This document shows positions 1 to 64,000 of a DNA stretch of 64,000 bases, in pieces. Position 1 is the first letter of the stretch, and every line of letters starts with the position of its first letter. The stretch is taken from assembly GCA_964016885.1 (NCBI GenBank), contig OZ024764.1, positions 27,466,001-27,530,000 on the forward strand, in the 5' to 3' direction. Below the pieces are notes generated by a model. That model saw nothing but the letters and a program-made list of their open reading frames with translations, ran no database searches and had not been told where the DNA came from. The DNA comes from Eledone cirrhosa (lineage: Eukaryota). A program made the translations under genes and the position numbers.

Positions 1-163
1 GAGGCAAAAATTTTGCGGCTGTGCAGTTTGTTTGGTGTATTTGACTGCTATTTCTAGCATGTATGGACGTATGTACGGTATAGGTGTATTTATATTTAGG
101 ATAGTTATCAAAGGTAAATAGACTGGTTGGAGTAATAACAGTCTTGTTTATGTATATACACAC

Positions 164-195
<32 letters not shown>

Positions 196-299
196 GTTTG
201 TTCTTGTATTTCTATAGAAAAGGTAAAGAAAAGAAGAATGCTCTATGTATTGTACAGAGCTATTTAATTACATAATAAACAACAGAATATAATTATTCC

Positions 300-2654
300 A
301 TGCAAATAGACTTAGAATGGAAAACATTCAGACAGAGAAGAATGGATAATGAGCGTCATAAGAGAAATTGGCCAACAATTAATATTAATGGAAATCTAGA
401 AGAATTTCATATTAGTGATATGAATGTTTCGTGTGATCACTGTGAAGCTTTGAAATTTAGAAATGAAAATTGTAACTGTTGTAATAAAGGAAAGGTTGTG
501 TTGCCTCCATTGCAAATATACCCCGAGAGACTGAGAAATCTCTTTGAAAGAGGCCAGGAAGCAGTTGATTTCACAGAAACATCTGCAATTAAAACTACAT
601 TTATTTCACTTCATTTGGTGTTACCACCCGGCAGAGGCCCGTATAGCTTTCATATTCAGGGTCAAACATATCACTACACCCCCACCTCTGTAACCTGCAG
701 AAAATACACCACAATATGGCCAGTTATATATTATTGATGGGAACGAAGGTGTGTAGCACAGATTGGAAGTACAACCAAATAATTGTTTCTGGCACAAGAC
801 CAGCAATTACTGGTACTTTATTCTATCGACCTAATAAGGATGAAAACAAAGTCAACCTTGGAGGGATTTGAACCCAGAACGTAAAGGGCCATAACCCTAT
901 GCTGCAAAGCATGGTGTCTGACGCTCTACCGATACTGCCAATCCACCGCCCTAGTACCAACAAATAATGACTGCTCACCACAAAAAATGGCTATGATAAG
1001 AGAGGTGTTGCATGAATGTTATCCATATGTCGAAGTGTACAATACAATGCATGGCATCAAACAGCAAAGTGCAAGAAGAGAAAATTGTCGTGTACAGAAC
1101 TGTGAATTAAGATTTAGAAGAGGATCAGATATGAGCTGCTATAATTTACCAACTAGTAATGATAGCTGTTGTTTTGTGGGGTTTGAGGGCAGACCACCTG
1201 TACAAAGAGATATTATCATCTTTCCTAAAGACCATCCTCCTCAGAAAATATCACATAATTCATGCCACTTGGACCTCATGACTGACCCATAATGGTGAAT
1301 TTTGGTGGCATAGTGACATGGAGAGGAATGCAGGACCTGTGTTTGCAATAGACTGACAATGCAGGAGTATTACATATACAGTATAGCATATAGAGGAGGA
1401 TTTAGTGTGATATATAGGGCAGGTAAATTATTTTAGCAGTATTTAGTGGATGCCTATATGAAAGTAGAGGGATGCAGGCTTCTATATTTGAGGAACAATC
1501 AAGCCCAATTGTGAGTGGATGAGTATAATGGTTTAATGAATTATCTAAACAGATGATAACACTGAGCCTTAAAAAATGAAGACAAGATAAGAAACAGAGA
1601 AGACATTGACAGAATCGTGTCAGCAGAAATACCTGCATTGGAAGATGATCCAGTACTACATGAGCAGGTTTAAAAGTTTATGATCCACAGGCCATGTGGT
1701 TCTGGAAACCCTTTTCCCCCATTTATACAAAATGGATTTTTCCAAAAGAACTATCCAAAAACCTACAGAAGGGAAACATTATTGAACCTAAATGGATACC
1801 CAGAGTACAGGAGGTGCAAGACAGGAACTGCAGTGTAAATTGGATGACATTCAGTAGATAACAGGAATGTTGTGCCATTTAATGCCTTTTTGATTAAGAA
1901 ATATTGTGCACATATTAATGTTGAAGTTTGCGCTTCTGTAAAAAGTGTCAAGTACCTCTTTAAATATGTTACATGGGGCATGATTGTACATCTATAGAAG
2001 TAACGAATAATGCATTACCTAATGAGGCTCAGAACCAACACAACCATGATGAAATAAGAACCTATCTTTGTTGCAGGTATGTGTCTCAGCCAGAAGCAGT
2101 GTCGTGTCTCTCGGAATTTAAGCTTCATGGTACATCACATACAGTATACAGCCTAGTCACACACCTGGAGAACAAACAGAGTTTACTTTCAAAGAGGAAA
2201 TGCTCAGGTTGTGGTAGAAATGCAGGGACCCTTGCTGCCTGGTTCAAGCTAAAAGAACTTGCTTACACCTTCTGGGATGCCGCCTCACAAACTCCAATTA
2301 TAAGCAGGATCAATAATAATGCTTCTATGGAATATTTCAATCCAGAACAGATTATGTAATGGCACAAGATTAGAAGTAGTAGAACTGCATAAACATTTTA
2401 TCAAAGCTTCTCATATCTATGGTCCTTTGATGGGCAGGTGTGTTTTGATCCCAAGACTGAAGTTATCCCCCAGTGGTGCCAACATCCCTTTTACTTTGGA
2501 AAGACCCCAGTTTCCATTAAGACTGTCATATGCCATGACAATCAACAAGAACCATGGTCAAATACATGATAAAGTGGGTCTGTTCCTCCCTGAGCAAGTA
2601 TTTAACCCTGGACAATTGTATGTTGCTTTTTCAAGAGTTCACAGACAGATGTAA
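300..2654 (+). pseudogene. Degenerate, internally deleted Helitron Rep-helicase, copy 1
   Basis: Frameshifted or stop-interrupted translations match Helitron RepHel motifs: CDHCEALKF..NCCNKGKVVLPPL, PPGRGPYSFHIQGQTYH, YNLPT, GKLF*QYLVDAYMKVE..RLLYLRNNQ, SAEIP...MIHRPCG, DNRNVVPFN..LIKKYCAHINVEVC..VKYLFKYV (Rep catalytic-Tyr motif) and the PIF1 C-terminus TPSGMPPHKL..LCNGTRL..QFPLRLSYAMTINK..GQ..GQLYVAFSRV. The HUH motif and the helicase P-loop are absent. Confidence 0.93.
784..952 (-). mobile_element. tRNA-derived SINE inserted in the Helitron ORF
   Basis: The minus strand has an A-box-like TGGCAGTATCGG, a B-box GGTTCAAATCCC and the core TTTCATCC..GGTCGATA..AAAGTACCAG. It is flanked by a 16-bp TSD (768-783 AGTACAACCAAATAAT / 953-968 AGTACCAACAAATAAT, 14/16), and removing it restores Helitron reading continuity. 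It resembles the abundant octopus SINE family (from recall, not searched). Confidence 0.85.
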
Positions 2655-3225
2655 AAATTAATCCTAGCAAACCCCCACCACTCCTACAACTGTTAGCTGT
2701 TAGCCCACCCCAGCACCACCCAACCTCCGTTCTAGTCCCACCGTTAGAACCAATGCTGCTTACCCTGCCTCTTTTACTAGTTCACTCCGTCGCTCGAATT
2801 TCAAAGCTGGCCCTCTACACTTGGTCATTGCCAGCTCACCACCTGGTTGTGCTCTCTGTGTCCGCACTAGCCGGTACCTAAACACAATAAAATGTCACCT
2901 GTGCTACCAAAACTACCACAGGAACTCTGTCGGCATCAGCAAGGCTCAAGCCGAAAGGCTTCAATACTAGACCTGTAATCAGGGCCACTTTACCTCCGAC
3001 GACCAGCTTTCTACCGAGTGTGTGTTGATGGAGGGGACATGAGACCAGCAAAGTCCTAGGAGTAGAGACTAGTAAATAATAAACGGTCCTAGCTATGTTA
3101 AGAATATATATAAGAAAAATGTTCTATACATTTAAGAAGACAAGAGAAATAAATATTTACCTCTTTCATGTAGGTAATATAGCGGTGTTATAAAAGTATA
3201 ATAACTGATGCAGGTAGTTTGTTTC

Positions 3226-3703
3226 AAACTATAACACATATAACTCTATCAGTGAAGCCCTTTAGTATAGGTCAACTAGGAAACTATAACACATATAACC
3301 CTATCAGTGAAGTCCTTTAGTATAGGTCAACTGGGAAACGATAACACATATAACCCTATCAGTGAAGTCCTTTAGTATAGGTCAACTGGGAAACTATAAC
3401 ACATATAACCCTATCAGTGAAGTCCTTTAGTATAGGTCAACTGGGAAACTATAACACATATAACCCTATCAGTGAAGCCCTCTGGGAAACTATAACACAT
3501 ATAACTCTATCAGTGAAGCCCTTTAGTATAGGTCAACTGGGAAACTATAACACATATAACCCTATCAGTGAAGTCCTTTAGTATAGGTCAACTGGGAAAC
3601 TATAACACATATAACCCTATCAGTGAAGTCCTTTAGTATAGGTCAACTGGGAAATTATAACACATATAACCCTATCAGTGAAGTCCTTTAGTATAGGTCA
3701 ACT
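3226..3703. repeat. 55-bp minisatellite, ~9 units
   Basis: AAACTATAACACATATAACCCTATCAGTGAAGTCCTTTAGTATAGGTCAACTGGG repeated with period 55; one unit is truncated to 41 bp. Confidence 0.95.
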
Positions 3704-3716
3704 AACAGAAGTATTA

Positions 3717-3762
3717 AGGTGGGCTCGATTGTGGCCCGCGGGCCGCCTGTTGCACGCCCCTC
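3717..3762 (+). mobile_element. 3' end remnant of a hAT (Charlie-like) MITE
   Basis: TGTGGCCCGCGGGCCGCCTGTTGCACGCCCCTC resembles hAT MITE subterminal/terminal sequence and is followed by CTTTAGAC, which fits an nTCTAGAn-like target. The second copy (~18806-18873) retains 61 bp more upstream. Confidence 0.5.
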
Positions 3763-3794
3763 CTTTAGACAGAATATCTATCACAGTTAAGTAA

Positions 3795-4004
3795 TACTGT
3801 GATCTGTCGGCCAACTACATTTTCCAGCCTGAGGCGTTTGGGGGAGTCGGGATACTGACTGCGAGATTCCTATCTTCACTGGCGGCTAGCCTGACGAAGG
3901 TGACTGGTGAAGCTCGTGAGGGCACTTGGTTGTTCCAGCTCCTCAGCCTCGCCATCGCCCGAGGTAACGCTGCAGACGTGCTGGCTTGCCTAAAAAATCA
4001 TTAG
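3795..4004 (+). pseudogene. CRE-clade non-LTR retrotransposon C-terminal (RLE) fragment A
   Basis: Translates to YCDLSANYIFQPEAFGGVGILTARFLSSLAASLTKVTGEAREGTWLFQLLSLAIARGNAADVLACL, matching the CRE C-terminal pattern Y..L...Y.F.P.A.ET.G...F...L....TG..RE..L.Q.LS.A..RGNA. Confidence 0.8.
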
Positions 4005-4087
4005 AGAGGTTTCCCAGTGCTCCTCGCGATACTGTTATCTTTTGCTCTAGTAGCAGCTCGTTTGTCCACCCCTTTCGCCTGCCTTTG

Positions 4088-4270
4088 GTTGTATGTCGTC
4101 CTAGATGTGTGTATTACCTGCTTGTGTGTTGTATGTGGTCCTAGATGTGTGTATTACCTGCTTATGTGGTCCTAGATGTATGTATTACCTGCTGGTGTGT
4201 TGTATGTGGTCCCAGATGTGTGCATTACCTGTTTTTGTGTTGTATGTGGTCCCAAATGTGTGTGCTACCC
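4088..4270. repeat. 40-bp minisatellite, ~5 units
   Basis: GTTGTATGTGGTCCTAGATGTGTGTATTACCTGCTTGTGT repeated; one unit is 31 bp. Confidence 0.9.
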
Positions 4271-5054
4271 GCTTCTGTGATTTGTTTTGTTCCTTCTTTC
4301 TCTCTTCCGAGAAACAATCCTGTATTTTTTTAATCTATTCCATGCGTTAAGTAATTAGCAGCAACAACAAACTGATTTTCAGTTGTAAAAAGAATCTTTA
4401 AACCTTCACCATTTACATTAACACATACCATACGTTGTCCCAGCCACAAATAAACAGTAAAAAAAACTTACTTTGCGGTTAAATTCTTCACAATTAAAAG
4501 AAAAATATTTCTAACACGTTTCTAGACAACACCAAGTTTACACCTTCAATATCCGGTAAAAGTAAAAACAAATTCTGGAGACATTTAACGAAACGAAACT
4601 ATGTAAAGAAAAACGAAAATTAAACGAAGACAAGTAGTAAATTTTAATTTTTATTAAATAAAATACCAGTAATTCACTGCAGTAGATTTAATCAACTTTA
4701 CTCTCTCTGCACGAAAGAAGAAAAAAATTCCTGACTTAGTGCTTAATATATAGAGAGGGGGAGAGTTTGGTGTTACTTCATATAGAGAGGGGTATTGGAA
4801 GAGAGTGCCGTGTAGTAGATATAGAGAGGGAGAGAGTGTGTGCTAATTGATATAAAGAGGGGGATTTGCACCCCCCCCCCCCGCCGCCTAGAAAAATTCT
4901 GAAATGCTTCGACCTCCCTGTACATATATATATATATATATAGTATACACACACAGACATATATATGTATATATTATATATATAGTAAATAAATGTGTGT
5001 GTGTATCAGTGGTCGCCAAACTTTTCTGTTCCACACCCCTCCTCTAAAATATGT

Positions 5055-5190
5055 TTATGTTCCCCTTTAATATAAAAACAATCCGAGTATTCTGAAAGTA
5101 TTATTACTGTAATATAAAGTAGAAACCCTTTATTTAAACAAAGCTACGATGCAGCGATGATCAAAACAAACTTCTCGTAGGTGCTGCCAA
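5055..5190 (+). repeat. Fragment of the foldback-type element family
   Basis: Matches 6540-6613 directly and 8060-8212 in reverse complement (TTATTACTGTAATATAAAGTAGAAACCCTTTATTTAAACAAAGC). A second copy lies at ~20145-20280. Confidence 0.75.
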
Positions 5191-5678
5191 GCGGGGAAAA
5201 GTGGATGTATAATGATGATGATATATATATATATGCCCCACCCTTGCAAACAGGGAAAAGCAGACGTAAAATGAAAATGATGATATATATATAGATAGAT
5301 AGATATGTATTTATACTTATACGTCATGGTGGCTACAGGTGCCAAGAGGAAGAAGCCGGTCAAATCCTCTGATATTTGTTTATCTTCCTTTCCTTTGTAT
5401 ATATATATATATAGTATGTGTGTATGAAGATGTATGACCCCCTAGCAAGCCAAACTACAGTTACTCCCCAACATGGAGAGCAAATTAAAACATTACCTGT
5501 TAGAGAGGAACGTGAAATGATTTGTTAGTGAACTACCGGTGTAACAGTAATTATGTTACCGGTGTAACTATTTCTGTTTACCTTATTTTTAAATGACACT
5601 CCTATATTAGTTTAGTGACCTTTCAATTCAAATAAATTCTTGATGATGATTGAACTCGCATCGGAGTAGCCCAACGCC

Positions 5679-6060
5679 TTGGCCTCCGCGTGTGTGAGCC
5701 ACATAAATGCTCTCAACGACATAGTGAGAAGAAGCCTGGACGCAGCTGAATTTCCATCTCAACTGGAGCCAGCAGGCCTAGGCCGCGGAGATGGCAAGCA
5801 CCGCGAGGGAATCACCCTCTTCCCATTCGAAGGAGGTAGATCCACAAACCCCAGCATCGCTGCCCGTCTCGCAGATGAACATAAAATAAACAAATTCCGG
5901 TGTTTGTCCTGGAGCCTCTTCTAAGCACCAGCCGCCGTCGAGACCCCGGGCCAACTTGGACCCATTACAGCCGAGCTCCGCAACATCGCAGTGTCTGTGG
6001 CCCGTCTGAGGATGGAGTCCCACGAGGTTGGATGCCTGTTGCAGCAGGTGTCACTGTCCT
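5679..6060 (+). pseudogene. CRE-clade non-LTR retrotransposon RLE fragment B
   Basis: SHINALNDIVRRSLDAAEFPSQLEPAGLGRGDGKHREGITLFPF (GKHPEG in copy 2; cf. RH..LND....LEP.GL.R.DGKRPDG.TL.PW). Past a stop, the same frame continues APAAVETPGQLGP...LLQQVSL. The WDxT segment is deleted. Confidence 0.82.
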
Positions 6061-6153
6061 TACATATATATACGTAAATGTTCCCTTGACTGCTATTTCT
6101 AGCATATATTAATAGACACTTTAGAAACAGCAGCTAAAAATCAAGAAACAACA

Positions 6154-6177
6154 GTGTGTGTCTGTATATATATACAC

Positions 6178-6234
<57 letters not shown>

Positions 6235-6313
6235 AGCCAAAGACACGCACACACGAACATACACATACACACAGGTGTATGTCTGCGTGTATGTATATAT
6301 ATGTGTGTGTGTT

Positions 6314-6400
<87 letters not shown>
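6154..6400. repeat. Compound microsatellite (GA)n / (CA) / (TG) / (TC)n / (TA)n
   Basis: Read directly from the sequence; a second copy lies at ~21257-21522. Confidence 0.9.
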
Positions 6401-6403
<3 letters not shown>

Positions 6404-6429
6404 GTCAGTGATCCCCCTCGCAACCTTTA

Positions 6430-7020
6430 ATTAAACAAACCTGCGATGAGGCGATGATCAAAATAAACACCAAAGTATAAACAAACAGCCCATAGGTGCT
6501 GCCGGATACACGATAACATGTGTGGACGAAGTAAAACTTTTATTACTGTAATATAAAGTAGAAACCCTATATTTAAACAAAGCTGCGATGCAGCGATGAT
6601 CAAAACAAACTTCAAATAACATGTGTATACGAAGTGTATCTGGAAGCTTGGTCGTATTATATGACTTTCAAATTGACCCCTATTATATTCAAATTATCCC
6701 CTGTGGGGCGTGCACCCCACGTTGAGAATCCCTCATAAATAAAAATATGTGAGTGTGTTGCTATGACTGCTATTTCTAGCAGGTTTACTGCAGTCCTGTA
6801 GACGCACAACAAAAACCGGAAGTGGCAGCCATTAAAAAACTTTGGCTTAAAATCAGCCAAAAGATTTTCAATAATAGTAAAATTTTATTTTTGACAAGGA
6901 CGATAACTTTTGTCTTACTTAATCGCAAAAATCGAGGCAAAAATTTTGCGGGTGTGCAGTTTACACGCTAAAATAAACCTGCTAGAAATAGCAGTTATAG
7001 CAACTCACATATATTTATAT

Positions 7021-7030
<10 letters not shown>
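6430..7030 (+). mobile_element. Left arm of a long inverted repeat (foldback or non-autonomous DNA element)
   Basis: 6657-7020 is the near-perfect reverse complement of 7650-8012; the ORF track shows identical peptides on opposite strands. It carries the repeated motif TGACTGCTATTTCTAGCA in both orientations. Confidence 0.8.
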
Positions 7031-7054
<24 letters not shown>

Positions 7055-7232
7055 CCAAACACACACCCTTATATATGTACGTGTGTGTGTGTTGACCGCT
7101 ATATATATATATAGCAGCCAAACACATACACAGACACACATATATATATATATACATGTGTGTGTATATGTGTGTGTCCTCCTCTCGTCTATGGCTGTTA
7201 TTTTTACATTGTCCTTTTTGTTATTTTTCTCG

Positions 7233-7300
7233 GGATTTGCCCGGATTCGAACATGCGACCACCTATTTACAATATAGAATCTTTACACCTTTACTGACTT
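7233..7300 (-). mobile_element. Degenerate tRNA-like (SINE head) remnant
   Basis: The minus strand reads GGTCGCATGTTCGAATCCGGG (B-box/T-arm-like). No intact cloverleaf is visible. Confidence 0.35.
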
Positions 7301-7465
7301 TTAAGTAATCCAAGTTGTAACCCCGGATTTAGTAGTGTTTAATTTATTTTGAAGTATTTTATTATTGGCCTTAGTTAGACGATCGTCCAAGACCATGCTG
7401 GGGCATATATATATATATGTATATATATGTGTGTGTGTGTGTGTATGCTGGGGCATATATATATA

Positions 7466-7521
<56 letters not shown>

Positions 7522-7629
7522 CTAGGGCATATATATATATGTGTGTGTGTGTATATATATATATATATGTGTGTGTGTCCTTTCTGTTATTCGCTGCTAT
7601 TTCTAAAGTGTCAATATATATATCATATA

Positions 7630-8212
7630 TATATATATATGATATATAAATATATGTAAGTGAGTTGCTATGACTGCTATTTCTAGCAGGTTTATTTTTA
7701 GCGTGTAAACTGCACACCCTCAAAATTTTTGCCTCGATTTTTGCGATTAAGTAAGACAAAAGTTATCGTCCTTGTCAAAAATAAAATTTTACTATTATTG
7801 AAAATCTTTTGGCTGATTTTAAGCCAAAGTTTTTTAATGGCTGCCACTTCCGGTTTTTGTTGTGCGTCTACAGGACTGCAGTAAACCTGCTAGAAATAGC
7901 AGTCATAGCAACACACTCACATATATTTATTTATGAGGGATTCTCAACGTGGGGTGCACGCCCCACAGGGGATAATTTGAATATAATAGGGGTCAATTTG
8001 AAAGTGATATAATACGACCCAACTCCCTGTTACACTTCGTATACACATGTTATCGTGTATCTGGCAGCACCTGCGAGAAGTTTGTTTACATTTTGGGGTT
8101 TGCTTTGATGATCGCTGCATCGCAGCTTTGTTTAAATAAAGGGTTTCTACTTTATATTACAGTAATAACACTTTTACAAGACTCGGATTGTTTTTATATT
8201 AAAGGGGACATG
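7630..8212 (-). mobile_element. Right arm of the long inverted repeat
   Basis: Reverse complement of the 6430-7030 and 5055-5190 family sequence. Confidence 0.8.
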
Positions 8213-8836
8213 TTTTTTAAACTCTGAACTCAGCATCTTTCTGTTGTTCTCCGGGATTCTAGCAAAGTATAAAAATATATATATATATATAGCTGGCAGT
8301 CAACCTCAGACTCGAAAAAGCCGCCGCTAATCGTGATCGTTGGGGTTATAATTAGACTAAAAGTGCTTCCACTGGGCACCATTAGCTGATTGTGATCATT
8401 GGAGAATTCTTTCTGCGCTGAAAGAGCCTAGGACTAAAAGATATATATATAGATGTCGAAACGGCAGTAGCACAGCCGTTGGGGTCCTGAATATTTTCAC
8501 ATCTATATATGTGTGTGTATTCTGCGACATTTATAATTACATAAGCAAGCATATTTGAATAACAAAATTTGAGGTTTAAATACTTTATTTTTTACCAATA
8601 ACATAGAGAAAGGCATGAACAACACCACATGTTAATTACTTTAATATTGAAAGTAGGGTTATAAAGATTAAAAAAGCAGATGTTTTAATCTTTCATGGTG
8701 GTCTGGTGGGTGATACCAGAGATGGTGGTAGTCCTGGTTTCGGTTTCAATCCCGGTCATGGGTTACATATAAGGTCTCATTTTTTTTTTCTTTCTTTCAG
8801 TTTTCTTCTTATCTCTAGATATAAATATATATACAT

Positions 8837-8945
8837 AAGGTAATTTGGTAGAATTGTTAGAACATCAGATAGAATTCTTTGCAGTATTTTTCCAGTTCTT
8901 TACTCTGAGTTCAACTTTACCTTTCTTCCATTCGGTGTCGATAAG
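8837..8945 (+). mobile_element. Highly degenerate SINE of the same family as 784-952
   Basis: TTGGTAGAATTGTTAGAAC...CTGAGTTCAA...CCTTTCTTCCATTCGGTGTCGATAA; a duplicate lies at 11434-11542. Confidence 0.55.
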
Positions 8946-9062
8946 TCTTGAATATGTCTAACGTAGCAATAATTTGAGCTACTTAACCAAGTTTTCCCAA
9001 CCTAGTCGATGTCACCTACTGGTTGGCGATTTAAACTGTTGGCTGGGACAATGACCAACTAA

Positions 9063-9310
9063 TCAGTCAGATTCGAACTCACTATGTCTGGCATATATTT
9101 TATATTTTATATTTGAATGACGTTCTGTAAGTAACCTGGTGGCTTAGATGGCAATACTGCTCGAATAGATGGCTTCTATTATGAAGTTATAAGTTCATTC
9201 CCTATCCAGGATTGTAGAATTAATTTTATTTAGTTATTATTTAATCAATTGTTTTAACAAACAAATTATATCTATAAAACGCCAAATATAGTGAGTTCAA
9301 ATCTGACTGA
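9063..9310. mobile_element. MITE with 30-bp terminal inverted repeats
   Basis: 9063-9092 TCAGTCAGATTCGAACTCACTATGTCTGGC matches the reverse complement of 9281-9310 at 27/30. The CAGTC start is Tc1/mariner-like, but no clean TA TSD is present. Confidence 0.7.
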
Positions 9311-9642
9311 CATGCATGGTATATATTTATGTTTCATTATACAACGACACAATACACAGGAACTTATAAAGATATGTATATATTGTCCAGGAGTTTCGAG
9401 TTTAGTGGGAATTGGTACAACTCTCAATTGGAGCTAGTTCCTGCAAGATCAGCATAAATAATGTTATACCTTTTCATGAAATCTTGCACACCCGATGTTT
9501 TATACATGATTATTTAAAGGTGAACAAAAACCAAAGAACATTGTGCAGCATTTCTCAACCTTTCTACCCATGTCGATCTCTTGAAATAGTTTTTATGTCT
9601 CAGGGATGCCCTGCATAAAATATACTTTTTCTATCTCTAGAG

Positions 9643-9700
9643 CAGTGGTTCCCAAATCGTGTGCTGCGAGATGAAACAAGATGAGCTGCAAAAGACTAAG
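9643..9700 (+). mobile_element. 5' end remnant of a hAT (Charlie-like) MITE
   Basis: CAGTGGTTCCCAAA terminus immediately after CTCTAGAG (nTCTAGAn target consensus); a duplicate starts at ~12225. Confidence 0.55.
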
Positions 9701-9759
9701 ATTAAGTTTTAAGATGTGAAAAATATAAAACTGAAATTTCATATAAAAGTTCAAATATA

Positions 9760-9990
9760 GCTACAGCCACAAACCTAGGCTCCACACCCCGCAATGCAAA
9801 GGATAGTAAGATAGTACCAAGGCCTGACTCACCTCTTCCACTCCATTGAGACCTCTGCCATACTTGGTCCCTGTACTGCTGATTTCCTCCATAAAGTCGG
9901 GAGGAAAGACGACAGGAGCCTCATGAGGAGGGGCGACTATTGTAGCAGGTGTCTCTGGCCTTGCTCCGAGGTAACGCTTTTACGTTTCTT
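9760..9990 (+). pseudogene. CRE-clade non-LTR retrotransposon C-terminal fragment C
   Basis: Frameshifted translation YQGLTHLFHSIETSAILGPCTADFLHKVGRK...QVSLALLRGNAF shows the same ET.G/RGNA signature as fragment A. Confidence 0.72.
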
Positions 9991-10230
9991 CCACAGGTTG
10001 CGGCTGAGGGACCACTTAGACTGGGGTGAAGTGTCTGTCCCTCCCCCGACTTCTTACTTCTTTTTTTTTCTCATTTTCATTTTCTTTTCTCTTCTTGCTT
10101 ATCTCTGCTATACCACGGCATCAAAAACATATATGATATGTGTATGTATGGTATAGGTGTATTTATATTTAGGATAGTTATCAAAGGTAAATAGACTGGT
10201 TGAAGCAATAACAGTCTTGTTTATGTATAT

Positions 10231-10267
<37 letters not shown>

Positions 10268-10368
10268 TGTTCTTGTATTTCCATAGAAAAGGTAAAGAAA
10301 AGAAGAATGCTCTATGTATTGTACAGAGCTATTTAATTACATAATAAACAACAGAATATAATTATTCC

Positions 10369-10620
10369 ATGCAAATAGACTTAGACTGGAAAACATTCAG
10401 ACAGAGAAGAATGGATAATGAGCGTCGTAAGAGAAATTGGCCAACAATTAATATTAATGGAAATGTAGAAGGATTTCATATTAGTGATATGAATGTTTCG
10501 TGTGATCACTGTGGAGCTTTGAAATTTAGAAATGAAAATTGTAACTGTTGTAATAAAGGAAAGGTTGTGTTGCCACCATTGCAAATATACCCTGAGAGAC
10601 TGAGAAATCTCTTTGAAAGA
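10369..10620 (+). pseudogene. Helitron copy 2, 5' part only, truncated at a fold-back
   Basis: Near-identical to 300-551 and ends at CTCTTTGAAAGAG. Confidence 0.9.
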
Positions 10621-10645
10621 GATTTCTCAGTCTCTCAGGGTATAT
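10585..10645. repeat. Perfect palindrome with 30-bp arms and a 1-nt loop
   Basis: ATATACCCTGAGAGACTGAGAAATCTCTTT-G-AAAGAGATTTCTCAGTCTCTCAGGGTATAT. Confidence 0.97.
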
Positions 10646-11353
10646 ATTCCCGCCGTTGAAATAAAAATTTTAATAGAAAAACGGCGGGAATATATGTTAC
10701 AACCCAATCTATATATATTTAGGTTGTAACATATATTCCCGCCGTTGAAATAAAAATTTTAATAGAAAAACGGCGGGAATATATGTTACAGCCCAATCTA
10801 TATATATTTGGGTTTTAACATATATTCCCGCCGTTGAAATAAACATTTTAATAGAAAAACGGCGGGAATATATGTTACAACCCAATCTACATATATTTGG
10901 GTTGTAACATATATTCCCGCCGTTGAAATAAAAATTTTAATAGAAAAACGGTGGGAATATATGTTACAACCCAATCTACATATATTTCGGTTGTAACATA
11001 TATTCCCGCCGTTGAAATAAAAATTTTAACATAAAAACGGCGGGAATATATATTACAACCCAAACATATATAGGTTGGGTTGTAACATATATTCCCGCCG
11101 TTTTTCTATTAAAATTTTTATTTCAACGGCGGGAATATATGTTACAACCCCAAAATATGTAGCTTGGATTGTAACATATATTCCCGCCGTTTTTCTATTA
11201 AAATTTTTATTTCAACGGCGGGAATATATGTTACAACTCAAATATATATAGATTGGGTTGTAACATATATTCCCGCCGTTTTTCTATTAAAATTTTTATT
11301 TCACCGGCAGGAATATGTTACAACCCAAATATATATATATTGAGTTGTAACAT
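10642..11353. repeat. 89-bp internally palindromic tandem array (5 forward and 3 inverted units)
   Basis: CGCCG recurs at 10651, 10740, 10829, 10918 and 11007. The arm GGGTTGTAACATATATTCCCGCCGTT alternates with its reverse complement, and the spacers switch orientation at ~11040-11060. Confidence 0.95.
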
Positions 11354-11659
11354 GGGTTACATATAAGGTCTCATTTTTTTTCTTTTCTTTCTTTCAGTTT
11401 TCTTCTTATCTCTAGATATAAATATATATACATAAGGTAACTTGGTAGAATTGTTAGAACATCAGATAGAATTCTTTGCAGTATTTTTCCAGTTCTTTAC
11501 TCTGAGTTCAACTTTACCTTTCTTCCATTCAGTGTCGATAAGTCTTGAATATGTCTAACGTAGCAATAACTGGAGCTACTTAACCAAGTTTTCCCAACCT
11601 AGTCGATGTCACCTACTGGTTGGCGATTTAAACTGTTGGCTGCGACAATGACCAACTAA

Positions 11660-11893
11660 TCAGTCAGATTCGAACTCACTATGTCTGGCATATATTTTAT
11701 ATTTTATATTTGAATGAAGTTCTGTAAGTAACCTGGTGGCTTAGATGGCAATACTGCTCGAATAGATGGCTTCTAGTTCATTCCCTATCCAGGATTGTAG
11801 AATTAATTTTATTTAGTTATTATTTAATCAATTGTTTTAACAAACAAATTATATCTATAAAACGCCAAATATAGTGAGTTCAAATCTGACTGA
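11660..11893. mobile_element. Duplicate of the 30-bp-TIR MITE
   Basis: Copy of 9063-9310 with a 14-bp internal deletion. Confidence 0.7.
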
Positions 11894-12341
11894 CATGCAT
11901 GGTATATATTTATGTTTCATTATACAGCGACACAATACACAGGAACTTATAAAGATATGTATATATTGTCCAGGAGTTTCGAGTTTAGTGGGAATTGGTA
12001 CAACTCTCAGTTGGAGCTAGTCCCTGCAAGATCAGCATAAATAATGTTATACCTTTTCATGAAATCTTGCACACCCGATATTTTATACATGATTATTTAA
12101 AGGTGAACAAAAACCAAAGAACATTGTGCAGCATTCTCAACCTTTCTACCCATGTCGATCTCTTGAAATAGTTTTTATGTCTCAGGGAAGCCCTGCATAA
12201 AATATACTTTTTCTATCTCTAAAGCAGTGGTTCCCAAATCGTGTGCTGAGAGATGAAACAAGATGAGCTGCAAAAGACTAAGATTAAGTTTTATGATGTG
12301 AAAAATATAAAACTGAAATTTCATATAAAAGTTCAAATATA

Positions 12342-12572
12342 GCTACAGCCACAAACCTAGGCTCCACACCCCGCAATGCAGAGGATAGTAAGATAGTACC
12401 AAGGCCTGACTCACCTCTTCCACTCCATTGAGACCTCTGCCATACTTGGTCCCTGTACTGCTGATTTCCTCCATAAAGTCGGGAGGAAAGACGACAGGAG
12501 CTTCATGAGGAGGGGCGACTATTGTAGCAGGTGTCTCTGGCCTTGCTCTGAGGTAACGCTTTTACGTTTCTT
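12342..12572 (+). pseudogene. CRE fragment C, copy 2
   Basis: Near-identical to 9760-9990. Confidence 0.7.
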
Positions 12573-12812
12573 CCACAGGTTGCGGCTGAGGGACCACTTA
12601 GACTGGGGTGAAGTGTCTGTCCCTCCCCCGACTTCTTACTTCTTTTTTTTTCTCATTTTCATTTTCTTTTCTCTTCTTGCTTATCTCTGCTATACCACGG
12701 CATCAAAAACATATATGATATATGTATGTATGGTATAGGTGTATTTATATTTAGGATAGTTATCAAAGGTAAATAGACTGGTTGGAGCAATAACAGTCTT
12801 GTTTATGTATGT

Positions 12813-12871
<59 letters not shown>

Positions 12872-12972
12872 TGTTCTTGTATTTCCATAGAAAAGGTAAA
12901 GAAAAGAAGAATGCTCTATGTATTGTACAGAGCTATTTAATTACATAATAAACAACAGAATATAATTATTCC

Positions 12973-13732
12973 ATGCAAATAGACTTAGAATGGAAAACAT
13001 TCAGACAGAGAAGAATGGATAATGAGCGTCGTAAGAGAAATTGGCCAACAATTAATATTAATGGAAATGTAGAAAAATTTCATATTAGTGATATGAATGT
13101 TTCGTGTGATCACTGTGGAGCTTTGAAATTTAGAAATGAAAATTGTAACTGTTGTAATAAAGGAAAGGTAGTGTTGCCACCATTGCAAATATACCCTGAG
13201 AGACTGAGAAATCTCTTTGAAAGAGGCCAGGAAGCAGTTGATTTCACAGAAACATCTGCAATTAAAACTACATTTATTTCACTTCATTTGGTGTTACCAC
13301 CCGGCAGAGGCCCGTATAGATTTCATATTCAGGGTCAAACATATCAATACACACCCATCTCTGTAACCTGCAGAAAATACACCACAATATGGCCAGTTAT
13401 ATATTATTGATGGGAACGAAGGTGTGTAGCACAGATTGGAAGTACAACCAAATAATTGTTTCTGGCACAAGGCCAGCAATTACTGGTACTTTATTCTATC
13501 GACCTCATAAGGATGAAAACAAAGTCAACCTTAGAGGGATTTGAACCGAGAACGTAAAGGGCCATAACCCTATGCTGCAAAGCATGGTGTCTGACGCTCT
13601 ACCGATACTGCCAATCCACTGCCCTAGTCCCAACAAATAATGACTGCTCACCACAAAAAATGGCTATGATAAGAGAGGTGTTGCATGAATATAATCCATA
13701 TGTCGAAGTGTACAATACAATGCATGGCATCA
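12973..13732 (+). pseudogene. Helitron copy 3, 5' part (contains the SINE at 13457-13625, minus strand)
   Basis: Near-identical to 300-1059; interrupted after ATGGCATCA. Confidence 0.92.
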
Positions 13733-14262
13733 CAAATGAATATATATATATATACTACTAAAGTGTATGTAAAATTTTAAAATAAATACTTAAATTCAAT
13801 TTGTATAATTACACATACAATATGTTTTGTTGTAAAACCCTAAATAATGATTTAAGAAATGATGTCAATCTCTTTGTACAGAGAAAAACAATTTATATAT
13901 ATGCATCGTGTGCGCGTGTATACTCCATTTAAGACAGCGAAAAACCTAGTACCTCCTTCAAAGAATGCCAAATAGTTTATGCCTAAGGTGTAACACTAAT
14001 TAAGTTACTGGTATAGATATTTCAGTTGAACCCTGCTTCAAACATGCATATTATTATTATATATTTTCAAACACACTTACATACATTATATTTATACACA
14101 TAGAAATGTTAAAACTAAAGTATAATGATATAACAACAGTATATAATAGTTTTCTTCACTTTATTGAGATGCAATCGTTTTAAAGAAAAAACATGACAGT
14201 ATAAGAAATATTTAATATGATAACATAATATTTCAGGTAGGATGGTGGTTTCTCTTTGAACT

Positions 14263-14433
14263 AATAATTGTTTCTACTTTAGGCACAAGGCCAGCAATTA
14301 ACCAGTACATTACTGGTACTTTATTTTATCGACCCCGTAAGGATGAAAGGCAAAGTTAACCTCGGATCGTAAAGGGACGTAACTATGCTGGAAAGCATGG
14401 CGTCAGACCCTCTACCGATACTGCCAATTCACC
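14263..14433 (-). mobile_element. SINE copy within the insertion
   Basis: GGCACAAGGCCAGCAATT...TACTGGTACTTTATTTTATCGACCCCGTAAGGATGAAAGGCAAAGT...CTACCGATACTGCCAATTCACC is the same family as 784-952; a duplicate lies at 24342-24512. Confidence 0.8.
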
Positions 14434-14631
14434 ATACAGTATAATTATACAAATATGCATATAGATAGCAATATATATACACTAATATGTATGTACATAT
14501 TTATACATATATACATATATATAGGGAGAGAGAGAGACACATGTATGTATATATATATACACATGCGTGTATGTATGTGTTTATGTACATTCTTCGGTAT
14601 ATATATATGAGTCACGGTTTATTACACATTG

Positions 14632-15965
14632 GAGACACAGAGAGAAAGAGTTGAAACGAGAGGTGAGAGAGTTGAAACAAGAGAGGAGAGAGTTGAAACG
14701 AGAAAAGAGAGAGAGAGTTGAAACGAGAGGAGAGAGAGAGAGAGTTGTAACGAGAGGAGAGAGAGAGAGAGAGTTGAAACGAGAGGAGAGAGAGTTGAAA
14801 CGAGGAGAGAGTTGAAACAAGAGGGTGAGGGGAGAGAGGGGAGAGAGTGATGAAACGAGTCGGAGATAGAGTGTGAAAGAGAGAGAGAGAGGAAGAGAGA
14901 GAGAGAGAGGAAGAGAGAGAGAGAGGAAGAGAGAGAGAGAGGAAGAGAGAGAGAGGAAGAGAGAGAGAGGAAGAGGGAGAGGGGGGATGAAACAAGAGGG
15001 TGAGGGATGAAACAAGAGAGAGAGGGGAGAGAAAGAGAGAGGGGAGAGAAAGAGAGAGAGAGAGAGAGAACGAATTGAAACAAGAGAGAGATGAAACAAG
15101 TGAGGGATTAGAGTGTTGAAACAAGAGAGAGAGGAAGAGAGAGAGAGAGCAAGATGGAACGAGAGAGAGAGAGCGAGATGAAATGAGAGCGAGATGAAAC
15201 GAGAGAGAGAGAGAGTGAGATGAAATGAGAGAGAGAGAGAGCGAGAGAGAGAGCGATATGAAACGAGAGAGAGAGAGAGAGAGAGAGAGCGAGATGAAAT
15301 GAGACAGAGAGAGCGAGATGAAACGAGAGAGAGAGAGAGCGAGATGAAATGAGAGAGTGAGTGCGAGATGAAATGAGAGAGAGTGAGAGCGACATGAAAT
15401 GAGAGAGAGAGAGCGAGATGAAACGAGAGAGAGAGAGAGCGAGATGAAATGAGAGAGAGTCAGAGCGAGATGAAATGAGAGAGTGAGAGCGAGATGAAAT
15501 GAGAGAGAGAGAGCGAGATGAAATGAGAGAGAGTGAGAGCGAGATGAAATGAGAGAGAGAGAGCGAGATGAAATGAGAGAGAGAGGAAACGAGACTAGAG
15601 AGCGAGATGAAACAGGAGAGAGAGAGCGAGATGAAACAGGAGAGAGAGAGCGAGATGAAACAGGAGAGAGAGAGCGAGATGAAACGAGAGGGAGAGAGAG
15701 ATGAAATGAGAGAGCGAGAGAGAGATAGAGGGAGATGAAACGACAGAGAGAGAGACAGATGAAACGAGAGAGAGAAATAGAGATGAAACGAGAGAGAGTG
15801 ATGAAACGAGAGAGAGGAAGAGAGAGATGGAACGAGAGAGAGGAAGAGAGAGATGGAACGAGAGAGAGGAAGACAGAGATGAAATGAGAGAGAGGAAGAC
15901 AGAGATGAAACGAGAGAGAGAGAGAGCGAGATGAAACGAGAGAGAGAGAGCGCGAGATGAAACTC
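14632..15965 (+). repeat. GA-rich degenerate repeat block (single-monomer copy)
   Basis: GCGAGATGAAA(C/T)GAGAGAGAGAGA units, typically ~24 bp; the first ~450 bp use GTTGAAAC variants. Confidence 0.95.
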
Positions 15966-16307
15966 TGTCATGTAATGTTATGGACATATCTGCCCCTGGG
16001 GCTAATAATTGTCATGTAATGTTATGGTCATCTCTGCCCCTGTGGTTAATAATTCTGTCATGTAATGTTATGGTCATGTCTGCACCTGTGGCTAATAAAT
16101 CTGTCATGTAATGTTATGGTCATCTCTGCCCCTGTGGCTAATAATTCTGTCATGTAATGTTATGGACATCTCTGCCCCTGTGGCTAATAATTCTGACATG
16201 TAATGTTATGGACATCTCTGCCCCGGTGGCTAATAATTCTGACATGTAATGTTATGGACATCTCTGCCCCTGTGGCTAATAATTCTGACATGTAATGTTA
16301 TGGACAT
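15966..16307 (+). repeat. 46-bp minisatellite block, ~7.5 units (single-monomer copy)
   Basis: TGTCATGTAATGTTATGGACATCTCTGCCCCTGTGGCTAATAATTC; the first unit is a 44-bp variant. Confidence 0.97.
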
Positions 16308-16324
16308 TGCTATCTTGTTTCATC

Positions 16325-17923
16325 TCAAACAGCAAAGTGCAAGAAGAGAAAATTGTCGTGTACAGAACTGTGAATTAAGATTTAGAAGAGGATCAGATAT
16401 GAGCTGCTCTAATTTACCAACTAGTAATGATAGCTGTTGTTTTGTGGGGGATTGAGGGCACACCACCTGTACAAAGAGATATTATCATCTTTCCTAAAGA
16501 CCATCCTCCTCAGAAAATACCACATAATGCATGCCACTTGGACCTCATGACCGACCGATAATGGTGAATTTTGGTGGCATAGTGCCATGGAGAGGAATGT
16601 AGGACCTGTGTTTGCAATAGACTGACAATGCAGGAGTATTACATATACTGTATAGCATATAGAGGAGGATTTAGTGCGATATATAGGGCAGGTAAATTAT
16701 TTTAGCAGTATTTAGTGGATGCCTATATGAAAGTAGAGGGATGCAGGCTTCAATATTTGAGGAACAATCAAGCCCAATTGTGAGTGGATGAGTATAATGG
16801 TTTAATGAATTATCTAAACAGATGATAACACTGAGCCTTAAAAAATGAAGACAAGATAAGAAACAGAGAAGACATTGACAGAATCGTGTCAGCAGAAATA
16901 CCTGCATTGGAAGATGATCCAGTACTACATGAGCAGGTTTAAAAGTTTATGATCCACAGGCCATGTGGTTCTGGAAACCCTTTTCCCCCATTTATACAAA
17001 ATGGATTTTTCAAAAAGAACTATCCAAAAACCTACAGAAGGGAAACATTATTGAACCTAAATGGATACCCAGAGTACAGGAGGTGCAAGACAGGAACTGC
17101 AGTGTAAATTGGATGACATTCAGTAGATAACAGGAATGTTATGCCATTTAATGCCTTTTTGCTTAAGAAATATTGTGCACATATTAATGTTGAAGTTTGC
17201 GCTTCTGTAAAAAGTGTCAAGTACCTCTTTAAATATGTTACATGGGGCATGATTGTACATCTATAGAAGTAACGAATAATGCATTACCTAATGAGGCTCA
17301 GAACCAACACAACCATGATGAAATAAGAACCTATCTTTGTTGCAGGTATGTGTCTCAGCCAGAAGCAGTGTCGTGTCTCTCGGAATTTAAGCTTCATGGT
17401 ACATCACATACAGTATACAGCCTAGCCACACACCTGGAGAACAAACAGAGTTTACTTTCAAAGAGGCAATGCTCAGGTTGTGGTAGAAATGCAGGGACCC
17501 TTGCTGCCTGGTTCAAGCTAAATGAACTTGCTTACACCTTCTGGGATGCCGCCTCACTAACTCCAATTATAAGCAGGATCAATAATAATGCTTCTATGGA
17601 ATATTTCAATCCAGAACAGATTATGTAATGGCACAAGATTAGAAGTAGTAGAACTGCATAAACATTTTATCAAAGCTTCTCATATCTATGGTCCTTTGAT
17701 GGGCAGGTGTGTTTTGATCCCAAGACTGAAGTTATCCCCCAGTGGTGCCAACATCCCTTTTACTTTGGAAAGACCCCAGTTTCCATTAAGACTGTCATAT
17801 GCCATGACAATCAACAAGAACCATGGTCAAATACATGATAAAGTGGGTCTGTTCCTCCCTGAGCAAGTATTTAACCCTGGACAATTGTATGTTGCTTTTT
17901 CAAGAGTTCACAGACAGATGTAA
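16325..17923 (+). pseudogene. Helitron copy 3, 3' part
   Basis: Near-identical to 1057-2654, including the same stops, frameshifts and deletions. Confidence 0.93.
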
Positions 17924-18495
17924 AAATTAATCCTAGCAAACCCCCACCACTCCTACAACTGTTAGCTGTTAGCCCACCCCCAGCACCACCCAACCTCCGT
18001 TCTAGTCCCACCGTTAGAACCAATGCTGCTTACCCTGCCTCTTTTACTAGTTCACTCCGTCGCTCGAATTTCAAAGCTGGCCCTCTACACTTGGTCGTTG
18101 CCAGCTCACCACCTGGTTGTGCTCTCTGTGTCCGCACTAGCCGGTACCTAAACACAATAAAATGTCACCTGTGCTACCAAAACTACCACAGGAACTCTGT
18201 CGGCATCAGCAAGGCTCAAGCCGAAAGGCTTCAATACTAGACCTGTAATCAGGGCCACTTTACCTCCGACGACCAGCTTTCTACCGAGTGTGTGTTGATG
18301 GAGGGGACATGAGACCAGCAAAGTCCTAGGAGTAGAGACTAGTAAATAATAAACGGTCCTAGCTATGTTAAGAATATATATAAGAAAAATGTTCTATACA
18401 TTTAAGAAGACAAGAGAAATAAATATTTACCTCTTTCATGTAGGTAATATAGCGGTGTTATAAAAGTATAATAACTGATGCAGGTAGTTTGTTTC

Positions 18496-18753
18496 AAACT
18501 ATAACACATATAACTCTATCAGTGAAGCCCTTTAGTATAGGTCAACTGGGAAACTATAACACATATAACCCTATCAGTGAAGCCCTCTGGGAAACTATAA
18601 CACATATAACTCTATCAGTGAAGCCCTTTAGTATAGGTCAACTGGGAAACTATAACACATATAACCCTATCAGTGAAGTCCTTTAGTATAGGTCAACTGG
18701 GAAATTATAACACATATAACCCTATCAGTGAAGTCCTTTAGTATAGGTCAACT
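18496..18753. repeat. 55-bp minisatellite, 5 units
   Basis: Same repeat as 3226-3703, with four fewer units. Confidence 0.95.
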
Positions 18754-18905
18754 AACAGAAGTATTACGGGTATGGAAAAAATTCTAAATAAGCCTACAAC
18801 AGTCATTGCGGGCCACTCTGACTGGTCAGGTGGGCTCGATTGTGGCCCGCGGGCCGCCTGTTGCACGCCCCTCCTTTAGACAGAATATCTATCACTGTTA
18901 AGTAA

Positions 18906-19115
18906 TACTGTGATCTGTCGGCTAACTACATTTTCCAGCCTGTGGCGTTTGGGGGAGTCGGGATACTGACTGCGAGATTCCTATCTTCACTGGCGGCTAG
19001 CCTGACGAAGGTGACTGGTGAAGCTCGTGAGGGCACTTGGTTGTTCCAGCTCCTCAGCCTCGCCATCGCCCGAGGTAACGCTGCAGACGTGCTGGCTTGC
19101 CTAAAAAATCATTAG
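18906..19115 (+). pseudogene. CRE fragment A, copy 2
   Basis: Near-identical to 3795-4004 (FQPVAF). Confidence 0.8.
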
Positions 19116-19198
19116 AGAGGTTTCCCAGTGCTCCTCGCGATACTGTTATCTTTTGCTCTAGTAGCAGCTCGTTTGTCCACCCCTTTCGCCTGCCTTTG

Positions 19199-19381
19199 GT
19201 TGTATGTCGTCCTAGATGTGTGTATTACCTGCTTGTGTGTTGTATGTGGTCCTAGATGTGTGTATTACCTGCTTATGTGGTCCTAGATGTATGTATTACC
19301 TGCTGGTGTGTTGTATGTGGTCCCAGATGTGTGGATTACCTGTTTTTGTGTTGTATGTGGTCCCAAATGTGTGTGCTACCC
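19199..19381. repeat. 40-bp minisatellite, copy 2
   Basis: Same as 4088-4270. Confidence 0.9.
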
Positions 19382-20775
19382 GCTTCTGTGATTTGTTGTT
19401 TCTTCTTTCTCTCTTCCGAGAAACAATCCTGTATTTTTTTAATCTATTCCATGCGTTAAGTAATTAGCAGCAACAACAAACTGATTTTCAGTTGTAAAAA
19501 GAATCTTTAAACCTTCACCATTTACATTAACACATACCATACGTTGTCCCAGCCACAAATAAACAGTAAAAAAAACTTACTTTGCGGTTAAATTCTTCAC
19601 AATTAAAAGAAAAATATTTCTAACACGTTTCTAGACAACACCAAGTTTACACCTTCAATATCCGGTAAAAGTAAAAACAAATTCTGGAGACATTTAACGA
19701 AACGAAACTATGTAAAGAAAAACGAAAATTAAACGAAGACAAATAGTAAATTTTAATTTTTATTAAATAAAATACCAGTAATTCACTGCAGTAGATTTAA
19801 TCAACTTTACTCTCTCTGCACGAAAGAAGAAAAAAATTCCTGACTTAGTGCTTAATATATAGAGAGGGGGAGAGTTTGGTGTTACTTCATATAGAGAGGG
19901 GTATTGGAAGAGAGTGCCGTGTAGTAGATATAGAGAGGGAGAGAGTGTGTGCTAATTGATATAAAGAGGGGGATTTGCACCCCCCCCCCCGCCTAGAAAA
20001 ATTCTGAAATGCTTCGACCTCCCTGTACATATATATATATATATAGTATACACACACAGACATATATATAGTAAATAAATGTGTGTGTGTATCAGTGGTC
20101 GCCAAACTTTTCTGTTCCACACCCCTCCTCTAAAATATGTTTATGTTCCCCTTTAATATAAAAACAATCCGAGTATTCTGAAAGTATTATTACTGTAATA
20201 TAAAGTAGAAACCCTTTATTTAAACAAAGCTACGATGCAGCGATGATCAAAACAAACTTCTCGTAGGTGCTGCCAAGCGGGGAAAAGTGGATGTATAATG
20301 ATGATGATATATATATATATGCCCCACCCTTGCAAACAGGGAAAAGCAGACGTAAAATGAAAATGATGATATATATATAGATAGATAGATATGTATATAT
20401 ATATATTTATACTTATACGTCATGGTGGCTACAGGTGCCAAGAGGAAGAAGCCGGTCAAATCCTCTGATATTTGTTTATCTTCCTTTCCTTTGTATATAT
20501 ATATATAGTATGTGTGTGTGTATGAAGATGTATGACCCCTAGCAAGCCAAACTACAGTTACTCCCCAACATGGAGAGCAAATTAAAACATTACCTGTTAG
20601 AGACGAACGTGAAATGATTTGTTAGTGAACTACCGGTGTCACAGTAATTATGTTACCGGTGTAACTATTTCTGTTTACCTTATTTTTAAATGACACTCCT
20701 ATATTAGTTTAGTGACCTTTCAATTCAAATAAATTCTTGATGATGATTGAACTCGCATCGGAGTAGCCCAACGCC

Positions 20776-21163
20776 TTGGCCTCCGCCGCGTGTGTGAGCC
20801 ACATAAATGCTCTCAACGACATAGTGAGAAGAAGCCTGGACGCAGCTGAATTTCCATCTCAACTGGAGTCAGCAGGCTTAGGCCGCGGAGATGGCAAGCA
20901 CCCCGAGGGAATCACCCTCTTCCCATTCGAAGGAGGTAGATCCACAAACCCCAGCATCGCTGCCCGTCTCGCAGATGAACATAAAATAAACAAATTCCGG
21001 TGTTTGTCCTGGAGCCTCTTCTAAGCACCAGCCGCCGTCGAGACCCCGGGCCAACTTGGACCCGTTACAGCCGAGCTCCTCCGCAACATCGCAGTGTCTG
21101 TGGCCCGTCTGAGGATGGAGTCCCACGAGGTTGGATGCCTGTTGCAGCAGGTGTTAGTGTCCT
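20776..21163 (+). pseudogene. CRE fragment B, copy 2
   Basis: LNDIVRRSL..LESAGLGRGDGKHPEGITLFPF...AVETPGQLGP. Confidence 0.82.
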
Positions 21164-21293
21164 TACATATATATACGTAAATGTTCCCTTGACTGCTATT
21201 TCTAGCATATATTAATAGACACTTTAGAAACAGCAGCTAAAAATCAAGAAACAACAGTGTGTGTCTGTATATATATACACAGAGAGAAAGAGA

Positions 21294-21332
<39 letters not shown>

Positions 21333-21412
21333 CAGCCAAAGACACGCACACACGAACATACACATACACACAGGTGTATGTCTGCGTGTATGTATATATG
21401 TGTGTGTGTCTT

Positions 21413-21526
<114 letters not shown>

Positions 21527-21549
21527 GTCAGTGATCCCCCTCGCAACCT

Positions 21550-22140
21550 TTAATTAAACAAACCTGCGATGAGGCGATGATCAAAATAAACACCAAAGTA
21601 TAAACAAACAGCCCATAGGTGCTGCCGGATACACGATAACATGTGTAGACGAAGTAAAACTTTTATTACTGTAATATAAAGTAGAAACCCTTTATTTAAA
21701 CAAAGCTGCGATGCAGCGATGATCAAAACAAACTTCAAATAACATGTGTATACGAAGTGTATCTGGAAGCTTGGTCGTATTATATGACTTTCAAATTGAC
21801 CCCTATTATATTCAAATTATCCCCTGTGGGGCGTGCACCCCACGTTGAGAATCCCTCATAAATAAATATATGTGAGTGTGTTGCTATGACTGCTATTTCT
21901 AGCAGGTTTACTGCAGTCCTGTAGACGCACAACAAAAACCGGAAGTGGCAGCCATTAAAAAACTTTGGCTTAAAATCAGGCAAAAGTTTTTTAACAATTT
22001 GCCAAGAAAGATAACTCTTGTCTTACTTAATCGCAAAAATCGAGGCAAAAATTTTGTGGGTGTACAGTTTGTTTGGTGTATTTGACTGCTATTTCTAGCA
22101 TGTATGGACACTTTAGAAATAGCAGCGAAAAACGGAAAAC
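21550..22140 (+). mobile_element. Foldback-family element without an inverted partner
   Basis: Matches 6430-6860, then follows the variant seen at window positions 1-68. Confidence 0.75.
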
Positions 22141-22443
22141 AGCAGAAAGAAGGACACACACCTATATATATATATATATATACCAGCTATACACTCACCC
22201 ATACATATATATATATACCAGCTATACACACACCCATATCTACGTATAGGTGTGTGTGCGCGCGTGTATGTATATATAAATATATATATTTAAATGTATA
22301 TATCTGTGCATATATATATGTATATATATATACGTGTGTGTCCTTCTTTCTTATGTTTCCCGTGATGAGCTGCAAAAGACTAAGATTAAGTTTTAAGATG
22401 TGAAAAATATAAAACTGAAATTTCATATAAAAGTTCAAATATA

Positions 22444-22674
22444 GCTACAGCCACAAACCTAGGCTCCACACCCCGCAATGCAAAGGATAGTAAGATAGTA
22501 CCAAGGCCTGACTCACCTCTTCCACTCTATTGAGACCTCTGCCATACTTGGTCCCTGTACTGCTGATTTCCTCCATAAAGTCGGGAGGAAAGACAACAGG
22601 AGCCTCATGAGGAGGGGCGACTATTGTAGCAGGTGTCTCTGGCCTTGCTCCGAGGTAACGCTTTTACGTTTCTT
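22444..22674 (+). pseudogene. CRE fragment C, copy 3
   Basis: Near-identical to 9760-9990. Confidence 0.7.
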
Positions 22675-23029
22675 CCACAGGTTGCGGCTGAGGGACCACT
22701 TAGACTGGGGTGAAGTGTCTGTCCCTCCCCCGACTTCTTACTTCTTTTTTTTTCTCATTTTCATTTTCTTTTCTCTTCTTGCTTATCTCTGCTATACCAC
22801 GGCATCAAAAACATATATAATATGTGTATGTATGGTATAGGTGTATTTATATTTAGGATAGTTATCAAAGGTAAATAGACTGGTTGGAGCAATAACAGTC
22901 TTGTTTATGTATATACATATATATATATCTTTTATATGTTTGTTCTTGTATTTCCATAGAAAAGGTAAAGAAAAGAAGAGTGCTCTATGTATTGTTCAGA
23001 GCTATTTAATTACATAATAAACAACAGAA

Positions 23030-23771
23030 TGGAAAACATTCAGACAGAGAAGAATGGATAATGAGCGTTGTAAGAGAAATTGGCCAACAATTAATATTAA
23101 TGGAAATGTAGAAGAATTTCATATTAGTGATATGAATGTTTCGTGTGATCACTGTGGAGCTTTGAAATTTAGAAATGAAAATTGTAACTGTTGTAATAAA
23201 GGAAAGGTTGTGTTGCCACCATTGCAAATATACCCTGAGAGACTGAGAAATCTCTTTGAAAGAGGCCAGGAAGCAGTTGATTTCACAGAAACATCTGCAA
23301 TTAAAACTACATTTATTTCACTTCATTTGGTGTTACCACCCGGCAGAGGCCCGTATAGCTTTCATATTCAGGGTCAAACATATCACTACACCCCCATCTC
23401 TGTAACCTGCAGAAAATACACCACAATATGGCCAGTTATATATTATTGATGGGAACGAAGGTATGTAGCACAGATTGGAAGTACGTCCAAATAATTGTTT
23501 CTAGCACAAGGCCAGCAATTACTGGTACTTTATTCTATCGACCTAATAAGGATGAAAACAAAGTCAACCTTGGAGGGATTTGAACCCAGAACGTAAGGGG
23601 ACATAACCCTATGCTGTAAAGCATGGTGTCTGGCGCTCTACCGATACTGCCAATCCACTGCCCTAGTACCAACAAATAATGACTGCTCACCACAAAAAAT
23701 GGCTATGATAAGAGAAGTGTTGCATGAATGTAATTCATATGTCGAAGTGTACAATACAATGCATGGCATCA
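23030..23771 (+). pseudogene. Helitron copy 4, 5' part (SINE at 23496-23664, minus strand)
   Basis: Matches copy 3 and is interrupted at the same ATGGCATCA|CAAATGAAT junction. It has a 30-bp deletion between AGAAT repeats at its start. Confidence 0.92.
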
Positions 23772-23775
23772 CAAA

Positions 23776-23812
<37 letters not shown>

Positions 23813-24699
23813 TACTAAAGAGTATGTAAAATTTTAAAATAAATACTTAAATTCAATTTGTATAATTACACATACAATATGTTTTGTTGTAAAACCCTAA
23901 ATAATGATTTAAGAAATGATGTCAATCTCTTTGTACAGAGAAAAACAATTTATATATATGCATTGTGTGCGCGTGTATACTCCATTTAAGACAGTGAAAA
24001 ACCTAGTACCTCCTTCAAAGAATGCCAAATAGTTTATGCCTAAGGTGTAACACTAATTAAGTTACCGGTGTAGATATTTCAGTTGAACCCTGCTTCAAAC
24101 ATGCATATTATTATTATATATTTTCAAACACACTTACATACATTATATTTATACACATAGAAATAATAAGTTAAAACTAAAGTATAATGATATAACAACA
24201 GTATATAATAGTTTTCTTCACTTTATTGAAATGCAATCGTTTTAAAGAAAAAACATGACAGTATAAGAAATATTTAATATGATAACATAATATTTCAGGT
24301 AGGATGGTCGTTTCTCTATGATGGTGGTTTCTCTCTGAACTAATAATTGTTTCTATTTTAGGCACAAGGTCAGTAATTAACCAGTACATTACTGGTACTT
24401 TATTTTATCGACCCCGTAAGGATGAAAGGCAAAGTTGACCTCGGATCGTAAAGGGACGTAACTATGCTGGAAAGCATGGCGTCAGACCCTCTACCGATAC
24501 TGCCAATTCACCATACAGTATAATTATACAAATATGCATATAGATAGCAATATATATACACTAATATGTATGTACATATTTACACATATGTACATATATA
24601 TAGGGAGAGAGAGAGACACATGTATGTATATATATATACACATGCGTGTATGCATGTGTGTTTATGTACATTCTTCGGTATATATATCGGTATACACAT

Positions 24700-24967
24700 T
24701 GGAGACACAGAGAGAGAGAGCTGAAACGAGAGGTGAGAGAGTTGAAACAAGAGAGGAGATGGTTGAAACACTAGGAGAGAGAGAGAGTTGAAACGAGAGG
24801 AGAGAGAGAGAGAGTTGAAACAAGAGGGTGAGGGGGGAGAGGAAGAGAGAGAGAGAGGAAGAGAGAGAGAGGGGATGAGAGAGAGGAATAGAGATAGAGG
24901 GGAAGAGAGAGAGGGGGAGAGAAGGGGATGAAACAACAGAGAGAGGGGAGAGAAAGAGAGAGGGGAT

Positions 24968-25002
<35 letters not shown>

Positions 25003-28000
25003 ATTGAAACAAGAGAGAGATGAAACAAGTGAGGGATTAGAGAGAGATGAAACAAGTGAGGGATTAGAGTGTTGAAACAAGAGAGCGAGATGAAATGAGA
25101 GAAAGAGAGTGAGATGAAATGAGAGAGTGGGAGCGAGATGAAACGAGACAGGGAGAGCGAGATGAAATGCGAGAGTTAGAGTGAGATGAAACGAGAGAGT
25201 GAGAGCGAGATGAAACGAGAGACAGAGAGAGCGAGATGACACGAGACAGAGAGCGAGATGAAATGAGAGAGAGAGAGTGAGAGAGAGAGATGAAACGAGA
25301 GAGAGAGTGCGAGATGAAACGAGAGTGAGAGAGCGAGATGAAACGAGAGAGTGAGAGCGAGATGAAATGAGAGAGAGAGAGAACGAGATGAAATGAGAGA
25401 GAGAGAGAGCGAGATGAAATGAGACATAGAGAGATGAAACGAGAGAGAGATGAAACGAGAAAGAGAGGAAACGAGAGAGAGGAAACGTGAGTAGAGAGCG
25501 AGATGAAACAGGAGCGAGAGAGCGAGATGAAACGAGAGGGAGAGAGAGATGAAACGAGAGCGAGAGAGAGATAGAGGGAAATGAAACGTCAGAGAGAGAG
25601 ACAGATGAAACGAGGGATATAGAGATGAAACGAGAGAGAGAGATGAAACGAGAGAGAGGAAGAGAGAGATAGAACGAGAGAGAGGAAGAGAGAGATGAAA
25701 CGAGAGAGAAGAAGACAGAGGTGAAACGAGAGAGAGAGCGAGATGAAACGAGAGAGAGAGCGAGATGAAACGAGAGAGAGGAAGAGAGAGAGCGAGAGAT
25801 GAAACTCTGTCATGGACATATCTGACCCTGGGGCTAATAATTGTCATGTAATGTTATGGACATCTCTGCCCCTGTGGCTAATAATTCTGTCATGTAATGT
25901 TATGGACATCTCTGCCCCTGTGGCTAATAATTCTGTTATGTAATGTTATGGAAATCTCTGCCCCTGTGGCTAATAATTCTGACATGTAATGTTATGGAAT
26001 CTCTGCCCCTGTGGCTAATAAATCTGTCATTTGATGTTACGGACATCTCTGCCCCTGTGGCTAATAAATCTGTCATGTAATGTTATGGACATCTCTGCCC
26101 CTGTGGCTAATAATTCTGACATGTAATGTTATGGACATCTCTGTCCCTGTAGCTAATAATTCTGACATGTAATGTTATGGACATCTCTGCCCCTGTGGCT
26201 AATAAATTCGTCATGTAATGTTATGGACATCTCTGCCCCTGTGGCTAATAAATCTGTCATGTAATGTTATGGACATCTCTGCCCCTGTGGCTAATAATTC
26301 TGACATGTAATGTTATGGACATCTCTGCCCCTGTGGCTAATAATTCTGACATGTAATGTTATGGACATCTCTGCCCCTGTGGCTAATAATTCTGAGAGAG
26401 ATGAAACAAGTGAGGGATTAGAGAGAGATGAAACAAGTGAGGGATTAGAGTGTTGAAACAAGAGAGAGAGAGGAAGAGAGAGTGAGAGCGAAATCAAACG
26501 AGAGAGAGCGAGATGAAATGAGAGAGTGAGAGCGAGATGAAACGAGAGAGAGAGAGAGAGCGAGATGAAATGAGAGAGAGAGAGCGAGATGAAATGAGAG
26601 AGAGAGAGCGAGATGAAACGAGACAGAGAGAGCGGGATGAAACGAGACAGAGAGAGCGAGAGCGAGATGAAACGAGACAGAGAGAGCGAGATGAAACGAG
26701 AGAGAGAGAGCGAGATGAAATGAGAGAGAGAGAGCGAGATGAAATGAGAGAGAGAGAGCGAGATGAAACGAGAGAGTGAGAGCGAGATGGAACGAGACAG
26801 AGAGAGCGAGATGAAACGAGAGTGGGAGAGCTAGATGAAACGAGAGAGAGAGGAAATGAGAGAGACGAAACGAGAGAGAGGAAACGAGAGTAGAGAGCGA
26901 GATGAAACAGGAGAGAGAGAGCGAGATGAAACAGGAGCGAGAGAGCGAGATGAAACGAGAGGGAGAGAGAGATGAAACGAGAGAGCGAGAGAGAGATAGA
27001 GGGAGATGAAACGACAGAGAGAGAGACAGATGAAACGAGGGAGATAGAGATGAAACGAGAGAGAGAGATGAAACGAGAGAGAGGAAGAGAGAGATGGAAC
27101 GAGAGAGAGGAAGAGAGAGATGGAACGAGAGAGAGGAAGACAGAGATGAAACGAGAGAGAGAGAGAGCAAGATGAAACGAGAGAGAGAGATGAAACGAGA
27201 GAGAGGAAGAGAGAGATGGAACGAGAGAGAGGAAGAGAGAGATGGAACGAGCGAGAGGAAGACAGAGATGAAACGAGACAGAGAGAGATCGAGATGAAAC
27301 GAGAGAGAGGAAGAGAGAGAGCGCAAGATGAAACGAGAGAGAGATAGAGAGCGAGATGAAACGAGAGAGAGGAAGAGAGAGAGCGCGAGATGAAACGAGA
27401 GAGAGGAAGAGAGAGAGAGCGCGAGATGAAATGAGAGAGAGAGAGCGAGATGAAATGAGAGATTGAGAGTGAGATGAAACGAGAGAGTGAGAGAGAGCGA
27501 GATGAAATGACAGAGAGAGAGCGAGATGAAATGAGAGAGAGAGAGCGAGATGAAACGAGACAGAGAGAGCGGGATGAAACGAGACAGAGAGATCGAGATG
27601 AAATGAGAGAGAGAGAGCGAGATGAAATGAGAGAGAGAGAGCGAGATGAAACGAGAGAGTGAGAGCGAGATGGAACGAGTCAGAGAGAGCGAAATGAAAC
27701 GAGAGAGTGAGAGCTAGATGAAACGAGAGAGAGAGGAAACGAGAGAGAGAGGAAACGAGAGAGAGGATACGAGAGTAGAGAGCAAGATGAAACAGGAGAG
27801 AGAGAGAGCGAGATGAAACCGGAGAGAGAGAGCGAGATGAAACGAGAGGGAGGGAGAGATGAAACGAGAGAGCGAGAGAGAGATAGAGGGAGATGAAACG
27901 AGAGAGTGATAGCTAGATGAAACGAGAGAGAGAGGAATAGAGAGATGGAACGAGAGAGAGGAAGACAGATATGAAACGAGAGAGAGAGAGAGCGAGATGA

Positions 28001-31000
28001 AACGAGAGAGAGGAAGAGAGAGAGCGCGAGATGAAAGTCTGTCATGTAATGTTATGGTCATATCTGCCCTTGGGGCTAATAATTGTCATGTAATGTTATG
28101 GACATATCTACCCTTGGGGCTAATAATTGTCATGTAATGTTATGTACATCTCTGCCCCTGTGGCAAATAATTCTGTCATGTAATGTTATGGACATATCTG
28201 TCCCTGTGGCTAATAATTATGTCATGTAATGTTATGGACATCTCTGCCCCTGTGGCTAATAATTCTGTCATGTAATGTTATGGACATCTCTGCCCCTGTG
28301 GCTAATAAATTCGTCATGTAATGTTATGGACATCTCTGCCCCTGTGGCTAATAAATCTGTCATGTAATGTTATGGACATCTCTGCCCCTGTGGCTAATAA
28401 TTCTGACATGTAATGTTATGGATATCTCTGCCCCTGTGGCTAATAATTCTGAGAGAGATGAAACAAGTGAGGGATAAGAGAGAGATGAAACAAATGAGGG
28501 ATTAGAGTGTTGAAACAAGAGAGAGAGAGGAAGAGAGAGTGAGAGCGAGATCAAACGAGAGAGAGAGAGCGAGATGAAATGAGAGAGTGAGAGCGAGATG
28601 AAACGAGAGAGAGAGAGCGAGATGAAATGAGAGAGCGAGAGCGAGATGAAATGAGAGAGAGAGAGCGAGATGAAACGAGACAGAGAGAGCGAGATGAAAC
28701 GAGAGAGAGAGAGAGCGAAATGAAACGAGACAGATTAGAGCGAGATGAAACGAGAGAGAGAGAGCGAGATGAAATGAGAGAGAGAGAGCGAGATGAAACG
28801 AGAGAGTGAGAGCTAGAGGAAACGAGAGAGAGAGGAAACGAGAGAGAGGATACGAGAGAGAGGAAACGAGAGTAGAGAGCGAGATGAAACAGGAGAGAGA
28901 GAGCGAGATGAAACAGGAGAGAGAGAGCGAGATGAAACGAGAGGGAGAGAGAGATGAAACGAGAGAGCGAGAGAGAGATAGAGGGAGATGAAACGACAGA
29001 GAGAGAGACAGATGAAACGAGGGAGATAGAGATGAAACGAGAGAGAGAGATGAAACGAGAGAGAGGAAGAGAGAGATGGAACGAGAGAGAGGAAGAGAGA
29101 GATGGAACGAGAGAGAGGAAGACAGAGATGAAACGAGAGAGAGAGAGCGAGATGAAACGAGAGAGAGAGCGCGAGATGAAAGTCTGTCATGTAATGTTAT
29201 GGACATATCTGCCCTTGGGGCTAATAATTGTCATGTAATGTTATGGAAATCTCTGCCTCTGTGGCTAATAATTCTTTCATGTAATGTTATGGACATCTCT
29301 GCCCCTGTGGCTAATAATTCTGTCATGTAATGTTATGGACATCTCTGCCCCTGTGGCTAATAAATCTGTCATGTAATGTTATGGACATCTCTGCCCCTGT
29401 GGCTAATAATTCTGACATGTAATGTTATGGACATCTCTGCCCCTGTGGCTAATAAATATGACATGTAATGTTATGGACATCTCTGCCCCTGTGGCTAATA
29501 AATCTGTCATGTAATGTTATGGACATCTCTGCCCCTGTGGCTAATAATTCTGACATGTAATGTTATGGACATCTCTGCCCCTGTGGCTAATAATTCTGAG
29601 AGAGATGAAACAAGTGAGGGATTAGAGAGAGATGAAACAAGTGAGGGATTAGAGTGTTGAAACAAGAGAGAGAGAGAGGAAGAGAGAGTGAGAGCGAAAT
29701 CAAACGAGAGAGAGCGAGATGAAATGAGAGAGTGAGAGCGAGATGAAACGAGAGAGAGAGAGAGAGCGAGATGAAATGAGAGAGAGACAGCGAGATGAAA
29801 TGAGAGAGAGAGAGCGAGATGAAACGAGACAGAGAGAGCGGGATGAAACGAGACAGAGAGAGCGAGAGCGAGATGAAACGAGACAGAGAGAGCGAGATGA
29901 AACGAGAGAGAGAGAGAGCGAGATGAAATGAGAGAGAGAGAGCGAGATGAAATGAGAGAGAGAGAGCGAGATGAAACGAGAGAGTGAGAGCGAGATGGAA
30001 CGAGACAGAGAGAGCGAGATGAAACGAGAGTGGGAGAGCTAGATGAAACGAGAGAGAGAGGAAACGAGAGAGACGAAACGAGAGAGAGGAAACGAGAGTA
30101 GAGAGCGAGATGAAACAGGAGAGAGAGAGCGAGATGAAACAGGAGAGAGAGAGCGAGATGAAACGAGAGGGAGAGAGAGATGAAACGAGAGAGCGAGAGA
30201 GAGATAGAGGGAGATGAAACGACAGAGAGAGAGACAGATGAAACGAGGGAGATAGAGATGAAACGAGAGAGAGAGATGAAACGAGAGAGAGGAAGAGAGA
30301 GATGGAACGAGAGAGAGGAAGGGAGAGATGGAACGAGAGAGAGGAAGACAGAGATGAAACGAGAGAGAGAGAGAGCAAGATGAAACGAGAGAGAGAGATG
30401 AAACGAGAGAGAGGAAGAGAGAGATGGAACGAGAGAGAGGAAGAGAGAGATGGAACGAGCGAGAGGAAGACAGAGATGAAACGAGACAGAGAGAGATCGA
30501 GATGAAACGAGAGAGAGGAAGAGAGAGAGCGCGAGATGAAACGAGAGAGAGGAAGAGAGAGAGCGCGAGATGAAATGAGAGAGAGAGAGCGAGATGAAAT
30601 GAGAGATTGAGAGTGAGATGAAACGAGAGAGTGAGAGAGAGCGAGATGAAATGACAGAGAGAGAGCGAGATGAAATGAGAGAGAGAGAGCGAGATGAAAC
30701 GAGACAGAGAGAGCGGGATGAAACGAGACAGAGAGATCGAGATGAAATGAGAGAGAGAGAGCGAGATGAAATGAGAGAGAGAGAGCGAGATGAAACGAGA
30801 GAGTGAGAGCGAGATGGAACGAGTCAGAGAGAGCGAGATGAAACGAGAGAGTGAGAGCTAGATGAAACGAGAGAGAGAGGAAACGAGAGAGAGAGGAAAC
30901 GAGAGAGAGGAAACGAGAGAGAGGAAACGAGAGTAGAGAGCAAGATGAAACAGGAGAGAGAGAGCGAGATGAAACCGGAGAGAGAGAGCGAGATGAAACG

Positions 31001-34000
31001 AGAGGGAGGGAGAGATGAAACGAGAGAGCGAGAGAGAGATAGAGGGAGATGAAACGAGAGAGTGATAGCTAGATGAAACGAGAGAGAGAGGAATAGAGAG
31101 ATGGAACGAGAGAGAGGAAGACAGATATGAAACGAGAGAGAGAGAGAGCGAGATGAAACGAGAGAGAGGAAGAGAGAGAGCGCGAGATGAAACGAGAGAG
31201 AGAGAGCGAGATGAAACGAGAGAGAGAGCGAGATGAAACGAGAGAGAGGAAGAGAGAGAGCGCGAGATGAAAGTCTGTCATGTAATGTTATGGACATATC
31301 TGCCCTTGGGGCTAATAATTGTCATGTAATGTTATGGACATATCTACCCTTGGGGCTAATAATTGTCATGTAATGTTATGTACATCTCTGCCCCTGTGCA
31401 AATAATTCTGTCATGTAATGTTATGGACACCTCTGTCCCTGTGGCTAATAATTATGTCATGTAATGTTATGGACATCTCTGCCCCTGTGGCTAATAATTC
31501 TGTCATGTAATGTTATGGACATCTCTGCCCCTGTGGCTAATAAATTCGTCAAGTAATGTTATGGACATCTCTGCCCCTGTGGCTAATAAATCTGTCATGT
31601 AATGTTTTGGACATCTCTTCCCCTGTGGCTAATAATTCTGACATGTAATGTTATGGATATCTCTGCCCCTGTGGCTAATAATTCTGAGAGAGATGAAACA
31701 AGTGAGGGATAAGAGAGAGATGAAACAAGTGAGGGATTAGAGTGTTGAAACAAGAGAGAGAGAGGAAGAGAGAGTGAGAGCGAGATCAAACGAGAGAGAG
31801 AGAGCGAGATGAAATGAGAGAGTGAGAGCGAGATGAAACGAGAGAGAGAGAGCGAGATGAAATGAGAGAGAGAGAGCGAGATGAAATGAGAGAGAGAGAG
31901 CGAGATGAAACGAGACAGAGAGAGCGAGGTGAAACGAGAGAGAGAGAGAGCGAAATGAAACGAGACAGATTAGAGCGAGATGAAACGAGAGAGAGAGAGC
32001 AAGATGAAATGAGAGAGAGAGAGCGAGATGAAACGAGAGAGTGAGAGCTAGAGGAAACGATAGAGAGAGGAAACGAGAGAGAGAGGAAACGAGAGAGAGA
32101 GGATACGAGAGAGAGGAAACGAGAGTAGAGAGCGAGATGAAACAGGAGAGAGAGAGCGAGATGAAACAGGAGAGAGAGAGCGAGATGAAACGAGAGGGAG
32201 AGTGAGATGAAACGAGAGAGCGAGAGAGAGATAGAGGGAGATGAAACGACAGAGAGAGAGACAGATGAAACGAGGGAGATAGAGATGAAACGAGAGAGAG
32301 AGATGAAACGAGAGAGAGGAAGAGAGAGATGGAACGAGAGAGAGGAAGAGAGAGATGGAACGAGAGAGAGGAAGACAGAGATGAAACGAGAGAGAGAGAG
32401 AGCGAGATGAAACGAGAGAGAGGAAGAGAGAGAACGCGAGATGAAACGAGAGAGAGAGCAAGATGAAACGAGAGAGAGGAAGAGAGAGAGCGCAAGATGA
32501 AACGAGAGAGAGAGAGCGCGAGATGAAAGTCTGTCATGTAATGTTATGGACATATCTGCCCTTGGGGCTAATAATTGTCATGTAATGTTATGGAAATCTC
32601 TGCCCCTGTGGCTAATAATTCTGTCATGTAATGTTATGGACATCTCTGCCCCTGTTGCTAATAATTCTGTCATGTAATGTTATGGACATCTCTGCCCCTG
32701 TGGCTAATAAATCTGTCATGTAATGTTATGGACATCTCTGCCCCTGTGGCTAATAATTCTGACATGTAATGTTATGGACATCTCTGCCCCTGTGGCTAAT
32801 AAATATGACATGTAATGTTATGGACATCTCTGCCCCTGTGGCTAATAAATCTGTCATGTAATGTTATGGACATCTCTGCCCCTGTGGCTAATAATTCTGA
32901 CATGTAATGTTATGGACATCTCTGCCCCTGTGGCTAATAATTCTGTCATGTAATGTTATGGACATCTCTGCCCCTGTGGCTAATAAATTCGTCATGTAAT
33001 GTTATGGACATCTCTGCCCCTGTGGCTAATAAATCTGTCATGTAATGTTATGGACATCTCTGCCCCTGTGGCTAATAATTCTGACATGTAATGTTATGGA
33101 TATCTCTGCCCCTGTGGCTAATAATTCTGAGAGAGATGAAACAAGTGAGGGATAAGAGAGAGATGAAACAAATGAGGGATTAGAGTGTTGAAACAAGAGA
33201 GAGAGAGGAAGAGAGAGTGAGAGCGAGATCAAACGAGAGAGAGAGAGCGAGATGAAATGAGAGAGTGAGAGCGAGATGAAACGAGAGAGAGAGAGAGCGA
33301 GATGAAATGAGAGAGCGAGAGCGAGATGAAATGAGAGAGAGAGAGCGAGATGAAACGAGACAGAGAGAGCGAGATGAAACGAGAGAGAGAGAGAGCGAAA
33401 TGAAACGAGACAGATTAGAGCGAGATGAAACGAGAGAGAGAGAGCGAGATGAAATGAGAGAGAGAGAGCGAGATGAAACGAGAGAGTGAGAGCTAGAGGA
33501 AACGAGAGAGAGAGGAAACGAGAGAGAGGATACGAGAGAGAGGAAACGAGAGTAGAGAGCGAGATGAAACAGGAGAGAGAGAGCGAGATGAAACAGGAGA
33601 GAGAGAGCGAGATGAAACGAGAGGGAGAGAGAGATGAAACGAGAGAGCGAGAGAGAGATAGAGGGAGATGAAACGACAGAGAGAGAGACAGATGAAACGA
33701 GGGAGATAGAGATGAAACGAGAGAGAGAGATGAAACGAGAGAGAGGAAGAGAGAGATGGAACGAGAGAGAGGAAGAGAGAGATGGAACGAGAGAGAGGAA
33801 GACAGAGATGAAACGAGAGAGAGAGAGAGCGAGATGAAACGAGAGAGAGGAAGAGAGAACGCGAGATGAAACGAGAGAGAGAGAGAGCAAGATGAAACGA
33901 GAGAGAGGAAGAGAGAGAGCGCAAGATGAAACGAGAGAGAGAGCGCGAGATGAAAGTCTGTCATGTAATGTTATGGACATATCTGCCCTTGGGGCTAATA

Positions 34001-37000
34001 ATTGTCATGTAATGTTATGGAAATCTCTGCCTCTGTGGCTAATAATTCTTTCATGTAATGTTATGGACATCTCTGCCCCTGTGGCTAATAATTCTGTCAT
34101 GTAATGTTATGGACATCTCTGCCCCTGTGGCTAATAAATCTGTCATGTAATGTTATGGACATCTCTGCCCCTGTGGCTAATAATTCTGACATGTAATGTT
34201 ATGGACATCTCTGCCCCTGTGGCTAATAAATATGACATGTAATGTTATGGACATCTCTGCCCCTGTGGCTAATAAATCTGTCATGTAATGTTATGGACAT
34301 CTCTGCCCCTGTGGCTAATAATTCTGACATGTAATGTTATGGACATCTCTGCCCCTGTGGCTAATAATTCTGAGAGAGATGAAACAAGTGAGGGATTAGA
34401 GAGAGATGAAACAAGTGAGGGATTAGAGTGTTGAAACAAGAGAGAGAGAGAGGAAGAGAGAGTGAGAGCGAAATCAAACGAGAGAGAGCGAGATGAAATG
34501 AGAGAGTGAGAGCGAGATGAAACGAGAGAGAGAGAGAGAGCGAGATGAAATGAGAGAGAGACAGCGAGATGAAATGAGAGAGAGAGAGCGAGATGAAACG
34601 AGACAGAGAGAGCGGGATGAAACGAGACAGAGAGAGCGAGAGCGAGATGAAACGAGACAGAGAGAGCGAGATGAAACGAGAGAGAGAGAGCGAGATGAAA
34701 TGAGAGAGAGAGAGCGAGATGAAATGAGAGAGAGAGAGCGAGATGAAACGAGAGAGTGAGAGCGAGATGGAACGAGACAGAGAGAGCGAGATGAAACGAG
34801 AGTGGGAGAGCTAGATGAAACGAGAGAGAGAGGAAACGAGAGAGACGAAACGAGAGAGAGGAAACGAGAGTAGAGAGCGAGATGAAACAGGAGAGAGAGA
34901 GCGAGATGAAACAGGAGAGAGAGAGCGAGATGAAACGAGAGGGAGAGAGAGATGAAACGAGAGAGCGAGAGAGAGATAGAGGGAGATGAAAGGACAGAGA
35001 GAGAGACAGATGAAACGAGGGAGATAGAGATGAAACGAGAGAGAGAGATGAAACGAGAGAGAGGAAGAGAGAGATGGAACGAGAGAGAGGAAGGGAGAGA
35101 TGGAACGAGAGAGAGGAAGACAGAGATGAAACGAGAGAGAGAGAGAGCAAGATGAAACGAGAGAGAGAGATGAAACGAGAGAGAGGAAGAGAGAGATGGA
35201 ACGAGAGAGAGGAAGAGAGAGATGGAACGAGCGAGAGGAAGAGAGAGATGAAACGAGACAGAGAGAGATCGAGATGAAACGAGAGAGAGGAAGAGAGAGA
35301 GCGCAAGATGAAACGAGAGAGAGAGAGAGAGCGAGATGAAACGAGAGAGAGGAAGAGAGAGAGCGCGAGATGAAACGAGAGAGAGGAAGAGAGAGAGCGC
35401 GAGATGAAATGAGAGAGAGAGAGCGAGATGAAATGAGAGATTGAGAGTGAGATGAAACGAGAGAGTGAGAGAGAGCGAGATGAAATGACAGAGAGAGAGC
35501 GAGATGAAATGAGAGAGAGAGAGCGAGATGAAACGAGACAGAGAGAGCGGGATGAAACGAGACAGAGAGATCGAGATGAAATGAGAGAGAGAGAGCGAGA
35601 TGAAATGAGAGAGAGAGAGCGAGATGAAACGAGAGAGTGAGAGCGAGATGGAACGAGTCAGAGAGAGCGAGATGAAACGAGAGAGTGAGAGCTAGATGAA
35701 ACGAGAGAGAGAGGAAACGAGAGAGAGAGGAAACGAGAGAGAGGAAACGAGAGAGAGGAAACGAGAGTAGAGAGCAAGATGAAACAGGAGAGAGAGAGAG
35801 CGAGATGAAACCGGAGAGAGAGAGCGAGATGAAACGAGAGGGAGGGAGAGATGAAACGAGAGAGCGAGAGAGAGATAGAGGGAGATGAAACGAGAGAGTG
35901 ATAGCTAGATGAAACGAGAGAGAGAGGAATAGAGAGATGGAACGAGAGAGAGGAAGACAGATATGAAACGAGAGAGAGAGAGAGCGAGATGAAACGAGAG
36001 AGAGGAAGAGAGAGAGCGCGAGATGAAACGAGAGAGAGAGAGCGAGATGAAACGAGAGAGAGAGCGAGATGAAACGAGAGAGAGGAAGAGAGAGAGCGCG
36101 AGATGAAAGTCTGTCATGTAATGTTATGGACATATCTGCCCTTGGGGCTAATAATTGTCATGTAATGTTATGGACATATCTACCCTTGGGGCTAATAATT
36201 GTCATGTAATGTTATGTACATCTCTGCCCCTGTGCAAATAATTCTGTCATGTAATGTTATGGACACCTCTGTCCCTGTGGCTAATAATTATGTCATGTAA
36301 TGTTATGGACATCTCTGCCCCTGTGGCTAATAATTCTGTCATGTAATGTTATGGACATCTCTGCCCCTGTGGCTAATAAATTCGTCAAGTAATGTTATGG
36401 ACATCTCTGCCCCTGTGGCTAATAAATCTGTCATGTAATGTTTTGGACATCTCTTCCCCTGTGGCTAATAATTCTGACATGTAATGTTATGGATATCTCT
36501 GCCCCTGTGGCTAATAATTCTGAGAGAGATGAAACAAGTGAGGGATAAGAGAGAGATGAAACAAGTGAGGGATTAGAGTGTTGAAACAAGAGAGAGAGAG
36601 GAAGAGAGAGTGAGAGCGAGATCAAACGAGAGAGAGAGAGCGAGATGAAATGAGAGAGTGAGAGCGAGATGAAACGAGAGAGAGAGAGCGAGATGAAATG
36701 AGAGAGAGAGAGCGAGATGAAATGAGAGAGAGAGAGCGAGATGAAACGAGACAGAGAGAGCGAGGTGAAACGAGAGAGAGAGAGAGCGAAATGAAACGAG
36801 ACAGATTAGAGCGAGATGAAACGAGAGAGAGAGAGCAAGATGAAATGAGAGAGAGAGAGCGAGATGAAACGAGAGAGTGAGAGCTAGAGGAAACGATAGA
36901 GAGAGGAAACGAGAGAGAGAGGAAACGAGAGAGAGAGGATACGAGAGAGAGGAAACGAGAGTAGAGAGCGAGATGAAACAGGAGAGAGAGAGCGAGATGA

Positions 37001-40000
37001 AACAGGAGAGAGAGAGCGAGATGAAACGAGAGGGAGAGTGAGATGAAACGAGAGAGCGAGAGAGAGATAGAGGGAGATGAAACGACAGAGAGAGAGACAG
37101 ATGAAACGAGGGAGATAGAGATGAAACGAGAGAGAGAGATGAAACGAGAGAGAGGAAGAGAGAGATGGAACGAGAGAGAGGAAGAGAGAGATGGAACGAG
37201 AGAGAGGAAGACAGAGATGAAACGAGAGAGAGAGAGAGCGAGATGAAACGAGAGAGAGGAAGAGAGAGAACGCGAGATGAAACGAGAGAGAGAGCAAGAT
37301 GAAACGAGAGAGAGGAAGAGAGAGAGCGCAAGATGAAACGAGAGAGAGAGAGCGCGAGATGAAAGTCTGTCATGTAATGTTATGGACATATCTGCCCTTG
37401 GGGCTAATAATTGTCATGTAATGTTATGGAAATCTCTGCCCCTGTGGCTAATAATTCTGTCATGTAATGTTATGGACATCTCTGCCCCTGTTGCTAATAA
37501 TTCTGTCATGTAATGTTATGGACATCTCTGCCCCTGTGGCTAATAAATCTGTCATGTAATGTTATGGACATCTCTGCCCCTGTGGCTAATAATTCTGACA
37601 TGTAATGTTATGGACATCTCTGCCCCTGTGGCTAATAAATATGACATGTAATGTTATGGACATCTCTGCCCCTGTGGCTAATAAATCTGTCATGTAATGT
37701 TATGGACATCTCTGCCCCTGTGGCTAATAATTCTGACATGTAATGTTATGGACATCTCTGCCCCTGTGGCTAATAATTCTGTCATGTAATGTTATGGACA
37801 TCTCTGCCCCTGTGGCTAATAAATTCGTCATGTAATGTTATGGACATCTCTGCCCCTGTGGCTAATAAATCTGTCATGTAATGTTATGGACATCTCTGCC
37901 CCTGTGGCTAATAATTCTGACATGTAATGTTATGGATATCTCTGCCCCTGTGGCTAATAATTCTGAGAGAGATGAAACAAGTGAGGGATAAGAGAGAGAT
38001 GAAACAAATGAGGGATTAGAGTGTTGAAACAAGAGAGAGAGAGGAAGAGAGAGTGAGAGCGAGATCAAACGAGAGAGAGAGAGCGAGATGAAATGAGAGA
38101 GTGAGAGCGAGATGAAACGAGAGAGAGAGAGAGCGAGATGAAATGAGAGAGCGAGAGCGAGATGAAATGAGAGAGAGAGAGCGAGATGAAACGAGACAGA
38201 GAGAGCGAGATGAAACGAGAGAGAGAGAGAGCGAAATGAAACGAGACAGATTAGAGCGAGATGAAACGAGAGAGAGAGAGCGAGATGAAATGAGAGAGAG
38301 AGAGCGAGATGAAACGAGAGAGTGAGAGCTAGAGGAAACGAGAGAGAGAGGAAACGAGAGAGAGGATACGAGAGAGAGGAAACGAGAGTAGAGAGCGAGA
38401 TGAAACAGGAGAGAGAGAGCGAGATGAAACAGGAGAGAGAGAGCGAGATGAAACGAGAGGGAGAGAGAGATGAAACGAGAGAGCGAGAGAGAGATAGAGG
38501 GAGATGAAACGACAGAGAGAGAGACAGATGAAACGAGGGAGATAGAGATGAAACGAGAGAGAGAGATGAAACGAGAGAGAGGAAGAGAGAGATGGAACGA
38601 GAGAGAGGAAGAGAGAGATGGAACGAGAGAGAGGAAGACAGAGATGAAACGAGAGAGAGAGAGAGCGAGATGAAACGAGAGAGAGGAAGAGAGAACGCGA
38701 GATGAAACGAGAGAGAGAGAGAGCAAGATGAAACGAGAGAGAGGAAGAGAGAGAGCGCAAGATGAAACGAGAGAGAGAGCGCGAGATGAAAGTCTGTCAT
38801 GTAATGTTATGGACATATCTGCCCTTGGGGCTAATAATTGTCATGTAATGTTATGGAAATCTCTGCCTCTGTGGCTAATAATTCTTTCATGTAATGTTAT
38901 GGACATCTCTGCCCCTGTGGCTAATAATTCTGTCATGTAATGTTATGGACATCTCTGCCCCTGTGGCTAATAAATCTGTCATGTAATGTTATGGACATCT
39001 CTGCCCCTGTGGCTAATAATTCTGACATGTAATGTTATGGACATCTCTGCCCCTGTGGCTAATAAATATGACATGTAATGTTATGGACATCTCTGCCCCT
39101 GTGGCTAATAAATCTGTCATGTAATGTTATGGACATCTCTGCCCCTGTGGCTAATAATTCTGACATGTAATGTTATGGACATCTCTGCCCCTGTGGCTAA
39201 TAATTCTGAGAGAGATGAAACAAGTGAGGGATTAGAGAGAGATGAAACAAGTGAGGGATTAGAGTGTTGAAACAAGAGAGAGAGAGAGGAAGAGAGAGTG
39301 AGAGCGAAATCAAACGAGAGAGAGCGAGATGAAATGAGAGAGTGAGAGCGAGATGAAACGAGAGAGAGAGAGAGAGCGAGATGAAATGAGAGAGAGACAG
39401 CGAGATGAAATGAGAGAGAGAGAGCGAGATGAAACGAGACAGAGAGAGCGGGATGAAACGAGACAGAGAGAGCGAGAGCGAGATGAAACGAGACAGAGAG
39501 AGCGAGATGAAACGAGAGAGAGAGAGCGAGATGAAATGAGAGAGAGAGAGCGAGATGAAATGAGAGAGAGAGAGCGAGATGAAACGAGAGAGTGAGAGCG
39601 AGATGGAACGAGACAGAGAGAGCGAGATGAAACGAGAGTGGGAGAGCTAGATGAAACGAGAGAGAGAGGAAACGAGAGAGACGAAACGAGAGAGAGGAAA
39701 CGAGAGTAGAGAGCGAGATGAAACAGGAGAGAGAGAGCGAGATGAAACAGGAGAGAGAGAGCGAGATGAAACGAGAGGGAGAGAGAGATGAAACGAGAGA
39801 GCGAGAGAGAGATAGAGGGAGATGAAAGGACAGAGAGAGAGACAGATGAAACGAGGGAGATAGAGATGAAACGAGAGAGAGAGATGAAACGAGAGAGAGG
39901 AAGAGAGAGATGGAACGAGAGAGAGGAAGGGAGAGATGGAACGAGAGAGAGGAAGACAGAGATGAAACGAGAGAGAGAGAGAGCAAGATGAAACGAGAGA

Positions 40001-43000
40001 GAGAGATGAAACGAGAGAGAGGAAGAGAGAGATGGAACGAGAGAGAGGAAGAGAGAGATGGAACGAGCGAGAGGAAGAGAGAGATGAAACGAGACAGAGA
40101 GAGATCGAGATGAAACGAGAGAGAGGAAGAGAGAGAGCGCAAGATGAAACGAGAGAGAGAGAGAGAGCGAGATGAAACGAGAGAGAGGAAGAGAGAGAGC
40201 GCGAGATGAAACGAGAGAGAGGAAGAGAGAGAGCGCGAGATGAAATGAGAGAGAGAGAGCGAGATGAAATGAGAGATTGAGAGTGAGATGAAACGAGAGA
40301 GTGAGAGAGAGCGAGATGAAATGACAGAGAGAGAGCGAGATGAAATGAGAGAGAGAGAGCGAGATGAAACGAGACAGAGAGAGCGGGATGAAACGAGACA
40401 GAGAGATCGAGATGAAATGAGAGAGAGAGAGCGAGATGAAATGAGAGAGAGAGAGCGAGATGAAACGAGAGAGTGAGAGCGAGATGGAACGAGTCAGAGA
40501 GAGCGAGATGAAACGAGAGAGTGAGAGCTAGATGAAACGAGAGAGAGAGGAAACGAGAGAGAGAGGAAACGAGAGAGAGGAAACGAGAGAGAGGAAACGA
40601 GAGTAGAGAGCAAGATGAAACAGGAGAGAGAGAGAGCGAGATGAAACCGGAGAGAGAGAGCGAGATGAAACGAGAGGGAGGGAGAGATGAAACGAGAGAG
40701 CGAGAGAGAGATAGAGGGAGATGAAACGAGAGAGTGATAGCTAGATGAAACGAGAGAGAGAGGAATAGAGAGATGGAACGAGAGAGAGGAAGACAGATAT
40801 GAAACGAGAGAGAGAGAGAGCGAGATGAAACGAGAGAGAGGAAGAGAGCGCGAGATGAAACGAGAGAGAGAGAGCGAGATGAAACGAGAGAGAGAGCGAG
40901 ATGAAACGAGAGAGAGGAAGAGAGAGAGCGCGAGATGAAAGTCTGTCATGTAATGTTATGGACATATCTGCCCTTGGGGCTAATAATTGTCATGTAATGT
41001 TATGGACATATCTACCCTTGGGGCTAATAATTGTCATGTAATGTTATGTACATCTCTGCCCCTGTGGGAAATAATTCTGTCATGTAATGTTATGGACACC
41101 TCTGTCCCTGTGGCTAATAATTATGTCATGTAATGTTATGGACATCTCTGCCCCTGTGGCTAATAATTCTGTCATGTAATGTTATGGACATCTCTGCCCC
41201 TGTGGCTAATAAATTCGTCATGTAATGTTATGGACATCTCTGCCCCTGTGGCTAATAAATCTGTCATGTAATGTTTTGGACATCTCTTCCCCTGTGGCTA
41301 ATAATTCTGACATGTAATGTTATGGATATCTCTGCCCCTGTGGCTAATAATTCTGAGAGAGATGAAACAAGTGAGGGATAAGAGAGAGATGAAACAAGTG
41401 AGGGATTAGAGTGTTGAAACAAGAGAGAGAGAGGAAGAGAGAGTGAGAGCGAGATCAAACGAGAGAGAGAGAGCGAGATGAAATGAGAGAGAGAGAGCGA
41501 GATGAAACGAGAGAGTGAGAGCTAGAGGAAACGATAGAGAGAGGAAACGAGAGAGAGAGGAAACGAGAGAGAGAGGATACGAGAGAGAGGAAACGAGAGT
41601 AGAGAGCGAGATGAAACAGGAGAGAGAGAGCGAGATGAAACAGGAGAGAGAGAGCGAGATGAAACGAGAGGGAGAGTGAGATGAAACGAGAGAGCGAGAG
41701 AGAGATAGAGGGAGATGAAACGACAGAGAGAGAGACAGATGAAACGAGGGAGATAGAGATGAAACGAGAGAGAGAGATGAAACGAGAGAGAGGAAGAGAG
41801 AGATGGAACGAGAGAGAGGAAGAGAGAGATGGAACGAGAGAGAGGAAGACAGAGATGAAACGAGAGAGAGAGAGAGCGAGATGAAACGAGAGAGAGGAAG
41901 AGAGAGAACGCGAGATGAAACGAGAGAGAGAGCAAGATGAAACGAGAGAGAGGAAGAGAGAGAGCGCAAGATGAAACGAGAGAGAGAGAGCGCGAGATGA
42001 AAGTCTGTCATGTAATGTTATGGACATATCTGCCCTTGGGGCTAATAATTGTCATGTAATGTTATGGAAATCTCTGCCCCTGTTGCTAATAATTCTGTCA
42101 TGTAATGTTATGGACATCTCTGCCCCTGTGGCTAATAAATCTGTCATGTAATGTTATGGACATCTCTGCCCCTGTGGCTAATAATTCTGACATGTAATGT
42201 TATGGACATCTCTGCCCCTGTGGCTAATAAATATGACATGTAATGTTATGGACATCTCTGCCCCTGTGGCTAATAAATCTGTCATGTAATGTTATGGACA
42301 TCTCTGCCCCTGTGGCTAATAATTCTGACATGTAATGTTATGGACATCTCTGCCCCTGTGGCTAATAATTCTGTCATGTAATGTTATGGACATCTCTGCC
42401 CCTGTGGCTAATAAATTCGTCATGTAATGTTATGGACATCTCTGCCCCTGTGGCTAATAAATCTGTCATGTAATGTTATGGACATCTCTGCCCCTGTGGC
42501 TAATAATTCTGACATGTAATGTTATGGATATCTCTGCCCCTGTGGCTAATAATTCTGAGAGCGATGAAACAAGTGAGGGATAAGAGAGAGATGAAACAAA
42601 TGAGGGATTAGAGTGTTGAATCAAGAGAGAGAGAGGAAGAGAGAGTGAGAGCGAGATCAAACGAGAGAGAGAGAGCGAGATGAAATGAGAGAGTGAGAGC
42701 GAGATGAAACGAGAGAGAGAGAGAGCGAGATGAAATGAGAGAGCGAGAGCGAGATGAAATGAGAGAGAGAGAGCGAGATGAAACGAGACAGAGAGAGCGA
42801 GATGAAACGAGAGAGAGAGAGAGCGAAATGAAACGAGACAGATTAGAGCGAGATGAAACGAGAGAGAGAGAGCGAGATGAAATGAGAGAGAGAGAGCGAG
42901 ATGAAACGAGAGAGTGAGAGCTAGAGGAAACGAGAGAGAGAGGAAACGAGAGAGAGGATACGAGAGAGAGGAAACGAGAGTAGAGAGCGAGATGAAACAG

Positions 43001-46000
43001 GAGAGAGAGAGCGAGATGAAACAGGAGAGAGAGAGCGAGTTGAAACGAGAGGGAGAGAGAGATGAAACGAGAGAGCGAGAGAGAGATAGAGGGAGATGAA
43101 ACGACAGAGAGAGAGACAGATGAAACGAGGGAGATAGAGATGAAACGAGAGAGAGAGATGAAACGAGAGAGAGGAAGAGAGAGATGGAACGAGAGAGAGG
43201 AAGAGAGAGATGGAACGAGAGAGAGGAAGACAGAGATGAAACGAGAGAGAGAGAGAGCGAGATGAAACGAGAGAGAGGAAGAGAGAACGCGAGATGAAAC
43301 GAGAGAGAGAGAGAGCAAGATGAAACGAGAGAGAGGAAGAGAGAGAGCGCAAGATGAAACGAGAGAGAGAGCGCGAGATGAAAGTCTTTCATGTAATGTT
43401 ATGGACATATCTGCCCTTGGGGCTAATAATTGTCATGTAATGTTATGGAAATCTCTGCCTCTGTGGCTAATAATTCTTTCATGTAATGTTATGGACATCT
43501 CTGCCCCTGTGGCTAATAATTCTGTCATGTAATGTTATGGACATCTCTGCCCCTGTGGCTAATAAATCTGTCATGTAATGTTATGGACATCTCTGCCCCT
43601 GTGGCTAATAATTCTGACATGTAATGTTATGGACATCTCTGCCCCTGTGGCTAATAAATATGACATGTAATGTTATGGACATCTCTGCCCCTGTGGCTAA
43701 TAAATCTGTCATGTAATGTTATGGACATCTCTGCCCCTGTGGCTAATAATTCTGACATGTAATGTTATGGACATCTCTGCCCCTGTGGCTAATAATTCTG
43801 AGAGAGATGAAACAAGTGAGGGATTAGAGAGAGATGAAACAAGTGAGGGATTAGAGTGTTGAAACAAGAGAGAGAGAGAGGAAGAGAGAGTGAGAGCGAA
43901 ATCAAACGAGAGAGAGCGAGATGAAATGAGAGAGTGAGAGCGAGATGAAACGAGAGAGAGAGAGCGAGATGAAATGAGAGAGAGACAGCGAGATGAAATG
44001 AGAGAGAGAGAGCGAGATGAAACGAGACAGAGAGAGCGGGATGAAACGAGACAGAGAGAGCGAGAGCGAGATGAAACGAGACAGAGAGAGCGAGATGAAA
44101 CGAGAGAGAGAGAGCGAGATGAAATGAGAGAGAGAGAGCGAGATGAAATGAGAGAGAGAGAGCGAGATGAAACGAGAGAGTGAGAGCGAGATGGAACGAG
44201 ACAGAGAGAGCGAGATGAAACGAGAGTGGGAGAGCTAGATGAAACGAGAGAGAGAGGAAACGAGAGAGACGAAACGAGAGAGAGGAAATGAGAGTAGAGA
44301 GCGAGATGAAACAGGAGAGAGAGAGCGAGATGAAACAGGAGAGAGAGAGCGAGATGAAACGAGAGGGAGAGAGAGATGAAACGAGAGAGCGAGAGAGAGA
44401 TAGAGGGAGATGAAACAACAGAGAGAGAGACAGATGAAACGAGGGAGATAGAGATGAAACGAGAGAGAGAGATGAAACGAGAGAGAGGAAGAGAGAGATG
44501 GAACGAGAGAGAGGAAGGGAGAGATGGAACGAGAGAGAGGAAGAGAGAGATGGAACGAGCGAGAGGAAGAGAGAGATGAAACGAGCGAGAGGAAGAGAGA
44601 GATGAAACGAGACAGAGAGAGATCGAGATGAAACGAGAGAGAGGAAGAGAGAGAGCGCAAGATGAAACGAGAGAGAGAGAGAGAGCGAGATGAAACGAGA
44701 GAGAGGAAGAGAGAGAGCGCGAGATGAAACGAGAGAGAGGAAGAGAGAGAGCGCGAGATGAAATGAGAGAGAGAGAGCGAGATGAAATGAGAGATTGAGA
44801 GTGAGATGAAACGAGAGAGAGAGAGAGCAAGATGAAACGAGAGAGAGAGATGAAACGAGAGAGAGGAAGAGAGAGATGGAACGAGAGAGAGGAAGAGAGA
44901 GATGGAACGAGCGAGAGGAAGAGAGAGATGAAACGAGACAGAGAGAGATCGAGATGAAACGAGAGAGAGGAAGAGAGAGAGCGCAAGATGAAACGAGAGA
45001 GAGAGAGAGAGCGAGATGAAACGAGAGAGAGGAAGAGAGAGAGCGCGAGATGAAACGAGAGAGAGGAAGAGAGAGAGCGCGAGATGAAATGAGAGAGAGA
45101 GAGCGAGATGAAATGAGAGATTGAGAGTGAGATGAAACGAGAGAGTGAGAGAGAGCGAGATGAAATGACAGAGAGAGAGCGAGATGAAATGAGAGAGAGA
45201 GAGCGAGATGAAACGAGACAGAGAGAGCGGGATGAAACGAGACAGAGAGATCGAGATGAAATGAGAGAGAGAGAGCGAGATGAAATGAGAGAGAGAGAGC
45301 GAGATGAAACGAGAGAGTGAGAGCGAGATGGAACGAGTCAGAGAGAGCGAGATGAAACGAGAGAGTGAGAGCTAGATGAAACGAGAGAGAGAGGAAACGA
45401 GAGAGAGGAAACGAGAGAGAGGAAACGAGAGTAGAGAGCAAGATGAAACAGGAGAGAGAGAGAGCGAGATGAAACTGGAGAGAGAGAGCGAGATGAAACG
45501 AGAGGGAGGGAGAGATGAAACGAGAGAGCGAGAGAGAGATAGAGGGAGATGAAACGAGAGAGTGATAGCTAGATGAAACGAGAGAGAGAGGAATAGAGAG
45601 ATGGAACGAGAGAGAGGAAGACAGATATGAAACGAGAGAGAGAGAGAGCGAGATGAAACGAGAGAGAGGAAGAGAGCGCGAGATGAAACGAGAGAGAGAG
45701 AGCGAGATGAAACGAGAGAGAGAGCGAGATGAAACGAGAGAGAGGAAGAGAGAGAGCGCGAGATGAAAGTCTGTCATGTAATGTTATGGACATATCTGCC
45801 CTTGGGGCTAATAATTGTCATGTAATGTTATGGACATATCTACCCTTGGGGCTAATAATTGTCATGTAATGTTATGTACATCTCTGCCCCTGTGGGAAAT
45901 AATTCTGTCATGTAATGTTATGGACACCTCTGTCCCTGTGGCTAATAATTATGTCATGTAATGTTATGGACATCTCTGCCCCTGTGGCTAATAATTCTGT

Positions 46001-49000
46001 CATGTAATGTTATGGACATCTCTGCCCCTGTGGCTAATAAATTCGTCATGTAATGTTATGGACATCTCTGCCCCTGTGGCTAATAAATCTGTCATGTAAT
46101 GTTTTGGACATCTCTTCCCCTGTGGCTAATAATTCTGACATGTAATGTTATGGATATCTCTGCCCCTGTGGCTAATAATTCTGAGAGAGATGAAACAAGT
46201 GAGGGATAAGAGAGAGATGAAACAAGTGAGGGATTAGAGTGTTGAAACAAGAGAGAGAGAGGAAGAGAGAGTGAGAGCGAGATCAAACGAGAGAGAGAGA
46301 GCGAGATGAAATGAGAGAGTGAGAGCGAGATGAAACGAGAGAGAGAGAGCGAGATGAAATGAGAGAGAGAGAGCGAGATGAAATGAGAGAGAGAGAGCGA
46401 GATGAAACGAGACAGAGAGAGCGAGGTGAAACGAGAGAGAGAGAGAGCGAAATGAAACGAGACAGATTAGAGCGAGATGAAACGAGAGAGAGAGAGAGCA
46501 AGATGAAATGAGAGAGAGAGGGCGAGATGAAACGAGAGAGTGAGAGCTAGAGGAAACGATAGAGAGAGGAAACGAGAGAGAGAGGAAACGAGAGAGAGGA
46601 TACGAGAGAGAGGAAACGAGAGTAGAGAGCGAGATGAAACAGGAGAGAGAGAGCGAGATGAAACAGGAGAGAGAGAGCGAGATGAAACGAGAGGGAGAGT
46701 GAGATGAAACGAGAGAGCGAGAGAGAGATAGAGGGAGATGAAACGACAGAGAGAGAGACAGATGATACGAGGGAGATAGAGATGAAACGAGAGAGAGAGA
46801 TGAAACGAGAGAGAGGAAGAGAGAGATGGAACGAGAGAGAGGAAGAGAGAGATGGAACGAGAGAGAGGAAGGCAGAGATGAAACGAGAGAGAGAGAGAGC
46901 GAGATGAAACGAGAGAGAGGAAGAGAGAGAACGCGAGATGAAACGAGAGAGAGAGCAAGATGAAACGAGAGAGAGGAAGAGAGAGAGCGCAAGATGAAAC
47001 GAGAGAGAGAGAGCGCGAGATGGAAGTCTGTCATGTAATGTTATGGACATATCTGCCCTTGGGGCTAATAATTGTCATGTAATGTTATGGAAATCTCTGC
47101 CCCTGTGGCTAATAATTCTGTCATGTAATGTTATGGACACCTCTGTCCCTGTGGCTAATAATTATGTCATGTAATGTTATGGACATCTCTGCCCCTGTGG
47201 CTAATAATTCTGTCATGTAATGTTATGGACATCTCTGCCCCTGTGGCTAATAAATTCGTCATGTAATGTTATGGACATCTCTGCCCCTGTGGCTAATAAA
47301 TCTGTCATGTAATGTTTTGGACATCTCTTCCCCTGTGGCTAATAATTCTGACATGTAATGTTATGGATATCTCTGCCCCTGTGGCTAATAATTCTGAGAG
47401 AGATGAAACAAGTGAGGGATAAGAGAGAGATGAAACAAGTGAGGGATTAGAGTGTTGAAACAAGAGAGAGAGAGGAAGAGAGAGTGAGAGCGAGATCAAA
47501 CGAGAGAGAGAGAGAGCGAGATGAAATGAGAGAGTGAGAGCGAGATGAAACGAGAGAGAGAGAGCGAGATGAAATGAGAGAGAGAGAGCGAGATGAAATG
47601 AGAGAGAGAGAGCGAGATGAAACGAGAGAGAGAGAGCAAGATGAAATGAGAGAGAGAGAGCGAGATGAAACGAGAGAGTGAGAGCTAGAGGAAACGATAG
47701 AGAGAGGAAACGAGAGAGAGAGGAAACGAGAGAGAGAGGATACGAGAGAGAGGAAACGAGAGTAGAGAGCGAGATGAAACAGGAGAGAGAGAGCGAGATG
47801 AAACAGGAGAGAGAGAGCGAGATGAAACGAGAGGGAGAGTGAGATGAAACGAGAGAGCGAGAGAGAGATAGAGGGAGATGAAACGACAGAGAGAGAGACA
47901 GATGAAACGAGGGAGATAGAGATGAAACGAGAGAGAGAGATGAAACGAGAGAGAGGAAGAGAGAGATGGAACGAGAGAGAGGAAGAGAGAGATGGAACGA
48001 GAGAGAGGAAGACAGAGATGAAACGAGAGAGAGAGAGAGCGAGATGAAACGAGAGAGAGGAAGAGAGAGAACGCGAGATGAAACGAGAGAGAGAGCAAGA
48101 TGAAACGAGAGAGAGGAAGAGAGAGAGCGCAAGATGAAACGAGAGAGAGAGAGAGCGCGAGATGAAAGTCTGTCATGTAATGTTATGGACATATCTGCCC
48201 TTGGGGCTAATAATTGTCATGTAATGTTATGGAAATCTCTGCCCCTGTGGCTAATAATTCTGTCATGTAATGTTATGGATATCTCTGCCCCTGTTGCTAA
48301 TAATTCTGTCATGTAATGTTATGGACATCTCTGCCCCTGTGGCTAATAAATCTGTCATGTAATGTTATGGACATCTCTGCCCCTGTGGCTAATAATTCTG
48401 ACATGTAATGTTATGGACATCTCTGCCCCTGTGGCTAATAAATATGACATGTAATGTTATGGACATCTCTGCCCCTGTGGCTAATAAATCTGTCATGTAA
48501 TGTTATGGACATCTCTGCCCCTGTGGCTAATAATTCTGACATGTAATGTTATGGACATCTCTGCCCCTGTGGCTAATAAATCTGTCATGTAATGTTATGG
48601 ACATCTCTGCCCCTGTGGCTAATAATTCTGACATGTAATGTTATGGACATCTCTGCCCCTGTGGCTAATAATTCTGTCATGTAATGTTATGGACATCTCT
48701 GCCCCTGTGGCTAATAAATTCGTCATGTAATGTTATGGACATCTCTGCCCCTGTGGCTAATAAATCTGTCATGTAATGTTATGGACATCTCTGCCCCTGT
48801 GGCTAATAATTCTGACATGTAATGTTATGGATATCTCTGCCCCTGTGGCTAATAATTCTGAGAGAGATGAAACAAGTGAGGGATAAGAGAGAGATGAAAC
48901 AAATGAGGGATTAGAGTGTTGAAACAAGAGAGAGAGAGGAAGAGAGAGTGAGAGCGAGATCAAACGAGAGAGAGAGAGCGAGATGAAATGAGAGAGTGAG

Positions 49001-52000
49001 AGCGAGATGAAACGAGAGAGAGAGAGCGAGATGAAATGAGAGAGCGAGAGCGAGATGAAATGAGAGAGAGAGAGCGAGGTGAAACGAGACAGAGAGAGCG
49101 AGATGAAACGAGAGAGAGAGAGAGCGAAATGAAACGAGACAGATTAGAGCGAGATGAAACGAGAGAGAGAGAGCGAGATGAAATGAGAGAGAGAGAGCGA
49201 GATGAAACGAGAGAGTGAGAGCTAGAGGAAACGAGAGAGAGAGGAAACGAGAGAGAGGATACGAGAGAGAGGAAACGAGAGTAGAGAGCGAGATGAAACA
49301 GGAGAGAGAGAGCGAGATTAAACAGGAGAGAGAGAGCGAGATGAAACGAGAGGGAGAGAGAGATGAAACGAGAGAGCGAGAGAGAGATAGAGGGAGATGA
49401 AACTACAGAGAGAGAGACAGATGAAACGAGGGAGATAGAGATGAAACGAGAGAGAGAGATGAAACGAGAGAGAGGAAGAGAGAGATGGAACGAGAGAGAG
49501 GAAGAGAGAGATGGAACGAGAGAGAGGAAGACAGAGATGAAACGAGAGAGAGAGAGAGAGCGAGATGAAACGAGAGAGAGGAAGAGAGAACGCGAGATGA
49601 AACGAGAGAGAGAGAGAGCAAGATGAAACGAGAGAGAGGAAGAGAGAGAGCGCAAGATGAAACGAGAGAGAGAGCGCGAGATGAAAGTCTGTCATGTAAT
49701 GTTATGGACATATCTGCCCTTGGGGCTAATAATTGTCATGTAATGTTATGGAAATCTCTGCCTCTGTGGCTAATAATTCTTTCATGTAATGTTATGGACA
49801 TCTCTGCCCCTGTGGCTAATAATTCTGTCATGTAATGTTATGGACATCTCTGCCCCTGTGGCTAATAAATCTGTCATGTAATGTTATGGACATCTCTGCC
49901 CCTGTGGCTAATAATTCTGACATGTAATGTTATGGACATCTCTGCCCCTGTGGCTAATAAATATGACATGTAATGTTATGGACATCTCTGCCCCTGTGGC
50001 TAATAAATCTGTCATGTAATGTTATGGACATCTCTGCCCCTGTGGCTAATAATTCTGACATGTAATGTTATGGACATCTCTGCCCCTGTGGCTAATAATT
50101 CTGAGAGAGATGAAACAAGTGAGGGATTAGAGAGAGATGAAACAAGTGAGGGATTAGAGTGTTGAAACAAGAGAGAGAGAGAGGAAGAGAGAGTGAGAGC
50201 GAAATCAAACGAGAGAGAGCGAGATGAAATGAGAGAGTGAGAGCGAGATGAAACGAGAGAGAGAGAGAGAGCGAGATGAAATGAGAGAGAGAGAGCGAGA
50301 TGAAATGAGAGAGAGAGAGCGAGATGAAACGAGACAGAGAGAGCGGGATGAAACGAGACAGAGAGAGCGAGAGCGAGATGAAACGAGACAGAGAGAGCGA
50401 GATGAAACGAGAGAGAGAGAGAGCGAGATGAAATGAGAGAGAGAGAGAGCGAGATGAAATGAGAGAGAGAGAGCGAGATGAAACGAGACAGAGAGAGCGG
50501 GATGAAACGAGACAGAGAGAGCGAGAGCGAGATGAAACGAGACAGAGAGAGCGAGATGAAACGAGAGAGAGAGAGCGAGATGAAATGAGAGAGAGAGAGA
50601 GCGAGATGAAATGAGAGAGAGAGAGCGAGATGAAACGAGAGAGTGAGAGCGAGATGGAACGAGACAGAGAGAGCGAGATGAAACGAGAGTGGGAGAGCTA
50701 GATGAAACGAGAGAGAGAGGAAACGAGAGAGACGAAACGAGAGAGAGGAAACGAGAGTAGAGAGCGAGATGAAACAGGAGAGAGAGAGCGAGATGAAACA
50801 GGAGAGAGAGAGCGAGATGAAACAGGAGAGAGAGAGCGAGATGAAACGAGAGGGAGAGAGAGATGAAACGAGAGAGCGAGAGAGAGATAGAGGGAGATGA
50901 AACGACAGAGAGAGAGACAGATGAAACGAGGGAGATAGAGATGAAACGAGAGAGAGAGATGAAACGAGAGAGAGGAAGAGAGAGATGGAACGAGAGAGAG
51001 GAAGGGAGAGATGGAACGAGAGAGAGGAAGACAGAGATGAAACGAGAGAGAGAGAGAGCAAGATGAAACGAGAGAGAGAGATGAAACGAGAGAGAGGAAG
51101 AGAGAGATGGAACGAGAGAGAGGAAGAGAGAGATGGAACGAGCGAGAGGAAGAGAGAGATGAAACGAGAGAGAGAGAGATCGAGATGAAACGAGAGAGAG
51201 GAAGAGAGAGAGCGCGAGATGAAACGAGAGAGAGGAAGAGAGAGAGCGCGAGATGAAATGAGAGAGAGAGAGAGCGAGATGAAATGAGAGATTGAGAGTG
51301 AGATGAAACGAGAGAGTGAGAGAGAGCGAGATGAAATGACAGAGAGAGAGCGAGATGAAATGAGAGAGAGAGAGCGAGATGAAACGAGACAGAGAGAGCG
51401 GGATGAAACGAGACAGAGAGATCGAGATGAAATGAGAGAGAGAGAGCGAGATGAAATGAGAGAGAGAGAGCGAGATGAAACGAGAGAGTGAGAGCGAGAT
51501 GGAACGAGTCAGAGAGAGCGAGATGAAACGAGAGAGTGAGAGCTAGATGAAACGAGAGAGAGAGGAAACGAGAGAGAGAGGAAACGAGAGAGAGGAAACG
51601 AGAGAGAGGAAACGAGAGTAGAGAGCAAGATGAAACAGGAGAGAGAGAGAGCGAGATGAAACCGGAGAGAGAGAGCGAGATGAAACGAGAGGGAGGGAGA
51701 GATGAAACGAGAGAGCGAGAGAGAGATAGAGGGAGATGAAACGAGAGAGTGATAGCTAGATGAAACGAGAGAGAGAGGAATAGAGAGATGGAACGAGAGA
51801 GAGGAAGACAGATATGAAACGAGAGAGAGAGAGAGCGAGATGAAACGAGAGAGAGGAAGAGAGCGCGAGATGAAACGAGAGAGAGAGAGCGAGATGAAAC
51901 GAGAGAGAGAGCGAGATGAAACGAGAGAGAGGAAGAGAGAGAGCGCGAGATGAAAGTCTGTCATGTAATGTTATGGACATATCTGCCCTTGGGGCTAATA

Positions 52001-53630
52001 ATTGTCATGTAATGTTATGGACATATCTACCCTTGGGGCTAATAATTGTCATGTAATGTTATGTACATCTCTGCCCCTGTGGCAAATAATTCTGTCATGT
52101 AATGTTATGGACACCTCTGTCCCTGTGGCTAATAATTATGTCATGTAATGTTATGGACATCTCTGCCCCTGTGGCTAATAATTCTGTCATGTAATGTTAT
52201 GGACATCTCTGCCCCTGTGGCTAATAAATTCGTCATGTAATGTTATGGACATCTCTGCCCCTGTGGCTAATAAATCTGTCATGTAATGTTTTGGACATCT
52301 CTTCCCCTGTGGCTAATAATTCTGACATGTAATGTTATGGATATCTCTGCCCCTGTGGCTAATAATTCTGAGAGAGATGAAACACGTGAGGGATAAGAGA
52401 GAGATGAAACAAGTGAGGGATTAGAGTGTTGAAACAAGAGAGAGAGAGGAAGAGAGAGTGAGAGCGAGATCAAACGAGAGAGAGAGAGCGAGATGAAATG
52501 AGAGAGTGAGAGCGAGATGAAACGAGAGAGAGAGAGCGAGATGAAATGAGAGAGAGAGAGCGAGATGAAATGAGAGAGAGAGAGCGAGATGAAACGAGAC
52601 AGAGAGAGCGAGGTGAAACGAGAGAGAGAGAGAGCGAAATGAAACGAGACAGATTAGAGCGAGATGAAACGAGAGAGAGAGAGAGCAAGATGAAATGAGA
52701 GAGAGAGAGCGAGATGAAACGAGAGAGTGAGAGCTAGAGTAAACGATAGAGAGAGGAAACGAGAGAGAGAGGAAACGAGAGAGAGGATACGAGAGAGAGG
52801 AAACGAGAGTAGAGAGCGAGATGAAACAGGAGAGAGAGAGCGAGATGAAACAGGAGAGAGAGAGCGAGATGAAACGAGAGGGAGAGTGAGATGAAACGAG
52901 AGAGCGAGAGAGAGATAGAGGGAGATGAAACGACAGAGAGAGAGACAGATGAAACGAGGGAGATAGAGATGAAACGAGAGAGAGAGATGAAACGAGAGAG
53001 AGGAAGAGAGAGATGGAACGAGAGAGAGGAAGAGAGAGATGGAACGAGAGAGAGGAAGGCAGAGATGAAACGAGAGAGAGAGAGAGAGCGAGATGAAACG
53101 AGAGAGAGGAAGAGAGAGAACGCGAGATGAAACGAGAGAGAGAGCAAGATGAAACGAGAGAGAGGAAGAGAGAGAGCGCAAGATGAAACGAGAGAGAGAG
53201 AGCGCGAGATGGAAGTCTGTCATGTAATGTTATGGACATATCTGCCCTTGGGGCTAATAATTGTCATGTAATGTTATGGAAATCTCTGCCCCTGTGGCTA
53301 ATAATTCTGTCATGTAATGTTATGGACATCTCTGCCCCTGTGGCTAATAATTCTGTCATGTAATGTTATGGACATCTCTGCCCCTGTGGCTAATAAATCT
53401 GTCATGTAATGTTATGGACATCTCTGCCCCTGTGGCTAATAATTCTGACATGTAATGTTATGGACATCTCTGCCCCTGTGGCTAATAAATATGACATGTA
53501 ATGTTATGGACATCTCTGCCCCTGTGGCTAATAAATCTGTCATGTAATGTTATGGACATCTCTGCCCCTGTGGCTAATAATTCTGACATGTAATGTTATG
53601 GACATCTCTGCCCCTGTGGCTAATAATTCT
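24700..53630 (+). repeat. Composite satellite, forward arm: alternating GA-rich blocks (~0.65-2.0 kb) and 46-bp blocks (~8-15 units), with a ~4.84 kb higher-order repeat
   Basis: About 18 composite monomers. Identical spurious ORFs recur at offset 4836 (31595/36431, 33038/37874, 34281/39117). Confidence 0.97.
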
Positions 53631-56600
53631 GATTTATTAGCCACAGGGGCAGAGATGTCCATAACATTACATGACAGAATTATTAGCCACAGGGGCAGAG
53701 ATTTCCATAACATTACATGTCAGAATTATTAGCCACAGGGGCAGAGATGTCCATAACATTACATGTCAGAATTATTAGCCACAGGGGCAGAGATGTCCAT
53801 AACATTACATGACAGAATTATTAGCCACAGGGGCAGAGATGACCATAACATTACATGACAATTATTAGCCACAGGGGCAGATATGTCAATAACATTACAT
53901 GACAGAGTTTCATCTTGCGCTCTCTCTCTCTCGTTTCATCTCGCTCTCCCTCTCTCTCGTTTCATCTCTGTCTTCCTCTCTCTCGTTTCATCTCGCTCTC
54001 TCTCTCTCTCGTTTCATCTCTGTCTTCCTCTCTCTCGTTCCATCTCTCTCTTCCTATCTCTCGTTCCATCTCTCTCTTCCTCTCTTTCGTTTCATCTCTA
54101 TCTCCCTTCTTTCATCTGTCTCTCTCTCTGTCGTTTCATCTCGCGCTCTCTCTCTCTCGTTTCATCTTGCGCTCTCTCTCTCTCGTTTCGTCTTGCTCTC
54201 TCTCTCTCTCGTTTCATCTCTGTCTTCCTCTCTCTCGTTCCATCTCTCTATTCCTCTCTCTCGTTCCATCTCTCTCATCCTCTCTCTCGTTTCATCTCTA
54301 TCTCCCTCCTTTCATCTGTCTCTCTCTCTGTCGTTTCATCTCGCGCTCTCTCTCTCTCGTTTCATCTTGCGCTCTCTCTCTCTCGTTTCATCTCGTTCTC
54401 TCTCTCGTTTCATCTCTGTCTTCCTCTCTCTCGTTCCATCTCTCTCTTCCTCTCTCTCGTTCCATCTCTCTCTTCCTCTCTCTCGTTTCATCTCTATCTC
54501 CCTTCTTTCATCTGTCTCGCTCTCTGTCGTTTCATCTCGCGCTCTCTCTCTCTCGTTTCATGTCGCGCTCTCTCTCTCTCGTTTCATCTCGCTCTCTCTC
54601 TCTCGTTTCATCTCTGTCTTCCTCTCTCTCGTGCCATCTCTCTCTTCCTCTCTCTCTTCCTCTCTCTCGTTTCATCTCTATCTCCCTTGTTTCATCTCTC
54701 TCTCGCTCTCTCGTTTCATCTCTCTCTCCCTCTCGTTTCATCTCGCTCTCTCTCTCCTGTTTCATCTCGCTCTCTCTCTCTCGTTTCATCTCTGTCTTCC
54801 TCTCTCTCGTTCCATCTCTGTCTTCCTCTCTCTCGTTCCATCTCTCGCTTCCTCTCTCTCGTTTCATCTCGCTCTCCCTCGTTTCATCTCTCTCTCGCTC
54901 TCTCGTTTCATCTCTCTCTCCCTCTCATTTCATCTCGCTCTCTCTCTCCTGTTTCATCTGGCTCTCTCTCTCTCTCCTGTTTCATCTCGCTCTCTACTCT
55001 CGTTTCCTCTCTCTCTCTCGTTTCATCTCTCTCTCCCTCCCGTTTCATCTCGCTCTCTCTCTCTCATTTCATCTCGCTCTCTCTCTCTCGTTTCATCTCG
55101 CTCTCCCTCTCTCGTTTCATCCCGCTCTCACTCTCTCATTTCTTCTCGCTCTCTCTCTCTTGTTTCAACACTCTAATCCCTCACTTGTTTACTATCTCTC
55201 AGAATTATTAGCCACAGGGGCAGCGATGACCATAACATTACATGTCAGAATTATTAGCCACAAGGGCAGAGATGTCCATAACATTACATGACAGAATTAT
55301 TAGCCACAGGGGCAGAGATGACCATAACATTACATGACAATTATTAGCCACAGGGGCAGATATGTCAATAACATTACATGACAGAGTTTCATCTCGCGCT
55401 CTCTCTCTCTCGTTTCATCTTGCTCTCTCTCTCGTTTCATCTCTGTCTTCCTCTCTCTCGTTCCATCTCTCTCTTCCTCTCTCTCGTTCCATCTCTCTCA
55501 TCCTCTCTCTCGTTTCATCTCTATCTCCCTCCTTTCATCTGTCTCTCTCTCTGTCGTTTCATCTCGCGCTCTCTCTCTCTCGTTTCATCTCGCGCTCTCT
55601 CTGTCTCGTTTCATCTCGCTCTCTCTCTCTCTCGTTTCATCTCTGTCTTCCTCTCTCTCGTTCCATCTCTCTCTTCCTCTCTCTCGTTCCATCTCTCTCT
55701 TCCTCTCTCTCGTTTCATCTCTATCTCCCTCGTTTCATCTCTCTCTCGCTCTCTCGTTTCATCTCTCTCTCCCGCTCGTTTCTTTTCGCCCTCTCTCTCC
55801 TGTTTCATCTCGCTCTCTACTCTCGTTTCCTCTCTCTCATTTCCTCTCTCTCTCGTTTCCTCTCTGTCTCGTTTCATCTCACTCTCTCTCTTTCTCGTTT
55901 GATCTCGCTCTCACTCTCTCGTTTCATCTCGCTTCTCTCACTCTCTTGTTTCATCTCGCTCTCTCTCTCTCTTCCTCTCTCTCTCTTGTTTCAACACTCT
56001 AATCCCTCACTTGTTTTATCTCTCTCTAATCCCTCACTTGGTTCATCTCTCTCAGAATTATTAGCCACAGGGGCAGAGATGTCCATAACATTACATGTCA
56101 GAATTATTAGCCACAGGGCAGAGATGTCCATAACATTACATGTCAGAATTATATGCCACTGGGGCAGAGATGTCCATAACATTACATGTCAGAATTATTA
56201 GCCACAGGGGTAGAGATGTCCATAACATTACATGTCAGAATTATTAGCCACAGGGGCAGAGATGTCCATAACATTACATGACAGAGTTATTAGCCACAGG
56301 GGCAGTGATGTCCATAACATTACATGACAATTATTAGCCCCAAGGGCAGATATGTCCATAACATTACATGACAGAGTTCCATCTCGCGCTCTCTCTCTTC
56401 CTCTCTCTCGTTTCATCTCGCTCTCTCTCTCTCTCGTTTCATCTCGCTCTCTCGTTTCATCTCGCTCTCTCGTTTCATCTCGCTCTCTCTCGTTTCATCT
56501 CTGTCTTCCTCTCTCTCGTTCCATCTCTCTCTTCCTCTCTCTCGTTCCATCTCTCTCTTCCTCTCTCTCGTTTCATTTCTATCTCCCTCCTTTCATCTGT

Positions 56601-59600
56601 CTCTCTCTCTGTCGTTTCATCTCGCGCTCTCTCTCTCTCGATTCATCTCGCGCTCTCTCTCTCTCGTTTCATCTCGCTCTCTCTCTCTCTCGTTTCATCT
56701 CTGTCTTCCTCTCTCGCGTTCCATCTCTCTCTTCCTCCCTCTCTTCCTCTCTCTCGTTTCATCTCTATCTCCCTCGTTTCATCTCTCTCTCCCTCTCGTT
56801 TCATCTCGCTCTCTCTCTCCTGTTTCATCTCGCTCTCTACTCTCGTTTCCTCTCTCTCGTTTCCTCTCTGTCTCGTTCCATCCCGCTCTCTCTCTCTCTC
56901 ATTACATCTCGCTCTCTCTGTCTCGTTTCATCTCGCTCTCTCTCTCTCTCGTTTCATCTCGCTCTCACTCTCTCGTTTCATCTCGCGTTTCATCTCACTC
57001 TCCCTGTCTCATTTCACCTCGCTCTCTCTCTCTCTTCCTCTCTCTCTCTTGTTTCAACACTCTAATCCCTCACTTGTTTTATCTCTCTCTAATCCCTCAC
57101 TTGTTTCATCTCTCTCAGAATTATTAGCCACAGGGGCAGAGATGTCCATAACATTACATGTCAGAATTATTAGCCACAGGGCAGAGATGTCCATAACATT
57201 ACATGTCAGAGTTATTAGCCACAGGGGCAGAGATGTCCATAACATTACATGTCAGAATTATTAGCCACGGGGGCGGAGACGTCCATAACATTACATGACA
57301 GAATTATTAGCCACAGGGGCAGAGATGACCATAACATTACATGACAATTATTAGCCACAGGGGCAGATATATCAATAACATTACATGATAGAGTTTCATC
57401 TCGCGCTCTCTCTCTCTCGTTTCATCTTGCTCTCTCTCTCTCTCGTTTCATCTCTGTCTTCCTCTCTCTCGTTCCATCTCTCTCTTCCTCTCTCTCGTTC
57501 CATCTCTCTCATCCTCTCTCTCGTTTCATCTCTATCTCCCTCCTTTCATCTGTCTCTCTCTGTCGTTTCATCTCGTGCTCTCTCTCTCTCGTTTCATCTC
57601 GCGCTCTCTCTGTCTCGTTTCATCTCGCTCTCTCTCTCTCTCGTTTCATCTCTGTCTTCCTCTCTCACGTTCCATCTCTCTCTTCCTCTCTCTCGTTCCA
57701 TCTCTCTCTTCCTCTCTCTCGTTTCATCTCTATCTCCCTCGTTTCATCTCTCTCTCGCTCTCTCGTTTCATCTCTCTCTCCCTCTCGTTTCATCTCGCTC
57801 TCTACTCTCGTTTCCTCTCTCTCGTTTCCTCTCTGTCTCGTTCCATCCCGCTCTCTCTCTCTCACATTACATCTCGCTCTCTCTCTCTCGTTTCATCTCG
57901 CTCTCACTCTCTCGTTTCATCTCGCTTCTCTCACTATTGCGTTTCATCTCGCTCTCCCTGTCTCATTTCATCTCGCTCTCTCTCTCTCTCTTCCTCTCTC
58001 TCTCTTGTTTCAACACTCTAATCCCTCACTTGTTTTATCTCTCTCTAATCCCTCCCTTGTTTCATCTCTCTCAGAATTATTAGCCACTGGGGCAGAGATG
58101 TCCATAACATTACATGTCAGAGTTATTAGCCACAGGGGCAGAGATGTCCATAACATTACATGACAGAGTTTCATCTCGCGCTCTCTCTCTCTCGTTTCAT
58201 CTCGCGCTCTCTCTCTTCCTCTCTCTCGTTTCATCTCGCTCTCTCTCTCTCTCGTTTCACCTCTGTCTTTCATCTCTCTCTTCCTCTCTCTCGTTCCATC
58301 TCTCTCTTCCTCTCTCTCGTTTCATCTCTATCTCCCTCCTTTCATCTGTCTCTCTCTCTGTCGTTTCATCTCGCGCTCTCTCTCTCTCGTTTCATCTCGC
58401 GCTCTCTCTCTCTCGTTTCATCTCGCTCTCTCTCTCTCTCGTTACATCTCTGTCTTCCTCTCTCTCGTTCCATCTCTCTCTTCCTCTCTCTCTTCCTCTC
58501 TCTCGTTTCATCTCTATCTCCCTCGTTTCATCTCTCTCTCCCTCTCGTTTCATCTCGCTCTCTCTCTCCTGTTTCATCTCGCTCTCTACTCTCGTTTCCT
58601 CTCTCTCGTTTCCTCTCTGTCTCGTTCCATCCCGCTCTCTCTCTCATTACATCTCGCTCTCTCTGTCTCGTTTCATCTCGCCCTCTCTCTCTCTCGTTTC
58701 ATCTCGCTCTCACTCTCTCGTTTCATCTCGCGTTTCATCTCACTCTCCCTGTCTCATTTCATCTCGCTCTCTCTCTCTCTTCCTCTCTCTCTCTTGTTTC
58801 AACACTCTAATCCCTCACTTGTTTTATCTCTCTCTAATCCCTCACTTGTTTCATCTCTCTCAGAATTATTAGCCACAGGGGCAGAGATGTCCATAACATT
58901 ACATGTCAGAATTATTAGCCACAGGGCAGAGATGTCCATAACATTACATGTCAGAATTATTAGCCACAGGGGCAGAGATGTCCATAACATTACATGTCAG
59001 AATTATTAGCCACAGGGGCGGAGACGTCCATAACATTACATGACAGAATTATTAGCCACAGGGGCAGAGATGACCATAACATTACATGACAATTATTAGC
59101 CACAGGGGCAGATATATCAATAACATTACATGATAGACTTTCATCTCGCGCTCTCTCTCTCTCGTTTCATCTTGCGCTCTCTCTCTCTCGTTTCATCTTG
59201 CTCTCTCTCTCGTTTCATCTCTGTATTCCTCTCTCTCGTTCCATCTCTCTATTCCTCTCTCTCGTTCCATCTCTCTCATCCTCTCTCTCGTTTTATCTGT
59301 ATCTCCCTCCTTCAATCTGTCTCTCTCTCTGTCGTTTCATCTCGTGCTCTCTCTGTCTCGTTTCATCTCGCGCTCTCTCTGTCTCGTTTCATCTCGCTCT
59401 CTCTCTCTCTCTCGTTTTATCTCTGTCTTCCTCTCTCTCGTTCCATCTCTCTCTTCCTCTTTCTCGTTCCATCTCTCTCTTCCTCTCTCTCGTTTCATCT
59501 CTATCTCCCTCGTTTCATCTCTCTCTCGCTCTCTCGTTTCATCTCTCTCTCCCTCTCGTTTCATCTCTCTCTCTACTCTCGTTTCCTCTCTCTCGTTTCC

Positions 59601-62600
59601 TCTCTGTCTCGTTCCATCCCGCTCTCTCTCTCTCTCATTACATCTCGCTCTCTCTGTCTCGTTTCATCTCGCTCTCTCTCGCTCTCGTTTCATCTCGCTC
59701 TCACTCTCTCGTTTCATCTCGCTTCTCTCACTATTGCGTTTCATCTCGCTCTCCCTGTCTCATTTCATCTCGCTCTCTCTCTCTCTTCCTCTCTCTTGTT
59801 TCAACACCCTAATCCCTCACTTGTTTTATCTCTCTCTAATCCCTCACTTGTTTCATCTCTCTCAGAATTATTAGCCACAGGGGCAGAGATGTCCATAACA
59901 TTACATGTCAGAGTTATTAGCCACAGGGGCAGAGATGTCCATAACGTTACATGACAATTATTAGCCCCAAGGGCAGATATGTCCATAACATTACATGACA
60001 GAGTTTCATCTCGCGCTCTCTCTCTCTCGTTTCATCTCGCGCTCTCTCTCTTCCTCTCTCTCGTTTCATCTCGCTCTCTCTCTCTCTCGTTTCACCTCTG
60101 TCTTCCATCTCTCTCTTCCTCTCTCTCGTTCCATCTCACTCTTCCTCTCTCTCATTTCATCTCTCTCTCTCGTTTCATCTCTATCTCTCTCTCGTTTCAT
60201 CTGTCTCTCTCTCTGTCGTTTCATCTCCCTCTATCTCTCTCTCCCTCTCGTTTCATCTCGCTCTCTCTCTCCTGTTTCATCTCGCTCTCTCTCTCTCCTG
60301 TTTCATCTCGCTCTCTACTCTCGTTTCCTCTCTCTCTCCCTCCTGTTTCATCTCGCTCTCTCTCTCTCGTTTCATCTCGCTCTCACTCTCTCGTTTCATC
60401 TCGCTCTCTCTCTGTCTCGTTTCATCTCGCTCTCTCTCTCTCATTTCATCTCGCTCTCTCTCTCTCTCATTTCATCTCGCTCTCTCTCTCTCGTTTCATC
60501 TCGCTCTCACTCTCTCGTTTCATCTCGCTCTCACTCTCTCGTTTCATCTCGCTCTCCCTGTCTCGTTTCATCTCGCTCACACTCTCTCATTTCATCTCGC
60601 TCTCTCTCTCTTCTTTCAACACTCTAATCCCTCACTTGTTTCATCTCTCTCAGAATTATTAGCCACAGGGGCAGAGATGACCATAACATTACATGTCAGA
60701 ATTATTAGCCACAGGGGCAGAGATGTCCATAACATTACATGTCAGAATCATTAGCCACAGGGGCAGAGATGTCCATAACATTACATGACAGAATTATTAG
60801 CCACAGGGGCAGAGATGACCATAACATTACATGACAATTATTAGCCACAGGGGCAGATATGTCAATAACATTACATGACAGAGTTTCATCTCGCGCTCTC
60901 TCTCTCTCTCGTTTCATCTTGCGCTCTTTCTCTCTCGTTTCCTCTCGCTCTCTCTCTCTCTCGTTTCATCTCTGTCTTCCTCTCTCTCGTTCCATCTCTC
61001 TCTTCCTCTCTCTCGTTCCATCTCTCTCTTCCTCTCTCTCGTTTCATCTGTCTCTCTCTCTCTTCCTCTCTCTCGTTCCATCTCTCTCTTCCTCTCTCTC
61101 GTTTCATCTCTATCTCCCTCGTTTCATCTCTCTCTCGCTCTCTCGTTTCATCTCTCTCTCCCTCTCGTCTCATCTCGCTCTCTCTCTTCTGTTTCATCTC
61201 GCTCTCTACTCTCGTCTCCTCTCTGTCGTTTCCTCTCTGTCTCGTTTCATCTCGCTCTCCCTGTCTCATTTCATCTCGCTCTCTCTCTCTCTCTTCCTCT
61301 CTGTCTCTTGTTTCAACACTCTAATCCCTCACTTGTTTTATCTCTCTCTAATCCCTCACTTGTTTCATCTCTCTCAGAATTATTAGCCACAGGGGCAGAG
61401 ATGTCCATAACATTACATGTCAGAGTTATTAGCCACAGGGGCAGAGATGTCCATAACGTTACATGACAATTATTAGCCCCAAGGGCAGATATGTCCATAA
61501 CATTACATGACAGAGTTTCATCTCGCGCTCTCTCTCTCTCGTTTCATCTCGCGCTCTCTCTCTTCCTCTCTCTCGTTTCATCTCGCTCTCTCTCTCTCGT
61601 TTCAACTCTGTCTTCCATCTCTCTCTTCCTCTCTCTCGTTCCATCTCACTCTTCCTCTCTCTCATTTCATCTCTCTCTCTCGTTTCATCTCTATCTCTCT
61701 CTCTCGTTTCATCTGTCTCTCTCTCTGTCGTTTCATCTCCCTCTATCTCTCTCTCCCTCTCGTTTCATCTCGCTCTCTCTCTCCTGTTTCATCTCGCTCT
61801 CTCTCTCTCCTGTTTCATCTCGCTCTCTACTCTCGTTTCCTCTCTCTCTCCCTCCTGTTTCATCTCGCTCTCTCTCTCTCGTTTCATCTCGCTCTCACTC
61901 TCTCGTTTCATCTCGCTCTCTCTCTGTCTCGTTTCATCTCGCTCTCTCTCTCTCATTTCATCTCGCTCTCTCTCTCTCATTTCATCTCGCTCTCTCTCTC
62001 TCGTTTCATCTCGCTCTCACTCTCTCGTTTCATCTCGCTCTCACTCTCTCGTTTCATCTCGCTCTCCCTGTCTCGTTTCATCTCGCTCACACTCTCTCAT
62101 TTCATCTCGCTCTCTCTCTCTTCTTTCAACACTCTAATCCCTCACTTGTTTCATCTCTCTCAGAATTATTAGCCACAGGGGCAGAGATGACCATAACATT
62201 ACATGTCAGAATTATTAGCCACAGGGGCAGAGATGTCCATAACATTACATGTCAGAATCATTAGCCACAGGGGCAGAGATGTCCATAACATTACATGACA
62301 GAATTATTAGCCACAGGGGCAGAGATGACCATAACATTACATGACAATTATTAGCCACAGGGGCAGATATGTCAATAACATTACATGACAGAGTTTCATC
62401 TCGCGCTCTCTCTCTCTCTCGTTTCCTCTCGCTCTCTCTCTCTCTCGTTTCATCTCTGTCTTCCTCTCTCTCTTCCTCTCTCTCGTTCCATCTCTCTCTT
62501 CCTCTCTCTCGTTTCATCTGTCTCTCTCTCTGTCGTTTCATCTCGCGCTCTCTCTCTCTCGTTTCATCTCGCGCTCTCTCTCTCTCATTTCATCTCGCTC

Positions 62601-64000
62601 TCTCTCTCTCTCGTTTCATCTCTGTCTTCCTCTCTCTCTTCCTCTCTCTCGTTCCATCTCTCTCTTCCTCTCTCTCGTTTCATCTCTATCTCCCTCGTTT
62701 CATCTCTCTCTCGCTCTCTCGTTTCATCTCTCTCTCCCTCTCGTTTCATCTCGCTCTCTCTCTTCTGTTTCATCTCGCTCTCTACTCTCGTCTCCTCTCT
62801 GTCGTTTCCTCTCTGTCTCGTTTCATCTCGCTCTCCCTGTCTCATTTCATCTCGCTCTCTCTCTCTCTCTTCCTCTCTGTCTCTTGTTTCAACACTCTAA
62901 TCCCTCACTTGTTTTATCTCTCTCTAATCCCTCACTTGTTTCATCTCTCTTAGAATTATTAGCCACAGGGGCAGAGATGTCCATAACATTACATGTCAGA
63001 ATTATTAGCCACAGGGCAGAGATGTCCATAACATTACATGTCAGAATTATTAGCCACAGGGGCAGAGATGTCCATAACATTACATGACAGAGTTTCATCT
63101 CGCTCTCTCTCTCTCTCGTTTCATCTCTATCTCCCTCCTTTCATCTGTCTCTCTCTTGCTCTCTCTCGTTCCATCTCTATCTTCATCTCTCTCGTTTCAT
63201 CTCTATCTCCCTCCTTTCATCTGTCTCTCTCTCTGTCGTTTCATCTCGCGCTCTCTCTCTCTCGTTTCATCTCGCGCTCTCTCTCTCTTTCTCTCTCTCG
63301 TTTCATCTCTATCTCCCTCGTTTCATCTGTCTCTCGCTCTCTCGTTTCATCTCTCTCTCCCTCTCGTTTCATCTCGCTCTCTACTCTCGTTTCCTCTCTC
63401 TCGCGTTCCATCCCGCTCTCTCTCTCTCTCATTACATCTCGCTCTCTCTGTCTCGTTTCATCTCGCTCTCTCTCTCTCTCGTTTCATCTCGCTCTCACTC
63501 TCTCGTTTCATCTCGCTTCTCTCACTCTCGTGTTTCATCTCGCTCTCCCTGTCTCATTTCATCTCGCTCTCTCTCTCTCTTCCTCTCTCTCTCTTGTTTC
63601 AACACTCTAATCCCTCACTTGTTTCATCTCTCTCAGAATTATTAGCCACAGGGGCAGAGATGTCCATAACATTACATGTCAGAATTATTAGCCACAGGGC
63701 AGAGATGTCCATAACATTACATGTCAGAATTATTAGCCACAGGGGCAGAGATGTCCATAACATTACATGACAGAATTATTAGCCACAGGGGCAGAGATGT
63801 CCATAACATTACATGTCAGAATTATTAGACACAGGGCAGAGATGTCCATAACATTACATGTCAGAATTATTAGCCACAGGGGCAGAGATGTCCATAACAT
63901 TACATGTCAGAATTATTAGCCACAGGGGCCGAGATGTCCATAACATTACATGAAAGAATTATTAGCCACAGGGGCAGAGATGTCCATAACATTACATGAC
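53631..64000 (-). repeat. Composite satellite, inverted arm (runs off the window)
   Basis: Reverse-complement units (CCACAGGGGCAGAGATGTCCATAACATTACATG; TCTCGTTTCATCTCGC) with shorter monomers and mostly 2-7 46-mers per block, including 45-bp variants. Confidence 0.97.

Follow-up and report, generated by a model that had tools for sequence, protein, structure and literature searches.

Empty, single-monomer and amplified states of a composite repeat in neighbouring Helitron-bearing segments of Eledone cirrhosa

Duplicated segments and the Helitron that they carry

The window, by which we mean the whole 64-kb stretch of Eledone cirrhosa DNA analysed here, contains no N and comprises copies of a duplicated unit followed by a long tandem array (Table 1). 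The initial annotation described these units as Helitron copies. Their Helitron identity holds, but the copies are duplicated segments of ~7-10 kb which include many other repeats. The 5' part of the unit is present four times and the 3' part twice. In the Helitron flanks, copies 1, 3 and 4 form a star, with respectively 10, 10 and 13 private sites out of ~833, so that no shared-derived sites indicate in which order the events took place. Between copies 3 and 4, these flanks differ at 23 of 834 and 8 of 462 positions. An Rfam search of positions 1-26500 returned 81 hits, none of them at the gathering score and most in microsatellite or palindromic stretches.

Table 1 Features of the window and their coordinates.
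Feature	Position	Strand	Remarks
Copy 1, duplicated unit	69-6962	+	RepHel pseudogene at 279..2660
Copy 2	9680..10621	+	truncated at 10621, ends in 30-bp fold-back
Best template for copy 3 filler	12250..12269	-	2 edits; second site 9668-9687; in DNA-transposon-like end
Copy 3, 5' part (upstream of insertion site)	12262..13732	+	
Copy 3 insert, unique AT-rich DNA	13733..14638	+	SINE-like piece at 14263-14433
Older GA-rich proto-repeats, unamplified	14639..15084	+	TTGAAAC motifs, ~450 bp
Copy 3 single composite monomer	15085..16307	+	~1.2 kb: GA block of 879 bp plus 46-bp block
Inverted filler closing copy 3 right junction	16308..16326	-	19 nt
Copy 3, 3' part	16327..22070	+	Helitron resumed; counterpart of 1059-6962
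Copy 4, 5' part of unit	22364..23771	+	5' part only
Copy 4 insert before array	23772..25012	+	unique DNA, SINE-like piece and proto-repeats as in copy 3
Forward arm of array	25013-53632	+	28.6 kb, 18 monomers of 1147-2383 bp
Tail-to-tail flip	53627..53633		40-bp perfect arms, 7-nt loop, 2-nt GA overlap
Inverted arm of array	53633-64000	-	10.4 kb, 11 monomers of 683-1568 bp plus a partial one; runs past window end

Pfam analysis revealed RepHel homology in the host element, with matches to PF14214 (Helitron_like_N, E=4.4e-7) and PF21530 (Pif1_2B, E=6.7e-12). Among 2580 homolog candidates, 1312 scored at E<=1e-20, and those listed carry PF14214 and PF05970. When a full RepHel was used in tblastn, one continuous match (aa 303-512) spanned the empty site of copy 1, and in copy 3 the match is broken between aa 340 and 341 by the insert. 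No match was obtained in any copy for homolog aa 513-632, the HUH motif region (EFQKRGLPHCH at 618), nor for the helicase at aa 868-1367, and the RepHel copies contain stops and frameshifts. The local Helitron is dead, devoid of the HUH (nicking) motif and of most of the helicase. A scan of 2650-7050 for a Helitron 3' end gave three weak candidates, all without a tight GC hairpin, and no element ends were found. In BLAST, neither the Helitron nor the unique insert DNA had a hit within 25013-64000. A part for the Helitron in forming the repeat, implied in the initial annotation, is not borne out, as the catalytic motif is missing and no Helitron sequence occurs within the array; nor is the array a Helitron-borne central repeat. 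The Helitron is likely only its passive host.

The insert, the array and the monomer joints

The empty site, GGCATCAAACAGC at 1053-1065 in copy 1, occurs once in the 64 kb, as initially described, and AAACAGCAAAGTGC is found in the window only at 1059 and 16327. Since it lies inside an unbroken RepHel coding match, the empty site is the ancestral state. The insert of copy 3 measures 2.6 kb, starting at 13733 and giving way to the Helitron again at 16325/16327, with TCA at both sides. It carries exactly one monomer, as had been proposed, but it does not end in it: the 46-bp block, made of seven full units and a partial one, is cut mid-unit and followed by the 19-nt filler. The left junction of copy 4 (23772), its unique DNA and its SINE-like piece proved to be those of copy 3, the amplified unit beginning at ~15085 and 25013, respectively. 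The two inserts differ by 18 substitutions in 872 aligned bases (2.1%), of which 14 are transitions. The proximity of the empty, single-monomer and amplified states within one contig is real. No inverted repeat was found between the insert ends, and an A|T target with a TC start is possible, but the 3' end would then be CATC and not CTRR. The insert was rejected as a TIR transposon or a Helitron, its ends fitting neither.

The array extends over at least 39 kb and contains 29 full monomers (18 + 11) of 683 to 2383 bp, head-to-tail within each arm, those of the inverted arm being shorter and more diverse; monomer counts and trees all exclude the incomplete monomer at the window end (63635-64000). 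It is amplified to the window end, as had been noted, although not in a single head-to-tail run, for the strand changes at 53632/53633. Beyond this flip the arms are not mirrors, with the first mismatch at 40 bp and 142 mismatches in 400, which excludes a fold-back read artefact, and a k-mer NJ tree assigns the two arms to different subfamilies. The flip also means that the predicted array end ...CATCTC|AAACAGC would require a second flip downstream.

The forward arm opens with a diverged edge monomer, L01, followed by a ~4.83-kb higher-order repeat of three monomers. The three-monomer units show 2-11 differences in five of six comparisons and 67 in the sixth (gapped alignment); the closest two copies have 2 mismatches in 4832, and the long and short monomer types are 3-4% different. 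This higher-order repeat is very young. With its long head-to-tail run of related monomers and its higher-order repeats, the array has the structure of a satellite. All 28 internal joints (17 of 17 forward, 11 of 11 inverted) fall at one and the same base, which points to one founding duplication, and the joint is not found at the first monomer of copy 3 or copy 4. It lies at TTCT|GA with a 2-nt GA overlap, the monomer head beginning with GA and not TC, and the strand flip falls at this same base.

Terminal nesting of the copy 3 monomer, envisaged in the initial annotation, is not seen among the window monomers: a k-mer NJ tree built from 30 monomers (no support values) places it basally, outside both arms. 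Its GA-block token is also present in 18 of 18 forward and 2 of 11 inverted monomers, its GGTC second unit in 6 of 11 inverted and none of the 18 forward ones, and its AAC joint in 10 of 11 inverted ones; it has in addition states otherwise restricted to L01, and is collinear with the simplest array monomer. L01 and the forward arm share the 46-bp variants TAAATTCG, GGAAATC and CTGTCCCTG as well as a doubled head, all absent from copy 3, and L01 is among the monomers least similar to that of copy 3. Private substitutions in the 46-bp blocks amount to 1.25% in copy 3 and 1.03% in L01, and these ages match those given by the private sites in the Helitron flanks of copies 3 and 4. Over whole monomers, copy 3 shows 4.1-7.0% mismatch to the others (20 of 30 compared), which exceeds the 2.1% found for the unique insert DNA, possibly because the monomers are older or their short repeats misaligned.

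No array site lies within 2 edits of the 19-nt filler, which shares 15 exact nt with the local non-array template versus 13-14 with the array. Its last 13 nt equal the monomer head reversed, in the orientation of the inverted arm. The transposon-like end that holds the best template is presumably hAT-like. A perfect 30-bp fold-back lies at 10585-10645, at the end of copy 2, an 89-bp array has an internal strand flip, and 6531-7049/7614-8177 form an inverted duplication. Judged from the sequence, this recurrence of short inverted templated junctions suggests template switching.

Traces in public sequencing runs

Contigs of runs X1 and X4 include the empty site, and the monomer joints occur in runs X7 and X1, together spanning two organism labels; runs X2, X3 and X8 (shares 0.11, 0.07 and 0.00) were left out of the evidence. 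For the right junction of copy 3, no bridging record was found among those listed in public runs, and the depth of run X1 in the right-junction bin (2.75) is what the empty-site contig alone yields. The strand-changing joint was not among the joints listed in four short-read runs, whose contigs drop rare variants. No reliable unrelated flanks of the composite, which according to the initial annotation would count against a birth, were seen in the runs. The summed contig depth of the repeat is 14-62x that of the Helitron, which is not a copy number; likewise, depth in run X7 is ~60x higher for the 46-bp repeat than for the Helitron and ~100x higher for the Helitron than for diverged paralogs, again without being a copy number. 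Going by the X7 depth, the repeat could belong to a large family that did not necessarily arise in the window. The window by itself would give a depth ratio of ~35.

Raw reads of run X9 contain copy-3-like alleles just past the junction, with the other allele at 16557 in 24 of 51 reads. In this RAD run, reads start at the sole GCATGC, and many low-agreement loose ends lie at the AATT sites 16143, 16189, 16235, 16281, 16411, 16567 and 16695, the enzymes being, we assume, MluCI (AATT) and SphI (GCATGC). The loose ends were read as restriction-ligation chimeras, which give no evidence for a dispersal of single 46-bp units. Exact 46-bp patterns had 0 matches in metagenome contigs, literature searches found no published description of the repeat, and one supplement file of PMC13282606 (not a repeat library) contained no sequence match.

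Origin of the array and comparison with known systems

We give about an even chance to the reading that the satellite was born in copy 4, with a founder-like monomer frozen in copy 3. A fragment made of the unique DNA, the SINE-like piece, the GA repeats and the 46-bp minisatellite would have entered the Helitron via break repair or replication template switching, an entry of which the 3-nt overlap, the mid-unit cut and the short inverted filler from local DNA may be the marks. The filled unit, whose descendants differ by ~2%, would then have been duplicated into copies 3 and 4. In copy 4, a single duplication, with GA as its 2-nt overlap, would have created the monomer by bringing the head of the GA block directly behind the 46-bp block, after which unequal exchange and slippage, and not the Helitron, could have expanded and reshaped the array. 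An inversion would have set one sub-array tail to tail, and the three-monomer higher-order repeat, located between the flip and the old edge monomer, would be a very recent expansion. Copy 3 would retain a frozen monomer of founder age.

The initial annotation offered birth or collapse. Birth is the best reading, and a recent collapse is disfavoured since copy 3 lacks the joint and branches outside both arms, and since the three 46-bp variants common to L01 and the forward arm are missing from it. Because its monomer is not L01-like, collapse fits only near the split of copies 3 and 4, and we regard even this as quite unlikely. The array would then have pre-dated the unit duplication, and recombination between the first and last forward 46-bp blocks would have reduced copy 3 to one monomer. 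Such a collapse would leave no internal joint, as is seen, and agrees with the filler's match to the reversed monomer head and with the states that copy 3 has in common with both arms, which a chimera could have as well; against it, the filler is closer to the local non-array template, and neither the three variants nor the doubled head of L01 is present in copy 3. Unlikely too, but deserving consideration, is the capture of the edge of an older satellite, in which the array stood at a donor locus, copy 3 received a 2.6-kb boundary piece and copy 4 is a recombinant of a Helitron 5' half with the donor array. The mid-unit cut would suit a boundary piece, as would the fact that other samples, which carry two organism labels, also contain the composite and its joints, the excess depth over the Helitron, and whole-monomer distances (4-7%) larger than the flank divergence; moreover, one-sided Helitron-array hybrids made by recombination are proposed in oyster (the 'intermediate' form) in the available text of PMC8268682 and PMC12628747. 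However, capture needs one extra event, the private 46-bp substitutions of copy 3 and L01 fit the flank ages, the divergence of the inserts fits that of the Helitron flanks, and the window by itself already predicts a depth ratio of ~35.

Two further explanations concern the TTCT|GA base and the assembly. The Rep of an active Helitron could have nicked the 46-bp unit at a hairpin plus CTRR-like motif, with rolling-circle amplification then yielding a concatemer. The founding joint and the flip share one base, a coincidence with a chance of ~1 in 46 to 3 in 46, CTGA conforms to CTRR, and ~8 nt upstream there is a small GC hairpin; yet this hairpin is weak (-2.1 to -3.3 kcal/mol), the monomer head is GA and not TC, the array is free of Helitron sequence, the local RepHel is dead and the microhomology of the GA overlap accounts for the joint, which makes this mechanism extremely improbable. 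It is very improbable that separate arrays were wrongly joined in the assembly, either at the flip or where copy 4 meets the array: the arms do belong to different subfamilies, and neither the flip nor the right junction of copy 3 is among the records listed for the public runs, but the window is free of N, the arms are not mirror images, the differences between copies 3 and 4 are mostly transitions, and X9 raw reads show copy-3-like alleles just downstream of the junction. Very doubtful as well is a bolder form of the birth reading, in which the window is the true birthplace with the founder 10 kb away and TTCT|GA is a sequence-directed break site (GC hairpin, CTRR-like, possibly with Helitron Rep acting in trans) behind both the founding joint and the flip. 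If true, this reading of TTCT|GA would describe a minisatellite whose own sequence directs both its amplification and the formation of dyads.

Inversions are known in human and Arabidopsis centromeric arrays. In Tribolium, satellite macro-dyads consist of multi-kb direct and inverted sub-arrays with a sharp inversion site and reach 75 kb; the portion of PMC13081366 available states that they are documented only there. The array described here (39 kb) falls within this size range and has the same trait, with 28.6 kb forward and at least 10.4 kb inverted, but it is a single instance, known from the assembly alone, and its arms are different subfamilies. The inverted templated inserts, palindrome-primed fold-backs and 2-3 nt overlap joints resemble those of SD-MMEJ and ODIRA (PMC10766183, in part). 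SD-MMEJ snap-back repair uses templates within 30 nt of the break, according to the accessible sections of PMC5728401, and fork template switching would fit better since the filler template is 1.5-4 kb away.

In Crassostrea gigas, the Cg170/CgiSat01 satellites of Helitrons/Helentrons coexist as single monomers, short arrays and long arrays (PMC8268682 and PMC12628747, excerpts). Judging by these excerpts, some oyster arrays are flanked by Helitron parts on just one side, as is that of copy 4 within the window, and 'shuffled' loci have arrays in differing directions. The oyster repeat forms the central array of a non-autonomous element, with conserved end boxes on either side of it, whereas here a foreign insert interrupts a dead RepHel midway, and the three states, empty, single and amplified, neighbour each other in one tandem segment. 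The Xenopus MITE miDNA4 (Scalvenzi and Pollet, as summarised in excerpts of PMC12628747) captured a repeat found as one monomer or variable arrays, with expansion by microhomology; in contrast to what is described for it there, our insert has no terminal inverted repeats and its 0.7-2.4-kb monomer combines a microsatellite-derived block with a minisatellite block. Tandem arrays of truncated Helitrons attributed to rolling-circle amplification (Xiong et al. 2016, from the same excerpts) likewise involve several partly decayed copies in tandem with 5' parts commoner, but the unit here also carries microsatellites and pieces of other transposons, and no Helitron sequence occurs in the satellite.

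The event is of a known kind, and all the mechanisms invoked are already known, but it is unusually well preserved. A satellite found 'inside a Helitron' is not necessarily Helitron-made. The first steps of a satellite are seldom visible, because homogenisation removes the founder. Here the site is found on a single contig both empty and with just one monomer, together with an old monomer at the array edge, an inverted, older sub-array and a higher-order repeat that is very young. The divergence of the flanks provides a clock, and it thereby becomes testable when and in what order the joint formed, the inversion took place and the higher-order repeat grew.

Insertion site and host unit

As the initial annotation held, the empty insertion site lies in copy 1 (1053-1065). 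It has no second occurrence in the window, and only at 16327 does its right half appear again. The 2.6 kb inserted in copy 3 is flanked by GGCA-TCA and TCA-AACAGC, and copy 4 indeed has the identical left junction and the same unique insert DNA; 18 of 872 positions differ, 14 by transitions, as would be expected of real divergence. The SINE-like piece of the insert presumably resembles octopus SINEs.

Frame 3 of 1062-2699 (X at stops) matches Helitron_like_N and Pif1_2B, as well as full-length RepHel (Helitron) proteins. The best RepHel homolog gives a single tblastn match spanning the empty site (aa 303-512), broken in copy 3 at aa 340|341, and the empty state is therefore ancestral. Neither the HUH-motif part (aa 513-632) nor the helicase core (aa 868-1367) of this homolog had a tblastn match in any copy, and a search for a convincing hairpin-CTRR Helitron end found none. 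Moreover, the unit includes microsatellites and small tandem arrays, along with pieces resembling other transposons. What were taken for clean Helitron copies are therefore segmental duplicates.

Coordinates of the duplicated unit and of repeats within it
Feature	Position	Remark	Basis
Unit, copy 1	69-6962		self-BLAST of first 25.1 kb
Unit, copy 2	9680-10621	truncated	self-BLAST of first 25.1 kb
Unit, copy 3	12262-22070	interrupted by insert	self-BLAST of first 25.1 kb
Unit, copy 4	22364-23771	5' part only	self-BLAST of first 25.1 kb
55-bp minisatellite	3226-3703; 18496-18753	~9 repeats in copy 1, ~5 in copy 3	
40-bp minisatellite	4088-4279; 19199-19390		
Short decayed coding-like fragment	5600-6061; ~20700-21170	presumably resembles a retrotransposon end; no Pfam match	

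Self-BLAST also aligns window bases 1-68 with the end of copy 3, a sign that another copy of the unit likely lies upstream. Past the insertion site, copies 1 and 3 show 9 differences over the initial 300 bases (3%; 1059-1340), falling to about 1% or less beyond that (1340-6962). Together with two alleles common to both (16842 and 16958 in copy 3) that are absent from most other public sequencing runs, this drop suggests later gene conversion or unequal exchange between them. Transposon-end-like sequence at 9666-9680 and 12248-12262 has 13-16 nt in common with the GA-block motif, of which it could be the seed or a chance match; the left boundary of copy 4 (22364) lies at the edge of such sequence.

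Array architecture and the copy 3 monomer

The 46-bp cores number 246 and group into 31 blocks, one in copy 3 and, in copy 4, 18 forward and 12 inverted. Amplification to the window end was correctly described, except that the array does not keep one direction: at 53632/53633 its strand changes, the two arms meeting tail to tail over a 2-nt GA overlap. A fold-back read was ruled out here, as the arms mirror each other over 40 bp only. Forward monomers (1147-2383 bp) are organised as a ~4.83-kb three-monomer higher-order repeat, two copies of which differ at 2 of 4832 bases; inverted monomers (683-1568 bp) are more diverse (mean k-mer Jaccard 0.36 vs 0.59 forward).

The 28 internal joints all share one base, at which the TTCT end of a 46-bp unit passes into the GA head; one founding duplication is the simple reading. 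No such joint stands ahead of the first monomer in copy 3 or in copy 4, where older GA repeats are found instead. The flip falls at this base too (coincidence chance 1-in-46 to 3-in-46), a lead for the improbable reading that a sequence-directed break at TTCT|GA programmed both joint and flip. No Helitron or unique insert sequence occurs in the array. When tested as a Helitron-borne central repeat and as a rolling-circle concatemer, the locus fell in neither class; it works like a satellite that arose in a transposon graveyard through local tandem duplication.

In a phylogeny of the window's monomers, a kind of check that the initial annotation suggested (here k-mer neighbour joining of 30 monomers, without support values or the partial last monomer), copy 3 lies near the base outside both arms, and is thus not terminally nested. 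Its GA-block token is common to 18/18 forward and 2/11 inverted monomers, its GGTC second unit to 6/11 inverted and 0/18 forward, and its AAC joint to 10/11 inverted monomers and the edge monomer of copy 4 (L01), the only other place where its CCTGGGG is found. Three 46-bp variants that L01 has in common with 7-11 of the remaining 17 forward monomers are all absent from copy 3. From these missing variants and mixed states we conclude, on sequence grounds, that copy 3 did not arise by recent reduction of the copy-4 array.

Private substitutions in 46-bp blocks (4/320 in copy 3, 6/585 in L01) come in shares close to those of private sites in the Helitron flanks (10 in copy 3 and 13 in copy 4, of ~833), so monomer radiation and copy 3/4 split look about coeval; the whole-monomer mismatch from copy 3 (4.1-7.0%, 20 of 30 monomers compared) counts against this. 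Copies 1, 3 and 4 form a star in which ordering signal is absent. Only if an octopus rate applies (distance 0.09 for 25 My, as implied in PMC13282606) would radiation and split date to 3-4.5 My ago and the higher-order repeat to <0.4 My.

Inverted junctions and public runs

The copy 3 46-bp block ends mid-unit and is followed by a 19-nt filler whose inverted match, at 2 edits, lies at 12250-12269 and at 9668-9687. In the array, 413 sites lie within 3 edits and none within 2, and the last 13 nt of the filler match monomer heads; a local, non-array template would be preferred by a modest margin. At the truncation of copy 2 lies a perfect 30-bp fold-back (10585-10645, 1-nt loop) extending a natural 6-bp palindrome found in copies 1 and 3. 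Adjoining it, with truncated copy 2 on one side and the start of the copy 3 segment on the other, is a second small satellite (10642-11353) of eight copies of an internally palindromic 89-bp unit, whose strand flips after five. Furthermore, 6531-7049 is duplicated in reverse at 7614-8177 (~520 bp, 16 mismatches in 519 aligned) across a microsatellite-rich spacer. With five inverted junctions in 54 kb, the local process may be template switching or synthesis-dependent end joining, as described in PMC5728401 and PMC10766183.

The stretch 12900-14640 is present in 7 of the 11 runs listed, five at 0.51-0.65 of sampled words. Of its 31-mers, the Helitron part makes up 0.47 and the SINE part 0.08, so the unique insert DNA is likely also in X4-X7. 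When contigs of four runs were compared with 16143-17342, the empty site was seen in X4 and X1, the copy-3-type GA-to-46-bp joint in X7, X4 and X1, and the 46-bp-to-head tandem joint in X7 and X1, the empty site and both joints being spread over two organism labels. The best-matching run may be the window's own sample, which makes this support not fully independent. Near-identical Helitron contigs in X7 (depth ~1000-1250 vs 6.5-11.7 for diverged contigs) carry the copy-1 allele at six positions and the copy-3 allele at one (7 of 15 differing positions, among rows listed); in this run, then, the empty form is apparently a common repeat. Relative to its diverged paralogs, the Helitron-derived unit (16327-17342) has ~100-fold depth in X7 and only ~2-fold in X1, a hint that the two labels differ widely in copy number, or of library enrichment. 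Among the records listed for the four runs, none bridges the copy 3 right junction or contains a strand-changing joint. Varied loose ends in X9 were set aside as library chimeras, since they coincide with AATT sites.

Origin and meaning of the array

Between the birth of a satellite and a collapse in copy 3, which the initial annotation had left side by side, birth in place in copy 4 with copy 3 frozen carries the most weight, at about an even chance: it requires the smallest number of events and agrees with the single joint, the basal copy 3 and the matching ages. A recent reduction in copy 3 is disfavoured by the variants it lacks. An early collapse there is rather unlikely; within the window it would look the same as non-amplification. 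Capture of an existing array's edge followed by recombination, slightly less unlikely, fits the mid-unit cut in copy 3 and the abundance of the 46-bp repeat, whose depth relative to the Helitron is 62 (X7), 14 (X4) and 28 (X1) against ~35 expected from the window alone, in summed contig depths that are not copy numbers. Misassembly and, about equally, Rep-driven amplification have little support and are very improbable.

In oysters (PMC8268682, PMC12628747), satellites are found as single monomers, as arrays carried by an element, as one-sided hybrids and as shuffled loci whose arrays run in opposite directions; in Tribolium (PMC13081366), inverted sub-arrays reach tens of kilobases. A description of the GA+46-bp repeat was found neither in the literature searched (repeat libraries and subscription papers lay outside its scope) nor in one PMC13282606 supplement. 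The initial observation is real, and partly misdescribed. The value of the locus lies in its preserved series of states, together with a local clock, and in a putative array-scale flip that is previously unreported.
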